This document shows, one piece after another, positions 1 to 64,000 of a stretch of DNA of 64,000 nucleotides. A model generated the notes under the pieces. The model was not told the origin of the DNA, did not search any database, and was given only the letters and a program-made list of their open reading frames with translations. A program made the translations under genes and the position numbers. The DNA is from an uncultured virus (IMG/VR IMGVR_UViG_3300025033_000016). Its lineage: Duplodnaviria > Heunggongvirae > Uroviricota > Caudoviricetes. Numbering within the stretch: the first letter of the stretch is position 1; every line of letters starts with the position of its first letter. The stretch is from the IMG/VR virus record IMGVR_UViG_3300025033_000016; one strand, given 5' to 3'.

Positions 1-18
1 CAAAATAAGCAGCCCTAC

Positions 19-1212
19 TTGGGGCGGCTTATGCAAATCATGACTACTAAAGTAACCGATAGATTCCCTATCGCAGGAGTACGTTTTGATAAGAAGACTC
101 GCAAGTTTGAAATGCTAATCAACATGGAATTCTTTGGCACTCTTACTGATCTAGAGCGTGAAGCTGTGTTAATTCACGAGGTGTTGCATATCCTACATAA
201 GCACACGGCCTACATGATACCAGAGTCACCGAAGGATAAGAATCGAATGAATATTGCAATGGACTTAGTGATTAATCAGCTAATCACCGACCTACCAAAG
301 GATTGCATGTTCATCGAAAACTTCAAGGATAAGAAAGGTAAGCCTTTCCCTCCTAACGGTATCCACGAGCAATACTATGACCTCCTAGAGGATGACGCCA
401 AGACTAAAGTAGACAAGGAGCATCCAGTAGAAGGCGAAGACACTGGCGAAGGTGACGGTAAAAAGTGGGCTAAGGTAGGCGACCTCCTAAAGGAGCACGG
501 CTCCATGGATGCACACGAGTGGAGCGATGGCGATGTTGGCGAGCAAGAGCAGCTAGCAGCTACTAAAGACTTACTAAAGCGTTCACTAGACAAGCTAGAC
601 GGCTCAAGCTTCGACGAGCACGCCAAGACTGCTAGAGATGCAATCGAAGAGATTGATCGTAAACTCAAGAGTCTCGACTGCAAGCGCATCCTACTTAACA
701 CTTTGCGTAAGAGTTCACCTAACCGCATTCGTACTAAGTCATGGCACAGACCTAACAAACATTACGGTAACTATGCTAAAGGTACTCGTAACGGTAAATA
801 CCCTTCGCTATACTTCCTGATTGACACTAGCGGTAGTATTAGCATGAAAGAAGCTAACGAGTTCCTAGGTGTAGTTAATCAGTTTATGACTAGTGGAGTA
901 ACTAAGTCTAAGGTAGGGCTGTTCCATACGGACTTGTACAAGGTGTTTAGTAATGTTAAGCGTAACTTTAAGCTGTCCGAGGATTCGATTCAGATCGGAG
1001 GTACTTGCCTGACTACGTCAATGCAGAAAGTTATTGACGAGCAGCCTGATCTAGTGGTTATCCTAACTGACGGATACTTTGGTATGCCTAATATAAACAC
1101 TAAGAAGCTGCCAGAGTTAGTCACTGTGATTAGCGAAGGGGGCGACTTGAATCACCCCTTGGCTAAGTTTGCTAAGGTGATTAACTATAAGTTTGATAGC
1201 CGAAATAACTAA
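19..1212 (+). CDS. Metallopeptidase-like / vWA domain protein (DUF2201-type); start uncertain
   Basis: HEVLH (HExxH) motif in the N-terminal half and DTSGS MIDAS, GGT and LTDG vWA motifs in the C-terminal half. Confidence 0.8.
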   Translation: MGRLMQIMTTKVTDRFPIAGVRFDKKTRKFEMLINMEFFGTLTDLEREAVLIHEVLHILHKHTAYMIPESPKDKNRMNIAMDLVINQLITDLPKDCMFIENFKDKKGKPFPPNGIHEQYYDLLEDDAKTKVDKEHPVEGEDTGEGDGKKWAKVGDLLKEHGSMDAHEWSDGDVGEQEQLAATKDLLKRSLDKLDGSSFDEHAKTARDAIEEIDRKLKSLDCKRILLNTLRKSSPNRIRTKSWHRPNKHYGNYAKGTRNGKYPSLYFLIDTSGSISMKEANEFLGVVNQFMTSGVTKSKVGLFHTDLYKVFSNVKRNFKLSEDSIQIGGTCLTTSMQKVIDEQPDLVVILTDGYFGMPNINTKKLPELVTVISEGGDLNHPLAKFAKVINYKFDSRNN

Positions 1213-1221
1213 GGAGGTAAT

Positions 1222-1446
1222 ATGCTATTCGAAGAGTTAGTAAATAAAGCTAAGCTAGAAGGCGTAGAGCTTCTACATGGCAACTCAGGCTCTGAGCTTA
1301 AGGACCTGTTAGGTATGCACTTACGCGTGCGGTTGCCGCTACAAGCTGACCGCATAACTCTAATCGAGGATGGCATTAAGTTAGTCAAAGAGTACGGGGC
1401 GGGGAGACTCTACGTGCATACTAGCGGCCTAGAGGTGTTAAAGTGA
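1222..1446 (+). CDS. Hypothetical protein
   Basis: Strong SD AAGGAGGT upstream; overlaps the next gene. Confidence 0.7.
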   Translation: MLFEELVNKAKLEGVELLHGNSGSELKDLLGMHLRVRLPLQADRITLIEDGIKLVKEYGAGRLYVHTSGLEVLK

Positions 1447-1718
1447 GTAAGTTTAAGCCTAAAGACTCGGTACGAGATACTAGAATGGACCGAGAGTGTC
1501 TAGTGTTGTGTGAGCATCCTAGTATGAAACGATACTATGCCGTAGCGACTGCCGACGGTGGGCTGTGCGTAGCTGATAGTGTTCATGCTGATTTACTTAT
1601 GCCGCACGTTAGTCCTGATACCATGTTTGACTGGACTTTAGAAGGAGATTTAGAGTTACTTGATAACCGCCATAAGCTTATAAGAGACTCACTGAGGGAG
1701 GATTTAGCTAATGAGTAA
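1443..1718 (+). CDS. Small KOW/SH3-like protein with shared C-terminal tag
   Basis: MSKFKPKD start; ends DNRHKLIRDSLREDLANE. Confidence 0.75.
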   Translation: MSKFKPKDSVRDTRMDRECLVLCEHPSMKRYYAVATADGGLCVADSVHADLLMPHVSPDTMFDWTLEGDLELLDNRHKLIRDSLREDLANE

Positions 1719-1965
1719 GTTTAAGGTAGGAGATACTATTCGTCACGGGCTAGCAGGTGAAATGATATTACTATTTAAATGCAAGTATAATAAAGATTAC
1801 TGGGTAGGGAAGCCACTTGATGATAGCGGCTATGGGTGGGACCTAGAGCCGAACTATCCAGGCAACATAGGCAAGGGCTGGAACGTAACCGATAACGAGA
1901 TTGTGTTAGTTGATAAACGACCTAGTGTAATAAGAGAAAGTTTAAGAGAGGATTTATTAAAATGA
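1711..1965 (+). CDS. Small KOW/SH3-like protein with shared C-terminal tag
   Basis: MSKFKVGD start, internal GYGW; ends DKRPSVIRESLREDLLK. Confidence 0.8.
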   Translation: MSKFKVGDTIRHGLAGEMILLFKCKYNKDYWVGKPLDDSGYGWDLEPNYPGNIGKGWNVTDNEIVLVDKRPSVIRESLREDLLK

Positions 1966-2198
1966 AACATGAATTAACGAGATACAATAACAGGAAGCTA
2001 TATTCCAAGTCAGCCAGTCAGTACGTAACGCTAGGTGACGTAGTGTTGATGGTTAAAGCTGGGGAGCAAGTACGCGTAGTGCAGTACGAAGGTGGTGAAG
2101 ATATCACTACTAGGGTGCTTAGACGAGCCTTTGCTAAAGTTAATGATGAAATTAGTGTAGAATATTTACATGACCTAATCAAGACTGAGGCTAACTAA
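1962..2198 (+). CDS. PhaR-like (PHA synthesis regulator) N-terminal DNA-binding domain protein
   Basis: RYNNRKLYS..SQYVTL.D...MVKAGE.V.V....GEDIT...L matches the PhaR N-terminal pattern. Confidence 0.8.
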   Translation: MKHELTRYNNRKLYSKSASQYVTLGDVVLMVKAGEQVRVVQYEGGEDITTRVLRRAFAKVNDEISVEYLHDLIKTEAN

Positions 2199-2199
2199 T

Positions 2200-2271
2200 A
2201 TGGGACTTTTAGTGTCGGCGGCTTTTGTTATAGTGTTCTTGGTATTTATATACGAGGTCATTAGTGGCTAA
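2200..2271 (+). CDS. Putative 23-aa single-pass membrane microprotein (MGLLVSAAFVIVFLVFIYEVISG)
   Basis: Fills the gap between two ORFs, GAGG upstream, 8-nt overlap with the next start; below the ORF-track cutoff. Confidence 0.5.
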   Translation: MGLLVSAAFVIVFLVFIYEVISG

Positions 2272-2455
2272 GTTAAAAGCCTACACCCCCATACGCATTA
2301 AGGGCCTTAAGAAGCTCAGCGGTGACGGGGATAGGTTCGATGCCTTCGGGGTATTCATTAAGGTAGTCATAGTTGGTGAGTTTAAGGGCATGGCGTTAGT
2401 GCGTATAGGTAGCACGCATCTACACGTACCACTAGATAAAATCGAGGAGTGTTGA
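2264..2455 (+). CDS. Hypothetical protein
   Basis: Co-directional ORF in a tightly packed operon, GAGG SD. Confidence 0.6.
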   Translation: MAKLKAYTPIRIKGLKKLSGDGDRFDAFGVFIKVVIVGEFKGMALVRIGSTHLHVPLDKIEEC

Positions 2456-3027
2456 GTATGAGTATAAAGATAGGGGACTTTGTTACTATAGATGTAGGCC
2501 CTTCTTCGATAGAGCCAATCAGGATTGAAGAAGCGCTTGTTTGTGGGCGGAGTATTAATAGCGGAAAATTCATTGTGGAATTGCCTAGGAGTACTGATAT
2601 TATTTTAGGTTGGTCGTCACTAGAGAGTAGCGACAATATTGAAATGACTCATCATGCTAGTTTCAGGTATCTATACATAGATAATGTCTTGGTATTCTTA
2701 GTAGACGATAGACCTAAAGCAGTAAGGGACGCCCTCAGAAAGGAGAGCTGGTACAAGTGTAAAGCTAGCGAGGCTGAGATAGGCGATATAGTATGTACAG
2801 AAGACTTATATCTAATGTATAAGCATGACGGCATACTTAGTCAGCTTAAACCTAATAGCAGCCTCGCTTATTATGTACATGATATTGAAGGTGGGTGTCT
2901 ATATTTAACCGATGACAGTAGAAAAGATCACGGACCTATCGTAAGTCTAAGTGACTGCGTATACAAATACGACAATAGAGCATCTGTAGTACGCGATAGT
3001 TTAAGGGAGGATTTAGATAATGAGTGA
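2449..3027 (+). CDS. Two-module protein carrying the shared tag twice (start probably 2458)
   Basis: KIGDFV...DDRPKAVRDALRKES then EIGDIV...DNRASVVRDSLREDLDNE. Confidence 0.75.
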   Translation: MLSMSIKIGDFVTIDVGPSSIEPIRIEEALVCGRSINSGKFIVELPRSTDIILGWSSLESSDNIEMTHHASFRYLYIDNVLVFLVDDRPKAVRDALRKESWYKCKASEAEIGDIVCTEDLYLMYKHDGILSQLKPNSSLAYYVHDIEGGCLYLTDDSRKDHGPIVSLSDCVYKYDNRASVVRDSLREDLDNE

Positions 3028-3241
3028 CGCAGTAAATAAACCCAAGCATTATAACTCTGGTAAACTAGAGGTGATAGACGTAATCAAAGATAGCTCTAGC
3101 TCTAGTGAGTTCGAGGGCTTTCTATCAGGTAATATAAAGAAGTACATACTAAGGTATCAATTTAAAAACGGCGTTGAAGATTTAAAAAAAGCTAAGGTCT
3201 ACTTGGAGTGGTTAATTCAGCATGTCGAAAACAAAGAGTAA
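3020..3241 (+). CDS. DUF3310 / T7 gp1.7-like protein
   Basis: DAVNKPKHY...GN..KY..R...KNG.EDLKKA..YL signature. Confidence 0.85.
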   Translation: MSDAVNKPKHYNSGKLEVIDVIKDSSSSSEFEGFLSGNIKKYILRYQFKNGVEDLKKAKVYLEWLIQHVENKE

Positions 3242-3518
3242 GTCACATAGTGAAGTAGAGCATTTAAACGGCTTAATACGCCAACTAAAGAAGCAGGTAA
3301 ATAAACTCACTCGTGATAACAGCCAGCTTAGAAAAGAACTAAACAGGAACCTAGATAAGAATACCAAGGAGTATGAGGATATGCCAGACGTACCTAAAAA
3401 TAAGCGTAGCGATAAAGGGGATTGTCCTGTATGCGGCGGCGTGCTTACTAGTATTGATCTAGGGGTGCGTAGTCTATTATCCTGCAAGGACTGTGAGTAT
3501 AGGAAGGTGTTAAAGTGA
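3222..3518 (+). CDS. Coiled-coil protein with C-terminal Zn ribbon
   Basis: Heptad N-terminus; CPVC...CKDC. Confidence 0.7.
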   Translation: MSKTKSKSHSEVEHLNGLIRQLKKQVNKLTRDNSQLRKELNRNLDKNTKEYEDMPDVPKNKRSDKGDCPVCGGVLTSIDLGVRSLLSCKDCEYRKVLK

Positions 3519-3811
3519 GTAAATTTAAGATAGGAGATAAGGTACATATTAACGACTACGGAGTGCGTGGAGTCGGAACCATAGTGTATAAGGACAAGAC
3601 CCATGACGATAGATTTCTATGCACAATAATTGAAGGCTGCCTTGGCTGGGGCTTGCATAATAAGGCAGGATCTTTACCCAAGGACTTTGATACATCTAAG
3701 CACAGCCCCAATGCTAAGATGTGGTGGGTTAATGAGGCTGAATTAGAGCTATTCGATACAAGATTCAAGATCATACGCGATTCGATTAGGGAGGACTTGT
3801 TAGGTGAGTAA
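3515..3811 (+). CDS. Tagged KOW/SH3-like protein, paralog of 24655..24951
   Basis: MSKFKIGD; shares DFDT.K..PNAKMWW; ends DTRFKIIRDSIREDLLGE. Confidence 0.8.
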   Translation: MSKFKIGDKVHINDYGVRGVGTIVYKDKTHDDRFLCTIIEGCLGWGLHNKAGSLPKDFDTSKHSPNAKMWWVNEAELELFDTRFKIIRDSIREDLLGE

Positions 3812-4196
3812 CACTAGAACTACTACATATAACCTATCTGTAACTAACTTGACTAGCTTAATGCGCACTATACGGGCTAATCAGAATAAGTTGTCTCCTG
3901 CTATAAGCGAGGGCATTCTCTATATTAGTGTTAATAGTAGTCAGTTTTGTGTCGAAAAGGATTTACCTGATAATAGAATCAGTACCGCGCTTATGCGCTG
4001 CCAAACCCGCTCTCGAAGCGCTAACTTTGACATTTACAAGCTAGAGAATAATATCATTGGTATGATAGAAGCTTTCTTACAAGAGAATAATGAACCAGAC
4101 GCAGTGGAAATAGTGAATACGCTACGAGGCTACACCAAAGCGCAGACTAGACTAGCGGTTAGGGACGGTATCGTGGAGGATTTAATGAATGACTAA
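3804..4196 (+). CDS. Hypothetical protein with variant tag
   Basis: Ends AVRDGIVEDLMND. Confidence 0.7.
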   Translation: MSNTRTTTYNLSVTNLTSLMRTIRANQNKLSPAISEGILYISVNSSQFCVEKDLPDNRISTALMRCQTRSRSANFDIYKLENNIIGMIEAFLQENNEPDAVEIVNTLRGYTKAQTRLAVRDGIVEDLMND

Positions 4197-4482
4197 GTTT
4201 AAGGTAGGTGACGTAGTAGAGGACACTAGGGATGGCCTTGTATATGACGTAGTTTATGTAGATAAGGATGAGCACTCTAGGTCCTGGGTTACTGGTATTC
4301 TAGTTGGAGGAGATTCGCAACAAGCTGGGGTACATATATCACTGCTAGGCCTACCTTCCGAGGTATTGAGCGGTCTACCTACTGATGCTTTTGGACATAA
4401 CCTGGAAGTTAGGTTTATTAGAAAGCACGATAAACGTCCTAAGCTAGTTAGAGACGCATTAAGAGAGGATTTGCTAAAATGA
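4189..4482 (+). CDS. Tagged KOW/SH3-like protein
   Basis: MTKFKVGD; ends DKRPKLVRDALREDLLK. Confidence 0.8.
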   Translation: MTKFKVGDVVEDTRDGLVYDVVYVDKDEHSRSWVTGILVGGDSQQAGVHISLLGLPSEVLSGLPTDAFGHNLEVRFIRKHDKRPKLVRDALREDLLK

Positions 4483-4799
4483 GTAAAGGTTACGTAGCAA
4501 GAATACGGTACTTGGCATATGGTAAGAATACGTTAATATCAAAGGAGTCCTTCGATACGGACAAGTTAGGTAGAATCAAGGTACTAATAGACCTGGATAA
4601 GCTAAGTTATGCCATGATAGACCCCGAGACGCATAAATCTAAGGCTAGCGGTAGAAGTAACACAAGGCACAGCGTTAAAAAGGCAGCTAAGGCACACCTA
4701 CGCAGCCTAGGAGTACAGTTTGCCCCTGAAAAGCGTATGTGGGGCTCTAGCGACCTTCAGAAGGCTCTAGAAGACATCGAAAAGGAGTTGATGGAATGA
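4479..4799 (+). CDS. Hypothetical basic protein
   Basis: ATGA overlaps at both ends. Confidence 0.7.
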   Translation: MSKGYVARIRYLAYGKNTLISKESFDTDKLGRIKVLIDLDKLSYAMIDPETHKSKASGRSNTRHSVKKAAKAHLRSLGVQFAPEKRMWGSSDLQKALEDIEKELME

Positions 4800-5428
4800 G
4801 GTACTTACTAGAAGATATTCCCGTACAAGCCAAGCTCGTGCTTCTGAGAGCACATATGAGGGGCGTATTCAATGATGCGGTAGCAGACCGGATTAAGGCT
4901 GTTTACAAGGCTATGCATAGGGGCTGGACTAAGCTCTGTAGAGTTGTGGCCTATGTTCCCACCATATGGCGTAATGAGGATTGGGACTTCACTTTTATAT
5001 ACGAGCTACTAGAGTTTAAACTTAAGCGGGTAGACAAGTGTCTACGAAGTGGTATGGCTGAATACGATCCTAAGGCTATGCGGCGTATCCTACTGCTACT
5101 CGACTACGTTAGTAATGAGAAAGCCTCTGAGCAAGCACACGCTGAACTAGAGGCTAAGGGTTTATATAGCGTGTGGGAAATTACCTCTCCCGATAGGGGC
5201 GTATATGAATCCGTATATTGGCATTTAAATACTGAGGACGTAGATAAGCTTAGAGAACTAGATGCTCCTATTAACCTAGACTTCGCTAGCTCCTTTAGAT
5301 CTGCTAGAAACAGTGCTGAATTCAGTAAACGCAAGACTATCTACGACAAGTATCAGAGAAGACATGAGCGCAGACGTACTAAGCTGTTTAAGTTATTAGC
5401 TGATAATATAGAAAGGTTTTGGGATTAA
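4796..5428 (+). CDS. Hypothetical phage protein
   Basis: IW...DWD...EL..FKL and C-terminal I..FWD pattern seen in phage hypotheticals. Confidence 0.65.
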   Translation: MRYLLEDIPVQAKLVLLRAHMRGVFNDAVADRIKAVYKAMHRGWTKLCRVVAYVPTIWRNEDWDFTFIYELLEFKLKRVDKCLRSGMAEYDPKAMRRILLLLDYVSNEKASEQAHAELEAKGLYSVWEITSPDRGVYESVYWHLNTEDVDKLRELDAPINLDFASSFRSARNSAEFSKRKTIYDKYQRRHERRRTKLFKLLADNIERFWD

Positions 5429-5429
5429 T

Positions 5430-5669
5430 ATGCTTAAATTTAAGGTGGGGGATATAGTAGAGCTGGGGATAGATATAGCTGGAATGAAAAGAGGCTTAGT
5501 AAAAATCACAAAAATAGATTACCCTGACCCTATGTTCCAGCTCCCTTACCGAGTTGCAGTCGAAGGTTTTCCTTATGTGCTATGGGTTAGGGAGGAGTGG
5601 TTACATGCCTTAGACAACCGACCTAGAGCAGTGAGGGCTTCGTTACGGGAGAATTTACTAGATGACTGA
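5430..5669 (+). CDS. Tagged KOW/SH3-like protein
   Basis: KFKVGD; ends DNRPRAVRASLRENLLDD. Confidence 0.8.
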   Translation: MLKFKVGDIVELGIDIAGMKRGLVKITKIDYPDPMFQLPYRVAVEGFPYVLWVREEWLHALDNRPRAVRASLRENLLDD

Positions 5670-5976
5670 TATAAAGTTTGAATTGGGGCGTAAATATGTT
5701 TTAGCTTCATGGGGACGCAAAAATATTATAGGAACTTATTGTGGAACTTTTAGTAGCAGTAGGTATAACAAAGCTCCTTTATTCATGCTAGAGTCTAGCA
5801 GCTCAGCGTTAGGCTGGGCTCGGTCTAACATGGGCAAGGCGAATATACTCCTACCACATGATAAGTATTCTCGATTTTTATATGAAGATAAGATTGGCAT
5901 TAGTGTAGTTGGTGCAGTAGATGAAAGGCCAAAAATAGTACGTGACAGCTTAAGGCAAGATCTACTAGAAGACTAA
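5662..5976 (+). CDS. Tagged small protein, last gene before the convergent polA
   Basis: Ends DERPKIVRDSLRQDLLED. Confidence 0.75.
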   Translation: MTDIKFELGRKYVLASWGRKNIIGTYCGTFSSSRYNKAPLFMLESSSSALGWARSNMGKANILLPHDKYSRFLYEDKIGISVVGAVDERPKIVRDSLRQDLLED

Positions 5977-8127
5977 CTACTTAGCCTCTGCTAAGTTATT
6001 GCCTACTACGGGGTCAGCTTCCATAGGCACTGTAATCAGCTTAGTTAGTTCGTTATTCTCCATGCAATCCTTTAGCAGCTTAGACGCTGCATCTACGTGC
6101 TCATCTTTTACTACTAAGATAACTTCATCATGTACAGTGGATACAATTTTAGCGTCTAAATCTCCTCGACGAGCCACGAAGTCTATCATAGCCTTATTAA
6201 CTAGACTGGCAGCTAGTGACTGAATCTGAAAGTTACGGGCGTTGTTAAGCTCGCCATTAGCTCTAATGAATATCTTTAACGGGTCCTCTACTCCTAGTAG
6301 CGGCCTTCGTACCTTGCGTTTAATCTCAAACTTATCAGGACGCTTAATGCCATACTTATCATGTAGTTCTTTTAGCATAGGAGTTCTACGTCTACGGCCT
6401 ACCTTAGACTCGATGTAGCCTTGCTTACGTGCTAGTATGAGTGTAGTGTTCATCCATTTAGCTAGGTCAGGATAGGCCGCTAGGTAAGCGTCTATGAGCG
6501 CCTTAGCTTCCTCTACTTCTATGTTAAGCGTCTTAGCTAGTTTATACTCCTGCATACCGTACGGGATGCCTAACGCAATCGGCTTAGTTTGCTGCCTTTT
6601 GTCCTTAGCTAACTTACCTAAGTAATTGGGAGCATCGGGGCGTGCTGAGTATTCGGTACTGTTAAACATGTCTACATAAATCTTAGAGTAGAAGTCTAAG
6701 CCCTCTGAGTATACGGCTTGCAGCTTAGGGTCGCCAGCTACTTCACTAAATATGCGAGGTTCCAAACTGCTAAAATCTAAAGAGATTAATTTATAGCCTA
6801 TAGGAGCTTTGAATCCTAGCTTAATTCTAATATCATCCCTAGGTAGGTTCTGAAAGTTAATCGGCTGCGCTGAGCTAAATCTTCCTCCAGTAGTGCCTGT
6901 CTGTTTAAAGGAGGTGTATATTCTACCGTCCTCATGGCCATTCAACACAGCCTCTACATAAGTAGATAGCACTTTCTTTTCTTTACTGCGATATAGCATG
7001 AGCTTTAATATTTCGCTGCTCTCGGAATATTCATTGACTAGCTTATCAATTACTGCGGCTGTAACTTGACGCTTACCCTTAGCAGTAGTGCCTTGCTCAG
7101 GTAATTCTAATACATCAAATAGTAGTACAGCTTTATCATCGTTACTATCGAAGTTAAACTTGCGCTTTAATCCTTTACTATCTAAAAATAACTTTAGTAT
7201 TAGATCACGGTAGTCGTCTAGAGGTTGACCCTCTTCCCAGCCGTGCTGCATTAATGCCTTGCCCATAACACTGCGCTTAGTAAACTTAGTCTTAGCAATC
7301 ACTGAGTCGATTTCATATTCGTTTACTTTATCTGCAATCATAGCATACATCTCATCCTCAATGGACTCAACGGTACCAGTAATATCTTTCTTTAAACCTT
7401 CGAAGTAGGGGATGTCTACGTCAAAACCTGTAGTGTTTAGCTCATATGTAACAGCATTAAGCGGCCACACTTCCTCATTCCATAGTTTAAGTAGCTTTAC
7501 GCTAGCTTCAATCTGAGGCCAGAGCTTTTCCCATAAACCGTAGGTGTAGATAGTATCATATGCGCCATAGGTTCCTAGAAGCAGCACATCGCCTTTATAA
7601 AACTCTTTGTTAGTAGCTTTCCATTCCCCACCGTTAGCTATAACACTAGCTTTTAAGTCATCCTGGGGAGCCGAGGCTTCCTCAGTTAAGTACTTAGTAG
7701 CTAAATCTTTTAGGCCGTGTGGTGGATTCTCGTCTACCGTGTGATGTATGAGCTGCGTGTCATATTTGAAATACTGCAAGGCTTCTATTCCTAGTGAAGT
7801 CTTGAGTATTCTAGCATCGAATGGTACGTTATGGCCTATGAGTCTTTGGGACTTAGTTACTTGCTCGGTTATCCAGCTTCGTACTAGTTCATCAGCTTCT
7901 AAACTCCAGGGGCTTACTAGAGAGTCTATCTCCTTGTTATACACTAATAGTGGTATGTAAATACCTAGGTCTGAGCTTGGTGAGAATGATACTCCAATGG
8001 CTATCGAGTCTTGTCTCAGTCCGTTAGTCTCAGTGTCTACTGCCAGTAACTTAGCGTTGCTAATCAAGTCTGAATATTCTAGTAGACGAGCGGTAGATGT
8101 GATTACTTCAACGATAGGCTTAGTCAC
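5977..8127 (-). CDS. polA: DNA polymerase family A (3'-5' exonuclease + polymerase)
   Basis: ExoI DTET, ExoII HNVPFD, TGTTGGRFSS..NFQNLP, motif A DFSSLEPR, motif B RQQTK...GIPYG, motif C VHDE. Confidence 0.95.
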   Translation of the reverse strand: MTKPIVEVITSTARLLEYSDLISNAKLLAVDTETNGLRQDSIAIGVSFSPSSDLGIYIPLLVYNKEIDSLVSPWSLEADELVRSWITEQVTKSQRLIGHNVPFDARILKTSLGIEALQYFKYDTQLIHHTVDENPPHGLKDLATKYLTEEASAPQDDLKASVIANGGEWKATNKEFYKGDVLLLGTYGAYDTIYTYGLWEKLWPQIEASVKLLKLWNEEVWPLNAVTYELNTTGFDVDIPYFEGLKKDITGTVESIEDEMYAMIADKVNEYEIDSVIAKTKFTKRSVMGKALMQHGWEEGQPLDDYRDLILKLFLDSKGLKRKFNFDSNDDKAVLLFDVLELPEQGTTAKGKRQVTAAVIDKLVNEYSESSEILKLMLYRSKEKKVLSTYVEAVLNGHEDGRIYTSFKQTGTTGGRFSSAQPINFQNLPRDDIRIKLGFKAPIGYKLISLDFSSLEPRIFSEVAGDPKLQAVYSEGLDFYSKIYVDMFNSTEYSARPDAPNYLGKLAKDKRQQTKPIALGIPYGMQEYKLAKTLNIEVEEAKALIDAYLAAYPDLAKWMNTTLILARKQGYIESKVGRRRRTPMLKELHDKYGIKRPDKFEIKRKVRRPLLGVEDPLKIFIRANGELNNARNFQIQSLAASLVNKAMIDFVARRGDLDAKIVSTVHDEVILVVKDEHVDAASKLLKDCMENNELTKLITVPMEADPVVGNNLAEAK

Positions 8128-8341
8128 TAAGTAAATCCTTTCTGAGTGAGTCCCTTACTACACTGGGACGTTCGTCTATTAATTCAACGTCGCCCTCGCG
8201 CACTAGAAAGCCAAGTACGCCTTCCTGGACTCGATAAATAAAGTCGTCCCTCTGCTCAACATCTATCTCAACTATTAGGAGCGTTTTAGACACTGGGTCG
8301 CTTTTAAACCTGATTCGATCTCCAACCTTGAATTTAGTCAC
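8120..8341 (-). CDS. Tagged KOW/SH3-like protein
   Basis: MTKFKVGD; ends DERPSVVRDSLRKDLLSD; overlaps the polA start. Confidence 0.8.
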   Translation of the reverse strand: MTKFKVGDRIRFKSDPVSKTLLIVEIDVEQRDDFIYRVQEGVLGFLVREGDVELIDERPSVVRDSLRKDLLSD

Positions 8342-8570
8342 CTAGTAAATTCTCCCTTAATGAGTCTCTGATTATACTAGGCCGCTGATCTGCTAGCCTA
8401 ATTTCAAAGCCCCGCCTTCGAATCCAAGGAGCTTCACCGTCAGGATTAGGGGATTTTCTAAGCAGCTTATATACGATAGTATCAAAGGTGCTGCGGCTAG
8501 ATATAACCTCAAACATCACATCGCCATAGGTTTGAGTCACCACTAAATCGCCCTTTTTAAAGTTATTCAC
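8334..8570 (-). CDS. Tagged KOW/SH3-like protein
   Basis: FKKGDLV; ends DQRPSIIRDSLRENLLGD. Confidence 0.8.
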   Translation of the reverse strand: MNNFKKGDLVVTQTYGDVMFEVISSRSTFDTIVYKLLRKSPNPDGEAPWIRRRGFEIRLADQRPSIIRDSLRENLLGD

Positions 8571-8883
8571 CTAACAAGTCCTTCCTTAAGGAGTCCCTAA
8601 CGGCCTTAGGCCGCGAGTCTACCGCCCGTAATATCTTTACATCAGCACTAAGTGCGAAATAGTAGGAGTTGGAATGGAATTTGAGGGGGACTTTAATAGC
8701 GTCTTTTATTTCAGGCTTATCATCTAATATCCAACCTAGATCATGCCGCTCAAACTCTAAAATAAAAGCATTAGGTAGTTCTACCTGTCGCCCTACTACG
8801 TAAGCTAGATAACGATGACCGCCATACCAAAATAGCTCGCACTCATAAGTTTTGCCTATCTCTAGCTTATCTAGCTCAATCAT
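8563..8883 (-). CDS. Tagged small protein
   Basis: LEIGKTY, LGW; ends DSRPKAVRDSLRKDLLGE. Confidence 0.8.
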   Translation of the reverse strand: MIELDKLEIGKTYECELFWYGGHRYLAYVVGRQVELPNAFILEFERHDLGWILDDKPEIKDAIKVPLKFHSNSYYFALSADVKILRAVDSRPKAVRDSLRKDLLGE

Positions 8884-9226
8884 TCAGTAAATCTCCCCTC
8901 AAAGCTTCATTAACGATGAACTTAGTGTATACGTCCTGCTCTATTTTATAAAAAGTAGTTCCTATTAAGTTTAAAAAGTCTGAGGACTCTCCAAGATGGC
9001 TAAGTATTATAGGCTTTGTAGGCTCAACTCCATCATACCATAATAGCTTAGTATAAATAGCTGCTTGTTTAACTACTTGAGCACCTAACTTAAATGCCTC
9101 ATCTTCACTAATGACTCTCTCAACTCCCAGATCAATTAACAATAAATTACCGCAGCTAACTTTCCATACTGGAGTAGGTTTACCGTCTAAACGCTTTCGA
9201 AGCTCATCCGCTGTATACTTACTCAT
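8876..9226 (-). CDS. Hypothetical protein with variant tag
   Basis: Ends IVNEALRGDLLND. Confidence 0.7.
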   Translation of the reverse strand: MSKYTADELRKRLDGKPTPVWKVSCGNLLLIDLGVERVISEDEAFKLGAQVVKQAAIYTKLLWYDGVEPTKPIILSHLGESSDFLNLIGTTFYKIEQDVYTKFIVNEALRGDLLND

Positions 9227-9507
9227 TAGTTTAGCAACTCTCCCGTATCCATTATCATAGTATCTTCTACTTCTTCATGCAATAGTATAAACATAATGCT
9301 AGCATGAGCTACTGCCATTACAGCTTCGGAAGACTCCTCTGGCTTTAGATACACATATAACTCATCACAATCATTGAAGTAGCCCGTTAGAGTCGTAGTA
9401 GGTTCTTCTATGGCCACGCCATCCTCAGACTGAGCTAGTACAGTTTGCGGTCTATTAATGATTATGTCTACTAGCTCACCTTGGTAGGCTATTAAGAGCT
9501 TATTCAC
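9226..9507 (-). CDS. Acidic hypothetical protein
   Basis: Coupled ORF within the operon. Confidence 0.65.
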   Translation of the reverse strand: MNKLLIAYQGELVDIIINRPQTVLAQSEDGVAIEEPTTTLTGYFNDCDELYVYLKPEESSEAVMAVAHASIMFILLHEEVEDTMIMDTGELLN

Positions 9508-10186
9508 TTAACAAGTCGCTCCGTAGGGAATCTCTTACCGATGTATGCACTAACGCTTGTTCTAGCGCAGGGTCGTGACCTCCATACATACCAAGCTCGC
9601 GTTGTATAGCCGCGTCTAACTCTTCAGTAGTGCCTAGGGTGCAACTATTTCTGCTTATAAAGCTACTTATAACATCAGTTACAAACTTATGCTTAGCTGC
9701 ATTAGAGGGTAGCTTATAGCCACGCTCTAGAAACTTAAAGGCTCTGTAGATAGCGTTTAAATTATTATACGGTCTGGCAGGTTCTAGTACCTTATTTACT
9801 ACGTGCTCGGGATGTAATACTTTTAGTGTGTACATCTCTGGGTTGAAGCTATTCATTGTATGTTTAAAATCAAAGTTTGTTATGTTCTGTGGGTTTAGGA
9901 GCTTTATTAGCTGTAAGGTTTTACCTTTAAAACTTAACGTATGCGCATTGTCAGTTTCTATAATTAGTCTAGCTCCAGCGGCCTGTAGACCCTTTATTAC
10001 TTTATCTGTAGTCTGCCCGTGATATACTGTATCATACATATCGTAATCATTAGGCGTCTCGCCTTGTATAAGAGATGCAATACAGCCGCCTTTAAATCTT
10101 ACAGGAGGTTTTCCTAGGTCTACCCACAAGTTATGTAAGTGTTCTTTTACTTTAGTTTCTAGCTCTTCACTAATACCAGGGGTCAT
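9500..10186 (-). CDS. Nucleotidyltransferase-like protein (Pol beta superfamily head) with tag
   Basis: GGCIASL....PNDYD, NFDF, R..KF.ERGY; ends SVRDSLRSDLLSE. Confidence 0.6.
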   Translation of the reverse strand: MTPGISEELETKVKEHLHNLWVDLGKPPVRFKGGCIASLIQGETPNDYDMYDTVYHGQTTDKVIKGLQAAGARLIIETDNAHTLSFKGKTLQLIKLLNPQNITNFDFKHTMNSFNPEMYTLKVLHPEHVVNKVLEPARPYNNLNAIYRAFKFLERGYKLPSNAAKHKFVTDVISSFISRNSCTLGTTEELDAAIQRELGMYGGHDPALEQALVHTSVRDSLRSDLLSE

Positions 10187-12098
10187 CAGATTTCTTCTCC
10201 TTTTGCGCTTCTACTCTTTCAACGAACTCCTCGTATTCCACTTGCTCGTTTGGAGTCATATCTCTAATTGTAGCAGTTAGTCCATCAAAGTGCAAGACCT
10301 CAGTGAATTCTTTACCCAGCCTAGTCTTAACAGCTGCCATAGCAATATACTTATCATCATTGCCCATGTTATACCCAGGCCGCCACATGCCGATTAATGC
10401 TGTAGCAGATTCTTCAATAGCACTACTACCTTTAGCTACCCTAGAGTCAGTGATGGGCGTAGATGGTCCTCCTTTAGCTCGTGCGATCTGAGCTAGGGAC
10501 ATAATCAACGTCTCAGTCTCATTAGCCAAGTCAGCTAGCCTAGGAGCGATGTAACTAAGATTAGCCGTTTCATCACTATAAGGACCTCTAATGCGGTTAA
10601 TAAAATCTAGTACCACTAGTTTTAGATCGGAACCTACCTTGTATTTGGTTTCTAAGATATTCTCCCTAAGCTGCTCTAGATCTACACCTTGCCTAAAGTC
10701 AAATCGTACGTTTCTGTACTGATCGGAGATCTTTTGCTCAATCTCTTTCATCTTTTCGCGTTGCTTATCTTTGTATATCTGATATAATTCTTTATCTGTA
10801 AATCCAGTAACACGTTGAGCTAACTTTTGATAAATCAGAGGTGCGCCCATGTCCATACTACAAAATAAAGCCGACATACCACTGTTACTTAGATTATTTA
10901 GTATATTTAAGGTTAGGTTGGTCTTCCCGCATCCGCTAGCCGCCGCTACTACCGCATGGCTGCTAGTTTGTAGTCTTAGGTTAGCATCTATCGACTTAAT
11001 GCCAGTCTTAACCGTATTCTTGTCAATATTAATAGCGTAGTTCTCAAATATGGAACTCACATCGTCAATTCGTACGACATTCTCATGCTTAGTGGCCGAG
11101 CATTTACTAGTACCAATTGCAGGACATACTTCTTGTAAGAACTCGTGGTCTTTACAGCCGAAAGTCTTACCTTGCCAGTTATCACCATATACCACACTAA
11201 CGATCTTATTCCAAATCTCTTCCTTAGCGAATACTTCTTGGCCTGTCCTAGCTGACTGTAGCCTAGCCGCTCCTTTAAGCATGTTATGGCACACTTCTTT
11301 AGGAAAACCTTGTGCTCTAATTACGGCGGCTAGAGAGGTTAGTGCGTTACTACGACTACCAGCCTCAAAGAATCCATTTAGGATAGCGAACCGACAAGCT
11401 GGCATCCACTTAGGCTTAAGGCTCATGTCTAGATCGCCTACGTCATAAGCAACCTTATTTACAGGTACTTCAACTTCACGTTCAATTAACCACTCTGACC
11501 TAGGTTCTACTATGATATCCTTCCACTCTTCTGCCGCATCTAAAGTAGCCGCTAACTCCTTGATCGAATCTACACTGTGCTCTGATAACGTACTAATGGA
11601 GATTGGTAGCTTGTATAGCCCTGTAGTTTGATGCTTGGTGTAGGGTATTCTTAGGATTCTGCTGGCATTGTATATCTTGTTATCGAAGGTAGATAGATCT
11701 CCTGCAATAGATTTGGCCATATTCTTAATCTGACTAGGCTTGAAGTGTTGAGTTAGTAGTAGCTCTACGCCAAAGCCTTTATGCCCCGAGAATGTGATAT
11801 TTAGCTGATCTTCCGTTACTCCCTGAGCTAGCAGCCTAGCTATCAGCTCTAAGGTATCGGCTCTAGCAGCCTCTAGGTCTTCCTTGTTATCAAAGTCAAA
11901 CGGCAGTATGTTACCAGTTACATCTACAATACCAGCTATCGTATTCTTAGCCTTAAATACCTTAAAATGCTCATCTGTATAGTTGTAAACGCTTCTATAC
12001 CAATCCTTATCGTGGTCAGTAATATGCTCGTTGAGTTCATCCTCAGGTACTAAAAGTCCAGGGTCCTCTACGGAGCTACAGATTCGCTTGTATTGCAT
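10170..12098 (-). CDS. Primase-helicase (AEP-type primase + DnaB-like SF4 helicase)
   Basis: FDFD and FSGHKGF primase motifs; Walker A AASGCGKT, SMDM, VVLDF, LAQ, KGSSAIEE, KTR. Confidence 0.9.
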   Translation of the reverse strand: MQYKRICSSVEDPGLLVPEDELNEHITDHDKDWYRSVYNYTDEHFKVFKAKNTIAGIVDVTGNILPFDFDNKEDLEAARADTLELIARLLAQGVTEDQLNITFSGHKGFGVELLLTQHFKPSQIKNMAKSIAGDLSTFDNKIYNASRILRIPYTKHQTTGLYKLPISISTLSEHSVDSIKELAATLDAAEEWKDIIVEPRSEWLIEREVEVPVNKVAYDVGDLDMSLKPKWMPACRFAILNGFFEAGSRSNALTSLAAVIRAQGFPKEVCHNMLKGAARLQSARTGQEVFAKEEIWNKIVSVVYGDNWQGKTFGCKDHEFLQEVCPAIGTSKCSATKHENVVRIDDVSSIFENYAINIDKNTVKTGIKSIDANLRLQTSSHAVVAAASGCGKTNLTLNILNNLSNSGMSALFCSMDMGAPLIYQKLAQRVTGFTDKELYQIYKDKQREKMKEIEQKISDQYRNVRFDFRQGVDLEQLRENILETKYKVGSDLKLVVLDFINRIRGPYSDETANLSYIAPRLADLANETETLIMSLAQIARAKGGPSTPITDSRVAKGSSAIEESATALIGMWRPGYNMGNDDKYIAMAAVKTRLGKEFTEVLHFDGLTATIRDMTPNEQVEYEEFVERVEAQKEKKSDDPWY

Positions 12099-12164
12099 TT
12101 AATTCTCCTTTGTGGGGGTAAGGTCGTGCTAAAATAGAGGCCCTTAGAAGGGCGTATAGAGCGT

Positions 12165-12485
12165 CTAATCTTCTGCCAAAGCAGCGTTAGCATCCTCAGC
12201 AGCTTCTTTTAGTACGTTATCGCTTTGAGGGCCTTTATACATCGCCATTAGGCGGCGCATACGCTCTCTCTTAGGCAGCTTCCAGTCAGTGTAGCTAAAT
12301 ACCTTAGGGGCTTGGCTACCAGCTTGCTCGGCTACTTGAGTGAACACGTCCCTAGCTACAGAATTGTCTAGCTTTGCCTTAGCCTCAGCTGCTAGGGTGT
12401 ACTCTTTTAGTTCTTGCATAGCGTGACTGGCTGGCTTTTGGCCAGCCTTGAGTTTACGCTTTAGTTTAGCTTTTTTAAAGCGCAT
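12165..12485 (-). CDS. Hypothetical basic protein
   Basis: TAATG coupling to the upstream gene. Confidence 0.6.
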   Translation of the reverse strand: MRFKKAKLKRKLKAGQKPASHAMQELKEYTLAAEAKAKLDNSVARDVFTQVAEQAGSQAPKVFSYTDWKLPKRERMRRLMAMYKGPQSDNVLKEAAEDANAALAED

Positions 12486-12721
12486 TAGTCCTCACCTTTT
12501 ACGCAGATGTCGAATACTAGGAATGAGGGCGCATTCTCACTCTTAGGCTCGAATAGGTAAAAGCTACGTCCGCCGTCTTTTAGTGGGTAAGCTTGTTTAA
12601 TCAAACTAGGCGCGTTGTCTAGGAACGACTTATCTAATACCATCTTGTGATATGTTTTACCTTTTGAATCCTTGTTTTTAGTAATACTGCCTACTTTAGT
12701 GAATTTTGCCATTAGTTCCAT
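12485..12721 (-). CDS. Hypothetical protein, possibly small SSB-like (start probably 12712)
   Basis: Follows the ERF gene; aromatic/basic beta pattern. Confidence 0.5.
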   Translation of the reverse strand: MELMAKFTKVGSITKNKDSKGKTYHKMVLDKSFLDNAPSLIKQAYPLKDGGRSFYLFEPKSENAPSFLVFDICVKGED

Positions 12722-13257
12722 CCTCCTGCTGCCGGAGTATCTTTAACCGGAGCTGTTTTTGTTTCTGTTTTAGTTTCGGGTTTCTTAAAGCCGCCTGATT
12801 TAGCAGCTGGCTTAGCTTCTACTTTAGGTGCTGCTTTAGGTTCTGACTTAGCTTTGTAACTACCACGGCCTACTGAGGTTTCACCGTCGTCATCAGCACT
12901 AGCTAGGTTAAACAAGGAGTTCATCATACCTCTACGAGCATAAGTAATCCCTGCTAGGGTTTTTTGCATATCTTGTACGTTGATGAGTTGCAAAGAGGAC
13001 TGAATCCATTGCCCACTCTCTGTATGTACAAGTAAGGAGATTACCGAGTTACTACCGTCAGCGTTTCCAGAGGTAGGCTGTAGCAGCATCAATCCATTAG
13101 CTTCTAGGACAGGCTCAATAGTCTCAATGTGCGTGTTTAGGTCAGCAAACGTACTCTTGAAGTGTGGATTGAATGCGCCCTTTTTTACAGGACCTAGTTC
13201 TTTCTTAACTTTAGCAAGTGCTGCGAATAGCTGATCTGTTTTTTCTGAAAGTTTCAT
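12712..13257 (-). CDS. erf: ERF-family single-strand annealing protein
   Basis: NPHFKS.FADL, H.ESGQW, ITYARR, DDDG motifs. Confidence 0.9.
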   Translation of the reverse strand: MKLSEKTDQLFAALAKVKKELGPVKKGAFNPHFKSTFADLNTHIETIEPVLEANGLMLLQPTSGNADGSNSVISLLVHTESGQWIQSSLQLINVQDMQKTLAGITYARRGMMNSLFNLASADDDGETSVGRGSYKAKSEPKAAPKVEAKPAAKSGGFKKPETKTETKTAPVKDTPAAGGWN

Positions 13258-13269
13258 ATATTTCCCCTT

Positions 13270-13584
13270 TTACCAGTTATATCTATCTAGCATGAATTTA
13301 CCAGCTTGTCTACGCCAATCTTCTAGTACCAAAGCTTTTCTCTGTCTAGGCGTTGGAGATAGCAACTCTTCACTGACTACCTCGTCCCCTTGTAAAGTAA
13401 GCATTACGCACTCATAGGATTTCTTACCTTCTGAGTCTGTAGTGGTTTTTACTCCAAAGGCTGTGATTCTAGATCCAGCCTCGTTTACGCTGGCAGCTGG
13501 CTTACTTAACTGAGCCTCTCGTTTCTGCTCGTCTGTGTTAATCAGACCTAATTCTTCTCTAACTGATTTACCGATTTTACCCAT
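13270..13584 (-). CDS. Hypothetical protein
   Basis: SD AAGGAG; own promoter. Confidence 0.7.
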   Translation of the reverse strand: MGKIGKSVREELGLINTDEQKREAQLSKPAASVNEAGSRITAFGVKTTTDSEGKKSYECVMLTLQGDEVVSEELLSPTPRQRKALVLEDWRRQAGKFMLDRYNW

Positions 13585-13889
13585 TATAAATCTCCTTTAT
13601 CCGTACTGTAGCTGCTTTTGTCTTTATTGTCAAGTAGTATCTCTGTTAGTTCTACGATCTCGTTTTTAATTTTACAAGGGTAGCAATCCATACGCACACT
13701 ATCGCCGTTACTGCGGCATTGTCCGTTATGTGTGTTAAGTCTACTAGCCCAAGTCTTAATATCTTTTAAGATATAATCCTTAGATCTGCGAGCCTGTAAC
13801 TCTTTTAACATTGTTAGCATAATTTCGTCTGGCTGTATAGCTTTTTCGTAGCCTTCAATAAGGCTAGCCAATTGTTTATCATTTAACAT
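13584..13889 (-). CDS. Hypothetical protein
   Basis: GGAGG SD upstream. Confidence 0.65.
   Translation of the reverse strand: MLNDKQLASLIEGYEKAIQPDEIMLTMLKELQARRSKDYILKDIKTWASRLNTHNGQCRSNGDSVRMDCYPCKIKNEIVELTEILLDNKDKSSYSTDKGDL
13605..13633 (-). promoter_or_regulatory. sigma70-type promoter TTGACA-N17-TACAGT
   Basis: Canonical -35, 17-nt spacer, upstream of SD and ATG at 13584. Confidence 0.7.
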
Positions 13890-13931
13890 TTCTAGCCTCC
13901 TCTGTTATAGATGGGTCGCCATGTATTAAAC

Positions 13932-14604
13932 TCATCTTTCTCTCCATTTCTTTAGTGCTTCTCGGGCTCGGTAACCTGCCCTATAATAGGCCAATCCGCT
14001 TTTGGGTCTAAAGTGTTCTGAATCTGCAATCGCCGTTTTCTGATCACCATCATGCGTGGGATCTGACCAACATGGGCCAGCATAAAACTCCAAAGCCTCT
14101 AACAAAATACTCACGTCCTGCGCATTGTGGGATTGTAGGGCTGCTTTAGGAAGTTTCTCTAACCTCTCAACAACAGCCTCAATTGCTGCGCCGAAAATTA
14201 ACGCTCTTTCAAAAGCATCCTTTAGATAATTGATCTGTTCTAATGTTGTTCATGCTCTCGATTTGAAACTTCTCTAACGAGGCAAAAAACTTAGGTCTAA
14301 GAATTATATCCTCATCACTCACCGCCGCCTTAGGTGCTGCGTGCTGGGTTAGGTAGTCGTGAACCTTCATGGCGGCATCAACCTCTGCTGCGTCACCAAA
14401 TTCACTATATGCCCACGTTTCAAACTCTCCGATCGTAGGCCAAGGCTTCTCGCCACCACGTTGCTCTGATTCTCGGATGGCTTGGGCTATTTCAGCAACT
14501 AATGGCTCCGCATTTTCCCAATTTATAAACTTGCCTCGAAACTTAGCTACGATCTCCCTAGCTTTCTCAGCGTGGCGGTCTGCTTGCTCTGATTTTTTGG
14601 TCAT
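13932..14604 (-). pseudogene. Probable single gene split by a 1-nt frameshift near 14250
   Basis: The frame of 13932..14114 stays open back to about 14250 without a start; deleting one A in ATGAACAACATTA joins it to 14209..14604. Confidence 0.5.
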
Positions 14605-14918
14605 TTTAATAGCTCCTCTAGCATATCCTCAAAAGGCTTTAGTCCATTTGCGTGTGCTTTGTTTATTTTCCTAATAGTTTTTTTATTAAGAAACTTCTTA
14701 ACGTCCTTATAAAATTCATAATCTCCACGACCATTTATTTCACAATCAATTATTGTAATCCCTAGATGTCTAATTGCTTATTGAAGCAATTTGGCTAATT
14801 CTTTAGTCTTTTCATCGACCTGCTCTACTTTGTTAGCTCGAATCCTCCCGTTTACAATGGGGGCCGCGTAGCTATTAGATATATAGGTTCCTTTTTGCTC
14901 TTTTTTGTTATTTGTCAT
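14601..14918 (-). pseudogene. 105-codon gene with an internal in-frame TAA at 14778-14780
   Basis: ATGA overlaps at both ends (14918 and 14601); reads MTNNKKEQ...AKLLQ*AIRHL...EDMLEELLK. Confidence 0.6.
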
Positions 14919-15124
14919 CGCACTTCTTTCTCCTCAACTCGGTAGCTCCTAGCTACAGTAAAGCCGTGCCATGCTCCATCTTTTTCTTTTGAAAACAAGG
15001 GACCTTCTCGACCTCGAATATAGTCTTGTGCATTTTCAAGTGATTTACAGACTTGTAACTCTTCGTATTGATAATCGTCGTTTCGTATGTACACGATATA
15101 TATTTTATTTATACATTTACTCAT
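14915..15124 (-). CDS. Hypothetical protein
   Basis: AGGAGGG SD upstream. Confidence 0.65.
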   Translation of the reverse strand: MSKCINKIYIVYIRNDDYQYEELQVCKSLENAQDYIRGREGPLFSKEKDGAWHGFTVARSYRVEEKEVR

Positions 15125-15153
15125 AAGCTTCCCTCCTATTTACAGGTAATACA

Positions 15154-16248
15154 CTACTTCTTAGTGCAAATCAAGCCCGAATCATCACCACTGAAGCACA
15201 GCCGTTTAAACGGACAATCTCCGCCATACCAGTTCGAGCAAGAGTCGAAATTCTTATAAAACACTCCATGTTTAACCTGTTGATTGATTATATCAAAGTT
15301 AGATATTACAGACTCAGCTAACCTAGAATTAACTCTACCTAGGATTAGGTCTAGCTCGGCTCTACGGATAACTTCCTCGCCTAGCTCCCCACCACATCGT
15401 TTATCCGATACTAGATTAGAGCAAGTCTTAACCCTGTTATTCATCTCCTGCTTACCGCAAGATGTACACACTCTAGTTTTATCCTTAGCTATGTTCTTGT
15501 ATAGTACGATAAATCCGATATCTTCAACGCCCTCATGGTATGCATATAAAGTTAACTGTGGTGACTCATTAGCTGCATTCTCATCGTATTTTCTAGCTGA
15601 AGTCTTCAGATCTAGTACATACTTCTTACCGTCATCTAAAGTCACTACCATGTCAATGTAGCCTTGTACAATATCCTCTGAATCATTCTCTAGCTTTATA
15701 TGCTTTTGTGTGCTGTGTACTTCTTTTATCCTAGGTAGGATCTTCTCTTTAAAAGCTTCAACCATCATAGGTGCTTTTCTAGCCATACATAGCCAATTAG
15801 CTAGATTTAAATACTGATGCTCAGCCTCTTTGAAACTTCTATGGGCTCTTTGCTTCTTAAAGTCGGAACAAGCTTTGTAAACTTCTAATGGGGTATTACC
15901 TGCATATTTTAAATCATGGTCTGTGATAAACTGAGCTAGCTCTTGTAAGTCTTCTTCTTGTAGTAGGTCTATATCCATATCTCTTTCAGCATATGCTATC
16001 TTAGTATTGGTACGAAGCTGCTCTTTAGTATTAGTAATGAATGCTTCTTCCCAGTTTGCTCTGAAAGCGCTCATATAGTCCCCAGTTGAATCTTTTAGTA
16101 CAACCTCTACAGCTGCGTCTAAAGCGCTACCGAACAGCAGAGCGCTACTGGTGGCGTCTGGTCGCAGTTTATCGATGTAGTGGTACTTATAGGACTGAGG
16201 GCATTTAATATAGCGGCTTACAGCACTATGACTTAGTTTAGTAGACAT
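15154..16248 (-). CDS. PD-(D/E)XK nuclease (RecB/Cas4-like exonuclease)
   Basis: LSHS...Y..CP, FGSA, GYID, DLKT, QLTLY, C-terminal Cys cluster. Confidence 0.85.
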   Translation of the reverse strand: MSTKLSHSAVSRYIKCPQSYKYHYIDKLRPDATSSALLFGSALDAAVEVVLKDSTGDYMSAFRANWEEAFITNTKEQLRTNTKIAYAERDMDIDLLQEEDLQELAQFITDHDLKYAGNTPLEVYKACSDFKKQRAHRSFKEAEHQYLNLANWLCMARKAPMMVEAFKEKILPRIKEVHSTQKHIKLENDSEDIVQGYIDMVVTLDDGKKYVLDLKTSARKYDENAANESPQLTLYAYHEGVEDIGFIVLYKNIAKDKTRVCTSCGKQEMNNRVKTCSNLVSDKRCGGELGEEVIRRAELDLILGRVNSRLAESVISNFDIINQQVKHGVFYKNFDSCSNWYGGDCPFKRLCFSGDDSGLICTKK

Positions 16249-16254
16249 GCATAG

Positions 16255-16283
16255 ATTTTACACTAGACATGCCCTAAAGTCAA
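16255..16283 (-). promoter_or_regulatory. sigma70-type promoter TTGACT-N17-TAAAAT
   Basis: -10 ends 6 nt before ATG 16248. Confidence 0.75.
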
Positions 16284-16289
16284 GCTAAA

Positions 16290-19004
16290 TTAGCCGCCGC
16301 AGGATACGCACTCATCGTCGCCTGTTTTAACAGCGGTAGTTAGGCCAGAGGTACTTCTACAGTAATATAAAGTCTTGACATGCGGTAGCTCATAGGCTAG
16401 CATATGCACCTCGTTAAAATACTTATGGTCTACATCGTGTGGGAAGAACAAGTTAAGACTCTGAGCTTGGCAAATATGTCTACCACGTTGAGAGGCTTGT
16501 TGTACTAGCACTCTTTGGTCGATCTCATACGCAGTCCTAAATACGTCTCTCTCTAAGTCGCTTAGGAACTTAAGATGCTGTACGCTGCCTTGATTCTCAT
16601 TAATACTCTTCCACACTGCGGCAGTATTCTTACCCTTACTATCCAGCAATTGTGCTAGCTGTTTATTCTTACGGCTAAACTTACCTTTATGTGTCTTGTC
16701 AGCATAGGCGTTAGCTACGTATGGTTCAATACCAAAGCTAACATCGCCGCTAATGATACTATTAGATCTCGTAGGAGCTTGAGCAAGTAGGTGTGAATTG
16801 TACATGCCGGAGCCTCTGCACCACTCAGGCTCGCCTAGTTTAGCAGCTAACTCCTTTGAGGCTTTTACCGACTTTTCTTTTATAGTAGCGAATATGTCGT
16901 TATTGAGCTGCATAGATTGAAAACTACCAAAAGGGAGCATTTTACTTTGTAGTAATGTATGCCAGCCTAGGATACCGATTCCGATAGCTCTACCTTTAAC
17001 AGCACTGCGGATAGCCTTCTCTAATCCCCACACATCTTTGCCTTTATCTATGAACTCGTTAAGTACTCCATTTAGGAAGTAAGTAGCTACTCCTGGCAGG
17101 TCTGTATCTTTCCACTCATCCCACTTAGTCACGTTTAAAGAGCTTAGGCAGCATATAAATGAATGTTGTGAGTCCGTGTGTAGTGTGATCTCCGAGCAGT
17201 TCCCAGCTAGAATACCGTTAAACATGCCCATATTACGTTTAGGCTCGTTAAAGCAATACGTATCAGATACCTCGTTAAGGTCTAGTACCTCTATAACCTT
17301 CACAAACTGCTTAGCTTCTCGATTTGGTAGCTTGTTTATATTTAGATTTAGTCTATGACACTCTATTCCCAAATCCTTTAGCTGTAGGAGTCCTCCAGTA
17401 GGTACGAGTAGTCTGTAGATCTCTTTGGTATCGAATAGACGCTCGCCTCCTCTACCGTCAGGCATTAAAGTCTTGCCTGCTTTTTTATTTAAAGTTACTT
17501 TAGCTTCTACGCCTAAAGTCATCAACATTCTTTTAGTGTCTAGTAGAAACTGCTTATTGATAGAGGCGATTTGTAAGGATTTATTATTTCCGTTAATTGC
17601 TACCGTACCATCAGAGTCTAGTAAACCAGCAAGCCATTTTAGTCTGGTTTCTATGCTACCTGTAGGAACTTCGAACTTCTTAAAGTTATTGTTTATATGG
17701 ATTCGGAGCTTTCCTGCAACTTCTCGCATAGATCTGTGCTCTTTGTAATCGAGGTACTGTAGCAGCTCTTTCTTCTCTCCATATAAGTCAATGTGGTTTT
17801 TACCTTTATGTGAGCAGCCGTCTCCACTAAAGAATCCTTGAGTGTAAGGACTTTCAATTTCACCTTCCATATCAATTACAGGTAGGTTCCATTTAATTAA
17901 CTTATCTCCAGGCTTAAGCTCAGCTGCCCTAACTTCTTTTTGATTCTTGGTGCTATAGGCTAATCCACCTCTGCCATAGGACGTTTGCAGTCTAAATTTG
18001 TGGTACGGTGTGCACTTAAGCTCTTCACCATTACTAAACCGCACTGTGCGTAATTTTTGATTCTCGCCAGTCTTTAATACCGTAGTAGTAGACCACTCTA
18101 TACCGTTCCATACGGATACACGTTTATTCTCTAGGTCCTGTATACGTTTTAGTCCTTTTTTAGTTAGTATCTCAGTATCAGGGTGTACACATAGATTAGT
18201 CATCTCCACATTCAAGTTACGATCTTTATAACATTGTGGATTAGCCTCATTTACCTTGTCTAGCCACATGATATAAGATTCTCCAGTCTCTAAACGAGTC
18301 TTAAGTAGCTCTACCCACTTATGTCTAGCTAATTGATCTCCGGCTTTTACTTTTTCCATGAAGTTATCATTGATAAGTGTTGATTGATGTATATTGTGAC
18401 ATTGCCTGTTAACGTCGCCTTCAGGTCTTCTAGTTCTAATAAACTCTTCCCAATCAGTGTGTTCGATGTTTAGGTTAATTACAGCAGAACCTCTTCGCGA
18501 GCTGCCCTGGTTAGTCCCTAGAATAACACTATCATACATTTTCATAAAAGGTACGACACCGCTAGATTGCCCGTTTATTCCGCCTTTAATAGGAGTTCCG
18601 CGACCTCTAATCCTATCGAAGTTCACTCCAACGCCTCCGCCAGCTTTAGTAAGTCCCATAAGCTCGGACATACCTTCCCCGATCTCTTCAAGATTATCTC
18701 CAATGTCAGCTCCGAAACAACTTATAGGAAATCCTCTATCAGTACCAGAGTTAGTTAATACGGGAGTTGCTGGGCATAGCCAGCCCTTCCACATATAGTC
18801 GAAAAACTTATCTTCCATAGCAGGGTTTATGTAACTAGCGACAGATTTAGCTACACGTTTATACATACCCTTAGGAGTTTCTCCTTCAAGTAAGTAACCT
18901 CCAGATAAAGTAATTAAACCTTCTTCCGTTAAAAAATTAGGAGCTTCTCCGGCTGCTTTAAGTTCTACTAGCTCTGCTTTTAAGTCTCGTTGCTTCTTGC
19001 TCAT
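16290..19004 (-). CDS. nrdA: Ribonucleotide reductase class Ia alpha subunit, intein-containing
   Basis: PATP, ISCF, GGGVG, NL[intein]CSEI, CCLSS, APT.S, YYCR, C-terminal CxxC. Confidence 0.95.
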   Translation of the reverse strand: MSKKQRDLKAELVELKAAGEAPNFLTEEGLITLSGGYLLEGETPKGMYKRVAKSVASYINPAMEDKFFDYMWKGWLCPATPVLTNSGTDRGFPISCFGADIGDNLEEIGEGMSELMGLTKAGGGVGVNFDRIRGRGTPIKGGINGQSSGVVPFMKMYDSVILGTNQGSSRRGSAVINLNIEHTDWEEFIRTRRPEGDVNRQCHNIHQSTLINDNFMEKVKAGDQLARHKWVELLKTRLETGESYIMWLDKVNEANPQCYKDRNLNVEMTNLCVHPDTEILTKKGLKRIQDLENKRVSVWNGIEWSTTTVLKTGENQKLRTVRFSNGEELKCTPYHKFRLQTSYGRGGLAYSTKNQKEVRAAELKPGDKLIKWNLPVIDMEGEIESPYTQGFFSGDGCSHKGKNHIDLYGEKKELLQYLDYKEHRSMREVAGKLRIHINNNFKKFEVPTGSIETRLKWLAGLLDSDGTVAINGNNKSLQIASINKQFLLDTKRMLMTLGVEAKVTLNKKAGKTLMPDGRGGERLFDTKEIYRLLVPTGGLLQLKDLGIECHRLNLNINKLPNREAKQFVKVIEVLDLNEVSDTYCFNEPKRNMGMFNGILAGNCSEITLHTDSQHSFICCLSSLNVTKWDEWKDTDLPGVATYFLNGVLNEFIDKGKDVWGLEKAIRSAVKGRAIGIGILGWHTLLQSKMLPFGSFQSMQLNNDIFATIKEKSVKASKELAAKLGEPEWCRGSGMYNSHLLAQAPTRSNSIISGDVSFGIEPYVANAYADKTHKGKFSRKNKQLAQLLDSKGKNTAAVWKSINENQGSVQHLKFLSDLERDVFRTAYEIDQRVLVQQASQRGRHICQAQSLNLFFPHDVDHKYFNEVHMLAYELPHVKTLYYCRSTSGLTTAVKTGDDECVSCGG
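17199..18191 (-). mobile_element. Intein (331 aa) with LAGLIDADG endonuclease in nrdA
   Basis: Begins CVHPDT after TNL; block B CTPYHKF; GFFSGDG and LAGLLDSDG; ends GILAGN before Cys+1. Confidence 0.93.
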
Positions 19005-19982
19005 CTATTTAGTCTCCCCGTAAACTGATTCTGTAGTCATATTAGACTTTGAATAGGCCGTTACTCTTCCACTGAAGAAATCACGAAACTCAACCCCAGC
19101 AGCCTCTTCGAAAATAGCCGCTACTTTACTAGCAGCTTTTACATCTACACTCTTCCAATTAGAGCTTAAACCTAACTCGTTAAGCTGTGAATTAGCTCTC
19201 ATACGAATAAACTGCTTAAGGTTGTATTCAGTAATACCACGCATCTCTCCGTGTTTAAACGCAGCTTCAATACTAGCGTCCTCTAACTGTACAGCTAGTC
19301 TAGCGGCCTCTACGATTTCAGTCTTAAGCTCGTCGGTTAGTAGGTTAGGATCTTCCTCTACCATAGTCCTAAATAACCAGCATCCTGCTTCAGCGTGTAA
19401 GCGCTCATCTAGAAAGCTCCAAGCTACGATTTGAGCTACACCCTCTAGCTTGCCGTACTTAGAGGGAGTCATTAGAATTGCAAAGGAGCTGAATAGTAGT
19501 ACACCCTCAGCGAAGCCGCTGAATATAGCTAAGCTTCTAGCTAGGTCTTTACGGCTTTTACCTTTTAGGTCAGCTAACATATCAAACTTATTTTTAACTG
19601 AATCGTCAGCTAAAAAAGCCTCATAGTCGTCTAACCCTATGCTACTCTGTAAGTAATCGTACCCCGTTGCGTGCGTTGATTCGACCCCGCCAAATAAAGC
19701 GGCCATCATTTTAATTTCAGTGGGTCCGAAATACTTAGCCACTACTTGAGTCCAATAGTCCGCTACGAATATTTCTGTTTGTACAAAGGTCTTAACCGTC
19801 TGCCCTATAATCTGCTTTTCAGCTTCGGTAAGGTTATGTTTCCAATCTTGTATATCGCGTTCCATTGAAACTTCAAAAGGGCTCCAGTGTGCGTTGTGTT
19901 GTTTTTCCCAATACTCATAAGCTTTGGGATATTTAAACGGTTTAAAAACGGCGTCTGCCTTGAATAACTTACTCATGCTCAA
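19005..19982 (-). CDS. nrdB: Ribonucleotide reductase class Ia beta subunit
   Basis: PFKYP, W...E, ESTH...Y, EGVLLFSSF, DERLH, DFF. Confidence 0.95.
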   Translation of the reverse strand: MSMSKLFKADAVFKPFKYPKAYEYWEKQHNAHWSPFEVSMERDIQDWKHNLTEAEKQIIGQTVKTFVQTEIFVADYWTQVVAKYFGPTEIKMMAALFGGVESTHATGYDYLQSSIGLDDYEAFLADDSVKNKFDMLADLKGKSRKDLARSLAIFSGFAEGVLLFSSFAILMTPSKYGKLEGVAQIVAWSFLDERLHAEAGCWLFRTMVEEDPNLLTDELKTEIVEAARLAVQLEDASIEAAFKHGEMRGITEYNLKQFIRMRANSQLNELGLSSNWKSVDVKAASKVAAIFEEAAGVEFRDFFSGRVTAYSKSNMTTESVYGETK

Positions 19983-20048
19983 TAGTAGCTCCTGCGTGTA
20001 GAATTTAGTGGGTTCTTTTATTTGTTGTAGAGTATTTAAAGCTGTAAG

Positions 20049-20633
20049 CTATTCGTTAGCTAAGACTTCATCTGCTAACCCCTCTTTAACCGCATCCTCG
20101 GCTGTATATGGCCTGTCAAACAGCTGTAATTTATCTAGTGCTTTTTTATTAAATCTAGGCTTTTTATGCTTGATTCTTTGTACTAAAATATTATCTATCT
20201 TAGCTAGATACTTCCGCTCAAAGTTACGCCAAGATTCTACGTCTGCCTCATGTCCTGAGTACCCTACCTGCCCTTTATGTATCATTACGATGGAGTGTTC
20301 TGATACTATCCTGTGATCGGCTGCTTGTAGGATAACTGCCCCCATACTACTTGCACTACCTCGTACAATAATAGTAATGTGATTAGCCGCTTGCATAATT
20401 GCGTCGTATATAGCCATTCCTGCATATATCTCTCCGCCGTCATGATTCATTATGATGGTTATAGGCTTATCTCCAGCAGGAGCGCTAGAGTCCAGAGCAT
20501 GGAGATCTTTTAAGAACTTATGTAGCCTATCTGATTCAGACTCGTTCTCTGATAGCGGATTAAGCCACATAGTACGTCTCCCTAAGTCCACCCCTAGTAA
20601 GTACATCTTCTCTAGCTGCTCTAGTCTACTCAT
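20049..20633 (-). CDS. clpP: ClpP-like serine protease
   Basis: PITIIMN..GG...GMAIYD, G.ASSMG (catalytic Ser), VMIH, A.DAV..GL.D. Confidence 0.85.
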   Translation of the reverse strand: MSRLEQLEKMYLLGVDLGRRTMWLNPLSENESESDRLHKFLKDLHALDSSAPAGDKPITIIMNHDGGEIYAGMAIYDAIMQAANHITIIVRGSASSMGAVILQAADHRIVSEHSIVMIHKGQVGYSGHEADVESWRNFERKYLAKIDNILVQRIKHKKPRFNKKALDKLQLFDRPYTAEDAVKEGLADEVLANE

Positions 20634-21127
20634 TTCAATAAATCCTCTCTAAGACTGCTACGTACCGCAGTTGCTGATAATTGCTTTTTATATGCTTCAG
20701 TCATTTTTACGTCAAGCTCATATGACGTGTGCTCAAAGTAGTCAAAGCCTAATACGTCAGATTCCTCTTTACTTGGCGTTACTGAATCAATCCACCTAAC
20801 TACTTCATATTGAGCAGTGAACCTGTTAACAGTTACTATCCTGATATAAACTGTAGCTTTTCCGTAAGGTTTGCTTATTATATCACCTGCTTTATACTGT
20901 GGTTTTAGCGTCCAGTCACCTAAGCATATAAACCTAAGGATGCTTACCCATTTGAGGTTCAGGACGTTCTTGCGTATTAAATAACTGGCTACTAAGGTAG
21001 AGGGTACTCCTACCAGTGTTAGTAGGTTTATAGGCGGCTGCTTTACACTGCGATCTACTACTACCACTGCGGCGGCTAGTAGATTAACAATTACCCAAAC
21101 TACCGATACTACATACAACCAAGTCAT
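20630..21127 (-). CDS. Membrane protein with KOW-like domain and tag
   Basis: Hydrophobic N-terminus, YKAGDII; ends AVRSSLREDLLK. Confidence 0.7.
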   Translation of the reverse strand: MTWLYVVSVVWVIVNLLAAAVVVVDRSVKQPPINLLTLVGVPSTLVASYLIRKNVLNLKWVSILRFICLGDWTLKPQYKAGDIISKPYGKATVYIRIVTVNRFTAQYEVVRWIDSVTPSKEESDVLGFDYFEHTSYELDVKMTEAYKKQLSATAVRSSLREDLLK

Positions 21128-21504
21128 TTTAGCAAATCCTCTCTCAAAGCACCTCTGACTACTTGTGGTCTAGGGTCTATTTTCTTGCAATGCTTTTCAT
21201 CGTGCCACCCATAAACACCGTGTGGGGTTACGCATTCCGGTAATACTGCGGTTTCTGTCGTGCTGAAATCAAAGAAATCTATGCCGACTGGGGGGTAGGT
21301 AGACATTAGTTTACCGCTACCTTCAACGTATTGTAGTAGTACGTAATCATCTGGCTGCGGGAAAGTGTCGTTGGGGCGTGTCTCTATAGCTTTGCCGTAA
21401 GTATAATCCACTACCTCTTTACAGTCTTCCCATCTAGCTACTACTCTAAATAGGCAAATATAGCCTGCAAAAGTCACTACATCTCCAGCCTTTAATTTAC
21501 TCAC
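21124..21504 (-). CDS. Tagged KOW/SH3-like protein
   Basis: KLKAGDVV; ends DPRPQVVRGALREDLLK. Confidence 0.8.
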   Translation of the reverse strand: MSKLKAGDVVTFAGYICLFRVVARWEDCKEVVDYTYGKAIETRPNDTFPQPDDYVLLQYVEGSGKLMSTYPPVGIDFFDFSTTETAVLPECVTPHGVYGWHDEKHCKKIDPRPQVVRGALREDLLK

Positions 21505-21814
21505 TAGCTAAATCCTCCCTTAACGAGTCTCGCACTGCCTTGGGGCGTAGGTCTACTAATCTTAACTCCTCCTCATTTGCCCAGGTATAGTTTTTATCTC
21601 CATTACTATTTATATAAGCAGCTAAATCGCAGCTGAGGTCTACTTCGGTAACAGTTAATAGAGATGCTAGGGTTTGGTAGTCGGGCGTTAGAAGCGTGGG
21701 GTAAACGATTAACACAGTGCCATCGGCAATATCATAGCAGACTACTTCAAATAGCTGATCTGGAAGCCATCTACCATCTGACCTTACTATATCCCCTGGC
21801 TTAAACTTATTCAC
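21497..21814 (-). CDS. Tagged KOW/SH3-like protein
   Basis: KFKPGDIV; ends DLRPKAVRDSLREDLASE. Confidence 0.8.
   Translation of the reverse strand: MNKFKPGDIVRSDGRWLPDQLFEVVCYDIADGTVLIVYPTLLTPDYQTLASLLTVTEVDLSCDLAAYINSNGDKNYTWANEEELRLVDLRPKAVRDSLREDLASE
21505..21544. repeat. 40-bp exact direct repeat, copy 1 (copy 2 at 24952..24991)
   Basis: TAGCTAAATCCTCCCTTAACGAGTCTCGCACTGCCTTGGG present at both sites; encodes the tag. Confidence 0.9.
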
Positions 21815-22203
21815 CTATTCACCCCATACGTAATAGCTGTAGTCACTACTGCCCCAGCCATGAAGTACAAGAAGATCTCCCAGGTCTTGCTATTCTCCGA
21901 CTCTATGAGCTTTTTAGTGCTATCCTCAGCTCTAGTTCTCCATAAATTAACCTGCTGACTTAGTACCTGATTGTCCTCTTGTATCAAGGCTATTTGCTTT
22001 GTCTGTAGACGCACGAGGTTGCTCTGTACGCCGAGTTCGTAGTTATTGAGGCGTACCTCCTTCTCAGCATCTAAAGTGAACAGGAAGCCCGTACAGGGCG
22101 TCTGAGCGCCTTCTTCTAAGTAGGTCACTGGCTTGCCACAAGCAGCATAACTACCAATACTGTAAGTTATTGATAATACATAGGCTAGGAGTTTATTGCG
22201 CAT
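21811..22203 (-). CDS. Exported coiled-coil protein with C-terminal TM (possibly spanin-related)
   Basis: Start moved to ATG 22203 (promoter 22211-22239); signal-peptide-like N-terminus, C-terminal hydrophobic helix. Confidence 0.55.
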   Translation of the reverse strand: MRNKLLAYVLSITYSIGSYAACGKPVTYLEEGAQTPCTGFLFTLDAEKEVRLNNYELGVQSNLVRLQTKQIALIQEDNQVLSQQVNLWRTRAEDSTKKLIESENSKTWEIFLYFMAGAVVTTAITYGVNR

Positions 22204-22210
22204 ACTACCT

Positions 22211-22239
22211 ACTATGCCACAAATGTCTTTGGTTGGCAA
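22211..22239 (-). promoter_or_regulatory. sigma70-type promoter TTGCCA-N17-CATAGT
   Basis: 17-nt spacer; 7 nt before ATG 22203. Confidence 0.55.
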
Positions 22240-22286
22240 GTATTTTATTCATCAAGGTTTATAACAGGTTAGAACAAATTAGAGAT

Positions 22287-22544
22287 ATGTCTAAGCTTAA
22301 ACGACTTCGAGAACGGCTAAAGTGTAACCAGCCTACTAGGTCTAATAGAGATGATAAGGTAAAGATGGTTAAGGCTTGCCAAGACGGTAAGGAAAAGATC
22401 ATACACTTTGGCGACCCTAATCTTAGTGTTAAAAGTCATATTCCTGAGCGTAAGAAATCCTACTGTGCTAGAAGTGGCGGACTAGGTAAACTTAAAGACA
22501 AACTCAGTTCAAACTACTGGTCACGGAAAAATTGGAAATGTTAA
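22287..22544 (+). CDS. Small basic phage protein (HFGD...RKKSYCAR...NYWS type)
   Basis: Motif pattern seen in phage hypotheticals; start placed at ATG 22287 after the AACAAAT motif. Confidence 0.7.
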   Translation: MSKLKRLRERLKCNQPTRSNRDDKVKMVKACQDGKEKIIHFGDPNLSVKSHIPERKKSYCARSGGLGKLKDKLSSNYWSRKNWKC

Positions 22545-22556
22545 AAGGAGAATAAT

Positions 22557-22730
22557 ATGTTTGGTGAAAATAAGAAGAAAAAGAATAAATACGGCTATAG
22601 CGAAGAAGCTAAGAAGAATTACGGAGACGCCTCTAAAGGATTCTTTAATCGTGGCGCTTCAGACGATGAAGACGAAAAGAAGAAAAAGAAAGAGCCTGCT
22701 CTAAAAAGATTAAGGAACTTGTTTAAGTAA
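22557..22730 (+). CDS. 57-aa Lys-rich protein (MFGENKKK...ALKRLRNLFK)
   Basis: AAGGAG SD; TAATG coupling to the next gene; below the ORF-track cutoff. Confidence 0.7.
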   Translation: MFGENKKKKNKYGYSEEAKKNYGDASKGFFNRGASDDEDEKKKKKEPALKRLRNLFK

Positions 22731-23011
22731 TGAAAGTTTTAAAAAACATCTGGGCGTGGGTAATTGCTGTTATCGGCTTTTTACTCGTAGCTTTAAAGAT
22801 TAGCAACTCTAAAAAGAACGCAGCTGAAGCTAAGGCTGCCTTGAGCGATACTAATAACAAACATGCTGAGCTAGAAGGTAGTCGCGCTAATATAAGAGAA
22901 AATCTAATCTACTTAGAAAAGAAAAAACAGGAGCTGATAAATTCTCAGCCCCCGTCGGGATTAACTCCTAAGCAAGTCGAAGCTTATTGGGCTTCTAAAG
23001 AGCGTAAATAG
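22730..23011 (+). CDS. N-terminal TM coiled-coil protein (i-spanin-like topology)
   Basis: Hydrophobic segment followed by heptads. Confidence 0.5.
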   Translation: MKVLKNIWAWVIAVIGFLLVALKISNSKKNAAEAKAALSDTNNKHAELEGSRANIRENLIYLEKKKQELINSQPPSGLTPKQVEAYWASKERK

Positions 23012-23754
23012 CTTTCCAGCATCTCAACTAAATCCTCTTTAGGAACTGCTATCATCCACCCTGCGTCATTACCCGCATAGATTACGCCTACTACATTACC
23101 GAAGAAGTTTACTGTAGGAGAGCCGATACTACCTCCCAGACCATGCACCGTAGTATGTAAGGACTCACTTACCCTAATACATACTACCATACCTTGAATT
23201 ACTACGGCTACAGTGCCAGTCTTATTTATACAGTAATCATGATCTTCCTTAGATAAAATCAAGGCTAATAAGGTATTAGACTTATGTAGTCCGATGAGTT
23301 GACCTTTGGACAAGGTAAACGGCATTACAGCTGGATGCCCTACTGCCATGACCTCTTCTCCTAGCTCATAGCGGCTAGCTAACTGCAAACCTTTTATTGA
23401 GTGTTCAGTTTGAATCTCAAGTAAGCATAAATCAGCGGGGCTTTTTACATGCGTCTTTTTTAAGGCTAATATGCGCTCTTTTCCATTAAGCGTATAGGTA
23501 GCCTGCGCTGCATCCTCTTGTAGATCACAAATGTGATCGTTGGTGACAGCTAAGGTTCTACCTTTATACTCTAGCACAAAGCCCGTTCCTACTGGATATC
23601 CGTGTTTATTTTTCATTAACAAGGTACTACTCTGTGTTTTACTTCTAATGTAATTGGAATGATACTGTGGAGCCTTTAGTACCATAAAAGCCCCTGCTAT
23701 AAAGCTTATGGTCAGTAGTCCTACAATAAATATATTTTCTCTAAGTCTAGTCAT
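22984..23754 (-). CDS. Membrane-anchored trypsin-like serine protease; catalytic Ser apparently Ile
   Basis: GTGF, TNDHIC, DLCLL, GHP, GGSIGSP...G.VVGV. Confidence 0.8.
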   Translation of the reverse strand: MTRLRENIFIVGLLTISFIAGAFMVLKAPQYHSNYIRSKTQSSTLLMKNKHGYPVGTGFVLEYKGRTLAVTNDHICDLQEDAAQATYTLNGKERILALKKTHVKSPADLCLLEIQTEHSIKGLQLASRYELGEEVMAVGHPAVMPFTLSKGQLIGLHKSNTLLALILSKEDHDYCINKTGTVAVVIQGMVVCIRVSESLHTTVHGLGGSIGSPTVNFFGNVVGVIYAGNDAGWMIAVPKEDLVEMLESYLRSLEAQ

Positions 23755-23998
23755 CTAATAAATCCTTTCGTAACGCAGCTCTAACTGCTTGTGGTCTTTC
23801 GTCTTGTACTAAATAATCCTCGAACGGTTGATATTCAACGATCCCTAGTGATGTAGCCAGCTTTAGTTTGTTAGGCATAGTAGTTACCACCTTACCTACT
23901 GGTATATATCGCGGATGGTTGGGGATTTTTGTATACACCCACTGTCCTTGTTTTAGGTGTACACCTTTAATCCATATGTAGTTATTAGGGTCCGACAT
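23747..23998 (-). CDS. Tagged small protein
   Basis: LKQGQWV; ends DERPQAVRAALRKDLLDD. Confidence 0.75.
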   Translation of the reverse strand: MSDPNNYIWIKGVHLKQGQWVYTKIPNHPRYIPVGKVVTTMPNKLKLATSLGIVEYQPFEDYLVQDERPQAVRAALRKDLLDD

Positions 23999-24004
23999 TT
24001 ATAC

Positions 24005-24658
24005 CTAGAACTCCGTAACCTGATGGGCTAGTAAATTCAGCTTTTCAATTACTCTGCTAGGGTAGAAGGCGGCATTGGCTACAGTAACCTTACTTACACC
24101 TTCTTGCTTAGCCCTAGCAATTACTATAGCCAAAGCATCCGTTAAGTCATGTGGTATTTCCCGATTCTTCAGTGTAATGTTAGATTTAATCTCAGTAGGC
24201 AGTAGTGGGATATAGGAACGCACGCAGTCTGCTGTAGGCTTCTTATAGTCTCGCTTAGTCTTGCCGTTTACTTTTTCAGTAATAGCTTTGATTCCTAAGA
24301 TACCTCTCCAACTAGAGGCTGACAGCTCGTTATAAGCTACTCGGTGCTTAGCGCAGGACTTCTCAACGAATGCGTTGATGGTAGGAATCACAGCGGCAGA
24401 GCCTAACTGTTTAGGATTCATAAAATAAGCTTCAGTAGTAGCCTCTTCTGTAATCAAGTCGCTAGCTGCTCCTCCCACTAATAAGTCTAGTCCCGAGTCC
24501 ATGTACAAGAAGCGCTGCCCTCTAGACCACTTAGTTCTAGTCCACAACATACCCGCTGCTTTTATGTACAATTCATCTGGATTTAGGTCTGCTACTACAT
24601 ATGCAAGGTGACTAGCTGAGGGGTCAATTGCTAATAAAGTTTTACGCTTCTTGCTCAT
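24005..24658 (-). CDS. ruvC: RuvC-like Holliday junction resolvase
   Basis: LAIDPS, EAYF, W...G, D.TDALAI. Confidence 0.7.
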   Translation of the reverse strand: MSKKRKTLLAIDPSASHLAYVVADLNPDELYIKAAGMLWTRTKWSRGQRFLYMDSGLDLLVGGAASDLITEEATTEAYFMNPKQLGSAAVIPTINAFVEKSCAKHRVAYNELSASSWRGILGIKAITEKVNGKTKRDYKKPTADCVRSYIPLLPTEIKSNITLKNREIPHDLTDALAIVIARAKQEGVSKVTVANAAFYPSRVIEKLNLLAHQVTEF

Positions 24659-24951
24659 TTTAGTAGGTCCTTTCTTAACGCAGCTCTGACTGCTTGAGGA
24701 CGGCTGTCTATTAGAGTTAGTTGAGCCTCATCAGCCCACCACATCTTAGCATTGGGGTTATACTTAGTCGTATCAAAATCAGACTCATCGCCTAAGTGGG
24801 GGGACCGGTGCAACTCCCATCCGTACTTTCCTTTGGAAATTTTACATAGTAGCCCATATGGTTTTCTCTTTTTATACACCACAATACCTACTCCCACTTC
24901 TCTATCAGAGTAGCGTATTACCACCTCATCTCCTACCTTAAACTTACTCAT
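24655..24951 (-). CDS. Tagged KOW/SH3-like protein, paralog of 3515..3811
   Basis: MSKFKVGD; ends DSRPQAVRAALRKDLLK. Confidence 0.8.
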   Translation of the reverse strand: MSKFKVGDEVVIRYSDREVGVGIVVYKKRKPYGLLCKISKGKYGWELHRSPHLGDESDFDTTKYNPNAKMWWADEAQLTLIDSRPQAVRAALRKDLLK

Positions 24952-25327
24952 TAGCTAAATCCTCCCTTAACGAGTCTCGCACTGCCTTGGGTCGATTATC
25001 TGGCATTAGAGTTATGCACTGAAAAAAGCTCATGTCGTCCCTAGTTCTAACAAACTCGTCACCTACTTTAATACTAGAATAGGCTTCTATGTGACTCGTC
25101 TTAAGCTTAGCATCTAACCTAAACGTGCAAATCTTTGAGTCCATATCTACTAAAGTTAACTCCCACACATCTATAATAGAAGCACCCTTCAAGTTATTAT
25201 GTAAAATACTTACGAAGTTAGTATCATCATATAAGTATTTAGCTCCAATTTTTAAATTGGATGGGATTACGCGTATTGTCGGATATGGGAAGGTATAGCT
25301 AGATTTAAACATACTATTAATTGACAT
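24944..25327 (-). CDS. Tagged small protein
   Basis: LKIGAKY; ends DNRPKAVRDSLREDLANE. Confidence 0.75.
   Translation of the reverse strand: MSINSMFKSSYTFPYPTIRVIPSNLKIGAKYLYDDTNFVSILHNNLKGASIIDVWELTLVDMDSKICTFRLDAKLKTSHIEAYSSIKVGDEFVRTRDDMSFFQCITLMPDNRPKAVRDSLREDLANE
24952..24991. repeat. 40-bp exact direct repeat, copy 2
   Basis: Identical to 21505..21544. Confidence 0.9.
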
Positions 25328-25328
25328 G

Positions 25329-26546
25329 CTACCCTAAGTATACCGGAAATGATTTATAAAAGCAAGTAGGTCTGCTATTAGTTTCTACATAAAAGTTAAT
25401 AGTTTGTCCAGCATGGCTATCAAAGCCCATAATAGCAGCGTATTCGTCCTGTCCACAGAGCGATTCATTGATAATATACTTACCACGTCCTAGACATAAA
25501 TATTCATGCCAATGACCTGATCTCATCATATGCAGTACTTTGCCAAACTGTGTTGATCTAGAAGCTAGGAGTCTATCTAAGCTTCTACGCTCCGTACCTT
25601 TTAAGTTATCTCCATGTTCGTACAAGATGTTATTGCCGTATACAGATAGTATACAGTTGCTGCCTTCAGGAATAATGAAGTTTAAGTTAGTTAACCCTTT
25701 AGCAGCTGCTAGCATTCGTAGGGTATGGTACACTACCCAGCTCATGTAATGCTTGCCTGGCTTATTCATAGTCTTCTCACGCTCAACTCGGTCATGATTA
25801 CCAGTAACGCAAGGTATATCAATAGCAATCCCTAGCAAAGCTAGAGGTTCGATAAGTTCGTCAAACAATAACTCAATAGCCCAACGCATCTGCTCCGAGT
25901 TACCGAACTCACAGCCTTTAGAAGACTCCATGCCATGCATAGAGCTAGACTCAACTAAATCTCCAATCAGTGCTAGGATGACTTTATCTACATTAAAAGA
26001 CTCGCTCTCTCTGGCATGTTCTTCTAAGAATACTCGACGAAGCTCGGCTAATCGGCTACGTGCTACATCTAAATTAAAGGTGTCTGTAAGCTTACCGATG
26101 TGTATGTCGCTAACCATAAGCTCCATAGTCATGCTCTTTTTCTTAGGGTTTCGTTTAGGAGCTTTAATCTTAGCTCTAGGCTTATTGAACTTAATCTTAC
26201 CTAGTGCAGCTTCGATGTCTTTTAAGGTTTGATCTTTGAGTAGCTGCTTATCGCCTAGCTTACGCTCTAGCTCCTTCAGGTACTTGTTAGTAGACTGCTG
26301 CCTTCTAATATGTACTAGATCTTTCTCAGTCATAGGGAAATAGGAGCTTTTGATGGCAGGTAATCCGCCTAGTTTAGTGACATCCCAGTTACTGATACCT
26401 TCTACGGTCTTATAGATCTGAGCAGCTGTAACTTGGCTAGGGTGTATTTCTTCTTGTATAGCTACGGTTTTAATAGCCCCTAGAATACGTGATAAGCGTT
26501 GCTCATCGGTTAGTTCTTTTTTGTTAGTCATTAGGTAATTCTCCAT
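25329..26546 (-). CDS. Calcineurin-like metallophosphoesterase/nuclease (start probably 26531)
   Basis: SDIHIG, GD, GNHD, HGD, GHWH. Confidence 0.85.
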   Translation of the reverse strand: MENYLMTNKKELTDEQRLSRILGAIKTVAIQEEIHPSQVTAAQIYKTVEGISNWDVTKLGGLPAIKSSYFPMTEKDLVHIRRQQSTNKYLKELERKLGDKQLLKDQTLKDIEAALGKIKFNKPRAKIKAPKRNPKKKSMTMELMVSDIHIGKLTDTFNLDVARSRLAELRRVFLEEHARESESFNVDKVILALIGDLVESSSMHGMESSKGCEFGNSEQMRWAIELLFDELIEPLALLGIAIDIPCVTGNHDRVEREKTMNKPGKHYMSWVVYHTLRMLAAAKGLTNLNFIIPEGSNCILSVYGNNILYEHGDNLKGTERRSLDRLLASRSTQFGKVLHMMRSGHWHEYLCLGRGKYIINESLCGQDEYAAIMGFDSHAGQTINFYVETNSRPTCFYKSFPVYLG

Positions 26547-27471
26547 TTTCGTAAGGTATATACGTACTAACCCAGCTATCTCTGTGCTGTTTTTTATAGT
26601 CTTCGATGGCCTTAGGATCGTTAGGTATGATACCCGAGCCTGTAATTACATACTCGCCGCTGCTTGATAAATCCGATAAGTGGTTCTTTACTACTTTAAG
26701 CTTACAGACTGTTCCAAACACAACCTTATTTCCATTTACTGTGGCTTGTAGTCTTTTGCCTTCCTTAACCTCAATACACATGCTAAGAGGGAACCAAATC
26801 TTCTCGCCGCCATTAGGTACTATCGTAGCGATGCCGCCAGCAAACTCAGCAGGCTTTACGTAAGCTTGAGTCAAGGCTAGCAGCGTAGCTGTTCCCTTAG
26901 AGTCTTCTCTACGTGTTGCCGTCAGGCGTTTCATAATTATAGGGTTGTAATACCCTATTACAGAGGCATTCTTTTGTGGACCATATCGCTTCTTAATGGA
27001 GCCGTCTTTGCTTATTTCCATAGACTCTACTGATGGAGTAGAGGCTACTGAGTCCCACAAGAATAATACATCATAAGGCAGTTTACCTGTTTTTACATCC
27101 TCGATCTTCTGTGATATATAATTATACACATCTTCTAGGTATTCTAGGTCTTCTCGTATGATGGCAGCCGACTTAGAAATGTCTAAGCCTTGGTTCTGTG
27201 CGTGAGTCCAGTCCATCTTGTTTTCTGTAATAATAAGTATCGGCACTACTCCCTGACGCTGCGCTTGTACGGCAGCTTGTATCATTAGGTTAGTTTTACC
27301 TGAGTTGCTTAGTCCGTATGCTACTGACATAGTACCCTTTCGTAGCCCTGGCATACCTATGGCCTCTGATACTTCCTTTTGTAGGATGATATCCTCGTCA
27401 GGCTTATATACTACGTCTACTTTATCTTCTGAATCTGAATAAGCTTCTAAATCGAACTTCTTTTTACTCAT
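26524..27471 (-). CDS. recA: RecA/UvsX-like recombinase
   Basis: GLSNSGKT, WDSVA, GGEKI.F, VVKN; start placed at ATG 27471. Confidence 0.85.
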   Translation of the reverse strand: MSKKKFDLEAYSDSEDKVDVVYKPDEDIILQKEVSEAIGMPGLRKGTMSVAYGLSNSGKTNLMIQAAVQAQRQGVVPILIITENKMDWTHAQNQGLDISKSAAIIREDLEYLEDVYNYISQKIEDVKTGKLPYDVLFLWDSVASTPSVESMEISKDGSIKKRYGPQKNASVIGYYNPIIMKRLTATRREDSKGTATLLALTQAYVKPAEFAGGIATIVPNGGEKIWFPLSMCIEVKEGKRLQATVNGNKVVFGTVCKLKVVKNHLSDLSSSGEYVITGSGIIPNDPKAIEDYKKQHRDSWVSTYIPYENGELPND

Positions 27472-27478
27472 ACGTACT

Positions 27479-27507
27479 ACTATACAGTATTGGAACATTA
27501 TATGCAA
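27479..27507 (-). promoter_or_regulatory. sigma70-type promoter TTGCAT-N17-TATAGT
   Basis: Divergent partner of the 27532 promoter; 7 nt before the recA ATG. Confidence 0.7.
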
Positions 27508-27531
27508 GTAATTTATTTATCGTAAATATAC

Positions 27532-27560
27532 TTGACATCTGGCACGATCTTTGCTATAAT
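27532..27560 (+). promoter_or_regulatory. Consensus sigma70 promoter TTGACA-N17-TATAAT
   Basis: Perfect consensus with extended TGn and AT-rich upstream sequence. Confidence 0.9.
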
Positions 27561-27577
27561 ATAGATACACAAGGACG

Positions 27578-28195
27578 GTGATAAGGCTTATGGATGAGCC
27601 CTCTAATAACAATAAAGACGAATTTCTACTAGATATTGACGACTTAATCGAAGCGGCTAGCTCCGAATCAGAAACCTTTTCTACAGAAGCTTCATCTCTA
27701 GACCCCTACCATATTCAGGTTCGAGACTTCATCAGGGAGCAAAAGCTATTAGCTGGAGCTACTTATGTCCCGTCTGATGTGGTCTATATGAAATATTCTG
27801 ACTGGAGCCCTAACCCTTGCACTAAGCATAAGTTTACCTCCATCATGCAAACCTACTACACAACACGTAGAATCATGGGCTATACTTGCATGAAACTAGA
27901 CCCCGAGTCCTTGGGGCTACCTCCTTACTATACTATCTATAAAGACGCAGCCTTCAACAAGAAGGGTCGGAAGTTCGACAGCTCCTATGAGGGCGTCTAT
28001 AAAGCCTCAGGTTACTTCATATCGCGAATTAAGCTAGAAGATGGCACTCACTACCTAGGTCAATTTAAGACCGACAGGCTGGCTGCTATGGAGTATGACA
28101 GGCACGCATTATATCACTTCGGACCTACTACTAAGTTAAACTTCCCTGAAAGGCTAGCAACATATGAGCAAGAACTCAAAGAAAAAGAAGACTAA
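27578..28195 (+). CDS. AP2-domain DNA-binding protein
   Basis: YEGVY...I......YLGQF.T...AA..YD..A...FG....LNFP. Confidence 0.8.
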   Translation: MIRLMDEPSNNNKDEFLLDIDDLIEAASSESETFSTEASSLDPYHIQVRDFIREQKLLAGATYVPSDVVYMKYSDWSPNPCTKHKFTSIMQTYYTTRRIMGYTCMKLDPESLGLPPYYTIYKDAAFNKKGRKFDSSYEGVYKASGYFISRIKLEDGTHYLGQFKTDRLAAMEYDRHALYHFGPTTKLNFPERLATYEQELKEKED

Positions 28196-28607
28196 ATACA
28201 ATCAACAGCAGTATGCATCGTTTAACCCTAAATACCAAGTGGGTAATAGAAGATCACTACTTACAGATATTGATTATCTAGATAAACTCAACGATGAAGA
28301 AAAGGAATGGCTTAATAGGTTCTTGCAAGAAACTGTGGTCACTAATTTTAATCATGGCGGGGAAACTCTTATTGACGACCCTGAAAAGCGTAGAGCCTTA
28401 TACAGAGAGAATAACGCTAGGAATAGGGATATGTATAACTTATACAGGGCTAAGGGAGTATTCTTGAATGATAAAGAGTCAGACGACTTCAGACCTGACA
28501 TGGATGACAGATTGCAAGTTTATAAGGGTGTAGATGTTAGCAAAGCTGAGCAAGAAAACTGGATGACTACCTTACTATTTATTAAGAAGAAGTTAGAAGA
28601 TCGTTAA
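28164..28607 (+). CDS. Hypothetical phage protein, possible regulator
   Basis: DY..KL..EEK.WL..F..E and NN.RNRD pattern. Confidence 0.65.
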   Translation: MSKNSKKKKTKYNQQQYASFNPKYQVGNRRSLLTDIDYLDKLNDEEKEWLNRFLQETVVTNFNHGGETLIDDPEKRRALYRENNARNRDMYNLYRAKGVFLNDKESDDFRPDMDDRLQVYKGVDVSKAEQENWMTTLLFIKKKLEDR

Positions 28608-29005
28608 GACCAGAACATCTTATAGATGCCAGCCACTGTAGCCGCTATACCAGCTAACCAAGCTAATCCTTTAGCTACTATAATAGGCTTTTGCAAATCA
28701 GCCATTTGAGCAGCTACTAGTGTTTTATGCATGTCCAGCTTCTCACGTTCAATCCTATTAGCTTCTCTAAGCTCTAGAACTCCTGCAATGTGAATCTGCA
28801 GTTCTTTGTTATATTCACCTACTAGAATGTCTAGCTTTTCTAGATTCTTATCCATACGCCCAATACAATTAGCTACTTCAGTATGTTGTTCGATTTGGTC
28901 TTCTATTAAAACTTTCTGTAATTGCAGATCAGTGCGCACTTCATATACGTCATCCTGCAAGGCATCTACTTTGTTTAATAGTCTTTCTAGTGTATTAGAG
29001 TCCAT
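28604..29005 (-). CDS. Coiled-coil protein with C-terminal TM
   Basis: Heptads then a hydrophobic C-terminus. Confidence 0.65.
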   Translation of the reverse strand: MDSNTLERLLNKVDALQDDVYEVRTDLQLQKVLIEDQIEQHTEVANCIGRMDKNLEKLDILVGEYNKELQIHIAGVLELREANRIEREKLDMHKTLVAAQMADLQKPIIVAKGLAWLAGIAATVAGIYKMFWS

Positions 29006-29007
29006 GA

Positions 29008-31311
29008 TTATTCCTCGGAGAGTTGGTCTAGTTCCTGCCTTAAGTCAGGACGCTGCATTAATGTAAATAACAACGCATTCCGCTCTGTAGAGGATTTAGC
29101 TGCCATTGAAGTGAATAAGTTGGTTAATCTAGTTAAACCTAGAGCCTCTGCTCGTCGTTGTAAAGCCTGAAGATTTTCATTGTTCGTTATAGATTTGGCA
29201 AACTGCTTAGTATCATAAACTACCTTACCAGTAGCATTAAACGATCTACCTATGAGCTTATCTGCTCCATCAACTGCCGTTCTAACTAAACCCCTAGGTC
29301 CGATGTCAGCTTGTGTAGTACTGTCTTTTAGATAAGGACGTATTAAGTCTAGCTCTTCAGCTAAAGGCTCGGCCTTCTTTAGGAAGGTGTCAGTAGCCTC
29401 ATCTCCTAGTAGAGGTCTTGTATCGTCTAGCAAGCTTTGTAATCTAGTGCCTTGAGATGCTTTGTCTGATACTTTAACTTGTTGCTCTAGCGCGTCTGAT
29501 ACTTGTCTAATAGCAGCGTCTGGAGTTAGCTCTGAAGTACCGCCCCGGATAGGGTCGGTTTGTCTAAGTTTAAGTTTGTTGACTAAGTTTCTTATCGGAG
29601 TCTCTTGTGCTCTAGTCGCATCGTCCATTGCATTAATAGCATCGTCTGCTAGCTGACTTGCTGGGTATCTAGCTTTTAATGCTCGTAGAGCCTCTGCTGT
29701 ATTTCTAGCTTGCCCTAATACTGCACTTACTTCAGAGCCTTCAGTACCTAACTCTCTAGCTAGACTATCTAAATCATCGGCTGCGAATAAGCCTTCATCT
29801 ACACCCAAGCGTCTAAATAGCTTCTCTCTAGCTGAGCGGCCTTTGATAAGAGATGCGGCGTCATCTCCAGCTATTGATAGTGTATCTTTAGCCTGCTGCA
29901 AGGCTCCCCATTGTTTATTAACTTTACCTAGTTCTTGAGCTAGATCATCAGCGCCCTGCGTACTCAGGTCTTGTGAGATTCTATCTACTACACTAGAACG
30001 TAGTTGAGCTAACTCAGCTTTTACAGGACCAGCTCCTTGTTTAGAATATTCAGAGATTAATTCGTCTATTGTGGACTTTAACGCCTTTGCATCTTTAAAG
30101 CCGACTTCTCCAGTAAAGTTATCATTTCTAAGAGTCTCTACAATACGGCTCTTCTCGCTATCTGGTAAGCGTCTTAAAGCAGAAGTGCCTTTGGGATCAT
30201 ACATTTTAGAAATAAAGCCTTCGGTATCCTGAGCAGGTCTAAACTTAAGACCTCTAGAGTCAGCAGTATCTTCTATAACATTGAATAACCCTTTTAAGGA
30301 CTTCTCAGTGCCGCGTACCGCGTCATCCGCTTGATCGGCTAATGCGGCTAGCTTAGCTTGTGTTCCAGCTTTTTTAAGCTCCCTATCAGCTTGCAGTAAG
30401 CTCTTATTACCTTCAAACTGCCTAAAGAAATCAGAAACTTTCTGCCCAGCTTTCTTGGTATAATCAGCTACTTCGTTAAAGTATTTAGATTCCGTAGCAT
30501 CGAACGCAGCTTTATCCATTACGGACTTGCCTTTTTCAGCTCCATGCCTGTACAACTGCCCCATAGTAGTTCCGAAAGGAGAATCTCCTATTACTCTACC
30601 AGCCCCTAATAAGGTCTTGGCTGCTAGCGCTCCTGTTCCGCCTAGTAGCGCACTTTGTACTAAGTCATCTTCGCCGCCCGCAGCTAGATCTAGTCCAGCT
30701 CCTATTGCAGCTCCTGTGCCGCCAGCTGTAGCTAATTTTTTAGCTTTATCTGCAAACGTAGCGCCTCTTCCCATAGACCCGAATAATGCTGGCATAGCTG
30801 CGCTCAAGACTGCGCCTCCTGCTGCTCCCTTTAACGTATCTCCAGCTACTCCAGCAGCAGAATCTTCTACGCTAGACCCAGCCGCATATAGTCCGCCTAG
30901 CTTAGCGCCTGCTTTAGCTCCCGCAGCTAGTTTTGCGCCCATAGTTGCGCCCTTAGCAAGTTTAGCTGCGCCTAATCCTGGGATAAGCATGGTTCCAATA
31001 CCGCCGCCTAGTTCTCCAGCTCCGTATGTCAATGGATTAGCTTCTTGAGCAGTCGCAAAGTTCTTACGGGATTCATCCCTAGCTTGTTCATAAGTCTTAT
31101 CAGTAAATAAGGACTCTATACCGCCTGCAATTTCATCAGCAAAGCCTAATGTAGCTCCTTGCAGTAAGCCGCGTGCTCCAGACTCCAGTCCGCTGACTTC
31201 TTGAGACTCTTCTAATGGCTCTAGCTCTAAAGGTTCAAGATCTAGTTCCGCTTGAGATTCTTCGATAGGCTCTAGGTCTAGAGGTTCAAGATCTAACTTA
31301 ACATCAGACAT
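29008..31311 (-). CDS. Internal virion / DNA ejection protein
   Basis: Acidic DLEP repeats, RG..QGATLGF.DE, Gly/Ala-rich helices; position after tail genes. Confidence 0.65.
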   Translation of the reverse strand: MSDVKLDLEPLDLEPIEESQAELDLEPLELEPLEESQEVSGLESGARGLLQGATLGFADEIAGGIESLFTDKTYEQARDESRKNFATAQEANPLTYGAGELGGGIGTMLIPGLGAAKLAKGATMGAKLAAGAKAGAKLGGLYAAGSSVEDSAAGVAGDTLKGAAGGAVLSAAMPALFGSMGRGATFADKAKKLATAGGTGAAIGAGLDLAAGGEDDLVQSALLGGTGALAAKTLLGAGRVIGDSPFGTTMGQLYRHGAEKGKSVMDKAAFDATESKYFNEVADYTKKAGQKVSDFFRQFEGNKSLLQADRELKKAGTQAKLAALADQADDAVRGTEKSLKGLFNVIEDTADSRGLKFRPAQDTEGFISKMYDPKGTSALRRLPDSEKSRIVETLRNDNFTGEVGFKDAKALKSTIDELISEYSKQGAGPVKAELAQLRSSVVDRISQDLSTQGADDLAQELGKVNKQWGALQQAKDTLSIAGDDAASLIKGRSAREKLFRRLGVDEGLFAADDLDSLARELGTEGSEVSAVLGQARNTAEALRALKARYPASQLADDAINAMDDATRAQETPIRNLVNKLKLRQTDPIRGGTSELTPDAAIRQVSDALEQQVKVSDKASQGTRLQSLLDDTRPLLGDEATDTFLKKAEPLAEELDLIRPYLKDSTTQADIGPRGLVRTAVDGADKLIGRSFNATGKVVYDTKQFAKSITNNENLQALQRRAEALGLTRLTNLFTSMAAKSSTERNALLFTLMQRPDLRQELDQLSEE

Positions 31312-32870
31312 TACTTTACTTCCTTGTATCCTTGTTTTAAGGCTGCGTCTAGTTGAGCTTTTGGAAGCCTAAATTGTTTACCGTCTTTTTCCACTACAAC
31401 TTTTTCTGCGCTGCTTGCTCCTGCTGTAGAGTCATTTGAAGCTGCGCTTCTTTGCAGAGGTTGCGCGTTGAACTCCGAGTCAATAAATTGCAAAGCATAC
31501 TCAAAAGGAATTTCTTCTCTTCTAGAAAATAATCTAGCTTCATCGTCTACTAAGCCTCTAATCTTATCTTTAGATGCCTGTTTAGTTATTTCCATTAAGC
31601 GCTTGATGTTATCATAGCTAGCTTTAGTTACTTGACCACTCTTAATCTTAAGTAAGCTGTCCATTAAACCTTCTACTAAGGCTGGATTTTTTACGTACCT
31701 AGTAACGTCTGCTTCTGTCAATACGCCAACTTCACCTGCAATGCCTTTAGCAATAGTAGGTCCTAGCATGGCTAGTGACTGGCCGCCTTTTTCGTATGCG
31801 TCATCTAACAGAGGCGTAATTCTTTCAACTCCGTCTAATCTAGTGACGGCTTCTTTGTAACCGGGTTTACTTCTTAAATCCTTCAGAGTATTTCTGGCGT
31901 CGTCTTGGAACTTCTGAGTTTTAGAGTGTCCGAATTTATCTGTCAATCTACTCTCAGTTTTACGAGCTTTATCTAGCATACCTAGCCTATACTGCGCCAT
32001 AATCTGCTCATATGGACTCATTTGAGACTTCTTCTCTGCTGAGGATATTTGTTGTAGCATTGGTAGCGTTTTCTGTATTTGCGCGGCAGATAGCTTATCG
32101 AAGCCTTCTGGGATTTTGCCTCTTAGTAGCTTACCAGCCAGTTCTCTATATTGAGCTGATACTGGAGAAGCGGGGTCCTGCATCTGCTCTTCAGGCTTAA
32201 GCTTCATATCTTCGGTAAGCTCTTGCATAGGCAACTCAGCTCGTTTAGCTAACTCTTCAGCTCGGCTAAAATCAGGTTTATAAGCACGATCTCCACCACT
32301 AGTTAACATACCTTCACTGATAATATTACTAAGTCTTTCAGCGTCAGCTAGTACCATTTCTTCACGTCTAGCCTTTTGAGCTGCGTCTACTAAGGACTGT
32401 CTGCTAGGCTCTCCGCTGAGCATTGACATAATATTACCTACAGGACTCGCCTGAGGCTCTACGTTGCCTTCTACGGGACTTTTAATAGGCGAGGCAACTG
32501 GTGGCTGGTCATTAGCTGGAAGCTCACCTGAGGGAGCCTGAGGCATCTGAGCGCCCATTGCTGAAAGCTTAGCGTTACTTAGGTACATCTCCTCGTTAGG
32601 GTCCCTTGTTAGAGAAGCTGTAGGAGCTAAAGGCATAGTAGCCATCTCTGGGACCGCTTCTACCGGAGGAGCAGCTAGCTCTTCCTCAGTCATGGAGGCT
32701 GGAGCTGGGGGTACTAATCCAGCTAGGGATTGGAATCGGCTATTGAACTCTGGAGTACTAGGATATCCCTGAATTAAACTAGGCGTAGCCGTAGCTTCTA
32801 GTTCAACTAGCTCTTCCTCAGTCATGTCCTCAGGATTCTTATTAAATTTGAAAGCGTCTTCGATAGCCAT
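31311..32870 (-). CDS. Internal virion / ejection protein
   Basis: Pro/Glu-rich N-terminus, GEVGVLTEAD motif, gene context. Confidence 0.6.
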   Translation of the reverse strand: MAIEDAFKFNKNPEDMTEEELVELEATATPSLIQGYPSTPEFNSRFQSLAGLVPPAPASMTEEELAAPPVEAVPEMATMPLAPTASLTRDPNEEMYLSNAKLSAMGAQMPQAPSGELPANDQPPVASPIKSPVEGNVEPQASPVGNIMSMLSGEPSRQSLVDAAQKARREEMVLADAERLSNIISEGMLTSGGDRAYKPDFSRAEELAKRAELPMQELTEDMKLKPEEQMQDPASPVSAQYRELAGKLLRGKIPEGFDKLSAAQIQKTLPMLQQISSAEKKSQMSPYEQIMAQYRLGMLDKARKTESRLTDKFGHSKTQKFQDDARNTLKDLRSKPGYKEAVTRLDGVERITPLLDDAYEKGGQSLAMLGPTIAKGIAGEVGVLTEADVTRYVKNPALVEGLMDSLLKIKSGQVTKASYDNIKRLMEITKQASKDKIRGLVDDEARLFSRREEIPFEYALQFIDSEFNAQPLQRSAASNDSTAGASSAEKVVVEKDGKQFRLPKAQLDAALKQGYKEVK

Positions 32871-32879
32871 GCTTATTCC

Positions 32880-33923
32880 TTATGATCGCACTCCGTAGGG
32901 ATTAGTGCTAGATTGAACTTTTTTAGTTAAGTCTTTATTCTCCGTAGGCTCGGAGTCCCCAAATAAGTTAGTCTTATTCAAGATATCTATTCCAGTGTTG
33001 ATACCCCCTGATATAGCTTTGCTAGTATTGTCCGCTCCGGTTCTAGATCTGTCAGCTTCTCCTGAAGCTGCATCATACTTAGTTCTAGATATAACATTCT
33101 GGTAATCGGCAGCTTTGCCTCTACCACCTACTAACTGATCTGCTTGCTTATTACGAAGATCTAGATTTCCAGTAGTAACATTTCTAAGCACTCCGGCACG
33201 ACCTTCGCCTGCTCGGTTAGTAGCTCCTACATTTCTTGTGTTAGCGTCAGCTCGGTACTTAGTATTGAACTGATTAATGCTATCTCTAGCTTGAGCTACA
33301 TTAGCAGCTTCTGAGTAATCCTGTCCTCTAATATTACCTGCCATGTTACCTGATTGTAGCACAGCTTCCATAGCGCGTCTATCTCTTTGTGCTGCTAAGT
33401 TCTGAGCTTCTTGAGCTGCACCTGAGTAGGCACTGCCTGCAGCAGCCATTTGAGCTGCTAGAGTATCTCCAGCGCCTAAGCGTCCTTGCCTAGCGGCTTG
33501 TTGTAGCACTGCTCCTTGTGCACCTTGGTTAGCAGCGCCTGCGGCATTCATAATTTCATTACGAGCTACTTCTTCTTCAATAGTCAATCCTTCTTGGCCT
33601 CTACGAGTCATGGCAGCTAGTGCGTCCATTTGAGCTTGTTTGAAGGTAGGATCTAACGTGATGTTAGCTAACTCAGTGTCCCCCATTTGCTCAGCGACTT
33701 CCATCTGAGGATCATAGAACTCTAGGTCCGCTGCATTTAATTGCTCATAATCAGCTACATAATCTTCAGGAGATAATGCATTATTCTGCATATCTTGTAC
33801 ATATTTAGCTAAGGCGGCTCGTTGAGCTTCTTCGGCTTTCTTCTTAGCGTTGCTACCAATAAGGCCGCTGGCTAAGCTGCCTAAGCCTTTTAGCCCTGCT
33901 GTTGCTAGTAATGGTAATGCCAT
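32880..33923 (-). CDS. Internal virion / pilot-like ejection protein
   Basis: Gly-rich hydrophobic N-terminus, Ala/Gln-rich coiled coil. Confidence 0.6.
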   Translation of the reverse strand: MALPLLATAGLKGLGSLASGLIGSNAKKKAEEAQRAALAKYVQDMQNNALSPEDYVADYEQLNAADLEFYDPQMEVAEQMGDTELANITLDPTFKQAQMDALAAMTRRGQEGLTIEEEVARNEIMNAAGAANQGAQGAVLQQAARQGRLGAGDTLAAQMAAAGSAYSGAAQEAQNLAAQRDRRAMEAVLQSGNMAGNIRGQDYSEAANVAQARDSINQFNTKYRADANTRNVGATNRAGEGRAGVLRNVTTGNLDLRNKQADQLVGGRGKAADYQNVISRTKYDAASGEADRSRTGADNTSKAISGGINTGIDILNKTNLFGDSEPTENKDLTKKVQSSTNPYGVRS

Positions 33924-33935
33924 GCGATCTTCTCC

Positions 33936-35840
33936 TTAGTATATGCCTGTAGTTACAGGCTTCAAGTCTGTTCTAATGTCCTCATAGGAAATACCTTTTC
34001 CATATGAATTTTGTAGTGCTGAGATAGCTGCGTTCTTAGTTTGAGCATTGGTTAATCCTTGGTCAACTACGGATCGCGTCGCGTTTCCAAGAGCATTAGA
34101 CGCTGCATTGAAGGATCTACTCAGCTCTTTTGGAAGAGTGGGCTGTCTGCGACCTGCAAATGAATTTCTATATGCGTCCACTGCTGCAGCTTGTTTTTGG
34201 TACTCGGCTGCAGCATTTCGAAACCCTTCCTGTTGTTGTGGGTCTAATCTTGACAGCATTGATTCAATAGTACGCCCGCCTCCAGCCTTAGCTTCATTAA
34301 ACACGTCATTACGAGCAGACTGGAAATTAGATGCATAGTGCTGAGCGCCTTCAACGTCTCCCGAAACTCCCTTGAGTCTTTCGAAGTTCTGACCAATAGC
34401 CGGATTAGTAAACACGTCTCCGAGATTAGCCACGCTGCTGTTGTACTGCATAGCGTCTGTGGGATCGAACTCTTGTATACCTTCTATATTCTCAATAGAA
34501 GCGTTGCCAGCCATCATATCTTGAATTTGTTGAGAGTCTACACCCTCTAGAGCTTCTACTGGTAGATTAAGCATATTAGCTAGAGCATTAACCTTAGCAG
34601 CTCGTTCCCTATCTACAGTCTCAAGTCCTATATCTTGTGCAGCTGTTAGTCTGTTAGTAATGTCGAATCCTAGCTTAGACTCCGGGTCGGCATTGGCTTG
34701 CATAAACTTATCTACTGGTATGAGATTACCGCCGCCTAAGTCTACCATCTGACCTTGTAGAGTATCTACTACGTTAACTCCAGAGCGTCTAAGCGCTTCT
34801 ACTTGACCAACTCCAGTAACGCTGTCAGCAGCTGCCATTGATTCAGCATTTGCAAATAACTGCGCTTGGCTAGCGAGTAGCTCTTGCTTCATCTCGTTAG
34901 CATTACGCTCAATCTGTCCGATTAAGCCTTCAGCTTCTTCAGTACCAATAAGTCCTGCATTAACAGCCTCCATAACCTTAGCTTTTTCAGTCTGTAAGTT
35001 AGTCTCTAGATCAGTAGCTTGTTGTTGTAGGTTCATAGCCTGTACGCGCTGAGACTCTTGTTGTAATCTCTGCATGTTGGTATCAGTTCCAGTTAAGGCA
35101 GTATCTAGGGCCGATTCGCCTCTGCTGTATGTATTAGGTCTATTAGCTACTCTCTTAAGAGCTTCTTGTCTACCCGCTTCTGAGGTCAAGCTACGTGCAA
35201 ACTCATTGGCTTCTTGTACTTGGCCAAGTCTGTCAACCTGGCCTTCTACGTTTACATTCTCTAGGCCGCGCTTAGCTTCATCTCCAGCCATTACACCTGA
35301 TTGGATAGTACCTTGCAGGTTAGTAGCTTGTTGTTGCCAAGCGGTAGGCTGGCCAGCTTCTGGAGCTGCTTGTTGAGGTTGAGCTTCTTGTTGAGCTGGT
35401 GCTTGCTCTGGCTGATTAGGCTGCGTGCCATCGTCCTGTAAAGCTCTGAAATCAGTAACAGCTCCGCTAGCTGCTCCGATCTTGCCCATAGCTGTATCCT
35501 GAATGCCTGTGGTCGCTCCTGTTAAACGATCTTGCTCTCCCGTGATATTTTGTTGGGCGGTATCTGAACGCTGCTGTGAGGCTCCCTGGAGCTTCTGAGT
35601 GGTTTGTGCTGAGCCTCTCTTGTTACCTTCCATGTAGTTACGAAGGTTAGTAAAGGAGCCTGATCTGGAGCCTTCGCGTCCTGCAAAGGAGCCTCCGCCA
35701 GATTGAGTCTGACCGCTGCTTACTCCGCCAGTAGTTCCGCCAGCCGTAGCTGAGTCGCCACTAGTGGTCTGTAGAGAGTTTCCGCCAGCCTGCTGACCCT
35801 GCTCTTCTTCTAGTAAGTTCTTGTCTTTTATAGTAGGCAC
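33936..35840 (-). CDS. Gln/Ala-rich virion protein
   Basis: SGSFTNL..Y motif, low complexity, structural context. Confidence 0.55.
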   Translation of the reverse strand: MPTIKDKNLLEEEQGQQAGGNSLQTTSGDSATAGGTTGGVSSGQTQSGGGSFAGREGSRSGSFTNLRNYMEGNKRGSAQTTQKLQGASQQRSDTAQQNITGEQDRLTGATTGIQDTAMGKIGAASGAVTDFRALQDDGTQPNQPEQAPAQQEAQPQQAAPEAGQPTAWQQQATNLQGTIQSGVMAGDEAKRGLENVNVEGQVDRLGQVQEANEFARSLTSEAGRQEALKRVANRPNTYSRGESALDTALTGTDTNMQRLQQESQRVQAMNLQQQATDLETNLQTEKAKVMEAVNAGLIGTEEAEGLIGQIERNANEMKQELLASQAQLFANAESMAAADSVTGVGQVEALRRSGVNVVDTLQGQMVDLGGGNLIPVDKFMQANADPESKLGFDITNRLTAAQDIGLETVDRERAAKVNALANMLNLPVEALEGVDSQQIQDMMAGNASIENIEGIQEFDPTDAMQYNSSVANLGDVFTNPAIGQNFERLKGVSGDVEGAQHYASNFQSARNDVFNEAKAGGGRTIESMLSRLDPQQQEGFRNAAAEYQKQAAAVDAYRNSFAGRRQPTLPKELSRSFNAASNALGNATRSVVDQGLTNAQTKNAAISALQNSYGKGISYEDIRTDLKPVTTGIY

Positions 35841-35861
35841 TAGTTTAACTCCTAACTCTTA

Positions 35862-35884
35862 GTTTGTTTACTCGTTTAGTAATA
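35862..35884 (-). promoter_or_regulatory. Candidate late promoter TATTAC-N10-AACAAAC
   Basis: Member of the recurrent motif. Confidence 0.5.
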
Positions 35885-36281
35885 TCAGCTTGATACGATA
35901 CTGACTGGTTCCGGTTAATCCGGTTATATTGTTGATTCTTATACTCTTAAGTCCGTTGGATTCTACGTTAGAGAACTCTACGAACGGGGCTCCTGTTAGA
36001 GTAGCTGTGGAGTTGGTTAAGTTAGTCACTCTAGATACTAGGACGCTATCACAGAAGTTTAGGTTAGTTCTTAGAGTTAGCGGTAAATCATTATCGGGAG
36101 TTACTGTAATTACTTTAACTTCGCCATCTAGGTTATCTGTGATATTTAGTCGCTTATCTAAAGATACTAGGAGGTTATCTAGGAACGGATTGAGCGTGAA
36201 TGCCAACTTGTTCACTAAGTTACTATATTCCTGCGGAAAGTCCTCGGCTAGAATCTTACTGATCTTTCTAATCTTAGCCAT
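35868..36281 (-). CDS. Putative tail/virion protein
   Basis: Position after the nozzle gene. Confidence 0.55.
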   Translation of the reverse strand: MAKIRKISKILAEDFPQEYSNLVNKLAFTLNPFLDNLLVSLDKRLNITDNLDGEVKVITVTPDNDLPLTLRTNLNFCDSVLVSRVTNLTNSTATLTGAPFVEFSNVESNGLKSIRINNITGLTGTSQYRIKLILLNE

Positions 36282-39200
36282 TAGGGATCTCCTGTCCTAT
36301 CTGATACCATTCTGTAATACAAAGCTATCCCCTCTAGTTCCCACTTTTCCCTGGCAACTGAGGTTTTATATGTTACGTTTAGCAGCCTGCATCTCTGCTT
36401 ATTTCTAGGTATGATCGTTCGCATAGCCTCTTCGTAGGGATCGCCTCCCCAAGCTAGCTCGCCCCATGAGAACATACCCCAGTTACCGAATAGGTTAATT
36501 TCAATGCTAGTAGTGTCTTCAGTTCGACTAGTCTCTGAATTAAATATTAAGCTAATCTCAGAGCCTCTATAGTCATCGAACATCACATGCGCTTGCCTAA
36601 AGTGTTTAGTAGCTGCTGGATTGCCCGCGTGTACTGGGGCATAAGTAACTTTCTTTTCGTAGCCATCATACACTATAGCCGAGTCTACTTGGAATCTAAG
36701 ATTCCTGTTCATAGTAACTAATAGATTATCTGTATCTACAGCTACAACTTCAGACTCTAGCTCGTAGCTATATGTCGTAGACCCTGAAGGGGTTACTACG
36801 GTTCTAGATAAGGACTGTTCGATAATATCGCCTACCTGAATGTTTGTAATTATATCTACTTCTAGGGATACGGGAACTTCTCTATTAAGAGCACTCCAAG
36901 TTCCAGTAGTTCCAGCTCCAGTGACCGCTGCTGGAATAGTGAAGGTATTGGAGTCAATTATGGTAATTTCGTACTCTACGTCGTCGATGCTAGGGATAGC
37001 GTCGCAGTCTCTGATGGTAATGATATCGCCGTTCTCAAGTCCATGGTTAGTTGCGGTTATAATTGCAGGACTAGTTGCCTGTACTTGAGTTATCTGATTA
37101 CTTACAGCCGTTACATTTATATTATGCTGCCTATCGGCATGGTCTTTATAATTAAATTCTTTACGCTCTTGTTCCATGTAGTTTGTGTCAGACGCGCCTA
37201 GATAGAGCTTATCGTCAAAAGAATTAACAATACCGCAAGTCTTACTCAAGTCCCAAGTAGTCCAAGCCTCTGTTATGGTGTTATATACAAACGCTATAGT
37301 GGCGGTAGTATCAGCCTCATCTTTGACTGTAAATAATATATACTTCCTATCTGATTGATAAGCCACTCCAAAAGTAGCTGTAGAGAAGGAAGTAAAATCC
37401 GGGTCTAGTAGATTTAATAACTGGTCCTCGATCTGCCTACTTACAATGCTAACTCCAGTATCTGATACCGAAGTGATGCCTTGATCTGTAAATACATAAA
37501 TAGTATTGTTTAAGGTAGCTACTGACTCTCTAGCTTCAATTTTAGCGGTCTGGTCGAATCCACTTAAGTTCAGCTGTTGTGGAGTACTTCCAGTAACACG
37601 GAATATGCCTTCAGTAGTAAATACAAAGAGGCTATCCCTAAGAGCTTTAATTCTAACGATTTCAGTATCGCCTCCTCCTACCCTAAAGAAGTTTAAGGCT
37701 GGTACGGCTTCAGGCTCATTCAATTTAGAATAATATAGCCTGTTAGTTTTCTCATTGTTTTCGGAGTTAGTTGCATTGGTCAAGGCTGGGTTAAAAGCTG
37801 AGAAGCCGCCGCTAAAAGCGTTAAAAGCCTGTAGGGTAAATCCGCCGTCGTTCAATTCACGACTCTCTATAACTATTTTACCTGGGGGATCATTAGGCAT
37901 AGATACATAAGAAGATGTAACAATAGAGTTAGCAGTAGCTCCATTGATAGCTCGTATGATACTCCTAGCAGTATCTTCGATGTTCTCGGCTACTGTACCT
38001 GATGTGAATTTCTTAGCTACTCCACTAGCTAGGTTTTCACTGCTAGCAAAGGTTATATCAAATGTAGTAGAGCTTCCAGTAAAGGTGACTGTAGTGTTAG
38101 TGTCTGTAACGGTTCCAGCGCTGCCTGCTCCAGACGTAGTGACTGGTACTGAAAATGTAGTCGCTGATAATACAGTGACTACTCTAGTGCCATCAATTAC
38201 TGGAGTGGAATTAGTGCCAGTGATATCTACTGACTGTCCTGAAGTGAGTCCGTGAGCTTCTGAAGTAGTGACTACGGCTGCTGTGTCCACTGAGATAGTG
38301 CTAATGGTATACTCAGGTAAGATGAAGTCTAATCCGGTTAAGTCTAGGCTGAATTGATGCCTAGTCTTGGTATTAGCATAGAATGTAATGTTATTATAAA
38401 GCGCTATATCCTTAGCAAAAGGAGGTTGCGTATTAGCTTGCCCGTCGCCCTCTTGAGTGTCGTTTTGATAAAAAGCTGCGCCTCTATACAAGTCTAGTTG
38501 TATATCAAGTACACTAAGCTCCCCAGCTGCTAAGTCTGCGTAGCTAGGATTGTCTTCATAAACAAGTTGATAATCTTCTGAAGGAGGAGTAGCCTCATCT
38601 GGAGAACCACTAGTTCTGTATATCTGATAGAAGTGTGCTGTAGTTATGTTCTCAGGGATGCTGATAGTAAGCTTAGTAGCTTGTGCAATTCCAGCATTAG
38701 GGTTAGTAATAAACGACCTACTAGAGCCAGCCCCTAGAATTAGGTTGTTGTTAGCATCCTTGATGCCCCATACTACTCTATAGCCTCGTTGCTGATCGTC
38801 TGCGAACCAGTTAGCTGAGGTAGTATTATCTAACTCTACGGTAAAGTCTAGTGCTTTAGGAACACCTGCTGGTACTATAGTTGAGTTGAAGGCATCTAAT
38901 TTCTTAACACCTTCTTTAGTAGTAAAGTATAAGTTACCATTAACCTCAGCGCTTTGTATTTTAACGCCACTGTCGGGCTCTAGGATGTCGTTAGCTGTGG
39001 CCTCTAATAAGAAGCTGTCCCCTGTGTCTGGACTAACAGCCGGGGCGCTAGCTGCTGTATAAGTAAACTCGGTAGTGCTAGTCACTGTAGCGGTAAAGCT
39101 GCCGTTGTACTCTGCGTCAGCAGCTCCCGCAATAACCACTGAATCTCCAGTAGCAAGTCCGTGAGCTGATATGGTAGCAGCCGTAACCGCAGTCCCTGTA

Positions 39201-39532
39201 GAAGTGAGGCTAGACAGCTCTAAAAGCCGTAGTTCTGAAGCTTTGGTAAAACTCTCGCCTCCAGGCGTGTTCTGACGCTCTAGGAAGCCCGTGGTTGCAT
39301 TTGTTTCATACTGTCTTAGGATTCTATCATCGTAGGATAAAAGTTGATTCAGGGTCGTTGTAGAGCTTCCTACGGCATCTCCGAAAAGCTTGAAGCCTCT
39401 GCGAGGTTCGATGAGGTCATCCTTGTCAATGACTACGTTCTTAGCCTCTAGAAGGGCTCCATCAGGTACAGCAGACTTATTGTTTGCCTGTGTGTATATA
39501 CCTTTAGCTTTTAATACCAGCCTGTCTGCCAC
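36281..39532 (-). CDS. Tail nozzle / tubular protein B-like with three inserted T...HGL..G..V.I beta modules
   Basis: P.GALLEA.NV.I, RRGF, RLYYSK, AWTTW, WG..SWG..AWGG C-terminus. Confidence 0.65.
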   Translation of the reverse strand: MADRLVLKAKGIYTQANNKSAVPDGALLEAKNVVIDKDDLIEPRRGFKLFGDAVGSSTTTLNQLLSYDDRILRQYETNATTGFLERQNTPGGESFTKASELRLLELSSLTSTGTAVTAATISAHGLATGDSVVIAGAADAEYNGSFTATVTSTTEFTYTAASAPAVSPDTGDSFLLEATANDILEPDSGVKIQSAEVNGNLYFTTKEGVKKLDAFNSTIVPAGVPKALDFTVELDNTTSANWFADDQQRGYRVVWGIKDANNNLILGAGSSRSFITNPNAGIAQATKLTISIPENITTAHFYQIYRTSGSPDEATPPSEDYQLVYEDNPSYADLAAGELSVLDIQLDLYRGAAFYQNDTQEGDGQANTQPPFAKDIALYNNITFYANTKTRHQFSLDLTGLDFILPEYTISTISVDTAAVVTTSEAHGLTSGQSVDITGTNSTPVIDGTRVVTVLSATTFSVPVTTSGAGSAGTVTDTNTTVTFTGSSTTFDITFASSENLASGVAKKFTSGTVAENIEDTARSIIRAINGATANSIVTSSYVSMPNDPPGKIVIESRELNDGGFTLQAFNAFSGGFSAFNPALTNATNSENNEKTNRLYYSKLNEPEAVPALNFFRVGGGDTEIVRIKALRDSLFVFTTEGIFRVTGSTPQQLNLSGFDQTAKIEARESVATLNNTIYVFTDQGITSVSDTGVSIVSRQIEDQLLNLLDPDFTSFSTATFGVAYQSDRKYILFTVKDEADTTATIAFVYNTITEAWTTWDLSKTCGIVNSFDDKLYLGASDTNYMEQERKEFNYKDHADRQHNINVTAVSNQITQVQATSPAIITATNHGLENGDIITIRDCDAIPSIDDVEYEITIIDSNTFTIPAAVTGAGTTGTWSALNREVPVSLEVDIITNIQVGDIIEQSLSRTVVTPSGSTTYSYELESEVVAVDTDNLLVTMNRNLRFQVDSAIVYDGYEKKVTYAPVHAGNPAATKHFRQAHVMFDDYRGSEISLIFNSETSRTEDTTSIEINLFGNWGMFSWGELAWGGDPYEEAMRTIIPRNKQRCRLLNVTYKTSVAREKWELEGIALYYRMVSDRTGDP

Positions 39533-39542
39533 GGTATACTCC

Positions 39543-40487
39543 TTATGAGCCGAATCTGCTTCGTCGTCTGTTTACTAGGAGGCTGTTTTGTTGTACTGCT
39601 TTGCGGCCAGGAGCCTCTATCCTAGCATCTAGTATGTTTAATAGTCTCTGCTCTAGCTTCTGTAATCTAGCGGCTGCATTCTTAAGCCCTTCAGTGTCGC
39701 CTATAGACTCTAGCACCTTGCAAGTGACTGCTTGTTCTAGGATAGGGATTACGTCTGTAGGAATCTGAGGTGTAGGGGCTTCTCCAGCTGAGCATACATA
39801 GTCTCCTACTTGTAATTCAGAGGGCAGTGCTGTAGAGGTAGTAATAGTCTTGTTTCCTGTACTAACAGACGCAACGCTAATATCGAAATCATAAATCTCT
39901 TGGTTAGCTACTGCTTTAACAAAGTCAACGGATGAGGAGCTAGTTATGTTAGTTGGGAATCTGCTTACAGTAACGGTGTTGGTGTCGGTATCTATAGCCG
40001 TAATAGTACCTACTCTAGAAGTTAGTACCAAATCATTAGGTCTAAGGTAGTAATACACTCTGAGAGTACCTACAGACGCTTCGCGCTTAGCTAGTACGAT
40101 CTTATTGGACTTTAGGTAGTAACCTCTGCTATATGAAGACTCATAATACCCGTCCCCTGAACCGTCAATGTAATCTAGCGGTACGTTTGGTAGAGCCGCA
40201 CGCTCACCGCCTTGGTTATCTAACGGCTTGATGATACGAACTCGCATACCAATGGCACGATATGGTAAGTCATATTCAAGGGTGTTTTGGTTAACCGCGA
40301 CATCTGTGTAAGTAAGGAAGAACTCCTCACGAGTGCTGAGGATTAGCGGAACCATGTTCTCGTCTATTTCCTCGTTAGCAAAACGTAGAATATCCTCATC
40401 CGTGATGTTACCGCTAGAGTCAGGTATAGAGGCCCGGTTTCGGACACTCGTTACTAGATCGTCAACTGTGTATTTCTTGCCAGCCAT
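39543..40487 (-). CDS. Head-tail adaptor / tail tubular protein A-like
   Basis: T..DL...V..R, I..F.NEE, Y.LP.RA, YY.RP; adjacent to the nozzle gene. Confidence 0.65.
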   Translation of the reverse strand: MAGKKYTVDDLVTSVRNRASIPDSSGNITDEDILRFANEEIDENMVPLILSTREEFFLTYTDVAVNQNTLEYDLPYRAIGMRVRIIKPLDNQGGERAALPNVPLDYIDGSGDGYYESSYSRGYYLKSNKIVLAKREASVGTLRVYYYLRPNDLVLTSRVGTITAIDTDTNTVTVSRFPTNITSSSSVDFVKAVANQEIYDFDISVASVSTGNKTITTSTALPSELQVGDYVCSAGEAPTPQIPTDVIPILEQAVTCKVLESIGDTEGLKNAAARLQKLEQRLLNILDARIEAPGRKAVQQNSLLVNRRRSRFGS

Positions 40488-40506
40488 TTAGACCTCCTGT
40501 TAGGTC

Positions 40507-40797
40507 TTAAAGGCCCAGCATTTTTTTAATACGAGCTTTCTCGTCGTCTTCTTCATCGTCTTCGCTGAGTTCTTCAACACTAGATAGAGCTTGGAGGTCG
40601 TCTTCTTCTTCCATATCATCCATGTCTTCAGCCATCATTTCCATAGCTTCTTCTTTAGGCATACGTTGCATGTCGAGTTCAGCTACTAGAGCCTCGTCTT
40701 CATCCATGTTCTTCATCATTGCTTCGCTAGCAAGCTTCTTGATGGCCTTAAGGACATCCTTCTGTGCTTGCATACTTACGTCTAATCCTTTTTTCAT
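40507..40797 (-). CDS. Small acidic protein
   Basis: Asp/Glu/Met-rich; SD present. Confidence 0.65.
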   Translation of the reverse strand: MKKGLDVSMQAQKDVLKAIKKLASEAMMKNMDEDEALVAELDMQRMPKEEAMEMMAEDMDDMEEEDDLQALSSVEELSEDDEEDDEKARIKKMLGL

Positions 40798-40810
40798 GGT
40801 CTATCCTTCC

Positions 40811-41344
40811 TTATACCGCAGCTTCGCCGAATACAGAGGAGCGTACAGTTCCAAGAGTTCCGCCAGCTAGAGTTCCAGCACTTGCAGTGATAGTAGTGTC
40901 GCCTACTAGAGTGATAAGGTTACTAGCTACGCCAAGCTCAACAGCAGTTACAGTAACTACAGCTCCCACCGCAGCAGCGGTTACGTACAAGGATAGTGTG
41001 GGGTGTGCACTGATAATAGCTGCAAGACTAGTAGCTGTATCTGCATCAGTAGCTCCTACTTCAAACTGTACGTTAGTAGCTGGGGCGTCCTTAGCGGTAA
41101 GCGTAACCCCTGCAATAACGCAAGTATCGTTCTCAACTACAGTATCAAGAGTAAGGGTGCCGGAAGCTTTTACAGGAGATACATTTACGTCAATCTGACC
41201 ATGTGTAGAGCCAGCTTGGAGCTTCTTAATATAGTTCTTGATCTTTTGAGCTTGTCTTTGAGGATTACCTGCTCCTGATAATGCGTCGTCCTCTAGCTGA
41301 GCTTGAGACTCGTTAGTTCTTAGGGTTATTTGTAATAGTGCCAT
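40811..41344 (-). CDS. Virion structural/decoration protein
   Basis: ASGTLT...VVTVTA...G...N..TL beta domain. Confidence 0.55.
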   Translation of the reverse strand: MALLQITLRTNESQAQLEDDALSGAGNPQRQAQKIKNYIKKLQAGSTHGQIDVNVSPVKASGTLTLDTVVENDTCVIAGVTLTAKDAPATNVQFEVGATDADTATSLAAIISAHPTLSLYVTAAAVGAVVTVTAVELGVASNLITLVGDTTITASAGTLAGGTLGTVRSSVFGEAAV

Positions 41345-41385
41345 TTGCTATCTCCTTGTAGTTGGCTTATTAGCCTTAGTTAATG

Positions 41386-41408
41386 GTTTGTTTATGAGCC
41401 TATTATTA
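41386..41408 (-). promoter_or_regulatory. Candidate late promoter TAATAA-N10-AACAAAC
   Basis: Member of the recurrent motif. Confidence 0.5.
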
Positions 41409-41586
41409 ATCCTAGGATGAGTAAGCTCTGTAATACGAGTAACACTTTGTATTTAATAGGTAATCTGCGCTCTATCTTGATTCTAGTGACTTCAACGGTA
41501 ACGGGGATCTGCTTCTCAATAGCTCCAGTGTCTTTATTCTTCTTAACTGGTAAGACAGTTACGCCTTTACTTTCCTTGCTCATCAC
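41392..41586 (-). CDS. Small protein with C-terminal TM
   Basis: Hydrophobic C-terminus. Confidence 0.55.
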   Translation of the reverse strand: MMSKESKGVTVLPVKKNKDTGAIEKQIPVTVEVTRIKIERRLPIKYKVLLVLQSLLILGLIIGS

Positions 41587-41806
41587 TACTATCCTTAGTA
41601 TTTCCTAGGTTACGCCTTAGTACATAAATAGCACCGAGCGCTGAAATTGCGGCTCCATACTCTACCCCGTTAAATTGTTCTACGGTTAAATCGCCTATAG
41701 TAATACCAGATAGTAGGAGCTTAGCAGTAGCTGCTAGAAAGCCTATAATAAACGCAGTATGTGTTACTGAGGGCTTACCAGTGGAATCTTTTATTAGGTA
41801 CTTCAT
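41567..41806 (-). CDS. Holin-like two-TM protein
   Basis: Two hydrophobic helices and a charged C-terminal tail. Confidence 0.5.
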   Translation of the reverse strand: MKYLIKDSTGKPSVTHTAFIIGFLAATAKLLLSGITIGDLTVEQFNGVEYGAAISALGAIYVLRRNLGNTKDSSDEQGK

Positions 41807-41810
41807 GGAA

Positions 41811-42161
41811 TTACGATTCCCAAGTAGCCGATACAGTAACTTGACTGTTGTTTTGATCGACTCGTCTAATCTCTAGCTCATTAGCATTAGTGATGCCGCG
41901 AAAGGTAAACAAGGTAGCTGTTGGTATTTGGAACCCCGCTCCTGCGCCGCCTTTTCGTACTTCAATTGTCTGCCCTGTTTGATTAGAGATTGTTAGCTGA
42001 TTGCAGGCTTGGTCTGCGAAGGCTGCCCAATCAGACCCTACTGCTGCGGTCTGGGCAGTTAAAACTCCAGAAGCGTCTACGGCAGTAGTTACGCGTAATC
42101 GCCGGGCGGTGTTATCATATGATAGTTTGATTGCTTGGTTTGCGTCTAATCTTCCGGCCAT
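41811..42161 (-). CDS. Small beta-rich virion protein
   Basis: LDANQ...RLRV N-terminus, beta pattern. Confidence 0.5.
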   Translation of the reverse strand: MAGRLDANQAIKLSYDNTARRLRVTTAVDASGVLTAQTAAVGSDWAAFADQACNQLTISNQTGQTIEVRKGGAGAGFQIPTATLFTFRGITNANELEIRRVDQNNSQVTVSATWES

Positions 42162-42221
42162 GTTAAATAGATTCCTTCTATTCTGTACGCATAAGCGTAG
42201 GTTGGTACTAAATTGTACGGG

Positions 42222-42497
42222 CTATTTGTTGGTATCCGCTTTATAGTCCTCGGCTAGCCACTTACCCTCTGGGCAGGACTCTTGCTTTAGCTTAGTCTTA
42301 GCTGAGAGAAAACATTTACAGACCCCACACTGGTTGGTGAGGGCTATGCGCTTAGGGCATCCATTGCAGATATCCTGACGAGCTTTAGCTGTTTCTTCGC
42401 TGACGTATTGATCTACCCCGGTAGCTGCGTTTTTAGCGGCTTTAAACAGGCTTTTAAGGCCACTCTTTAGTACGGAGTACTTCTTGTCATCCGGCAC
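42222..42497 (-). CDS. Cys-rich metal-binding protein (DUF6171-like)
   Basis: R..IC..CP......C..C.CFL..K......CP..KW. Confidence 0.7.
   Translation of the reverse strand: MPDDKKYSVLKSGLKSLFKAAKNAATGVDQYVSEETAKARQDICNGCPKRIALTNQCGVCKCFLSAKTKLKQESCPEGKWLAEDYKADTNK
42224..42246 (-). promoter_or_regulatory. Candidate late promoter CTATAA-N10-AACAAAT
   Basis: Member of the recurrent motif; followed by AGCCC as at 47361. Confidence 0.5.
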
Positions 42498-42945
42498 GAT
42501 TTAACGCCTCTAAGACCCCTTGTAGGCCCTGTAAATCAGCGCCATCGATACCCCCGCAATGTCCATACTCGTTTTCAGGGGATTGCTCTTCTTTAACGAA
42601 TACGTAGAACATAGGGGCTACGATTTTAGGGGACTTGACTGGTACTCCTAGGTCATCTAGCAAGACCTTGGTTAGGATGTTCCCCGCTGCGTCTTGAACT
42701 GGAGTACCTTTATCGTCAGTTTCTGGTACTACAGTGTCTTGAGTGTCTGCATATTGAGTGTAGAACTCCATGATCTTGTTTAGATCTGCTTGGAAGAAGT
42801 TAATGTTGCCATACGTCTCAGAGAACTGCTGATAAGGCTTCTTAGCCATCTCACAAGCCTGACAGCCTGGCATATATACTAGGAGTACCGATACGGTAGC
42901 TTCTTTTAGAGCCGATAAGTTAGCTTGGTCTACTTCTTTTATCAT
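42487..42945 (-). CDS. Thioredoxin-fold protein
   Basis: YMPGCQAC (CxxC), later APMF cis-Pro position. Confidence 0.7.
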   Translation of the reverse strand: MIKEVDQANLSALKEATVSVLLVYMPGCQACEMAKKPYQQFSETYGNINFFQADLNKIMEFYTQYADTQDTVVPETDDKGTPVQDAAGNILTKVLLDDLGVPVKSPKIVAPMFYVFVKEEQSPENEYGHCGGIDGADLQGLQGVLEALNRAG

Positions 42946-42953
42946 ACCGATCT

Positions 42954-42982
42954 AGTATAGCATACCAGAGAGGCTCTGTCAA
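42954..42982 (-). promoter_or_regulatory. sigma70-type promoter TTGACA-N17-TATACT
   Basis: Near-consensus with TGn; 8 nt before ATG 42945. Confidence 0.8.
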
Positions 42983-43034
42983 GCACTAGCACACGAGGCT
43001 AGCGTGATGATTAGGATTGCGTATAGGGTTTTCA

Positions 43035-44912
43035 TTAGTTTGGCCCCTGACATAAAATGTAAAATTCGTTATCGGTACATGCGTTTGTTGAGGACCCTGT
43101 TTGAGACACGCATCCGATAGAAGCAGCAGTGGGGCTTGTAATATTTATATGCGCACTTCTAATAGTTGTTGTTTCCGTCGTGTTGACACTGGGAACACAG
43201 GTAGGGTTTCCAGAATATGTTCCAACGGGGAAAGTAATGGCACACCTGTTGCCCGATATATTCCCTACAGTCACCCCATCGATAGAAGTTTCTTGAATTG
43301 CGGAGCTTGAAGAGCAGTTCAGTTTAATCCTATCTGTTTTCTCCACCCCCTCACTGCTAGTAGTCACCGCCTGCTTAAGCAAAGGAGCGGGAGTGTGCGC
43401 GTTCCAAATACAGCCAGTCATTGCTATGTTTGAAGGGTATGTTTCGGCTGCTGTTCTTGGCGTTCCGTTTGAACCATCTGATGATGGTGATGTAATAGCT
43501 ACGTTTGAGGTAGCTCCACCAGTTGTGGCGTTGGCGACATATGCGTCTGTTCTAATGCCAAGATTTGATGCTCCAGCAAAATAAGAAGCCCCACCTTGCT
43601 GCCATGTATGACTGTGAGGTGTTTCTGATTTGTTGTGATAGTGACCTTGAAGACGATCCTCAGTCACATCACCAAGTGCAGAACCTCCCTTCGATCTACC
43701 GTTAATGGTCTGACTACCAGTACCTCGAACAAACACACCTTCAAGATTCGGCAAGTTAAAAGTAGTCGATCCATCGCCAACACCAAAAGTTGTACCGATC
43801 ACATTAAATAAAGTCGCGTATGTTGAGCGAGATACCGCGCTTCCGTCTGCCTTTAAAGAGTTTGCGGGGCACGTTGACTTTGCAGAGTAGAACACCGTTC
43901 CCATTACGTCTGCGGTTTGCCCAATCTTCTGCACCTGCGAGGATGCGGAGGGGAAGCGTTTGATTTGTAGGTATGAAGTGTTCCCGGACGCCTGCCCTTC
44001 CATAGTCAGAGTAGAGGACGAGTTATTACCTGAACCAAAAAACCTAAAGCCAGCACTGAACCCGGCATCAATATCCGATTGTTTTACCTCAAACTCACAT
44101 TCAACAGATCGCGTTAAATTTTCCCCGGCTTGAGGCGTATCGCGCTGCCCTCTACAAAGATCAGTACTGCTATTGTAATCAAAGAAAGAAACGTAGTAGG
44201 TCGAATTTAATACGTTACTTGGAGAAATAGACGCTATGGCATATACGTTATATTTACCTGGTCTTTTCGGTTCAAATCTATATGTAGAAGTATTCCACTC
44301 CCCATAGTTGTCCCAATTTTCGGCATTTAACTCCAAAGCAACATATGATGCATTTGTGTTGATTCCAGTCTGGGGCGTGGATGCATAGGCTCTTATTATA
44401 CTCTCAGCCTGAGCCACAGTCCCCAAGTTAGTAGCCTCGCCTATGTAGAAATTACCAGCGTTAAAAGCAGCCGCAGCGTTATCAGTAGCTTCGATTACAA
44501 CAGCAGGTACAGCAGTGCCGCTAGAATAACATGGGAAGTTAAATGATATAGCTTGAGTACCAGAGGATACATTAGTAAGCTGCTGCTCTTGAGATACAAC
44601 AGTAGAGTCTGTCTGGACATAAGCCTTGTATAACGACGCGTCTCCGAAATAGTCGAACTTAGCTTCACAATTCTTGCCTTGTACTTCTTTAGTAAAAGCA
44701 CTAGCTAAGAACAGAGCCTTTTCACCGCTAGCATCAGCATTAATAGCAAAAGAGCTTACGCCATCTAGTGTGTTCGTAGTATCCCTAGTTACAATGCTAT
44801 CAGAGTCAGTAACATTGGCTATATTCTTAGATGCCTTAGGGTTTAGTATAAAATTCCTAGGTGAATTAATACCTTGGATATATGATGCTAATAATTGCCT
44901 GTTGGAACTCAT
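43035..44912 (-). CDS. Tail fiber / receptor-binding protein with tail-collar domain
   Basis: ADGSAVSRSTYATLFNVIGTTFGVGDGSTTFNLPNLEGVFVRG collar signature; C1q-like segment upstream. Confidence 0.85.
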   Translation of the reverse strand: MSSNRQLLASYIQGINSPRNFILNPKASKNIANVTDSDSIVTRDTTNTLDGVSSFAINADASGEKALFLASAFTKEVQGKNCEAKFDYFGDASLYKAYVQTDSTVVSQEQQLTNVSSGTQAISFNFPCYSSGTAVPAVVIEATDNAAAAFNAGNFYIGEATNLGTVAQAESIIRAYASTPQTGINTNASYVALELNAENWDNYGEWNTSTYRFEPKRPGKYNVYAIASISPSNVLNSTYYVSFFDYNSSTDLCRGQRDTPQAGENLTRSVECEFEVKQSDIDAGFSAGFRFFGSGNNSSSTLTMEGQASGNTSYLQIKRFPSASSQVQKIGQTADVMGTVFYSAKSTCPANSLKADGSAVSRSTYATLFNVIGTTFGVGDGSTTFNLPNLEGVFVRGTGSQTINGRSKGGSALGDVTEDRLQGHYHNKSETPHSHTWQQGGASYFAGASNLGIRTDAYVANATTGGATSNVAITSPSSDGSNGTPRTAAETYPSNIAMTGCIWNAHTPAPLLKQAVTTSSEGVEKTDRIKLNCSSSSAIQETSIDGVTVGNISGNRCAITFPVGTYSGNPTCVPSVNTTETTTIRSAHINITSPTAASIGCVSQTGSSTNACTDNEFYILCQGPN

Positions 44913-46816
44913 TAAATGTTATCCTCTCTCGCAGAAAGTCTCCAAAGAGACGCGCTGTCATCCCAGCGTAATGTTAGAATAGCGCCAGCATATGAAACCC
45001 ATGAACCGCTCATAGCGATACCATTACCATCTTCAAGTAAAATAGCGTTATCATCAGAAGTGCCTATGACGCGTAGAGTCTGTCCATCAACAGTACCAGC
45101 ACTTATCTGCGGGTTAGTCGTAACATCTACAATACCGCTAGCTGTGTCAACGTAGATATCCTCGTCAGTCCCCGCTGTGGCTGTAATGCCCGTAGCGTCT
45201 ATCTCGATAGGAGCTGCTGAAGTACCTGTTACAGTTCTACCGCCGCCGCCGCCGCCTGAGCCTCCAATAACACGCCATCTAGAATCCGTAGTATCATAGA
45301 ACATATAAAGACTAGCGCCGTCATCTAATCTGATATCCTGCCCGGTGCCTGTAAGAATCCTGTTAGCTGCTGTAACTATGGAACTAGACTCATTTTTAAC
45401 AGTAAACGTATCACCGCCGTCATTAGTCAACACAAAGAATAAAGAATCACTAGCTGGGGCTGTAATGCCCCCTACCTCATTAGTAAAGGAGCTTACATTG
45501 GTGAGTTTCTTAATATAAGTAGTTGGTAGAGATACCGGGTCAGAAGATCCGTAAAGAGTATTATCCTCTTGTTGAGTGCCTTTTAGAGCTGCTTCGAAGG
45601 TGTGGGTAGCTTCTGATTTAACTTCGCCAGTGCCTGACGGCACTAATCGTACATCAGTATTAGCGCCAGCCCCTGCTACTGCTCCATTAGTTCCAATGAA
45701 AAGATCATTAACTCTAACGAAGAGCCCATCAATATACACAGCGCCACTTAGAGCATCAAGGGTTAAGTCTGCTCCATTTGAGTTAATAGTATCAATGTTT
45801 AACACTGCGTTCATTATAACTTTACCTGTAGCAGCAGGGTCTATCGTCAAATCTCCAGTAGAGGTAGAGATAGTATTAGCATTTAATACAATATTATCTA
45901 TAACAACCTCAGTGGCTGTTAAGTTTAAATCACCTGAACTTACATCTATCGTATAGTCTCCGCTAGAGTGTGTGTGTGTTGTAGTACCGCCATTAGTTAG
46001 TATGCTAGTTCCTGATGCAACTAGATCATTACTTAAATTAATAACTCCAGTACCGTCAGCAGTTAGGGTTAAACTGCCATTAGTATTAGTTGCTGTAATG
46101 TTATTAGAAGTGTCTATTGTAACATTAGGTAGGACTAAGTCCCCAGCCGTAACTTCTAAATCCCCAGCCGTAACTTCTACTTTAGTTGTAGGCGCTAGGT
46201 TGATTGCGGCAGAGCTTTCTACTGAAAGCGTTCCTGCTGTAGACTCTAAGGTACTAGCTCCACCGTCTAGTGTGATAGTATCACCTGATACTACTAAATC
46301 GCTATCAATGTCTACATTACCGCCAGCTTCTGTAGTTAATACAATGCTATCAGTGCCTGTAGTAGTAAGCTCAATAACTCCTGTAGAAGTCACTTCAGTA
46401 CCAGTTACAGATAAATCTCCTAGTACTACGGAACCTGTACCATCTGGTACTAAGTTAATGTCTCCGTTAGTATCTGTAGCTGTGATGCTGTTGCCAGATA
46501 CTTCTAAGTTATCTACGTTCAATACTCCATTGACTGTTAGATCTTCAACATCTAGCTCAACGTCACCGTTCATTACAATCTTACCAGTACCATTGGGGTC
46601 TAATATAAGATCGCCGTTAGTGTTGGTAGTGCTGATAGTATTACCGTCTAGTTTAATATTATCAACTTCTACTGACTCTTCGATAATTACCTTTTGCCCA
46701 GAACCTGGGTCAATAGTTAAATCACCACTAGTGTTCTCAATAGTAGAATTTTCACCGTCTATGACGATGTTATCAGTAGTGATCTTTTTATCAATTATTC
46801 TTCCGACTTTACTCAT
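44912..46816 (-). CDS. Long tail fiber/shaft protein with beta repeats
   Basis: Repeated DN...GN.I..T.TNG.L.L.P.GTG units. Confidence 0.75.
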   Translation of the reverse strand: MSKVGRIIDKKITTDNIVIDGENSTIENTSGDLTIDPGSGQKVIIEESVEVDNIKLDGNTISTTNTNGDLILDPNGTGKIVMNGDVELDVEDLTVNGVLNVDNLEVSGNSITATDTNGDINLVPDGTGSVVLGDLSVTGTEVTSTGVIELTTTGTDSIVLTTEAGGNVDIDSDLVVSGDTITLDGGASTLESTAGTLSVESSAAINLAPTTKVEVTAGDLEVTAGDLVLPNVTIDTSNNITATNTNGSLTLTADGTGVINLSNDLVASGTSILTNGGTTTHTHSSGDYTIDVSSGDLNLTATEVVIDNIVLNANTISTSTGDLTIDPAATGKVIMNAVLNIDTINSNGADLTLDALSGAVYIDGLFVRVNDLFIGTNGAVAGAGANTDVRLVPSGTGEVKSEATHTFEAALKGTQQEDNTLYGSSDPVSLPTTYIKKLTNVSSFTNEVGGITAPASDSLFFVLTNDGGDTFTVKNESSSIVTAANRILTGTGQDIRLDDGASLYMFYDTTDSRWRVIGGSGGGGGGRTVTGTSAAPIEIDATGITATAGTDEDIYVDTASGIVDVTTNPQISAGTVDGQTLRVIGTSDDNAILLEDGNGIAMSGSWVSYAGAILTLRWDDSASLWRLSAREDNI

Positions 46817-46819
46817 CGC

Positions 46820-47311
46820 TTAACTTTCTTTAGGTAGGGCGAGTGCTCGGTACTTCATTACGCCCGTGTAAGGAGTGCCGCCCATGTTATCGCTAGTGTA
46901 TTGAATCTGGCCATCATTAGCGCCGCCTGAGATGATTGATAGAGTAACTCCAGTATCATCTCCTTGGTATTCTTGTGAGAAGGTCCAGGCTGAGTTCTTA
47001 TAGCGCAGGGTTAGCGTACCAGCTTCCATTAGCTCAGAGGAGCTATCATTGCGGTATATGTAGTAGTGTACGATTGCGGCTCTAGTAACGGCTGAATCAA
47101 ATAACAGTCCTGTCACGTTAGCGGCTACTGCTTGGTTATCTGAGATTACGGCTTGAGAAGCTGTAGGAGGAGCTAAGTCGCCCGTTACTGCCACTGAAGC
47201 TAGAGCGTCTGATACCGCAATAGCCCAATCAGTGGCGTCCGTTCCCCACTGTTCATTGTTAGAGGTGGGGTATCTATATGTTACGCCCTGTACTGTTAAA
47301 TTTACGGCCAC
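46820..47311 (-). CDS. Virion/tail protein
   Basis: Context; G..Y.YP...WG..ATDWA motif. Confidence 0.55.
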   Translation of the reverse strand: MAVNLTVQGVTYRYPTSNNEQWGTDATDWAIAVSDALASVAVTGDLAPPTASQAVISDNQAVAANVTGLLFDSAVTRAAIVHYYIYRNDSSSELMEAGTLTLRYKNSAWTFSQEYQGDDTGVTLSIISGGANDGQIQYTSDNMGGTPYTGVMKYRALALPKES

Positions 47312-47360
47312 TTAAGTTTCTCCCTTTGGCTAAAGGTTGGTAATCTAGTTCTAGTGGGCT

Positions 47361-47383
47361 ATTTGTTGTCTGGGATAGTAATA
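47361..47383 (-). promoter_or_regulatory. Candidate late promoter TATTAC-N10-AACAAAT
   Basis: Intergenic, upstream of the tail operon. Confidence 0.55.
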
Positions 47384-47390
47384 ACTGGGC

Positions 47391-47783
47391 TTAGTAAGTC
47401 CAGCGCCTACGGTCCGTTCGTAGGTCTACGTGTATAAAACCTTTAGGTCTGCCGTCCCCTACGGAGTTAAAATGCTTCTCGCATAGATCGTATAGCTTAT
47501 CTAGGTCGTGGCCTGTGATATCCACTGCCGTGCCTAGCATATGCTGGCTAGCCTTAGCTCCGCCTATTTTAGCATTGTGGGCTGGGCATCTATAGCCGCT
47601 AGTTACGGTGATTGGGGCTCCATACTCTTCTCTTAGCTTTTGAAGCTTCAGGATTAATTCTAAGGCGATGAAACTTACGGGGCAGCTACCACACTTACAA
47701 GTCAATTCGTGCGCACTGAAGGCAGCTGAGAGCTTCTCACGGCTATTGGGGTCTAGGGTTATATGAGTAGGCTTCTTAGACAT
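47391..47783 (-). CDS. Peptidase M15A endolysin
   Basis: F...E..CKCG, TSGYRC..HN..IGGA..SQH..G.A.D, FIHVD.R. Confidence 0.9.
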   Translation of the reverse strand: MSKKPTHITLDPNSREKLSAAFSAHELTCKCGSCPVSFIALELILKLQKLREEYGAPITVTSGYRCPAHNAKIGGAKASQHMLGTAVDITGHDLDKLYDLCEKHFNSVGDGRPKGFIHVDLRTDRRRWTY

Positions 47784-47788
47784 GCTCC

Positions 47789-48424
47789 CTATTTGTTGGG
47801 GAAGCTATTTATCCAAGATTCTATGGTAGAAAGGCTTACCGGAGCGTAGTTGTTAGCGCACACGCCTACGTCGAATTGGCGGCCTAGAATCTTAGTCGCC
47901 TCTTTCTTATTAGGACCTGAGTGTATATGACCTGAGATATGAAATTGCCCATTGTCAGGAGTAGAGCAGGCTCTGTGCTTAGGTCTATTTTCCCCGTGCC
48001 AATTATCTGTAACAAGGTCGGCTCCTGTTTTAGTATAATTAGAAGTGTCTTCTCTATACACCCCTAGTAGTGGGCAGTGGCTTAGGGTAACTCTTTGCTT
48101 TCCGACATAAATAACAGCCCCGTGCATAACGGCGTCGAATCCGGCTTCATACATGGCATTGTAGCCTTTATCGTGGTTGCCTACGATTAGTAATTTAGTA
48201 CCGTGGGTTTGACGTAAGAAGTTCTGTACTGAATGTGTATCAATGCCTACGTCGCCTAGAAAGTAAGTAATGCCGTTGGTAGGTACAGTATTGTTGAATC
48301 TAACTACCAAGGCTTCAAACATATGCTCTACGTCTTTAAACGGTCGTTTATCATATTCAATTGATCTAGCGTGGCCTAGGTGTAGATCTGCTGTGAAGAA
48401 TACGGGCTTGCGTTTGTTACTCAT
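47789..48424 (-). CDS. Metallophosphoesterase
   Basis: ADLHLGH, LGD, GNHD, GHIH, DVGV. Confidence 0.9.
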   Translation of the reverse strand: MSNKRKPVFFTADLHLGHARSIEYDKRPFKDVEHMFEALVVRFNNTVPTNGITYFLGDVGIDTHSVQNFLRQTHGTKLLIVGNHDKGYNAMYEAGFDAVMHGAVIYVGKQRVTLSHCPLLGVYREDTSNYTKTGADLVTDNWHGENRPKHRACSTPDNGQFHISGHIHSGPNKKEATKILGRQFDVGVCANNYAPVSLSTIESWINSFPNK

Positions 48425-49949
48425 GTAGAGAATCTCCTAATGTTAATGTATATTTAGCTTGTCCGGCGTCATAAATGCGATACCAGCCTTTAGTTTCAGC
48501 TTCAGCTCTAGTCTTAGCCTTGCGCCTGTTATATGTATTGTTACCGTCTGTCCACTTCCACCCTAGAGACTCAGACACCTTAGTAAAGCCCAGTTTCGTA
48601 AGGGAGTGGCCGTCCGCATATCTACAATCTACAAAACTTACAACTTGTCTTGTACTGGTTAACCCTATTATATACTTAAGGAGCTTGCTAAGTCCTCCTA
48701 CTACTACAGTGTGGAGCTTAGTACAAACTCTATCTAGCTCTACCTTATCTTCCTTCTTGTAGTGCTTATAGCTTATAATCATTAGCAGCTCATCCCCATT
48801 CCATAAGCCTATATGCTGGGTATTGTGTATACCGCCCATTAAGTGGTTTAGTTCTAGAAAGTCGAATCCTTGGTACGTATCTACGGGTTTAATATCTAAT
48901 TTCCTAGCATAGTGTCTAGTGATGTTCTTGCCATGCCTAGCGTCTAACATAGACTTAATGATATGTGGCCTTTTGATAAGCTCGTCAGCTCGGTATTGTA
49001 GTAATACTAAGCCTGCCTTTTCATAAGCTAGCCTCTTAGTTTTGTGGTATTGGTTATCTTTTCGATACTTCTCAGAGTGATAAAGTAGTCCATCTAGATC
49101 TACGTACAAAGTGTCTGAGATTTTAACATCCGGCCTATAGTCGAAATCTTGGTGTATCTTTTTATTAACTCGGGCAGACTGGTAGTCCTTAGTAAGGGCT
49201 AAGAACACAAGCTCTAGATTACTAATATTAGACTTATGATTATCTATCCAATCCTGAGCTGCTTGTGGGCTTATAGTCCTAAAGATAAGGTTAGCATACT
49301 GCGGGCAGGGATTGGTGTCAAACTCTGCACAATACTGGCTGACATACTTGCCGTTAGGTAGTACATTTAGTTTGTCGTTAGCTTCGTACTTAGATAGCAC
49401 CTTGTCTAATTGCTTTTGTCTAATGTCTGGGTCATGCATAGGATTCTCATGTCCATATCTGGCTAGGCTAGTTGCTCTCATTCTAGCTTGTACTTTTTTG
49501 GACTTAGCTGGATTATCTACGCCGTAATTAGCTAATGTAGTAGCTCGCTGTTTATCTCGAATCTCTTGGGAGCGCATAGGATTCGTAACCCCGTGGTTTT
49601 TTAGTAGGGTCCTCTTTGCCTTTTCTTGGAACTTTGTTAGCTGAGCGGCGTGTTCTACGCCATACCTAAGCTTTGTAGTAGCTTTACGCTTTGCTTGCAC
49701 TTCTGGGTTACTACTTGTGTGCGTAGTTCCGTATCGTTGTATATTGGTTTGCTCTCTGCGGGCTTGTATTGCCTCAGGATGCGTTGAAATAGGTCCAGTA
49801 GATACTCGCTTACCCGCGTCTTCCATGGCCTTTATAGAGCTTTTAAATGCGCCGTACGTGGAATCTAGGAAGTCTAGCTTGGTTTCCTTGGTGTAGCGCT
49901 CTGGTAGCGCTTGAGCTAGGCTAACTCCTTCGGGTAGTTCGTACTTCAT
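48417..49949 (-). CDS. Free-standing homing-endonuclease-like protein (YG-x-x-NP repeats + Vsr/PD-(D/E)XK-like domain + C-terminal domain)
   Basis: Five T...RYG...P-type repeats; RPD...DLDGLLYHS; C-terminal IYDAG. Confidence 0.65.
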   Translation of the reverse strand: MKYELPEGVSLAQALPERYTKETKLDFLDSTYGAFKSSIKAMEDAGKRVSTGPISTHPEAIQARREQTNIQRYGTTHTSSNPEVQAKRKATTKLRYGVEHAAQLTKFQEKAKRTLLKNHGVTNPMRSQEIRDKQRATTLANYGVDNPAKSKKVQARMRATSLARYGHENPMHDPDIRQKQLDKVLSKYEANDKLNVLPNGKYVSQYCAEFDTNPCPQYANLIFRTISPQAAQDWIDNHKSNISNLELVFLALTKDYQSARVNKKIHQDFDYRPDVKISDTLYVDLDGLLYHSEKYRKDNQYHKTKRLAYEKAGLVLLQYRADELIKRPHIIKSMLDARHGKNITRHYARKLDIKPVDTYQGFDFLELNHLMGGIHNTQHIGLWNGDELLMIISYKHYKKEDKVELDRVCTKLHTVVVGGLSKLLKYIIGLTSTRQVVSFVDCRYADGHSLTKLGFTKVSESLGWKWTDGNNTYNRRKAKTRAEAETKGWYRIYDAGQAKYTLTLGDSLHE

Positions 49950-49955
49950 AGTCGT

Positions 49956-49984
49956 ATTTTATCGTACTTGGTGTGTTTAGTCAA
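49956..49984 (-). promoter_or_regulatory. sigma70-type promoter TTGACT-N17-TAAAAT
   Basis: 6 nt before ATG 49949; same hexamers as 16255-16283. Confidence 0.75.
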
Positions 49985-49992
49985 GGCAAATG

Positions 49993-50022
49993 AAAAGCCC
50001 CCAGCAGGTTAGTGCTGAGGGC
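49993..50022 (-). terminator. Intrinsic terminator after the major capsid gene
   Basis: GCCCTCAGCA-loop-TGCTGGGGGC followed by TTTT. Confidence 0.8.
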
Positions 50023-50046
50023 CTTCTTAGTTAGTTGCTAGTAGGG

Positions 50047-52210
50047 TTAGCTATTAGTAATGCCAGTAACCAAGATAAGTTGGTTAGGGGCGTGGCAGAA
50101 TAGAGCTAGGTCGCAGTATGCGCGGAGCTCAAACCCAGCACTAGCTTGCAATTCTCGGAAGAACCTATCATTATCGTGTCCTGGCAATTGGAACGTGATG
50201 TCGGTAGAACCAATCAACTGAACCGCTTTATCAGGCATGATGAACGCTAGGGACTCTTTAACGTAGCTGCAAGGTACGATTTCAATAGGACCAGTCTGAC
50301 CGTAGAACTTAATAGACTCAGAACCATTCTCAGAAACTGAGCGGCTGTAAGAGCTGTCAAGCATACGAAGAGCAGCTTGGTCGCTAAGAAGCTCAGCCCA
50401 AGTGCGGTTAGAAACTAGAACTTTAACTCCAGAATCAAGACCACGAGCAGCGCCCTTAGAGATAGCTTCTTGAATCTTCTCGAAAGAAAGATCAGCGCCA
50501 CCAGCAGCATACTCAGTTGCACGCCATACGTTGAAAGACTGAGGGTTGATACCGAACAAGTCAGTAGAACCATCAGAGTAGGCAGTCATGATACCATGAA
50601 GACCCAGCATTTCTTTCCACTCAGTAGCAGCGTCGTCGTAAGCGCCTTCGAACATAACTCTGTCACCAGCAGTCAAAGTAAGAGCTGCGCCGTCAACAGT
50701 GATAGTTTTAGTATCAAGGTTGATTCCTGTGATAGTACGTGCTGTAGAAGTACGGTCAGTAGCTAGGTCAGAAGAGAAGATCTCGACTTTAGCACCTTCC
50801 AAACCGTTCCAGATACCAGGAGCCCAAGAAGCGTCACTGATTACTAGAGTGTTTACAGCTGAAGTGTTAGCGTTAACTAGGCCGATTTCTTTTTGTCCGT
50901 AGAACATAGAGATCTCTAGACGCTTAGCGAAAGAGCGAAGCATGTCAGCTACGATGAGCTTAGTAGCTTGCTCGAAAGCTGCAGGGGAAGCTGCGGATCG
51001 AGATACTGCGTCGTAAGAAAGCTTAGTTCGAGCTACCATAGAGTAACCTTTAATAGAAGCGTTCTTAGTTTGAGCAGCTACTGCATCGTTGAGGTCATAA
51101 GCGTCACCGTCAGATCCACCATAAGTGAAACCTTGAGATTGCTTAACGATTACTGGTTGTTGGTAAGCGTCACCGAGCTTTTTAGCTGCGTTGAACTTAA
51201 CCATGTTATAAAGAACTACGTTGTCCGGGATGAGGTTTTCTACCTTGTCGGCGTATACTTTTTTCGTTATATTCCCGTATTACTACGGGCACTGACTATA
51301 TCATCACCTTTTTCAAGGGTCTGGCGCTGTAAAAGCCTTTGTTGGTAAATGGTTTCTATGTATCTAAATTTATAGCGCATAGATTTGAATTGAAGAATAA
51401 ACTCTCTAACATACTCCCACAGTTTAAGTGAGTCCGCCTGTCCAAATTTAAGGTAAGGGTAGTGCTTGTTACGTTTAGAGCTTTTTTGCGATCCAAATTT
51501 AACATTAACATTAAAATTGTCGCTAAACCAAAGTCTAATCTTATCTAGAGATTCTATAGATTCGCTACATAGGTAGATTCTAACTCTACCTCCGTATAAC
51601 TTTTTTCCGCTTTTAATTTTAGATATCGAGGGTTCTATATACCCGTCATCTATTAAAAGCATAGCTAACGCCATTTCAGGATGCTCTACGAACCTTAGCA
51701 TTCTAGATAGGTCCTTGGAGTTATTTGGATAGCACCATTTTCTCCATGATCTAAGACGCTTAACGCATACTGAAACTTGTAAGGCTCCATTTGATTGAGG
51801 TCTTACATTAACAGTACGGTTGAATATCTTAGATAGTAAGGAAGCTTTCCACTTAAGGATATCGGCTTGTTCTTTACAGTGACCTATTGTAAGTCCTCCG
51901 TATAGCTTGCCTGCATTTCTTATGTAATGCAAACAACCGTCTCCCATAGCTAAACACATAACTAGACTACGTTTATCTCTATTATTCATTTTTTACCTCT
52001 AACCCGCTTATAGCGATCAAGATTACTTAGCTTTTTAGTCGATGAACCTTCCGACTTAGTTTGTCGGCTTGGCTGCTGATTGCCCTAGATTACTAGGGTT
52101 TCCAGCAATTCACCAGATTTTCTAGCATAATGCTAGGAGGGGTCTAACCTCAACTATTCTAAAAGTTAAAAAAGTCCATCAAGTTGTGATACTGTTACAT
52201 TTTGTGCCAT
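50047..52210 (-). CDS. Major capsid protein, spliced (exon1 52169-52210, exon2 50047-51264; 419 aa)
   Basis: Follows portal and scaffold; strong SD AAGGAG before ATG 52210; exons join in frame as MAQNVTVSQLDGLF/KKVYADKVENLIPD; terminator downstream. Confidence 0.8.
51265..52168 (-). ncRNA. Group I self-splicing intron (904 nt)
   Basis: P AATTGCTGGAAA, Q AATCAGCAGC, R GTTCATCGACTA, S GATGATATAGTC in order; exon ends in U, intron ends in G; terminal hairpin CCCGTAGTAATACGGG. Confidence 0.9.
51267..51989 (-). CDS. Intron-encoded LAGLIDADG homing endonuclease
   Basis: Two motifs MCLAMGDG and LAMLLIDDG; KFRY near the C-terminus. Confidence 0.85.
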   Translation of the reverse strand: MNNRDKRSLVMCLAMGDGCLHYIRNAGKLYGGLTIGHCKEQADILKWKASLLSKIFNRTVNVRPQSNGALQVSVCVKRLRSWRKWCYPNNSKDLSRMLRFVEHPEMALAMLLIDDGYIEPSISKIKSGKKLYGGRVRIYLCSESIESLDKIRLWFSDNFNVNVKFGSQKSSKRNKHYPYLKFGQADSLKLWEYVREFILQFKSMRYKFRYIETIYQQRLLQRQTLEKGDDIVSARSNTGI

Positions 52211-52380
52211 TTTAATTTCTCCTTAAATACCATTTGAATTACTTAGTTTGTTATTTTCATACCAACTAAATAAGCCTTCTTAAGCCAGAGTTCGGGTATC
52301 CAAGAGCCCTATTAAGGGTATCTGAGAGCCGTATACTACTAACTACAAGCTAAACTTATAGTAGGTCGTTACAAAGGGGC

Positions 52381-52403
52381 ATTTGTTGTGCCCCAAGTTA
52401 ATA
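52381..52403 (-). promoter_or_regulatory. Candidate late promoter TATTAA-N10-AACAAAT
   Basis: Intergenic, upstream of the capsid gene. Confidence 0.6.
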
Positions 52404-52410
52404 ATCGTTA

Positions 52411-53439
52411 TTAGCTATACATCCAGTCGCTTAGCTTCTGTTTCTTAGCTGGTTTCTTGTTGGCTTCCTGCTCAGATCTGTCCTTGCTAGATTTGCCTAC
52501 ATCTTTAATGCTCTTAGTAGAAGGTACAGCTTGTGATTTCTTGTACTTGCTTACTTGGTATTTATTAAAGCGTTTAACCACGTCACTACCTAGAAGCTCT
52601 TCTAAGATCTCTTCTCTGCTGGCTCCAAACATCTCTCCCAAATCCTTACGCATCTCTTTACGAACGATGTTAAGGGCTTGCTTAGGTGAAATCTGTTTGT
52701 CGTGCTCAAGGGCTGTAAGCATTACATCACTCATACGTTTCATAAGATAAGGGCTGTTTGGCATATCACTCTCTTCTAGAGCGCTAATAAAGCCTTCCTC
52801 TAGCTTAGTCTCATGTTCCTGTACAGCTCTCTCATACTCCATCTTTTGACGTAGTTCTGATTCTTCTTTAGCTTTAGCTCTGATCTCTTCCAGCTCTTTT
52901 TCTAGACGCTCCCGCTCACGTTGATCTGGGGATTTCATCTCTTCTTCAAGCTCTTGATTAATAATCTTCTGAGCAAACTCTTTTACGTCAATTCCAATAG
53001 CGGGGTCTGATAACACAGCTGCTGGATTAGACTTAAGTAGCTCTACTAAGGAACGTACTTCTTTTTCATACTCTCTAGCTTTCTGGATATCCTTACGAGC
53101 TTTTCTAGATAACTGAAGCTCTCGTACTAGGTCTTCTTCAGAGCCTTCCCAGTCTACGTCTTCTCCGTCTACTTTAAGCTTGTATTTGTGTTGTACCTTC
53201 TCTAGTTTAGCCTTGGCTGCTTCTTTCTGCTTAGACGAGGCTGCGTCTTTTACCGCTTGTTCAGCTGCTTGTAGCTCTTCCTGAGCAGAATCTGATAAAT
53301 CAGCTTCTCCGCCCTCTGCTGATACAGCAATAGCATCGCTACCTTCATCGCCCATTAAGGCTTCTAGGTCTTCTGCTGTTACGTCCTCAGACTCTACTAC
53401 CTGTGATTCTACTTCTATGTTTCCGTTTTCTTCTGACAT
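52411..53439 (-). CDS. Capsid scaffolding protein
   Basis: Acidic, helical, KLKVDGE motif; directly upstream of the capsid gene. Confidence 0.75.
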   Translation of the reverse strand: MSEENGNIEVESQVVESEDVTAEDLEALMGDEGSDAIAVSAEGGEADLSDSAQEELQAAEQAVKDAASSKQKEAAKAKLEKVQHKYKLKVDGEDVDWEGSEEDLVRELQLSRKARKDIQKAREYEKEVRSLVELLKSNPAAVLSDPAIGIDVKEFAQKIINQELEEEMKSPDQRERERLEKELEEIRAKAKEESELRQKMEYERAVQEHETKLEEGFISALEESDMPNSPYLMKRMSDVMLTALEHDKQISPKQALNIVRKEMRKDLGEMFGASREEILEELLGSDVVKRFNKYQVSKYKKSQAVPSTKSIKDVGKSSKDRSEQEANKKPAKKQKLSDWMYS

Positions 53440-53516
53440 TCTTGTCTCCTTTTTTAAGCCGCCTGATTTAGGGTGGGCTGATTTAAAGGGGTCGCCCTTA
53501 CGGTAGACCTCTTATG

Positions 53517-54596
53517 TTACTTACTTAGCATCAGAGCCGCTAATCCCATCATGGTATAATTAACGTCTGGTCCGGTTTCTCCAGTTTTGAAGTTGCTGTC
53601 TGCAATCATCATTTGAGGCCACGTTACGGCTCCAGTGTATGATCGTAGGTAGTTAATAGTTAATTGCTTACGTTCCTGATCTACAAGACCTACATTGTAG
53701 GCTAGCGAAGTAATCCACGGTTGAGGTCTGCCTCTAGGTCCGTTACTATCTATCATAGAAAGTCCTGATTTGTAATCTTTACCAAGCTTACACAAAGACC
53801 ATAGATTTAAAGCGCATATGTGTTGAGTGTAGAATATCTGACCAGCTACATCTTTAGTATACATTGCAGGTACGTGCTTAAAGTACCAAACTCCAGCTAG
53901 TACATAATGCAGCTTAGCAATTAGTTTCCATACTCCTCCTAGCTCACTAGCAGCTAGCTCTAGTATAGCTTGGCTAGTTAATACTCCAGGGCCTGTTAGC
54001 GGGTTAGCTAAGCTAAATCCTATGTTCTTACCTTTAACTGTCCACTCTTCGGCTGTTACGTTTAAGCCAAAGTTAGAGCTTCTATTTGAAACTTTGCCCT
54101 TTTCATTCCAGAGAATACCAAAGCAGTTCTTTAGATAATGCGTAGCCACTTTCTTAACTAGGGGCTTATTGTCTATGTTCCACAAGATATAATTAAATAC
54201 CCAACTACTCATCCCATCTCCGCTAGGTCCTAGATAGGGCTCGCCTTCAGAGCCATCAGGTCTACGTTCTCGATATAACGATCCGTTAGGTTTAACTACT
54301 AGCTCAATTAGAGACTGTGCTGCTATAGGATTAAATAGTCCTAATCCAGACTGCGTTAGTAGCGTATGTGTCTCTTTACCTAAGAATATATGTTCTCCAG
54401 GCTTAGTCTCCTTAGCGCTATGGATAAGGCTCTCTAGATCGTGTTTAGGGCTTGGTAGGACTTCTATATCACCGAAGTCATTCCTTACCCTCAAATAAAA
54501 ATAAGGCGTATACAACATTTGAAGCAGTACGAATATCATGTTCAAAGGCCACAGCAATACAGCTAGTGTCCACCTTAATATTTGATGTGCGTTCAT
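53517..54596 (-). CDS. Hypothetical protein with N-terminal TM
   Basis: Long ORF between portal and scaffold. Confidence 0.6.
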   Translation of the reverse strand: MNAHQILRWTLAVLLWPLNMIFVLLQMLYTPYFYLRVRNDFGDIEVLPSPKHDLESLIHSAKETKPGEHIFLGKETHTLLTQSGLGLFNPIAAQSLIELVVKPNGSLYRERRPDGSEGEPYLGPSGDGMSSWVFNYILWNIDNKPLVKKVATHYLKNCFGILWNEKGKVSNRSSNFGLNVTAEEWTVKGKNIGFSLANPLTGPGVLTSQAILELAASELGGVWKLIAKLHYVLAGVWYFKHVPAMYTKDVAGQIFYTQHICALNLWSLCKLGKDYKSGLSMIDSNGPRGRPQPWITSLAYNVGLVDQERKQLTINYLRSYTGAVTWPQMMIADSNFKTGETGPDVNYTMMGLAALMLSK

Positions 54597-54598
54597 TA

Positions 54599-56677
54599 TT
54601 AGAATCCTTCGCCAATAATGTTAGCCATACCCTCAGCTGCTGTAATAGGTAAATCTGGATTACCTGCTGGAGCTGGCATATTAGGTAAGCTTACTCCATC
54701 AATAGCAGCTGCTGGATTTACAGGAGCTAGAGAGGCTCCAGAACCCTCTACAGGAGCAGGGGCTCCTTCTGGAGGCATTCCACCTTCTGGAGGCATTGGT
54801 GCTCCCTCAGGGCCTTGTGGAGCGTCTGGTGGGATAGGTTGCTGACCTAGAGCTACTAGAATGTTAGGGTCTGTAGTCTTGAGAGCTTCGATGTGCTCAT
54901 TGATGTGCTGAGTAGCAGCTGCAATAAGTTCTGGATTGTCTCTAAGAGCTGGGTCATTAAATACAGCCTTATGTTGCTTAATGTGAGCAATATGATCGTC
55001 TGTAATCATTACAGGAGGGGATACTCCATCCATAAGCTTCTCGTTCTCAGCTCTAATTAAGATAAGCTCGCTTTGAGCACCTTCAACCATGCTGTCTAGG
55101 CTGCCTGTGTTAAGTACAGTAAAGTAGTCCTCTACGTTGTCAATGATGTTGTACTGAATTAGGTTGTTGGCCATCTCTAGCTTACCGCCAGTAGTTCTGC
55201 TGACAGGGTTAGCTACTTCTACGAATACTCGGTTAATTGATTGCAAATCGTCGCCTTTGAACTTCTTGAGCAAGGCTCGTTTGTTTTGACCTACGATAGC
55301 GGCTACGCGCTCTGTCTCAGCAAAGTCCTTAAGCAAGTTAATCGTACCAGTGCCTACGTCTTCCATGAGTTTGATATAGGAATGTTGGAGTCCAGAGATA
55401 AACTGAATAGACTGAGCTTGGATTAGGGCTAGGGAGTTACCAGATCTTAAGCTGGCTTCTGGATTACCACGAGTAACGCTGTTGATACCTGAGATAGTCT
55501 CCATAGTAGACTCTAGCTTATTGAGCATATTGAATACTTCAGCTGGAGTTTGAGTTAGGTTTAGAGCCTCAGGCTTGTTCATGCCTTGTTGGTACTCTAT
55601 GATGTTAAGACCGCCGTTAAGCTGCGTTAGGTTAATATCAGAGCCCTTAGGTAGCATAATATTCTGCACACCGAAGGCATTCTGGTTTGTGATGATAGTG
55701 CTGTTTAGCATGTTGATAGCTTCTTGAATCGGAAGAAGGTCAAACAGGGAAGTATATCCAAACGGAGTTCCCATAATATCGGCATATCGGATATCAAAGC
55801 ATGGAATAAATCTATAGGGTAGTGGAATGTCAATTAGCGGAGTTTCAGCGTCTGCAAACATCATGTATCGGCCTTCAGGAACGGCCTCTGTGCGCTTGTG
55901 GAAGAACTCATATACTGGGATGTCATCTGTTTCGTTACTACGTCCAATAGTCAGGCGGTAACTGCTTTCGCTGTCTCTAGTCTCAATAGCAATAAGCTGC
56001 TCTTCGTACTCAGGGTACTTGGCAATCAAGTTAGCCTTGTTGATATATGATTTTACGATTAACCACTCATGCTCTTGGGAGTCGTCTTTATGTACGTCTC
56101 GGATAACACGTAATGGATGTAGGGCTTCATATTCAATATCCCCATCATGTATATAAGTACCTGTGTCTTCATTAAAGCCTACTACTTCGCCTGAAGTAGC
56201 GTTCCAGCCCATCTTAACCCAACCTTCTCCCAATACTACAGCATAGTCTACGGATTTCTTCATAACCCGTTCCATGTTCTTTTCTCTCATGTAGTAATCT
56301 AGGAGTCCGTTAGCTAGATAGGCTTGGCTAAGGGATTTACTGTCTGTATTAACAGCTTGTGCTTGTAGGGCAGGTCTTTGGCTAGTCGTGAGGTTAATCA
56401 TATGCTCGCCGATGTTCCTGAAGTGATTTACAGGGAAGAATACTAACTCACCTTGCTCTCCAGTCATGTTAAGTTGGTGAGATTCTACGTTAAAATCGTC
56501 TAACTCACTGAAATTACCGTGGTAGAACTTCCAGCTCTTGTACATCTTAGATAGCAGCCCGGAGTCCAATAAGGAAGCTTCCCAGTCTTGCACCTTACCT
56601 ACTAGAACGTCTACGCATTCGTCTGTGTCTTTAGCCGCAAAATACTGATATCGTTTTTGTTTTTTATCTTCTTCCAT
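54599..56677 (-). CDS. Portal protein (P22-like size and position)
   Basis: Follows terL; G.GWVK..W, L.P.Q..IN, SG.....G motifs; Pro-rich tail. Confidence 0.85.
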   Translation of the reverse strand: MEEDKKQKRYQYFAAKDTDECVDVLVGKVQDWEASLLDSGLLSKMYKSWKFYHGNFSELDDFNVESHQLNMTGEQGELVFFPVNHFRNIGEHMINLTTSQRPALQAQAVNTDSKSLSQAYLANGLLDYYMREKNMERVMKKSVDYAVVLGEGWVKMGWNATSGEVVGFNEDTGTYIHDGDIEYEALHPLRVIRDVHKDDSQEHEWLIVKSYINKANLIAKYPEYEEQLIAIETRDSESSYRLTIGRSNETDDIPVYEFFHKRTEAVPEGRYMMFADAETPLIDIPLPYRFIPCFDIRYADIMGTPFGYTSLFDLLPIQEAINMLNSTIITNQNAFGVQNIMLPKGSDINLTQLNGGLNIIEYQQGMNKPEALNLTQTPAEVFNMLNKLESTMETISGINSVTRGNPEASLRSGNSLALIQAQSIQFISGLQHSYIKLMEDVGTGTINLLKDFAETERVAAIVGQNKRALLKKFKGDDLQSINRVFVEVANPVSRTTGGKLEMANNLIQYNIIDNVEDYFTVLNTGSLDSMVEGAQSELILIRAENEKLMDGVSPPVMITDDHIAHIKQHKAVFNDPALRDNPELIAAATQHINEHIEALKTTDPNILVALGQQPIPPDAPQGPEGAPMPPEGGMPPEGAPAPVEGSGASLAPVNPAAAIDGVSLPNMPAPAGNPDLPITAAEGMANIIGEGF

Positions 56678-56691
56678 AATGAAACCTCGGT

Positions 56692-58194
56692 TTATTTGTT
56701 ACGCTTCTTTATAAAGAGGCCCTTGAACGCCTCTTGGGTTGGGGTCAGGTAAGTCTGATTCACAGCTCCCATTTGATAGGAGTGATCTACGCCTTTGTTG
56801 GGGTACGGATTCTTATGCCAAGCCACCATACGCACTAAATATATCATTCCATCCAGGAGATCGTAGTGTTTTGCCTTCGCTGTACGTTCAAAAGTACGCA
56901 TATTCTTGGCCCAAGTCGCCGCTTCTAGTTGGTATATTAAATTTTTACATCTTGGATGAATTATAATTTTATGTTGTTGTAGTTTAATCCTAAGATTGTT
57001 GATAGCCGCAGCCTTATCATCTTTAGGCACTGGTACAAAAGTAAGGCCGTGTAGCTGTGCTAAGTCATTTAATAAGATAGGTTCATTATCACTTACCCTA
57101 AGATAAACTGGCCTGATATTACCGTTAATATCTTTCCACAGCTCAGTCTCTTTTCGTACTACCTCGGTGGCTATTCCTTCACTAGTTACCTGACTTCCGT
57201 TAGCAAGGTATTCATCTTCAATTACTAGCTTACCTTGATTGAAGTCTAGATATGCAAATAGGACTCCGGTATTATCTGTGACTCCTGGGTCCATAGAAGT
57301 ATACGCATCGTAATAAGACGGTCTTGGGTTTTCTTTGACGATATGCGTCTGTAGCTCATGCGTAAACTCTGGTATTACCATCGACTCAAGTTCGGAAATT
57401 ATCATGCATAGATACTCACGTTTCCAAGTAGATGAGTCTTCTCCTCCAGATAGCTCTTTTAATATCTCTACCTGCTCTGCATCTAGATGAGATCTGAGAT
57501 GTGGCGGATCGTTTTTAACTGCGTCTAATACTTGATAGATAGTCTGCTCAATGTAAGCATCATTTAGCTTAGCTTCTCGTATAAAGTCTACGAAGTCATG
57601 TCCTGTAGATTTAGGCGCAGAACTAGACAGAATTAGTCTGCCTTTTGTGGTTAAGGTTTGAGGTAATAGAATATCTTTAATTAGGTACTCTAGGTCCTTT
57701 ACGAAACCTGCCTCGTCTATAATACCTAAATCGGTACTAGTTCCCCTGAGTCTTTCAGCATTGCCTTCATCAGCCCCTTCGATTTGAAGCTTAGCTCCAT
57801 TATGGAACTTGTAGCACCTATCGTGCTTGTAATATCTTGGTTTGATTTCTTCTGGGCAATCTGATAATACCTGTGGCATATTCTGGCTAATGATCTTAGT
57901 AGCCATTACGGAAGTTCCGCATACATAGTGGACGGTAGCATTGGGAGTTTGTAGGCAAGTCTCAATAGCTAGTACTAAAAGGCCGTAACTCTTACCTGTA
58001 CGTCTAGATTGATTTACTACTGGTAGTTTGTATGCGTTATCTATTAAAAGCTGTCTAACTTTTTTCTGAGCCGAGTTGAGTTTCCAGTGTAGAATACCCT
58101 TCTTCCATAGAAGAGCTACTGCCTCATTCTTAGTCGGCTTTAGGCTTAGATTTTTGCCCTGCTGGGTCTTTGGCTTTGCTGACTTTTTTGGCAT
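56692..58194 (-). CDS. terL: Terminase large subunit
   Basis: SRRTGKS Walker A, LRG, IIDEAG Walker B, REY.C, DPG, HYDLLD. Confidence 0.9.
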   Translation of the reverse strand: MPKKSAKPKTQQGKNLSLKPTKNEAVALLWKKGILHWKLNSAQKKVRQLLIDNAYKLPVVNQSRRTGKSYGLLVLAIETCLQTPNATVHYVCGTSVMATKIISQNMPQVLSDCPEEIKPRYYKHDRCYKFHNGAKLQIEGADEGNAERLRGTSTDLGIIDEAGFVKDLEYLIKDILLPQTLTTKGRLILSSSAPKSTGHDFVDFIREAKLNDAYIEQTIYQVLDAVKNDPPHLRSHLDAEQVEILKELSGGEDSSTWKREYLCMIISELESMVIPEFTHELQTHIVKENPRPSYYDAYTSMDPGVTDNTGVLFAYLDFNQGKLVIEDEYLANGSQVTSEGIATEVVRKETELWKDINGNIRPVYLRVSDNEPILLNDLAQLHGLTFVPVPKDDKAAAINNLRIKLQQHKIIIHPRCKNLIYQLEAATWAKNMRTFERTAKAKHYDLLDGMIYLVRMVAWHKNPYPNKGVDHSYQMGAVNQTYLTPTQEAFKGLFIKKRNK

Positions 58195-58474
58195 TAGACT
58201 TCCTTGTCTGTTTAGGTTCTACAACATCTAAGACGCCTTCCGGCGGCATCATGAGAGCTAAGGCATCTTCTACGGACAATGCCTCTGATTTCTTAGACGT
58301 GCCTTCAATTACTGTGGGATCTTCCTCGATCAACCGCAAGTTCTTTACTAGCATGTCATACATTCTAACTTCATCAGTAGTTAATAATCTGTCTCTTGAA
58401 ATTTCATTAAGTCTATCCAGCTGCTGTAGAGCAATCTCATATTCGGGTCTGGACATCTTAATTATACTAGACAT
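58130..58474 (-). CDS. Putative terminase small subunit
   Basis: Helical ORF immediately upstream of and overlapping terL. Confidence 0.45.
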   Translation of the reverse strand: MSSIIKMSRPEYEIALQQLDRLNEISRDRLLTTDEVRMYDMLVKNLRLIEEDPTVIEGTSKKSEALSVEDALALMMPPEGVLDVVEPKQTRKSNAKKVSKAKDPAGQKSKPKAD

Positions 58475-58475
58475 A

Positions 58476-58739
58476 TTATCGACGTTTAGTTTGGTTGTTT
58501 AGGATAGCGCCGCCTGATAAGAACATTAGCTTGTTCTCCATAGACTGAACTCTATCAACTATGTCCTTTTCAATCTTACGTGCTTGGTTCCATTGAGTGT
58601 AATGCAAGAAACCTAAGTAACCTAAGCTACCTACTACTGCAATACTCTCGGCTAATGAAAGGGGATTAATAAATGATTTAATTACCAAAGCTGCAAAGCC
58701 TAGGATAACTACTGTTGGGATATGCTTGTTAACTTCCAT
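58476..58739 (-). CDS. Two-TM small membrane protein
   Basis: Two hydrophobic segments followed by a coiled coil. Confidence 0.6.
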   Translation of the reverse strand: MEVNKHIPTVVILGFAALVIKSFINPLSLAESIAVVGSLGYLGFLHYTQWNQARKIEKDIVDRVQSMENKLMFLSGGAILNNQTKRR

Positions 58740-58966
58740 TATTTCACCTCATCAGCTTTTGGAGCTTGTTGTTGAGCTAGGTTATCACTAAGTAGTTTTT
58801 GAAGCTGCTGCAGTACGTCTACTAGATATTTATCTAGACTGGAGATGTGGTGAATTTCGCTGCCTGGAATAGTGCAGAGTTGGATGGATTTTCGGTACTG
58901 TGTAAGCTGCGCAGTATGCGCTCGTACCTTGGCTAATTGCTCTTCTGTCATGTCGTTTCCTCTCAA
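58739..58966 (-). CDS. Hypothetical protein (start probably 58951)
   Basis: GAGG SD before MTEEQ. Confidence 0.6.
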   Translation of the reverse strand: MRGNDMTEEQLAKVRAHTAQLTQYRKSIQLCTIPGSEIHHISSLDKYLVDVLQQLQKLLSDNLAQQQAPKADEVK

Positions 58967-59109
58967 CCATCTCTTACGAGGTAGGCTTTGGTTTTATGCT
59001 AGCCTCTTACGAGGTTAAGCTTATTAAGTTAAGATGCTGAGCTGTGATGAGCTTGTATTAACATCTGCGAACAGGGTTTCTCCCTTAGCTGTAATCTTAC
59101 TTGCTTCGT

Positions 59110-59132
59110 ATTTGTTATACCGGAGTTTAATA
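59110..59132 (-). promoter_or_regulatory. Candidate late promoter TATTAA-N10-AACAAAT
   Basis: At the head of the packaging/structural operon. Confidence 0.6.
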
Positions 59133-59133
59133 G

Positions 59134-59649
59134 TTATTCCTTTATATAAGTCTTTGAAGGGACTACTTCTTCTTGATCCTGATACTTTCCGTTATAGAGC
59201 ATATCAATAGATCCTTCAGGCTTATGGAAGTATAGCTGCCCTATCTTCATATTAGGGTAAATAAAGGTAGGCTTAACTACAGTAATCTCAAGGACCCAGA
59301 AGCCTCTAAAACCAATGTCTCCAAATCCTGCCGTAGCATGTACACTAATGCCTAGCCTAGCTAGAGAGGACTTGCCTGTAATCATGGGAACTACGTTGTG
59401 GGACTCAGTCCACTCATTAGTTCTAGCTAAGTATAGCTCATGTGGATGTAATACCATGCCTTCTGACGGAATCTCCCTAATCTCTACTTTATTGTCCACT
59501 CTAGGGTCTAATACTAGAGGTTTATACACTTTAATCTCGGGGTGTAGGGTAACGTCTACGGAGTTGGCATTGATATTAGAGCGCTTAATCGGATTGATTA
59601 CAATAGTGCCGTCTTTTAAAGACTTTTTAATCGCTGCTGCTGTTAACAT
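59134..59649 (-). CDS. dcd: dCTP deaminase
   Basis: NSVDVTL, GKSSLARLG, AGFGD.GF.G..VLE, IGQ, Y.GKYQ. Confidence 0.9.
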   Translation of the reverse strand: MLTAAAIKKSLKDGTIVINPIKRSNINANSVDVTLHPEIKVYKPLVLDPRVDNKVEIREIPSEGMVLHPHELYLARTNEWTESHNVVPMITGKSSLARLGISVHATAGFGDIGFRGFWVLEITVVKPTFIYPNMKIGQLYFHKPEGSIDMLYNGKYQDQEEVVPSKTYIKE

Positions 59650-59890
59650 CTTGAGCTTCCTTCTTTTCTACTTGATGCTTCATAATATTATACTCCTGCC
59701 ACAGTAGAGGCTCTGGCAGGCTGCTATACACATTCATTAGTTTTTTGTGGTGATTCTGCAATTGTGCATAGGTACTACCATCTGCGACCTTAATCTCTTC
59801 GAGTACTGGAACATCCCTTACGCCTTTTTTCTCTAGGAGTTTGGCAATTTCAGTCAACATTTGCTTTTTAGACAATGCGAATTTACTCAT
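59627..59890 (-). CDS. Hypothetical protein
   Basis: Coupled ORF. Confidence 0.6.
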   Translation of the reverse strand: MSKFALSKKQMLTEIAKLLEKKGVRDVPVLEEIKVADGSTYAQLQNHHKKLMNVYSSLPEPLLWQEYNIMKHQVEKKEAQDVNSSSD

Positions 59891-60282
59891 GCTTTAGGAA
59901 TCTCCCCTTTTTTACTAGCGTTAAACATAAATTCACCGTCAAAGGCATCTTTAGTTGATTGTTCGTTATTTTCAATTGAAGTTTCTAGCTGTTTAATTCT
60001 AGCTGAGGATCTATCTACAAACTCTTCTACCTCTTTCATCATGTCCGACACCTTCATAGTATCTTCTAAAGCTTCTAACTGAGCTTTTCTAGATTTAGCA
60101 TCTTCTGTAGAGCCTATAACCTCGAAAACATCGAAAAACTGCTCGTTAATGTCCTTGATAGTCTTATAGATGATAGCTCGCTCAGCTGTGGAGCCTCTAT
60201 TCATATGCTTAGCGGCTTTTAGGTTACTATCTACTAATACTTCCAATAGTTCTTTTAGATCTTCAATAAGTTTCTTACTCAT
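59887..60282 (-). CDS. Hypothetical coiled-coil protein
   Basis: Own promoter. Confidence 0.65.
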   Translation of the reverse strand: MSKKLIEDLKELLEVLVDSNLKAAKHMNRGSTAERAIIYKTIKDINEQFFDVFEVIGSTEDAKSRKAQLEALEDTMKVSDMMKEVEEFVDRSSARIKQLETSIENNEQSTKDAFDGEFMFNASKKGEIPKA

Positions 60283-60288
60283 ACACCA

Positions 60289-60317
60289 ATATTAGCGTAT
60301 TTCTAGGGCTTTGGCAA
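60289..60317 (-). promoter_or_regulatory. sigma70-type promoter TTGCCA-N17-TAATAT
   Basis: 6 nt before ATG 60282. Confidence 0.6.
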
Positions 60318-60320
60318 GTA

Positions 60321-61028
60321 TTAACTTAACAAATCACCGTATTTTTCTAAAAGACGAGCCCGCTCATGCTCATTTTCAACAGAATTAAGGGAGTCCTTGA
60401 TATATTTAATATCTTCTGGAGTTAATTGCTGCTTTATCTCAGGAAATTTATCTCCCAAGTACAATTCAGCTTCAGCTAAGCGTCTTTTAGTGATGCCTGG
60501 TAGTTTATCTTTATTAGATCGCAGCATAATCTCGGCAGCAGCTCCCATGTCATCTCCTGTAGCAACTTTATGCTGTAACATAGGGCCTATAAGCTGCGGA
60601 TTATTGTAATAAAGGCTTAACAGGGCTGCATGTTGGTTGGTTTGGAGCGGTGGGCGCTCCGGTTCCCGCTTAATTTTACGCTTATATTCAGGTAATTTGA
60701 TCTTAAGAGTCTCTTTAGCTAATAACTGTGACTGTTCAGGAGTTAAACTGCTCTGAGACGCTCTCAGTTGCCCTGTATTGATCGATAAGTTCTTGGCGGC
60801 ACGTTGGGTCGCTGGGCTATTTAAGTTCGCTCCTACACCAATTGTGTCGATCTGAGAGGTGTCCTTGTACACTGTAGGACTCATTCCTTCGTGTTCCTCC
60901 AAGAATCCGAATGTAGTATCTACTAGCTCTGCATCAGGGTCCTCAATTTGAGACTGCTCTACGGCTGGCTGGACTCCTAATCGTACTTCCGCTAGCTTAT
61001 CTTTATTTAATATCTTCTTTAGATCCAT
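60321..61028 (-). CDS. GH24 (T4-type) lysozyme-domain protein
   Basis: HEG....Y.D....TIGVG, Q.AAL.SL.YN, G...RR.AE..L; start placed at MDLKK. Confidence 0.8.
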   Translation of the reverse strand: MDLKKILNKDKLAEVRLGVQPAVEQSQIEDPDAELVDTTFGFLEEHEGMSPTVYKDTSQIDTIGVGANLNSPATQRAAKNLSINTGQLRASQSSLTPEQSQLLAKETLKIKLPEYKRKIKREPERPPLQTNQHAALLSLYYNNPQLIGPMLQHKVATGDDMGAAAEIMLRSNKDKLPGITKRRLAEAELYLGDKFPEIKQQLTPEDIKYIKDSLNSVENEHERARLLEKYGDLLS

Positions 61029-61182
61029 AAGAACTACTTCCTGTGAGGCGGTTGAGAAGTTTTGATAGTTTATTGAGCCGAGGACGGCGATTACCAGACT
61101 CCAATTTCTTAGGTTTATCGCCATATACTGACTTTAGCATACCTTCTAGGTTTTTAACACTATTAACTGGATTATTAGCCAT
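61003..61182 (-). CDS. 59-aa basic protein resembling the capsid N-terminus
   Basis: NLEGMLKSVYGDK versus QLDGLFKKVYADK; ATG follows the AACAAAT motif. Confidence 0.55.
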   Translation of the reverse strand: MANNPVNSVKNLEGMLKSVYGDKPKKLESGNRRPRLNKLSKLLNRLTGSSSYGSKEDIK

Positions 61183-61195
61183 ACCCTTGATTTGT

Positions 61196-61459
61196 TTAGT
61201 CTGCTGTATTGAGGTCTTCAACCAAGGCGTCTCTAACTAACTTCCTAGTATAAGCCTCATAGCTCATTAAATCAGTTTCTTCAACGCCATAACGCCTATC
61301 TCTATCATCTAGCTGCTCTGACATTATTAAGTATCTGAACTTATTATCGTGACCCCTGGCTGACACTAATACTCTAGCAGGTCCGTACACTATCTCACCG
61401 TTATGCAGTAATACTACCCGCTCGTCGTAATTAAATAAAGGCTTTACTTGTATTGTCAT
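61196..61459 (-). CDS. Small protein with variant tag
   Basis: AAGGAGGT SD; ends LVRDALVEDLNTAD. Confidence 0.75.
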   Translation of the reverse strand: MTIQVKPLFNYDERVVLLHNGEIVYGPARVLVSARGHDNKFRYLIMSEQLDDRDRRYGVEETDLMSYEAYTRKLVRDALVEDLNTAD

Positions 61460-61497
61460 GCAGTTACCTCCTTGTAACTAGCTATATCGTAATTAGT

Positions 61498-61914
61498 TTA
61501 CACTTGTCTAGTGTCGGCTACTATCTGCAGCCTCTTACTAGATTCTAGCCTATTCTTGTTATCCATTATCACGACATCCAATGCTTTCTTAGGATTCCGA
61601 TAGAAGCCTGTAGTGCAATCATTGCCTACCTTAAGGAATAGGCCGCTCCATCTCGTGTGGAAGAAGCTTAGGATAGCCGAGTCAGCTCTAAGCCAGCCTT
61701 GTCCAGCATCGAACTCTGCGAACCTCTTATTGATTGATTTAGCTGTAACCTTGTTAGAACTCGGTACAGCGCATATAACGCGTACTTCTCTTCCAACCTT
61801 ACTACAAAGGGCATGTAGAGCGCTACTTAGCTGCTTACCTCCCTTAGACCGCATAACTCTATAGCTAAATCCATCAGTCACTAAGTAAATTACATGCTTG
61901 TCTAATATTAACAT
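61498..61914 (-). CDS. Hypothetical protein
   Basis: Promoter TTGCAT-N17-TATACT at about 61928-61956 places the start at MLILD. Confidence 0.5.
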   Translation of the reverse strand: MLILDKHVIYLVTDGFSYRVMRSKGGKQLSSALHALCSKVGREVRVICAVPSSNKVTAKSINKRFAEFDAGQGWLRADSAILSFFHTRWSGLFLKVGNDCTTGFYRNPKKALDVVIMDNKNRLESSKRLQIVADTRQV

Positions 61915-62485
61915 AAGCTTATCTCTAAGTATAACACGTATACAAATAAAATGCAACCCTTATTCACTTTCTTATTGAAAATGATACAAAAATATGATAT
62001 AATCTAGTTATAGATTGTTTAATTCGCAAAGTTAAACACATATGCAGCATACCAAAGAGCTGTTGCAGCATAAACAAACAATGCAGCAAATAAACATGAA
62101 CAATGTTGCATAAACAAATCCAATAAATGATGCCATTGCAGCGAATGCATAGCAACAATCACAGATTTTATAGCGATTATATCTTTAGGCTGAAGGGGAT
62201 AGTTATACCCTACTTTTAGGGTGTAAATTCATAGCATTTATGAATAGATCTTACTTAGCTTGTATGCTAATAAATTCAGCTACTTACAAGTACACCCCGA
62301 TAGGCAATGAATACATTAGTGAATAGATAACACCTTAGTACTGCGAAACTAACGATACCTATGATTTTATATTGCGTGACGCTTAGTGTTATGCGATGTA
62401 CTAAGTGCAATCATCCCCCCAGTTCCGCAACACCCCCCTTCTTTTTTAGGTAGCTTAATCTGGAAGACTGTGGTATAGTTTGTAT

Positions 62486-62839
62486 ATGAGTAACAACTGG
62501 TGGAAAGGTTTATCTAAAGAGCAGATAGCTGGTATGAGTTTTACGCTTGCGGAGAGCAGCGCTTTGTATAAATCAAGAGCTTACACTTTTCCAGAAAGTA
62601 ACGTGTTTAGAGTTGTAGCGATCCCTAAACGTACAGCTATGGAGTTTTTTATAATCCAGCCAGCAGATAGCTTAGGTCTTAACGAAGGCTGGAAATTCGA
62701 GCATGTCAGTAGTTATAACGTATTAACTAGCTTTGATCCTAAAAAGGGGTGCTGGGGATTAAAGCCTACAGAGTTAGTGCCTGTAGATCTCAGGCATAGA
62801 TTAGTCCGAGATAGCTTAAGAGAGGATCTGTTAAAATGA
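62486..62839 (+). CDS. Tagged small protein
   Basis: Extended -10 TGGTATAGT 6 nt before ATG; ends DLRHRLVRDSLREDLLK; overlaps the thyX start. Confidence 0.75.
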   Translation: MSNNWWKGLSKEQIAGMSFTLAESSALYKSRAYTFPESNVFRVVAIPKRTAMEFFIIQPADSLGLNEGWKFEHVSSYNVLTSFDPKKGCWGLKPTELVPVDLRHRLVRDSLREDLLK

Positions 62840-63495
62840 GCAACATAAAAGTAGATTACGTAGATCATATGGGGAATGACTTGACTGTTGTAAATTCAGC
62901 TAGGGTTTCCTTTGGTAAAACTAAGACCACGTTAGATGAGTCTGATATTAAGCTTCTTAATTATTTAGCAAAGCACAAGCATTATACGCCATTTGAGCAT
63001 TGTACGCTTACGGTGCTTGTTAAATGCCCGCTATTTACCCGAAGTCAGATACATAGACACAGGACATTTTCTTACAATGAAATTAGCCGAAGATATACGG
63101 CAGAGAAGCTTGAATTTTACATTCCTAAAGTTTATAGGAAGCAGCACGATAAGAGTAAACAGTGCTCAAGTGGTAATTTTGAAAGCTCTGACAACGAGGT
63201 GCTAGTCAATAAAACTAAGAAGCTACATAAAGAGAGTATTGAGCTTTATAATGAAATGATCGATAAAGGCGTTGCTAGAGAGATGGCTAGGGGCATATTA
63301 CCACAGAACCTAATGACTGAGTTTTGGATGACAGGTAATCTCAGGAATTGGATTCATTTTTTAGATTTACGAGTTGATTCCCATGCACAGCAAGAAGTAA
63401 GGGATGTTGCGCAGCCGATTTTAGAAATAATTGAAGCTAAGTTCCCAGAAGCATCGAAAGCTTTATTTAAACATTCAATGTCTTCAGGAGGCTAA
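62836..63495 (+). CDS. thyX: FAD-dependent thymidylate synthase
   Basis: ARVS, H.TPFEH, RHRTFSYNEISRRY, ARG.LP, N.R.W.HF..LR...HAQ.E. Confidence 0.97.
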   Translation: MSNIKVDYVDHMGNDLTVVNSARVSFGKTKTTLDESDIKLLNYLAKHKHYTPFEHCTLTVLVKCPLFTRSQIHRHRTFSYNEISRRYTAEKLEFYIPKVYRKQHDKSKQCSSGNFESSDNEVLVNKTKKLHKESIELYNEMIDKGVAREMARGILPQNLMTEFWMTGNLRNWIHFLDLRVDSHAQQEVRDVAQPILEIIEAKFPEASKALFKHSMSSGG

Positions 63496-63497
63496 CG

Positions 63498-64000
63498 GTG
63501 GGATTTAACGTAGACGTAAAGCCTTTAATCAAAGTCCTAGTCCGTAAGGAATTCTTACATAACTTTGAAGAAGGACATGGAGAGTTTGAAGAGGGCTATA
63601 TCTTTGGAGCTTGTGCTATGAAGAGTAGACCCTTATTATTTCACGTACATCTAAAGAGCGGCGCTAAGTTTATACGCCTACCTATCAACGCCTTTTGTAC
63701 TAAGAAAGATGCGCCTTTAGAGGTTATTGGAGACTTGGAGTTATGGGACTGCTTAGCCTCAGAAGTAAGCTGCCATCAGTACAACTATTTCAAGAACTAT
63801 GAAGTGCTAGTTAAATTGAAGAGTGGTACACATTGGGGTAGATACTTGCTTACCTTCGATTTTCCGCCCAGCGGAGGATTAGAAGAGACTCCAGATCAAC
63901 ACAAGGACTTTAATCTGATTGAGCTAGAGAACGGCAATCTAGCGCTACAGCCTAATAACACGCTGCTATGGGTTGATGAGCACTTTACAGGTAAGCCTAC
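63498..64000 (+). CDS. Conserved phage hypothetical protein, truncated by the window end
   Basis: GGAGG SD then GTG; reads VRKEFL...GHGEF...RLPI.AF...LWDC...LENG..ALQPNN. Confidence 0.65.
   Translation, partial: MGFNVDVKPLIKVLVRKEFLHNFEEGHGEFEEGYIFGACAMKSRPLLFHVHLKSGAKFIRLPINAFCTKKDAPLEVIGDLELWDCLASEVSCHQYNYFKNYEVLVKLKSGTHWGRYLLTFDFPPSGGLEETPDQHKDFNLIELENGNLALQPNNTLLWVDEHFTGKP

Follow-up and report, generated by a model that had tools for sequence, protein, structure and literature searches.

In an uncultured groundwater phage with a genome of ~78 kb, roughly one gene in four ends in a common short helix, which is carried mostly by tiny barrel-shaped early proteins, as well as by a few unrelated ones. 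We give about even odds (a probability near 0.5) to the reading that this helix acts in trans, serving as a handle for docking or assembly that recombination at gene junctions has spread. Through it, many variable early proteins would be attached to a single common surface, belonging to a phage or host partner or to one another. Its last codons also encode the Shine-Dalgarno (SD) site of the next gene along with its start, and this double coding fixes the tag 1–2 residues from the stop and makes each junction a ~50–75-nt repeat; recombination between such repeats can then carry the tag to other genes. We infer the action in trans on one shared surface, and the partner is a postulate; docking to one partner, as proposed by the first-pass annotation, is plausible.

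Occurrence and Position of the Motif

The window, a stretch of 64,000 nucleotides, contains all 21 open reading frames (ORFs) that had been listed as sharing the ending, each with the C-terminal motif or a variant of it (Table 1), and the start previously given as 62486 is an ATG two codons inside a TTG-started ORF. The second copy reported for ORF 2449–3027 is likewise present, as an internal one at 2704–2751 (DDRPKAVRDALRKESW). Eight further tagged ORFs lie just beyond the window in the same phage, bringing the carriers to 29. A loose regular expression yielded 18 matches in six frames, all 1–2 codons ahead of a stop. A position matrix derived from the V-R-D-S-L-R-E-D-L-L columns of the family was run on 77,689 ten-residue windows in six frames of 75,852 bp, i.e., the window and its extension (L007), and returned 31 matches at the threshold of >= 8 bits. 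Of these, 29 end 1–4 residues ahead of a stop, and the other two are the internal copy in ORF 2449 and a match at position 27719 (8.7 bits), which looks like chance. Weak variants occur three times in the window, in 3804 (VRDGIVEDLM), 8876 (VNEALRGDLL) and 61196 (VRDALVEDLN). As had been claimed, the tag is absent from every core replication or structural gene that was identified. It was found in none of the other genomes searched, nor did any relative turn up whose tag had diverged.

Table 1. Tagged ORFs of the window and untagged genes next to them.
Position	Strand	Feature	Tag or tail	Supporting values
1443..1718	+	tagged SH3-like mini-protein, 91 aa	DNRHKLIRDSLREDLANE	leave-one-out body HMM E 0.0059
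1711..1965	+	tagged SH3-like mini-protein, 84 aa	DKRPSVIRESLREDLLK	leave-one-out E 0.0012
2449..3027	+	fusion of two family domains, 192 aa	DNRASVVRDSLREDLDNE (terminal)	internal tag decayed
3020..3241	+	DUF3310 (SaV-like) protein, untagged		Pfam PF11753 E 4.5e-22; start overlaps ORF 2449 stop
3515..3811	+	tagged SH3-like mini-protein, 98 aa	DTRFKIIRDSIREDLLGE	leave-one-out E 8.5e-12
3804..4196	+	130-aa protein, body not SH3-like	TRLAVRDGIVEDLMND (weak variant)	family HMM E 40; matrix 10.5 bits
4189..4482	+	tagged SH3-like mini-protein, 97 aa	DKRPKLVRDALREDLLK	leave-one-out E 1.2e-5
5430..5669	+	tagged SH3-like mini-protein, 79 aa	DNRPRAVRASLRENLLDD	leave-one-out E 6.5e-4
5662..5976	+	tagged mini-protein, 104 aa	DERPKIVRDSLRQDLLED (peptide kept)	body leave-one-out not significant, E 2.0
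5977..8127	-	family A DNA polymerase (PolA), untagged		GTG start overlaps stop of 8120-8341, SD within that tag
8120..8341	-	tagged SH3-like protein of 73 aa, the smallest	DERPSVVRDSLRKDLLSD	AF2-modelled
8334..8570	-	tagged SH3-like mini-protein, 78 aa	DQRPSIIRDSLRENLLGD	leave-one-out E 0.0068
8563..8883	-	tagged mini-protein, 106 aa	DSRPKAVRDSLRKDLLGE	body leave-one-out not significant, E 5.6
8876..9226	-	116-aa protein, second small family	KFIVNEALRGDLLND (weak variant)	family HMM E 11; matrix 14.4 bits
9500..10186	-	228-aa protein, unrelated family	HTSVRDSLRSDLLSE	phrog_4400, E 7.1e-8
20049..20633	-	phage ClpP-type serine protease, untagged		Pfam CLP_protease E 4.6e-26; phrog_94
20630..21127	-	165-aa protein, N-terminal hydrophobic segments	ATAVRSSLREDLLK	family HMM E 0.13
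21124..21504	-	tagged SH3-like protein, 126 aa	DPRPQVVRGALREDLLK	E 0.0011
21497..21814	-	tagged SH3-like protein, 105 aa	DLRPKAVRDSLREDLASE	E 2.1e-10
22984..23754	-	trypsin-like peptidase, untagged		Pfam Trypsin_2 E 9.6e-14; start overlaps stop of 23747-23998
23747..23998	-	tagged mini-protein, 83 aa	DERPQAVRAALRKDLLDD	body leave-one-out not significant, E 18
24655..24951	-	tagged SH3-like protein, 98 aa	DSRPQAVRAALRKDLLK	E 2.3e-10
24944..25327	-	tagged protein, 127 aa	DNRPKAVRDSLREDLANE	body not significant, E 5.7
61196..61459	-	87-aa protein	TRKLVRDALVEDLNTAD (weak variant)	matrix 20.4 bits; E 19; next gene 71 nt away
62480..62839	+	tagged protein, 119 aa	DLRHRLVRDSLREDLLK	thymidylate synthase gene next

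Bodies of the Tagged Proteins

The bodies had been described as highly divergent or unrelated; divergent they are, but mostly not unrelated, as the majority belong to one SH3-like paralog family. Leave-one-out HMMs of the tag-stripped bodies relate 14 of the 20 full-tag ORFs at E of 0.01 or below, and x5332 as well, and SH3-family bodies with E < 1e-3 are all tagged, a test which is circular for the training members. The expansion of these SH3-like barrels has produced over 20 copies in this single phage lineage. Because ~23 of the 29 carriers are members of this one family, the idea of a tag on unrelated effectors overstates its portability, and much of the sharing is explained by simple inheritance between paralogs. 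The core V-R-D-S-L-R-x-D-L-L is also present on a minimum of four body types that have no kinship with the main family; the clearly non-SH3 carriers are just five proteins, representing four body types, and in w3804 and w8876 the tag is a weak variant.

By eye, 'LEIGKTY..LGW' is common to ORFs 5662 and 8563, and an SH3-like stretch, 'YKAGDII', occurs in ORF 20630, whose product appears to be membrane-anchored. In a remote-homolog profile search, two stretches of ORF 2449 were matched (P0001), and the body profile picks up three tri-repeat proteins at E 1.1e-5 to 3.3e-4, namely P0021, P0022 and P0024, all of which are untagged; in P0022, a DUF3310 domain is fused behind three SH3-like repeats (Pfam PF11753 E 1.3e-16). 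The homolog of ORF 9500, P0032, aligns over residues 33–168 only, and no tag was seen in it.

The Helix and Its Conserved Face

The motif is a C-terminal amphipathic alpha-helix of ~12 residues (x-x-V-R-D-S-L-R-[E/K]-D-L-L), connected in most carriers to a small SH3-like beta-barrel by a D-x-R-P turn. Its six most conserved residues (L14, R7, R11, D13, L10, V6) fall within a 160-degree arc, and the less conserved D8, E12, L15 and S9 lie on the opposite side. The polar residues R7 (27/28 copies), R11 (26/28) and D13 (26/28) are as conserved as the hydrophobic ones, and this face, with its exposed Arg and Asp, is retained on the non-SH3 bodies of w9500, x14683 and x5744. The AF2 model of 8120..8341 (pLDDT 79.9) comprises a five-strand barrel (residues 9–54) and a helix (60–71), for which the pLDDT of 64–77 does not tell packing on its own barrel. 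Structural matches to the model nearly all span residues 1–56 only, which makes the helix an appendage of the SH3-like fold.

A possible, though less probable, explanation is that the end-piece was inherited and has no common partner. The tag would then act in cis, capping the proteins of the family or giving them a 'safe ending'; it would pack on its own body or provide a stable, charged C-terminus and would be kept for the ribosome-binding site of the next gene, other genes having acquired it as a by-product of junction recombination. The kinship of the bodies and the tagging of all close SH3-family members agree with this, as do the charged terminal residues in 26/28 copies (D 11, E 9, K 6) and the dual coding, junction exchange and out-of-frame relic described below. 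Chromo-barrel domains (MRG15, MSL3), which pair a barrel with a C-terminal helix, are also among the weak Foldseek matches, all at E > 1e-3. However, it is unusual for a purely structural helix that exposed R7, R11 and D13 are conserved like the hydrophobic residues while the bodies diverged past recognition, and unrelated bodies that retain the face are unable to offer an equal packing surface. The untagged remote homologs, moreover, show that the barrel does not need the helix.

Selection on the Peptide and Double Coding of Its End

The mixed codon usage noted in the first-pass annotation is borne out, with Ser encoded by TCA, TCG, TCC, AGT and AGC, and Arg by AGA, AGG, CGA, CGC, CGT and CGG. 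Over 28 copies, homozygosity of the codons for D, R, P, V, R, D, S, L and R does not exceed the genome expectation (e.g., Arg 0.13 vs. 0.25; Ser 0.18 vs. 0.20), and Nei-Gojobori estimates for the conserved columns are pS 0.87–0.91 and pN 0.15–0.29. Thus, D-x-R-P-x-x-V-R-D-S-L-R is conserved at the protein level, under peptide selection, and since synonymous sites are saturated in the 5' two-thirds of the tag, the nucleotides are not the conserved thing there. Nucleotide-only conservation, which had been held to be incompatible with a docking tag, was not observed, because conservation acts on the peptide and codon choice equals genome usage.

Protein-level conservation is not the whole account of the tag, as its last 5–7 codons are shared with the next gene and DNA-level exchange takes place between junctions. 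The end, L-R-E-D-L-L-x-x-stop, is doubly coded, holding the SD site (TTA AGG GAG GAT) and the start/stop overlap (ATGA or ATGAGTAA), with a corresponding codon bias (GAG for 17/18 Glu, TTA for 14/25 Leu, AAT for 6/6 terminal Asn). For all 19 genes that begin on tagged ORFs of the window, an SD-like word stands 8–13 nt upstream, within the tag, and part of the tag's conservation and its constant distance to the stop are therefore due to the SD and start lying there. The peptide is kept, though the SD is lost, in two copies without a downstream gene, namely L007 10570–10788 and w5662, which converges on PolA and reads AGG CAA GAT. As in translational coupling, the 19 followers start on the stop of the tagged ORF with the SD in the R-E/K-D codons; unlike plain coupling, which covers the last 5–7 codons only, the tag has 10–12 peptide-conserved residues upstream of these, with saturated synonymous sites.

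Tracts of 40 identical nucleotides join the junctions of genes whose bodies are not related by BLAST. One such tract is common to the junctions of 21497 and 24944, and the latter is a mosaic of the 21497 and 1443 junctions. An out-of-frame relic junction is retained at L007 13546–13593, and assemblies break at the tag-junction repeats.

It is very unlikely that the tag is purely a nucleic-acid or translation element, i.e., a coupling or recombination repeat, or a nascent peptide at the stop that steers re-initiation. The SD and start in its 3' third, the fixed spacing (1–2 residues after the motif in 25/28 copies), the identical tracts, the relic and the broken assemblies all fit such an element, but the saturated synonymous sites in the remainder and the peptide's retention where no gene follows do not, and helical periodicity with one conserved face fits a folded helix rather than an extended nascent chain. 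Moreover, no consensus RNA fold was found across the 28 junctions (0 pairs).

Operon Setting and Neighboring Proteases

All 29 carriers reside in early operons or in those of replication or nucleotide metabolism, alongside the genes for primase-helicase, PolA, RNR, exonuclease/RecA-like proteins and ThyX, and none lies in the structural block at 28.6–58.2 kb. Several neighbors are proteases. The ClpP homolog (E 4e-12 vs. PDB ClpP, with Ser, His and Asp all in alignment) begins on the stop of 20630–21127, the third of three consecutive tag genes (20630–21814), and the trypsin-like peptidase on that of 23747. In addition, a subtilase (L007 7403–8113) is encoded a short way upstream of tag gene L007 8176, and a DUF2201 metallopeptidase/VWA gene lies ahead of the cluster 1443–5976.

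This proximity raises the unlikely alternative that the tag is a proteolysis handle read by a phage protease system, consisting of the ClpP homolog and a host unfoldase, or an adaptor; it could be a timed degron of early proteins, or the constant end of adaptors delivering host targets. HspQ, by its PDB title a specificity-enhancing factor for Lon, is among the better structural matches of the barrel (Z 6.7). However, gene adjacency is the sole link, and the ClpP homolog is also the best match to phage 'head maturation protease' families (phrog_94, 2.7e-28); since no other prohead protease was found in the phage, its role may be in the capsid. At its extreme C-terminus, the tag is variable and charged, whereas ssrA-type endings are non-polar, and the search for an unfoldase bearing a tag-binding domain found none in the phage, the only AAA+ gene being MoxR-like.

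Comparison with Known Systems

The capsid targeting sequence (CTS) of T-even phages stands at the N-terminus, brings late proteins into the scaffolding core and is removed by the prohead protease. As described for T4 internal proteins, one short conserved peptide addresses diverse small phage proteins to one place (PMC3012670), and the tag is, similarly, one short peptide on otherwise diverse small proteins. Unlike the CTS, it is C-terminal, helical, located on early-operon genes and present on ~29 proteins. Despite this shared logic and the amphipathic helix, a capsid- or virion-loading signal, comparable to the CTS, scaffold C-terminal helices or encapsulin cargo peptides, is the least favoured of the options first put forward, because no carrier is in the structural module, and we consider it highly improbable: w20630 is apparently in the membrane, the likely scaffold and head proteins lack a similar ending, and ~29 cargo species would be without precedent.

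Bacterial microcompartment (BMC) encapsulation peptides and encapsulin cargo-loading peptides are short amphipathic N- or C-terminal helices on unrelated cargo, which bind the shell or drive co-assembly. The tag pattern presumably resembles specific encapsulation peptide (EP) sequences, but the tag is much more strongly conserved and most of its carriers are one paralog family; shell genes were sought in this phage with Pfam and PHROGs, and none were found. Poxvirus ankyrin-repeat families combine variable binding bodies with a constant C-terminal F-box-like (PRANC) motif that docks to a degradation machine. As multigene viral families with variable bodies and one C-terminal docking motif, they are the closest conceptual analogue of the boldest reading, although they belong to eukaryotic viruses, with another fold and motif, and the link to proteolysis here is adjacency alone.

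T4 GoF, MotB.1 as well as Frd.2 have been described as small SH3-like or LSm-like early proteins of obscure role and very divergent sequence (PMC12152347), and the bodies in this phage are likewise very divergent, small beta-barrel early proteins. SaV is described as an early, toxic phage protein (PMC8306868), and the DUF3310 gene following ORF 2449 recalls the SH3-repeat fusion in P0022. Unlike these T4 proteins, for which that account reports no shared C-terminal tag, and the SH3-repeat proteins, in which none was seen, each domain here is a separate tagged gene.

Census of the tag

All 21 ORFs listed in the first-pass annotation do terminate in the motif D-x-R-P-x-x-V-R-D-S-L-R-[E/K]-D-L-L or a variant of it, and the second, internal copy noticed in the two-domain ORF 2449-3027 was located at 2704-2751. 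A loose regular expression applied to all six frames gave 18 matches, every one of them 1-2 codons ahead of a stop. A matrix made from the family V-R-D-S-L-R-E-D-L-L columns and run on 77,689 windows of 75,852 bp gave 31 matches at or above the cut-off of 8 bits, 28 of which are ORF ends (21 in the window and 7 in L007, the extension of the same phage to its right); the other three comprise the internal copy, a relic, and a match at 27719 (8.7 bits) that is likely due to chance. Together with P0023, an additional tagged ORF just past L007, the tagged ORFs number 29 among approximately 130 genes, a figure composed of 92 greedy ORF calls in the window and about 34 new ones in L007. The carriers are confined to five early or replication clusters, and none was found in the structural block. 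Capsid targeting sequences of the T4 type are N-terminal and belong to proteins that are produced along with those of the head and loaded into the prohead, whereas the present tag is C-terminal and all of its carriers are encoded outside the structural block; that it loads its carriers into the capsid is therefore very improbable.

The relic junction, at L007 13546-13593, reads RLRLIRDALRKDLEE-stop, with a Shine-Dalgarno (SD) site and then an ATG. This relic (...IRDALRKDLEE-stop) is out of frame within ORF L007 13476-13898, and its own frame is startless and open for 16 codons only, so that either the ATG at 13590 is the true gene start, or fusion across an old junction has supplied a new N-terminus.

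Peptide conservation and dual coding at the junctions

The C-terminal helix is conserved at the peptide level, as had been proposed from its mixed Ser and Arg codons, and both codon use and substitution counts in 28 tag copies bear this out. When codon use was compared with that of 21 long phage genes, the chance that two copies share a codon was at or below expectation at D, R, P, V, R, D, S, L and R, with values of 0.13 (0.25 expected) for Arg column 2, 0.25 (0.40) for Val, 0.18 (0.20) for Ser, and 0.26 and 0.25 (0.25) for Arg columns 7 and 11. Nei-Gojobori counts gave a pS of 0.87-0.91, which is saturated, and a pN of 0.15-0.29 at the conserved columns, as well as a pN/pS of 0.81-0.83 at the three free columns. 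Since pS is saturated and pN is low, it is the peptide that has been maintained in the 5' two-thirds of the tag, and over a long period of divergence.

The end of the tag is dual-coding, in that it also carries the SD site and the start of the next gene. The tag codons TTA AGG GAG GAT constitute an SD site; the Glu codon is GAG in 17 of 18 copies, while GAG and GAA are about equally used genome-wide, the preceding Leu is TTA in 14/25, and a terminal Asn is AAT in 6/6. The stop of the tag gene and the start that follows share bases, in the form ATGA or ATGAGTAA, an arrangement found after 19 of the 21 tagged window ORFs, and in all 19 downstream genes an SD-like word lies 8-13 nt upstream, within the tag, which is the configuration of translational coupling (an SD-like word 5-13 nt ahead of a start codon that shares bases with the preceding stop). 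The locus offers a clean natural example in which a protein helix and the ribosome-binding site of the next gene are written in the same codons. The tag could be an inherited cis or 'safe-ending' piece retained along with this ribosome-binding site, a reading that we consider possible, if somewhat unlikely. An element acting purely at the nucleic-acid level, or as a nascent peptide, is hardly credible, because synonymous sites are saturated, RNAalifold gave a consensus structure of 0 pairs at the 28 junctions, and the peptide is kept where the SD is lost, in two copies that have no downstream gene (AGG CAA GAT in 5662-5976 and AGA AAA GAC in L007 10570-10788). The 'LLK-stop' junctions read TTA AAA TGA, on which a hypothetical -1 slip at A-AAA would lead into the frame of the next gene.

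Recombination also takes place at the junctions, and this exchange at the DNA level occurs in addition to peptide selection. Identical tracts of 40 nt are shared by junctions 21497/24944 and 1443/24944, the bodies of these pairs being unrelated by BLAST (E 0.6 and 2.5), and the 24944 junction is a mosaic of the 21497 and 1443 junctions. Repeated gene junctions can thus transfer a protein module between genes. Tags are identical over 31 nt or more at the DNA level, which is enough to confuse assemblers, and public assemblies are broken or wrongly joined at these repeats. The joints and loose contig ends seen in sequencing runs that contain the phage are not sequence variants; they represent contig breaks at intragenomic junction repeats.

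Coordinates of the structural block, the protease genes and the assembly breaks at tag junctions
Feature	Position	Remark
Structural block	28.6-58.2 kb	terminase, portal, major head protein, SU10-type adaptor, internal virion protein, tail fibres, lysins
ClpP homolog	20049-20633	catalytic triad aligned; start codon overlaps the stop of the third of three consecutive tag genes
Trypsin-like peptidase	22984-23754	starts on the stop of a tag gene
S8 subtilase	L007 7403-8113	
DUF2201 metallopeptidase/VWA gene	19-1212	adjoins MoxR-like AAA+ gene
Further locus in the protease-gene observation	L014 2488-3042	
Assembly joints	1684-1734, 3686-3739, 4445-4482	in runs with the phage
Loose contig ends	8396, 8614	in runs with the phage

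Carrier bodies and predicted structure

The carriers had been described as highly divergent or unrelated in their bodies. This is only partly so: the bodies are clearly different in w9500, w3804, w8876 together with x5744, and x14683 (w, window ORF; x, ORF of L007; each named by its left coordinate), but most carriers form one family with a common M-S-K-F-K-V-G-D start and internal G-W and W motifs. Leave-one-out HMMs, built on the tag-stripped sequences of 20 full-tag ORFs, recovered 9/20 at E<1e-3 and a further 5/20 between 1e-3 and 1e-2, and were not significant for six (8563, 5662, 24944, 23747, 62480 and P0023). L007 5332 scored an E of 0.003, and among 207 other ORFs the best match was L007 9417-9707 (E 0.003), followed by a runner-up at E 1.8. 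The 96-aa ORF at L007 9417-9707 has an 'IQVGDIV' N-terminus, 'WW' motifs and a diverged ending, SLRYHLIEDFKAVV, and probably belongs to the family, its tag having decayed. A further body HMM, by which every family body at E<1e-3 bore the tag, is circular for its own training members. Three assignments were made by eye: 20630, which appears to be a membrane-anchored member ('YKAGDII'); the pair 8563/5662; and 8876 with L007 5744, which seem to form a second small family ('ADELR..TPV').

The tag core occurs on four body types beyond the main family, mainly as V-R-[DS]-[SA]-[LI]-R-x-D-L-[LM], and x14683 has the R-P as well. Pfam and PHROGs searches of the tagged proteins gave nothing significant apart from phrog_4400 for w9500 (E 7.1e-8); P0032, a homolog of w9500, aligns at residues 33-168 only, with no tag visible.

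An AF2 model of a 73-aa family member (w8120, 23-row alignment) reached a pLDDT of 79.9 and a pTM of 0.61, and shows five strands (residues 9-54) followed by a helix at 60-71 with a pLDDT of ~64-77. A Foldseek search with this model gave no match at E 1e-3 or less. The best VIA-align row was R67 DHFR (1vie; Z 7.2, rmsd 2.0, 54 residues), followed by HspQ (Z 6.7) and Tudor, chromo-barrel and KOW domains (Z 5.5-6.7), all of them below Z 8 and thus possibly reflecting a common arrangement only. Nearly all rows are restricted to residues 1-56, and the modelled body looks like a barrel of the generic SH3-like kind, to which the predicted helix is an addition. Atlas structural neighbours comprise phage 'SH3-like' clusters and a 341-aa DUF3310 cluster.

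In a helical-wheel projection of the tag, an arc of 160 degrees takes in the six positions of highest conservation, which make up a single hydrophobic/Arg face: L14 (28/28), R7 (27/28), R11 and D13 (26/28 each), L10 (25/28) and V6 (24/28). The opposite side, with D8, S9, E12 and L15, is more variable, and the final 1-2 residues vary, the 28 copies ending in D (11), E (9), K (6), T (1) or V (1). Degrons of the ssrA type end in non-polar residues at the extreme C-terminus that are read by an unfoldase, whereas the end of the tag is charged and variable; we regard a proteolysis handle tied to the ClpP homolog of the phage as quite unlikely.

Distribution and relatives

The window represents most of a ~78.2-kb genome of an uncultured phage, and the same tags are found on a metagenome contig of 78,201 bp. 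The virus record G001 is the same phage, being 100% identical to window 11448-20000; L007 matches window 60263-64000 at 100% and adds 11.85 kb. In a comparison of the family profile with 1.84 billion representative proteins, there were 24 matches at E 1e-3 or less, 21 of which equal ORFs of this phage in length, with 5 confirmed on contigs of at most 78,201 bp and placed in L007 or L014, another locus. The remaining three, P0021, P0022 and P0024 (E 1.1e-5, 1.6e-5 and 3.3e-4, with 3 stretches each), are tri-repeat proteins without the tag, and the C-terminus of P0022 is a DUF3310 domain (E 1.3e-16). In the phage itself, the two-domain ORF 2449 is followed, in stop/start overlap, by a DUF3310 gene (3020-3241). 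By the profile comparison, the barrel is homologous to the repeats of phage proteins that combine SH3-like repeats with DUF3310. Such a body can be grouped with small SH3-like/LSm-like early phage proteins (PMC12152347) and with repeats joined to DUF3310/SaV-like domains (PMC8306868). By eye, the repeats of the three remote homologs start with Met-x-[K/E/A]-F behind a Glu/Lys-rich linker. The likely codons of these linkers resemble SD sites. Their sequences suggest that the three proteins may be fusions of once separate, coupled mini-genes.

The SH3-like expansion is lineage-specific. The degenerate DNA pattern D.RP..[VI]RD[SA]LR[EK]DL found 5 stretches in IMG/VR, only on contigs of this phage, and 6 in JGI metagenome contigs, on the single contig of 78,201 bp. 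In one genome for each of 185,579 species, VRD-S(TCN)-LREDLL gave 7 matches, several of them inexact, against a chance estimate of ~4; all were internal, 3-183 residues before the next stop. Thus, the tag was not found beyond this phage in IMG/VR, the JGI contigs or, in its TCN-Ser form, the genomes of the 185,579 species, nor did the open-access literature searched contain a description of a shared C-terminal tag on phage mini-proteins. By tblastn against 50,697 phage records, PolA had a best match of 29% identity, and the tagged member 24655 and w9500 had zero matches; PolA by megablast likewise gave none. Searches for related loci via PolA or the protein P0019 recovered the same phage alone, and the searches made turned up no relative whose tag had diverged. 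Strain variants of the tagged proteins are 98-99% identical and uninformative.

The phage was detected in runs labelled as aquifer and hot-springs metagenomes. Variation is scarce in its near-clonal populations, each run showing 0-4 differences over 12.2 kb, and the 6 variant positions recorded overall leave a population dN/dS without power. One RNA library contains 27% of the sampled words from 1400-10200, and the contigs of this run, which span parts of 230-11614, may be DNA carry-over.

Possible roles of the tag

We give a probability of about 0.5 to the reading that the helix acts in trans, where it would be an interface for a shared partner or for mutual assembly, because a one-sided and partly polar conserved face persists on unrelated bodies. 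In its mode of action the tag would most resemble addressing peptides such as the T4 capsid targeting sequence (PMC3012670), the encapsulation peptides of microcompartments (PMC4594438, PMC12339742) and ordinary translational coupling. It belongs to neither of these peptide families, from which it differs in position, sequence and genomic context. As in encapsulation peptides, a short amphipathic helix stands at a protein terminus, here both on SH3-like members and on four further types of body. No BMC or encapsulin shell families were among the Pfam/PHROGs matches of the proteins scanned, the final ~2 kb being partly covered.

A more far-reaching and unlikely form of a trans-acting interface would be a phage-wide address label, by which more than 20 fast-evolving SH3-like binders and a few enzymes, each with different targets, are brought to one hub specified by the phage, either a ClpP-type protease or a co-assembly or condensate of early proteins. 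If the hub were the phage ClpP-type protease, this would amount to phage-encoded targeted proteolysis, built in a manner comparable to the poxvirus ANK/F-box families. To our knowledge, most small early phage genes have neither a known function nor an experimental handle. As approximately 29 of ~130 genes share a peptide of 10-16 residues, the tag used as a single bait could lead to the binding partner that a quarter of the proteome has in common, and a partner that proved to be a protease, a compartment or a host hub would represent a new principle of phage host take-over.

Other features of the phage genome

The genome encodes replication and recombination proteins (PolA, primase-helicase, Erf, a RecA/UvsX-like protein and exonucleases) and nucleotide-metabolism proteins (RNR, ThyX and dCTP deaminase), and a MoxR-like AAA+ gene is present alongside the VWA/DUF2201 protein. 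An SU10-type adaptor domain (39543-40487, E 7.3e-7) and an internal virion protein match (36281-39532) suggest a podovirus distantly like the SU10/phiEco32 type, with very low identity to cultured phages. Protease genes are unusually many for a 78-kb genome, and all lie in or beside tag-gene clusters.

Two blocks of the large RNR subunit (16290-19004, 904 aa), residues ~20-225 and 602-903, match RNR families, and residues 272-508 match a terminase-like PHROG instead, which suggests that the subunit may contain an inserted element, for example an intein or homing endonuclease. A LAGLIDADG endonuclease gene (51267-51989) lies immediately upstream of the major head gene and an HNH/homing endonuclease gene (48417-49949, 510 aa) immediately downstream, and the DUF2201/VWA gene is annotated as HNH-like by PHROGs; the phage appears to be rich in selfish endonucleases. 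Between tag genes, 1962-2198 encodes a 78-aa protein with the DNA-binding domain of PHB/PHA accumulation regulators (PHB_acc_N, E 1.3e-15), a possible candidate for a phage regulator.

Follow-up and report, generated by a model that had tools for sequence, protein, structure and literature searches.

What is a peptide for that ends 21 different open reading frames of a single phage? The window analysed here, a stretch of 64,000 nt from the 78,078-bp genome of an uncultured phage, holds 21 ORFs that end in a DxRPxxVRDSLREDLL tail, most of them overlapping the start of the gene that follows. A sequence-only reading had taken this tail for a translational-coupling module that supplies the ribosome-binding site of the next gene, including essential genes, and each tagged ORF for a self-contained cassette that can insert in front of any gene and is then hard to delete.

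A C-terminal peptide on mostly unrelated small proteins

Tail copies were located with an HMM combined with a regular expression, the copy ending at 4196 being found by the regular expression and missed by the HMM. The rest of the genome added 8 further tagged ORFs and one out-of-frame relic, for a total of 29 tagged genes, about a quarter of the genome's small ORFs, which sit outside the structural module. The genome contains the core peptide pattern 30 times, against no occurrence in 30/30 codon-block shuffles, a comparison that demonstrates repetition only, as the pattern was written from the copies themselves. Stripped of their tails, the 29 proteins fall into 22 clusters and are mostly unrelated. 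The bodies matched no Pfam family above cut-off, gave weak PHROG matches for 2 of the 21 window ORFs, and had no blastp match in relatives at E 1e-3, with weak phmmer matches only; the Atlas matches of the tagged ORF at 3515-3811 were all below 0.9 and serve as a lead. The tail, a peptide of roughly 16 residues, is conserved as protein sequence across 29 small proteins that are for the most part unrelated.

Table 1 Tagged ORFs, the genes they precede and the MoxR/vWA pair (window positions unless marked as genome)
Feature	Position	Strand	Remarks
Metallopeptidase-vWA gene (DUF2201), candidate tail reader	19..1212	+	Pfam DUF2201_N, DUF2201; phrog_1314
MoxR ATPase, partner of vWA gene	genome 76791-77894		just upstream, outside window; AAA_5, phrog_1297
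Tagged ORF	1443..1718	+	8-nt overlap, next tagged ORF
Tagged ORF	1711..1965	+	4-nt overlap with PhaR-N gene (1962-2198)
Tagged ORF with internal second tail copy (2704-2745)	2458..3027	+	8-nt overlap with DUF3310 (3020-3241)
Untagged Cys-rich (Zn-ribbon-like) gene	3222..3518	+	homologue directly before ruvC in three relatives
Tagged ORF	3515..3811	+	closest paralogue of 24655-24951 (E 7e-21); 8-nt overlap
Tagged ORF, divergent tail VRDGIVEDLMND	3804..4196	+	8-nt overlap
Tagged ORF	4189..4482	+	4-nt overlap with untagged 4479-4799
Tagged ORF	5430..5669	+	8-nt overlap
Tagged ORF, uncoupled, convergent with polA	5662..5976	+	peptide kept, SD lost
DNA polymerase A	5977..8127	-	GTG start 8 nt inside a tail
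Tagged ORF feeding polA	8120..8341	-	
Tagged ORF	8334..8570	-	8-nt overlap
Tagged ORF	8563..8883	-	8-nt overlap
Tagged ORF, short tail	8876..9226	-	first of four between resident gene 9226-9507 and polA
Untagged resident gene	9226..9507	-	in three relatives, probable counterpart directly next to polA (judged by position and weak similarity, E 0.05-2.8)
Tagged 228-aa nucleotidyltransferase-like protein, Gad2-resembling (putative)	9500..10186	-	8-nt overlap
ClpP-like protease	20049..20633	-	ATG in ATGA overlap with a tail
Three chained tagged ORFs feeding clpP (21497-21814, 21124-21504, 20630-21127)	20630..21814	-	
Trypsin-like protease	22984..23754	-	start 8 nt inside a tail
Tagged ORF feeding trypsin-like protease	23747..23998	-	
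RuvC-like resolvase	24005..24658	-	phrog_159, E 1.4e-5; ATGA overlap with a tail
Tagged ORF feeding ruvC, modelled	24655..24951	-	predicted SH3/Tudor-like barrel and tail helix
Tagged ORF	24944..25327	-	8-nt overlap
Tagged ORF, uncoupled	61196..61459	-	divergent peptide kept, SD absent
Tagged ORF feeding thyX (62836-63495)	62486..62839	+	ATGA overlap

In the one tagged protein that was modelled, the product of 24655-24951, the tail is predicted to form a C-terminal helix (residues 86-97) behind a five-stranded SH3/Tudor-like barrel. The tail might then be merely the last helix of one expanded small-barrel family and no portable tag at all, and 16 tagged ORFs do align with a shared KFKxGD start. 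This is improbable, given that the 29 bodies form 22 clusters, that the model's fold matches for the most part cover residues 1-88, without the tail helix, and that the tail also ends several ORFs without the barrel start as well as the 228-aa nucleotidyltransferase-like protein. The latter, which had no Pfam match in the local scan, resembles the Gad2 anti-Gabija family (PF26128; Atlas features 0.96, TM 0.61/0.77), a putative assignment, with PolyA_pol/CCA folds matching too; it is only for the homologues in 10.1101/2023.05.01.538930 that inhibition of Gabija has been demonstrated.

The Shine-Dalgarno sequence as an overlay on tail codons

A recount of the ORFs agreed with the earlier figure of 19 tails out of 21 in the window that overlap the next start, 6 by 4 nt (stops at 1965, 4482, 20630, 21124, 24655 and 62839) and 13 by 8 nt. 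As had been described, all six 4-nt (ATGA) overlaps belong to tails ending ...LLK* and all 13 8-nt overlaps to tails ending ...xE* or ...xD*, and the starts named for the fed genes, polA (8127), clpP (20633), ruvC-like (24658), thyX (62836), the trypsin-like protease (23754), DUF3310 (3020) and PhaR-N (1962), are correct. Another tagged ORF lies downstream of 10 of the coupled window tails and an untagged gene downstream of 9; the two tails without overlap are that at 5976, convergent with polA, and that at 61196, which is followed by a 71-nt gap. On a curated gene list, overlaps were present in 23/26 tagged pairs versus 36/78 untagged co-directional pairs (Fisher p 1.7e-4), overlaps thus being frequent in this genome even without a tail. 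A ribosome-binding site within an overlap is ordinary biology, and overlapping pairs with a Shine-Dalgarno (SD) sequence inside the upstream gene and termination-reinitiation are described in the accessible part of PMC6728339. The pairs described there share with ours ATGA-type overlaps and an intragenic SD in the upstream gene; unlike them, the SD here lies in a repeated tail selected as protein, 13/19 overlaps are of 8 nt, and coupling is predicted from sequence.

The SD, which the tails also spell as GGAGAA, GGAG, GGGGAG and GTGGAGGA, distinguishes coupled from uncoupled copies across the genome, scoring at or below -5.3 kcal/mol in 25/25 coupled copies and at or above -3.7 kcal/mol in 5/5 uncoupled ones (p 2.6e-4), which bears out the claim that tail codons spell an SD. 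Its spacing, measured to the start from where the Asp/Asn codon ends, is fixed at 7-8 nt in 25/25 coupled copies, and G-ending codons make up 15/24 at the SD Arg against 8/29 at the upstream Arg and a background of 0.195. Between copies that agree in a residue, synonymous codon differences are about as frequent as in the genome background at the tail Ser (0.82 vs 0.80), Arg (0.74 vs 0.76) and Asp (0.48 vs 0.49) and somewhat less frequent at two Leu codons (0.62 and 0.60 vs 0.75), the Glu codon being the exception (0.13 vs 0.50). Because core codons vary synonymously near background and the uncoupled copies, five in number, keep the peptide, as does one internal copy, the tail is a peptide first; the SD is an overlay on its codons in coupled copies, selected at the nucleotide level solely in front of a start, and likely starts the next gene there. 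With 25 coupled and 5 uncoupled copies of one peptide, this genome offers a natural experiment on dual coding that is unusually clean.

These results bear directly on the proposal that the module exists to supply the next gene's ribosome-binding site, with each ORF a self-contained, hard-to-delete cassette and the peptide a by-product. The selection on the SD, its fixed spacing and the insertion-like positions before polA and ruvC agree with such a purpose, as does the relic at genome 73800-73855, where the tail DNA survives with its SD and ATGA but no longer in frame. However, SD plus spacer accounts for about 5 codons and not for the 11 upstream codons, which vary synonymously while their residues stay; the peptide is kept in uncoupled and internal copies; and the resident gene upstream of the polA array has an SD overlap of its own. 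Moreover, 12/17 tails of Vibrio phage phiKT1024 have no overlap with the next gene. Coupling is thus quite unlikely to be what the tail is for, and no preference for essential genes emerged, as other tag-bearing phages feed other core genes. The split by SD strength recurs in phiKT1024, where the four tails with 4- or 1-nt overlaps score at or below -6.0 and the other 13 at or above -3.2. The SD overlay is not general among these phages, however: pooling eight other phages gave 83/134 for coupled versus 18/42 for uncoupled copies (p 0.03), with no effect in L143 and L139 and no difference in G030.

Insertion sites and repeats

The cassette idea stood in part. Tagged ORFs before polA and before ruvC split gene pairs that are directly adjacent in three untagged relatives, the gene next to polA there being a probable counterpart of the resident gene. 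That such cassettes are hard to delete found no support: the resident gene ahead of the polA array carries an SD of its own at its end, with a TAATG overlap, so that a start-to-start loss of the tagged ORFs would restore the layout of the relatives. No close relative with the same tail was found, as a pattern scan of IMG/VR returned near-identical copies of the same phage only, the tail HMM gave nothing credible over 45 helicase-anchored loci (best E 1.3), and a region search returned the query alone. A tail profile run against 1.84 billion representatives gave 24 matches, 23 of them to the phage genome's own proteins and the last internal to a 914-aa protein. Contigs of 4 runs over positions 1-20000 differ by single letters and 1-nt indels and showed no gain or loss. 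Two joints at tails (1734-3686 and 1734-4445, with 30-38 letters on the short side) were discarded as evidence of rearrangement, being explained by repeat copies at 21.1-21.5 and 24.7-25.0 kb.

Junction repeats reach 68 bp (91%) and 51 bp (94%), and paralogous tagged ORFs stand on opposite strands at both ends of the broken Zn-ribbon/ruvC pair, which invites comparison with the PeSL cassettes of T4-type phages, where repeats likewise lie at junctions of small non-essential genes with signs of rearrangement (accessible part of PMC2839356). It is nonetheless highly improbable that the repeat is a recombination cassette of this kind that shuffles genes. Whereas PeSLs are described in that part as promoter/stem-loop DNA, the repeat here is coding, varies at third positions, is selected as peptide and is unstructured, with 0 consensus RNA pairs in 16 of the 21 window tail copies and nothing found in an Rfam search. 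Promoter-like and terminator-like sites in positions 1-10500 were at shuffle level (18 vs 21.9 and 4 vs 6.1 expected, respectively).

The MoxR ATPase/peptidase-vWA pair as candidate reader

A candidate reader of the tail lies at the edge of the window. The true start of the vWA-peptidase gene is across the circular genome junction, giving a full length of 416 aa; HExxH and DxSxS/T/D are invariant in 36 homologues, the MIDAS motif is intact (D288, S290, S292, T348 and D370, invariant in 36 sequences), and the model matches integrin I/vWA domains. A MoxR gene adjoins it (AAA_5, E 1e-5; phrog_1297, E 2.5e-50; DUF2201). Tail families of 29-39 were present in 4/6 genomes with the pair and 0/13 without (Fisher p 0.004, ignoring kinship), although one of those 13 has a smaller family of about 14. 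In each of the four, there are tagged genes no more than about 2 kb downstream of the pair. All 7/7 vWA proteins in the supported clade (99/99) that holds the phage's own go with a tail family of 8 or more; for many vWA loci outside the clade, the flanks held no tail cluster. Aeromonas phage phiA009 likewise has a vWA match, and the 29 of its ORFs that were read share no tail. The closest relatives by capsid protein (50-53%) have neither the pair nor the tails. Tails in related phages differ in sequence, each genome having its own, and the sisters L157 and L160 of the vWA clade have the tail end LG(V/I)K in common.

We put at roughly one half the probability that the tail docks the tagged proteins on the phage's own MoxR ATPase/peptidase-vWA pair, its codons also giving an SD that likely starts the next gene at overlaps. 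A different reader, be it a host protein, the capsid or the tagged proteins themselves, would leave the MoxR/vWA link as a co-inherited accessory module, as pair and tagged genes could travel together without interacting. The exceptions to the association fit that alternative: about 14 xFKLELIx tails in G025 and about 6 tails in G039 with no pair found, and no tail family in G024 and G033, whose pair has a distant vWA. ClpP-like and trypsin-like proteases are also encoded by the phage, but we rejected both as tail readers because their homologues occur in many untagged relatives. Against a different reader, tails specific to each genome (23/24 profile matches being own proteins) suit a partner that varies from phage to phage more than a conserved protein of the host, and tagged genes lie outside the structural module. 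On balance, we regard a different reader as somewhat unlikely.

For docking on the pair, the tail would bind the vWA domain, perhaps through the conserved tail Asp at the intact MIDAS site, a step weakened by the tails of other phages, which have no common acidic position (NIxKVNKYLGVK in L157). Variable front domains would pick host targets, and the tagged set would form an interchangeable adaptor library for one remodelling/protease machine, an adaptor role being favoured over a client-only role. A tagged gene would take the resident ribosome-binding site at its start and hand a new one on at its end, so that insertion into an operon at a start codon would cost little and may help the library spread; such easy entry would be a side benefit and not the purpose of the tail.

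The pair itself has been described in phages (PMC7824862; phrog_1297 and phrog_1314) as the same two adjacent genes with zincin and MIDAS motifs, and a role in virion assembly is proposed there; here, in contrast, it heads arrays of tagged accessory genes, and tagged small proteins are not mentioned in the accessible part of that paper. In MoxR pairs, the vWA domain uses its MIDAS site to capture peptides (accessible part of PMC7159879), and the FxSxx-COOH modules of vWA-MoxR ternary systems in the same source also combine a zincin peptidase with small fast-diverging proteins that have a more conserved C-terminal peptide near MoxR-vWA. As described in that part, those modules are defence loci of bacteria in which the peptidase has a gene of its own and the precursor is small, whereas here about 30 genes are spread across a phage genome, the peptidase is fused to vWA and the tails are genome-specific. 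Neither a VMAP/FtsH ternary system nor a radical-SAM modifier was found among 51 window proteins scanned. SspB is an adaptor with a tethering tail for the AAA+ machine ClpX, and an adaptor-like protein of SPO1 reportedly acts for ClpCP. To our knowledge, known phage adaptors are single genes that use the host machine, whereas here we infer a whole library together with a phage-encoded MoxR-type machine. Under the working model, such AAA+ adaptors, and NorQ-NorD in the accessible part of PMC13036017, share with the tagged proteins a target-binding domain and a short segment that docks on an AAA+ machine.

A literature search turned up no description of such tails, subscription journals being largely outside its reach. 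The tail gives a direct, testable role to a widespread phage gene pair whose function has so far been a guess, and the cultured phage phiKT1024 offers an experimental way in. If the tail docks on the machine, the tagged ORFans become a clearly delimited group of candidates for host-targeting or anti-defence factors, and tools could be made from orthogonal tail/reader pairs. More tentatively, and with doubt outweighing confidence, the whole may be a plug-in counter-defence platform, in which one phage-encoded MoxR/zincin-vWA machine would be served by dozens of swappable adaptors, each combining a variable binding domain with a genome-specific docking helix that co-evolves with the machine. This helix would be dual-coded to pass a ribosome-binding site to the next gene, so that new adaptors could insert into any operon at a start codon. 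If true, prokaryotic viruses would have a counterpart to F-box adaptor libraries, with a built-in insertion signal.

Overlap of tail codons and Shine-Dalgarno sequence

The consensus D-x-R-P-x-x-V-R-D-S/A-L-R-E/K-D-L-L-x(x) terminates 21 ORFs in the window, and the genome outside it holds eight further tagged ORFs and one relic. Nineteen of the 21 tails overlap the next start, a count that the sequence-only reading had already given, and the overlap measures 4 nt in the six tails ending LLK and 8 nt in the 13 ending xE/xD. The downstream genes named in that reading were all correctly identified. For 10 of these 19 coupled tails, the recipient is another tagged ORF. Gene overlap is common in this phage even without the tail, as 36/78 untagged pairs in the curated gene list overlap compared to 23/26 tagged pairs, while overlaps of exactly 4 or 8 nt were found in 10/78 and 22/26, respectively.

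Synonymous differences were compared only among tail copies with an identical residue, with genome codon usage as the expectation. Core tail codons were at or near expectation, with the two Leu codons somewhat lower, and both TCN and AGY are used for Ser. The Glu codon was a clear exception (0.13 versus 0.50 expected), being GAG in 18/19 copies. Coupled Glu/Lys codons are G-ending in 23/23 copies, and the same position in the five uncoupled copies reads CAA, GAA, GAC, GAT, and AAA. Using an anti-Shine-Dalgarno (SD) motif that we assumed, pairing energies separated without overlap into 25 coupled copies at or below −5.3 kcal/mol, a set that counts in the relic as well as one copy followed by an ORF of just 32 codons, and five uncoupled copies at or above −3.7 kcal/mol. 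Spacing from the Asp/Asn codon to the start is 7 or 8 nt in 25/25. Because of the Glu codon bias, the energy split, and the fixed spacing, the SD that the tail had been said to spell is real and selected, yet, given near-expected synonymous change elsewhere, it overlies a peptide that is kept independently and persists without it. No shared RNA structure was found in 16 tail copies and no match in Rfam, and neither promoters nor terminators were in excess within 1-10500.

The SD effect was weaker across eight further phages with tags (83/134 coupled versus 18/42 uncoupled copies), two of which lacked it. In the cultured Vibrio phage phiKT1024, 17/22 small ORFs near the vWA gene end in x-[PAC]-E-x-h-[ILV], a pattern composed after inspecting its sequences, and SD codons are present solely in the four copies overlapping by 4 or 1 nt. 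Intragenic SDs at gene overlaps are already known from the overlapping pairs of PMC6728339, which the present tails resemble in this respect.

Tail families and the MoxR/vWA pair

When the C-termini of 45 helicase-anchored loci were clustered de novo, three loci proved to have their own, different tails. The peptidase-vWA gene of the window had a match in 5/45 of these records, including all three tail-bearing ones. Genomes were taken for all five records with a match and for 13 of the 40 without (near-complete; seven lacking the final 2-8 kb). Families of 29-39 members were present in our phage and in the related genomes G030 (QFDxDLEELL), G032 (EIxxEVKDLL), and G045 (ELxxAIYE), all of which carry the MoxR/vWA pair with tagged genes at most ~2 kb downstream. 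The pair in G024 and G033 is distant, and neither genome has a tail family; 0/13 pair-less genomes had a family of at least 10 at the first setting (p = 0.004, kinship ignored). More sensitive clustering detected ~14 members in G025 and ~6 in G039; these families are counter-examples to the tail/pair association, and both adjoin peptide-ligase genes, possibly a second pairing of tail and machine.

Among vWA-anchored loci (n = 104, those under 4 kb skipped), five further families of 8-21 members were found (L139, L143, L157, L160, and L235), and many other loci had no family in their flanks, with a few weak ones by eye. In a tree of 30 vWA proteins that we picked from these loci, the clade of the present protein (99/99) has seven members, 7/7 with tail families. 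In L235, a contig from a genome labelled Methanobacterium sp., 21 tailed ORFs occur together with a MoxR gene and a vWA gene closely homologous to the present one; it looks like a phage contig within that bin. L154 and L162 have, by eye only, many ORFs of 50-70 aa with terminal Leu near a related vWA gene.

Coordinates of features in the phage and in related genomes
Location	Feature	Observation
Window 1962-2198	PHB/PHA accumulation regulator DNA-binding domain	PF07879, E 1.3e-15
Window 2458-3027	ORF	Second, internal tail copy
Window 3222-3518	Zn-ribbon-like gene	Followed by tagged 3515-3811
Window 3515-3811	Tagged ORF	Closest paralogue precedes ruvC on other strand
Window 9226-9507	Small gene	Terminus with own SD and TAATG overlap
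Window 9500-10186	Gad2-resembling ORF	
Window 20630-20633 (L003:4112-4125)	clpP start	ACG in 99.98% identical IMG/VR contig, also abolishing the tail's stop (three-residue read-through); may be variant or assembly error
Window 22984-23754	Trypsin-like protease	Here behind ruvC, tagged ORF in front; adjoins dCTP deaminase-like gene (homologue of 59134-59649) in G005, G022, G043
Window 24655-24951	Tagged ORF	Modelled barrel
Window 48417-49949, 51267-51989	ORFs on either side of capsid gene	Presumably homing endonuclease-like
Genome 73738-74160 (L051:11738-12160)	Relic, outside window	Tail DNA, SD, and ATGA out of frame; enclosing ORF has own strong SD
L116:7645-15700 (G025)	Small-ORF tails xFKLELIx	No MoxR pair; beside ATP-grasp, amidoligase, and glutamine amidotransferase genes
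L128:9755-13896 (G039)	Small-ORF tails KSHLP/HHWPxW	No MoxR pair; beside ATP-grasp genes
G045 (L063-L065, stops 21560-22891)	Second family, DSLEYAIF	Four members, beside 29-member family
G005 (L074, L077-L078)	Eight paralogues clustering by C-terminus	Ends we take to be ankyrin-like; excluded from tail families

Gene order in distant relatives

The tail of this phage was not found in any relative searched, and gene order was therefore set against distant kin. The proposal that tagged ORFs are self-contained cassettes gained partial support, in that they split polA and ruvC neighbour pairs that are intact in G005, G022, and G043, a comparison with distant kin only, none sharing this tail. In those three genomes, polA directly adjoins a small gene (gaps +2, −1, and +3) whose probable counterpart, by weak similarity and position, is 9226-9507; four tagged ORFs stand between this gene and polA and a fifth between it and the helicase. 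A Zn-ribbon-like gene immediately precedes ruvC in the same three genomes, and clpP intervenes in G030. In our phage, this gene is instead followed by tagged 3515-3811, and the closest paralogue of that ORF stands before ruvC on the other strand, as insertion and then inversion might leave them. Where a tagged ORF opens an array, the gap to the untagged gene ahead of it is −17 to +6, as would suit entry at the start codon of a resident gene, and the relic looks like a tagged gene that lost its body and fused to the next gene. No cassette gain or loss was seen in contigs of four runs over region 1-20000.

The further claim that such cassettes are hard to delete is countered by the terminus of 9226-9507, and tail-to-tail exchange in register would preserve spacing. 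Nor was a targeting of essential genes borne out, as tails in G030 and G032 precede other core genes, e.g., an exonuclease and the small RNR subunit.

The phage, its tagged proteins, and a proposed docking role

The phage record is 78,078 bp with a 127-bp end overlap, the window being bases 1-64000, and encodes polA, primase-helicase, thyX, portal, terminase, and ClpP-like and trypsin-like proteases within the window. The runs in which it occurs come from aquifer and hot-spring metagenomes, and most of them carry a flag as possible sources. Among cultured phages, its capsid and portal are closest to those of a Silvanigrella phage record (24-28% identity), so that the host may tentatively be placed in Bdellovibrionota.

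Without their tails, 29 tagged proteins fall into 22 clusters. One of them (24655-24951) was modelled at pLDDT 80 as a barrel of five strands followed by a last helix, the tail, its best matches being CAP-Gly, Tudor, chromo, and KOW barrels (Z 6-7.3), a widespread fold that points to no function. One ORF resembles Gad2, which acts against Gabija and for which a nucleotidyltransferase domain is predicted (10.1101/2023.05.01.538930). In the vWA protein, HExxH and MIDAS residues are invariant, and the modelled structure resembles integrin I domains.

The pair has been reported in jumbo phages, where a part in assembly was proposed for it (PMC7824862). PMC7159879 describes vWA capture of peptides as well as small variable proteins whose C-terminal peptides are conserved; further systems of comparison are NorQD (PMC13036017; see also PMC6873191) and PeSLs (PMC2839356). 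No description of such tails was found in the literature searched. Most likely, the tail is a dock for the phage's own MoxR/peptidase-vWA machine, with SD codons superimposed wherever a gene overlaps, where they may couple translation. The variable proteins docked in this way would be adaptors for host targets or clients of the machine.

What the first reader, a model, noticed from the sequence alone, without database searches (positions are those of the whole stretch)
51265..52210. Group I intron with homing endonuclease interrupts the major capsid gene after codon 14
Seen: exon1 (MAQNVTVSQLDGLF) is followed by an in-frame TAA that begins the intron. P, Q, R and S elements follow in order. 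The LAGLIDADG ORF starts after R and runs through S and the last hairpin, stopping 2 nt before the terminal G. Exon2 resumes KKVYADKVENLIPD. Established: phage group I introns are mostly reported in DNA-metabolism genes (td, nrdB, nrdD, DNA polymerase) and less often in late genes. Here production of the most abundant virion protein would depend on splicing. The ORF track truncates the capsid by 34 residues. The exact junction is inferred from reading frame.
Basis: partly seen in the sequence, partly recalled or inferred. Interest (0 to 1): 0.75.

Follow-up and report, generated by a model that had tools for sequence, protein, structure and literature searches.

The report
Spliced intron in phage capsid gene
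The only major capsid gene of this uncultured aquifer phage is split after codon 14 by a 904-base group I intron that carries a predicted DNA-cutting homing enzyme gene, and one RNA-library contig shows the exons joined exactly; this is a known kind of selfish element, though 7 of 31 related introns end in A instead of the almost universal G.

Summary
Confirmed. Exon 1 (52210-52169, 14 codons) and exon 2 (51264-50047) flank a 904-nt group I intron. Joined, they give 419 aa, the length of the three closest homologs (80-81% identical), which are uninterrupted. Across 32 introns at this capsid site the group I core covaries: 92.5% of cells paired, 41 of 58 pairs with two-sided changes, 0/500 shuffles as high. 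One metatranscriptome contig (depth 2.5) reads from exon 1 into 17 nt of exon 2 at the predicted junction; six DNA runs continue into the intron. The LAGLIDADG_2 gene lies in the loop of a long-range P7.1 stem, with its ribosome-binding site in a conserved hairpin and its last 23 codons doubling as ribozyme core. Capsid-gene introns are already known (LittleE, Tuc2009, crAss-like phages), so this is a new member of a known kind. The more unusual point concerns relatives, not this window: 7 of 31 end in A, at least four changes between G and A are needed on the tree, and all seven keep both P9.0 and an in-register P10 (0 of 25 G-ending introns; post hoc, one later exception).

The parts
52219..52224 (-). 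Shine-Dalgarno-like AAGGAG, 8 nt before the exon 1 ATG
   Evidence: read from sequence
52169..52210 (-). Major capsid exon 1 (14 codons), ends in U
   Evidence: matches N-termini of P0002-P0005
51265..52168 (-). Group I intron, 904 nt, ends in G
52154..52174 (-). P1: exon 52174-52169 paired with internal guide sequence 52159-52154, U.G at the 5' splice site; intron 52166-52161 can form a 6-bp P10 with exon 2 nt 3-8
   Evidence: (P1 97.9% paired)
52122..52151 (-). P2 and P2.1 hairpins
   Evidence: (P2 95.3% paired)
52046..52117 (-). P3 5' strand (52117-52111), P4, P5, P6, P6a (P and Q elements)
   Evidence: 93.5-100% paired
52031..52042 (-). P7 5' strand (R element, G-site) and 5' strand of the long-range P7.1 stem
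51995..52023 (-). Conserved hairpin that pairs the endonuclease Shine-Dalgarno (51999-51995)
   Evidence: helices 12 and 13, about 95% paired, all 7 pairs with two-sided changes; MFE -7.7 kcal/mol, z -1.1, weak on its own
51267..51989 (-). LAGLIDADG_2 homing endonuclease ORF, 240 aa, in the P7.1 loop
   Evidence: PF03161, 35.7 bits, cut-off 25; phrog_11023; D17, D114, D115 invariant in 51 sequences; weak I-SceI matches, E 0.011-0.02
51266..51335 (-). Dual-use stretch: last 23 endonuclease codons form P7.1 3' (51335-51331), P3 3' (51326-51320), P8, P7 3' (S, 51298-51293), P9.0 and P9
50047..51264 (-). Major capsid exon 2 (405 codons plus stop)
   Evidence: phrog_14242 major head protein, E 7.3e-15
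49993..50026 (-). Terminator-like hairpin after the capsid gene
   Evidence: consensus match only; 1 found, 2.1 expected in shuffles

Best explanation
A 904-nt group I intron interrupts the phage's major capsid gene after codon 14, one RNA-library contig shows the exons joined at the predicted site, and the intron is likely a self-splicing mobile element whose LAGLIDADG enzyme is predicted to copy it into intron-free capsid genes of co-infecting relatives. Steps: (1) The precursor folds P1 with a U.G pair at the end of exon 1 and the P3-P7 core (structure shown by covariation). (2) Exogenous G cuts the 5' site, the terminal G is placed by P9.0 and P10, and the exons ligate to give the 419-aa capsid frame (product seen once; chemistry inferred from group I biochemistry). 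(3) Unspliced RNA would give only a 14-aa peptide because of the in-frame TAA (read from sequence). (4) The endonuclease gene is looped out by a long-range P7.1 stem, and its ribosome-binding site is paired in a conserved hairpin, which likely keeps ribosomes off the 23 codons that double as catalytic core (structure shown; regulation inferred from T4 I-TevI). (5) The enzyme would cut the conserved intron-free site and drive homing (inferred from family and patchy distribution; not tested).
For: P0002-P0004 are 419 aa, 80-81% identical and uninterrupted; 106 of 119 listed homologs keep the junction motif. Covariation on 32 introns: 92.5% of 1829 cells paired against 75.4% shuffled and 38-49% in slid controls; 41 of 58 pairs with two-sided changes; the P7 G-C pair in 32 of 32 and P1 U.G in 31 of 32. 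RNA run X24, record 15 (191 nt), lies on 52169-52342 and its 17-nt loose end equals the + strand of 51248-51264, a 17-mer found once in the genome. 6 of 6 DNA runs run on from exon 1 into the intron, and X24 also holds an intron-internal contig (51821-52012). 50 of 56 loci fetched with the endonuclease have the capsid exon directly downstream at the same site, 3 of them this phage itself. The window's capsid sits in a starred clade with 14 intron-free proteins, and the intron label needs at least 4 changes on an 84-row tree. Intron GC is 0.376 against 0.461 in exon 2.
Against: The RNA evidence is one contig at depth 2.5 with 17 nt on the short side, below the tool's 31-nt bar for a bridged joint, and no DNA run of that RNA sample was laid. 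X24 covers the 20-kb stretch in 11 scattered contigs, so DNA carry-over is not excluded. The Rfam score is 0.2 bits under the cut-off. P8 and P9 are poorly supported on the alignment (46.9% and 62.6% paired; variable length). The ribosome-site hairpin is not significant on its own. No internal promoter was found for the endonuclease. The capsid tree mixes two sampling routes (intron-free by capsid likeness, intron-bearing by endonuclease), which biases the clustering. Cleavage and homing are untested.
Confidence: 0.93

Rival explanations
1. The intron is real and spliced, but splicing in vivo needs protein help, with the intron-encoded LAGLIDADG protein acting as a maturase or a host chaperone assisting.
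For: About 700 nt separate the two halves of the core, and a Thermotoga intron LAGLIDADG protein has maturase-like activity (PMC3984707, passages). All family members fetched carry the ORF, but they were found through it.
Against: The core is canonical and complete. Translating the ORF would unfold P3, P7 and P8, and its ribosome-binding site is paired in a conserved hairpin. ORF-less introns occur at other sites of the same gene family (L011, 109.6 bits).
Confidence: 0.2
2. The junction contig comes from an intron-free allele (DNA or its transcript) in the RNA sample, not from splicing; the intron is still a group I intron but splicing was not observed.
For: One short contig at low depth; no matching DNA run for that sample; intron-free relatives are common.
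Against: The contig is 99% or more identical to this genome, whereas the nearest intron-free capsids are about 80% identical in protein. 6 of 6 DNA runs show only the intron-bearing form, and the same RNA run holds intron sequence.
Confidence: 0.1
3. The element is retained because its endonuclease helps the phage destroy intron-free competitors' capsid genes during co-infection, not only because it homes.
For: The target is an essential, conserved site, and interference by an intron endonuclease is reported for phage PhiPA3 (PMC11620839, search listing and start of abstract only).
Against: No data here separate this from plain homing; the two are not exclusive.
Confidence: 0.25
4. The capsid gene is simply disrupted by an insertion and a shorter capsid is made from the 51204 Met.
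For: Gene callers list the 385-aa form on 37 contigs.
Against: The missing 34 residues are conserved in 106 of 119 homologs, no Shine-Dalgarno sequence is evident before 51204, the ribozyme covaries and a joined RNA contig exists.
Confidence: 0.02

Closest known systems
Capsid-gene intron of mycobacteriophage LittleE (Pope et al. 2013, PMC3706429; passages read)
   Same: Single major capsid gene split by an intron of about 0.8-0.9 kb with exon-terminal U, terminal G and a putative LAGLIDADG ORF; splicing shown there by RT-PCR.
   Different: The LittleE ORF is on the opposite strand and its intron class was called only 'most likely' group I. Here the ORF is sense, in a P7.1 loop, overlaps the core, and the full group I core covaries. 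No relative of this endonuclease was found among 50,697 phage records.
Major capsid gene introns of crAss-like Delta and Zeta phages (Yutin et al. 2021, PMC7886860; passages read)
   Same: Group I introns in MCP, up to five fragments in one gene; relatives here also carry two or three breaks.
   Different: Different phage group: 78-kb aquifer phage with P22-like portal and phrog_14242 capsid. No alternative code is needed here.
T4 td intron with I-TevI (Edgell et al. 2010, PMC2988022; passages read)
   Same: ORF 3' end extends into the intron structure, and the ribosome-binding site is sequestered by a hairpin that protects splicing.
   Different: GIY-YIG enzyme, DNA-metabolism gene, T4 late promoter inside the intron. 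Here a LAGLIDADG_2 enzyme, a capsid gene, and no promoter found in this copy.
Synechococcus 23S rRNA introns L1917 and L2593 (Haugen et al. 2007, PMC1995217; passages read)
   Same: LAGLIDADG ORFs running through P7, P3 and P8 into P9; L2593 has short P5, short P2 and a P7 extension.
   Different: Single-motif enzymes in rRNA genes; the L1917 ORF starts in P6. Here a two-motif enzyme starts after P7 5'.
Hexacoral mitochondrial ND5-717 intron ending in A (PMC6545197, PMC8146996; passages read)
   Same: Natural terminal A with exact exon ligation; applies to 7 relatives, not to the window's intron.
   Different: There it is a fixed trait of one obligatory intron; here G and A alternate within one mobile family at one site.

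Membership tests
Group I intron | U at the end of the 5' exon paired with G in P1 | tested here: met
   Window U52169.G52159; 31 of 32 family rows U.G, guide sequence covaries with the exon
Group I intron | P3-P4-P6-P7 core with P3/P7 pseudoknot and G-binding G-C pair | tested here: met
   P3 98.7%, P4 98.9%, P6 100%, P7 99.0% paired; G-C pair 32 of 32
Group I intron | Terminal G with P9.0 and P10 | tested here: met
   G51265; P9.0 2 of 2 pairs; 6-bp P10 with exon 2 nt 3-8
Group I intron | Rfam RF00028 at or above the gathering score | tested here: inconclusive
   49.8 against 50 bits for the 5' half, 29.2 for the 3' half; the ORF splits the core
Group I intron | Exact exon ligation in RNA | tested here: met
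   One metatranscriptome contig, 17 nt on the short side, depth 2.5; thin
Group I intron | Guanosine-dependent self-splicing | not testable with these tools
   Needs an in vitro assay
Subgroup IA2 (classic phage introns) | P7.1 and P7.2 hairpins linked by G-U-A between P7 and P3 (criterion from PMC3428280) | tested here: not met
   One long-range stem encloses a hairpin and the ORF and is joined to P3 by ACAG. A P7 extension is present, so the intron is IA-like; no subgroup models were available and none is assigned.
LAGLIDADG_2 homing endonuclease (PF03161) | Profile match above cut-off with two acidic motifs | tested here: met
   35.7 bits against 25; D17 and D114/D115 invariant in 51 sequences
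LAGLIDADG_2 homing endonuclease (PF03161) | Cleaves the intron-free allele and drives homing | not testable with these tools
   Indirect only: same site in 50 of 56 loci, patchy on the capsid tree
Phage major capsid protein (phrog_14242) | Profile match and position after terminase, portal and scaffold-like gene | tested here: met
   E 7.3e-15 over residues 1-396; terminase 56692-58194 and portal 54599-56677. No fold was predicted.

The most novel reading that the evidence does not exclude
This capsid-site family is a natural series in which the near-universal terminal G is dispensable. Seven of 32 introns end in A with an intact G-binding pair, in an essential and highly expressed gene, and the tree needs at least four changes between G and A. 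All seven have both P9.0 and a P10 starting at exon 2 base 1, a combination found in 0 of 25 G-ending members. The 3' splice site would then be fixed by any two of three signals (terminal G, P9.0, in-register P10), and A is tolerated or favoured once both helices are present.
Probability: 0.5. Interest if true: 0.62.

Novelty: new member of a known kind. Interest (0 to 1): 0.4.

Why it matters
For the window: the capsid gene is mis-called (34 residues short) and the most abundant virion protein depends on splicing, here with a trace of the joined RNA from an environmental sample. That is useful annotation but expected biology. For the family: 32 diverged introns at one site give a covariation-backed model of a phage intron type that standard Rfam thresholds miss, with a two-motif LAGLIDADG gene in P7.1, and a set of candidate homing enzymes for one conserved target. 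The A-ending members, including a close pair that differs (L018 G, L037 A), make a long-standing question directly testable with natural sequences: how the 3' splice site is chosen without a terminal G.

Tried and rejected
Rfam at the gathering threshold gave 0 hits; the E-value scans found the intron and no second one in the window or the 78,078-bp genome. Of 14 in-frame junction registers with exon-terminal T and intron-terminal G, two give 419 aa; only 52169/51265 fits the homologs, P1 and the RNA contig. Placing the ORF in P8 was rejected because P3 3' and a short P8 lie downstream of it. A sigma-70 promoter inside the window's intron was not found (best 8 of 12). tblastn of the endonuclease against 50,697 phage records gave no match; the capsid gave one 24% match, a Silvanigrella prophage, too weak to name a host. 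The genome-contig scan gave 2 short contigs in Bacteroidota bins, not used as host evidence. A held-out test of the A-ending pattern largely failed for lack of new members: pattern scans and a scan with P0206 returned only known family loci, and of 199 new loci 14 had this capsid. The one new complete member, L067, has terminal G, P9.0 and a 5-bp in-register P10 (read by eye), which breaks the 'never all three' half of the pattern. With a relaxed P10 definition the contrast falls to 7 of 7 against 10 of 25, p 0.008. In-frame G alternatives exist 3 nt downstream for 2 of 7 A-ending introns; they would delete a conserved Lys and were judged less likely. A Coxiella intron ending in A is recalled only; searches did not confirm it. 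Searches for a printed case of this architecture showed none, but I read passages of 11 papers only, no supplements, and the library lacks most subscription papers. No structure prediction was run.

Full report
Observation. On the minus strand an ATG at 52210, 8 nt after an AAGGAG, opens 14 codons that end in Gly-Leu-Phe and meet an in-frame TAA. A 240-aa ORF (51989-51267) and a 385-aa ORF (51204-50047) follow. Removing 52168-51265 (904 nt, ending in G) gives a 419-aa frame. Exon 2 matches phrog_14242, major head protein (E 7.3e-15), downstream of terminase and a P22-like portal. The genome is 78,078 bp with direct terminal repeats, rated 100% complete, and holds no second RF00028 match. It occurs in aquifer and hot-spring metagenome runs; the host is unknown.

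Homologs fix the junction. Exon 2 found 455 proteins, of which 120 were listed. The three closest are 419 aa, 80-81% identical, and continue through the junction without a break. 106 of the 119 non-self proteins keep the motif that spans the junction; the other 13 are truncated calls, some probably intron-split.

RNA. Of 24 runs listed, one is RNA (X24). Its record 15 (191 nt, depth 2.5) lies on 52169-52342 and has a 17-nt loose end at 52169. That end equals the + strand of 51248-51264, the first 17 nt of exon 2, and occurs once in the genome. The cut is unambiguous because the intron starts with T and ends with G while exon 2 starts with A and exon 1 ends with T. All 6 DNA runs laid bridge 52169 into the intron and show no joint. 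X24 also has a contig inside the intron. Limits: one contig, under the tool's 31-nt bar, no DNA run of that sample, and scattered X24 cover (11 contigs over 20 kb) that does not exclude DNA carry-over.

Structure. RF00028 scores 49.8 bits on the 5' half and 29.2 on the 3' half. The endonuclease has 86 listed homologs including itself. Its alignment fetched 56 loci; 50 have the capsid exon directly downstream at the same site, 3 end inside the ORF, and 3 are other cases (L029, L030, L057). One search left 37 distinct complete rows; I dropped four near-duplicates (L016, L043, L051, L061) and L058 (no exon 1), corrected two 5' ends, and aligned 32. With the structure read from the window, 92.5% of 1829 cells pair, 41 of 58 pairs change on both sides, and 0 of 500 shuffles reach any measure; slid controls pair 38-49%. 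The shuffle ignores relatedness and the structure came from one of the rows, so these are not probabilities. P1, P3, P4, P6 and P7 are 98-100% paired; P8 and P9 align poorly (47%, 63%). P3 3' lies at 51326-51320, after the ORF body, and a long-range stem (52035-52031 with 51335-51331; 87-94% paired, all 5 pairs covarying) closes the ORF. The gene therefore sits in a P7.1 loop and its last 23 codons are also ribozyme. A covarying hairpin pairs its Shine-Dalgarno sequence.

Mechanism. Shown: the split gene, the conserved fold, one joined RNA contig. Inferred from group I biochemistry: two transesterifications, with the 3' site placed by the terminal G, P9.0 and P10 (PMC6155759, passages). Inferred from T4: the hairpin limits translation through the core, as for I-TevI (PMC2988022, passages). 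Inferred: homing. The window's capsid nests among 14 intron-free proteins in a starred clade, and the label needs 5 changes (at least 4 forced) on 84 rows, made of 24 intron-bearing loci and the top 60 of 106 intron-free proteins. This fits recent gain, though the sampling is biased.

Family oddities. In the family register 23 introns end in G, 7 in A and 2 in C. The two C cases (L017, L022) read as G when both splice sites move one base upstream, and L067 shows the same shift. The A-ending introns (L021, L034, L037, L041, L042, L048, L055) keep the P7 G-C pair. A needs 6 changes on the best tree and at least 4 on starred branches, and L043 and L044 repeat the L042 end. All 7 have both P9.0 and a P10 of 4 bp or more starting at exon 2 base 1, against 0 of 25 G-ending introns (Fisher p 3e-7, post hoc, not corrected for kinship). 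At a 3-bp threshold it is 1 of 25, and with a relaxed P10 register 10 of 25. L067, found later, has all three signals. No RNA was examined for any A-ending member.

Comparison with what is known. Capsid-gene introns are in print: LittleE with RT-PCR proof and a putative LAGLIDADG ORF, Tuc2009 (seen only as a citation there), and crAss-like MCP genes. ORFs overlapping the core are described. A phrog_11023 enzyme is recorded once in a Bastillevirinae DNA polymerase intron, and that paper argues that phage introns fit the subgroups poorly (PMC11878797, passages). LAGLIDADG enzymes are not listed among those most often found in phage introns. Terminal A with exact ligation is known from hexacoral ND5-717. 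Earlier notes of this scan list 45 findings with the words group intron, major capsid and LAGLIDADG and three A-ending phage introns; these are unchecked leads, and none matched this sequence. My searches showed no description of this family or of a two-motif LAGLIDADG gene in P7.1, within a library that lacks most subscription papers; supplements were not read and could list such introns.

Verdict. Interest 0.4: raised by the RNA junction, the covariation-backed anatomy and the A-ending relatives; held down by clear precedent and by the thinness of the RNA and held-out evidence.

Noticed in passing
L021, L034, L037, L041, L042-L044, L048, L055 (3' ends of the same-site intron): Introns end in A, not G, with an intact G-binding pair; all have P9.0 and an in-register P10. 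L018 (G) and L037 (A) are a close pair.
   Followed up: partly
L017:2326, L022:2289, L067 near 570 (5' splice sites): Both splice sites appear shifted one base upstream, inside the Phe codon; L017 also has a divergent P4-P6 region with the same endonuclease family.
   Followed up: partly
L004, L011-L018, L021, L029, L033, L042, L048 (capsid profile positions about 47-51, 56, 60-61, 69-73, 82): The first 85 codons of this capsid family are an intron hot spot, with two or three breaks per gene and exons as short as about 14 codons (L014). Several inserts carry GIY-YIG-looking ORFs (by eye); Rfam confirmed three as group I (L011 109.6, L014 98.8, L015 30 bits).
   Followed up: partly
L018, L037, L048 (P2.1) and L041 (P6a): Perfect TTGACA-17-TATAAT promoters inside peripheral intron hairpins upstream of the endonuclease gene in 4 of 32 introns; absent in the window.
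   Followed up: no
L073, L097, L104, L145, L147, L210, L079: Distant LAGLIDADG_2 relatives, most placed just after the R element, precede major head protein exons of other families in 6 of 9 loci scanned, thymidylate synthase in 1, unassigned in 2.
   Followed up: partly
window 48417-49949 (-): 510-aa ORF right after the capsid terminator matching homing endonuclease PHROGs (phrog_3339, E 2.8e-55) and DUF7487; no intron signal around it, probably free-standing.
   Followed up: no
window 53517-54596 (-): 359-aa ORF between portal and the scaffold-like gene with no Pfam or PHROG match.
   Followed up: no
window 51273-51306: A 1122-nt contig of another element in runs X1, X20 and X22 shares 34 nt with the S-P9 part of the intron, probably another group I intron in the same community.
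   Followed up: no
window 44442-44640 and 45470-45533: Clusters of variant letters in tail-region genes in run X21, suggesting a second strain.
   Followed up: no
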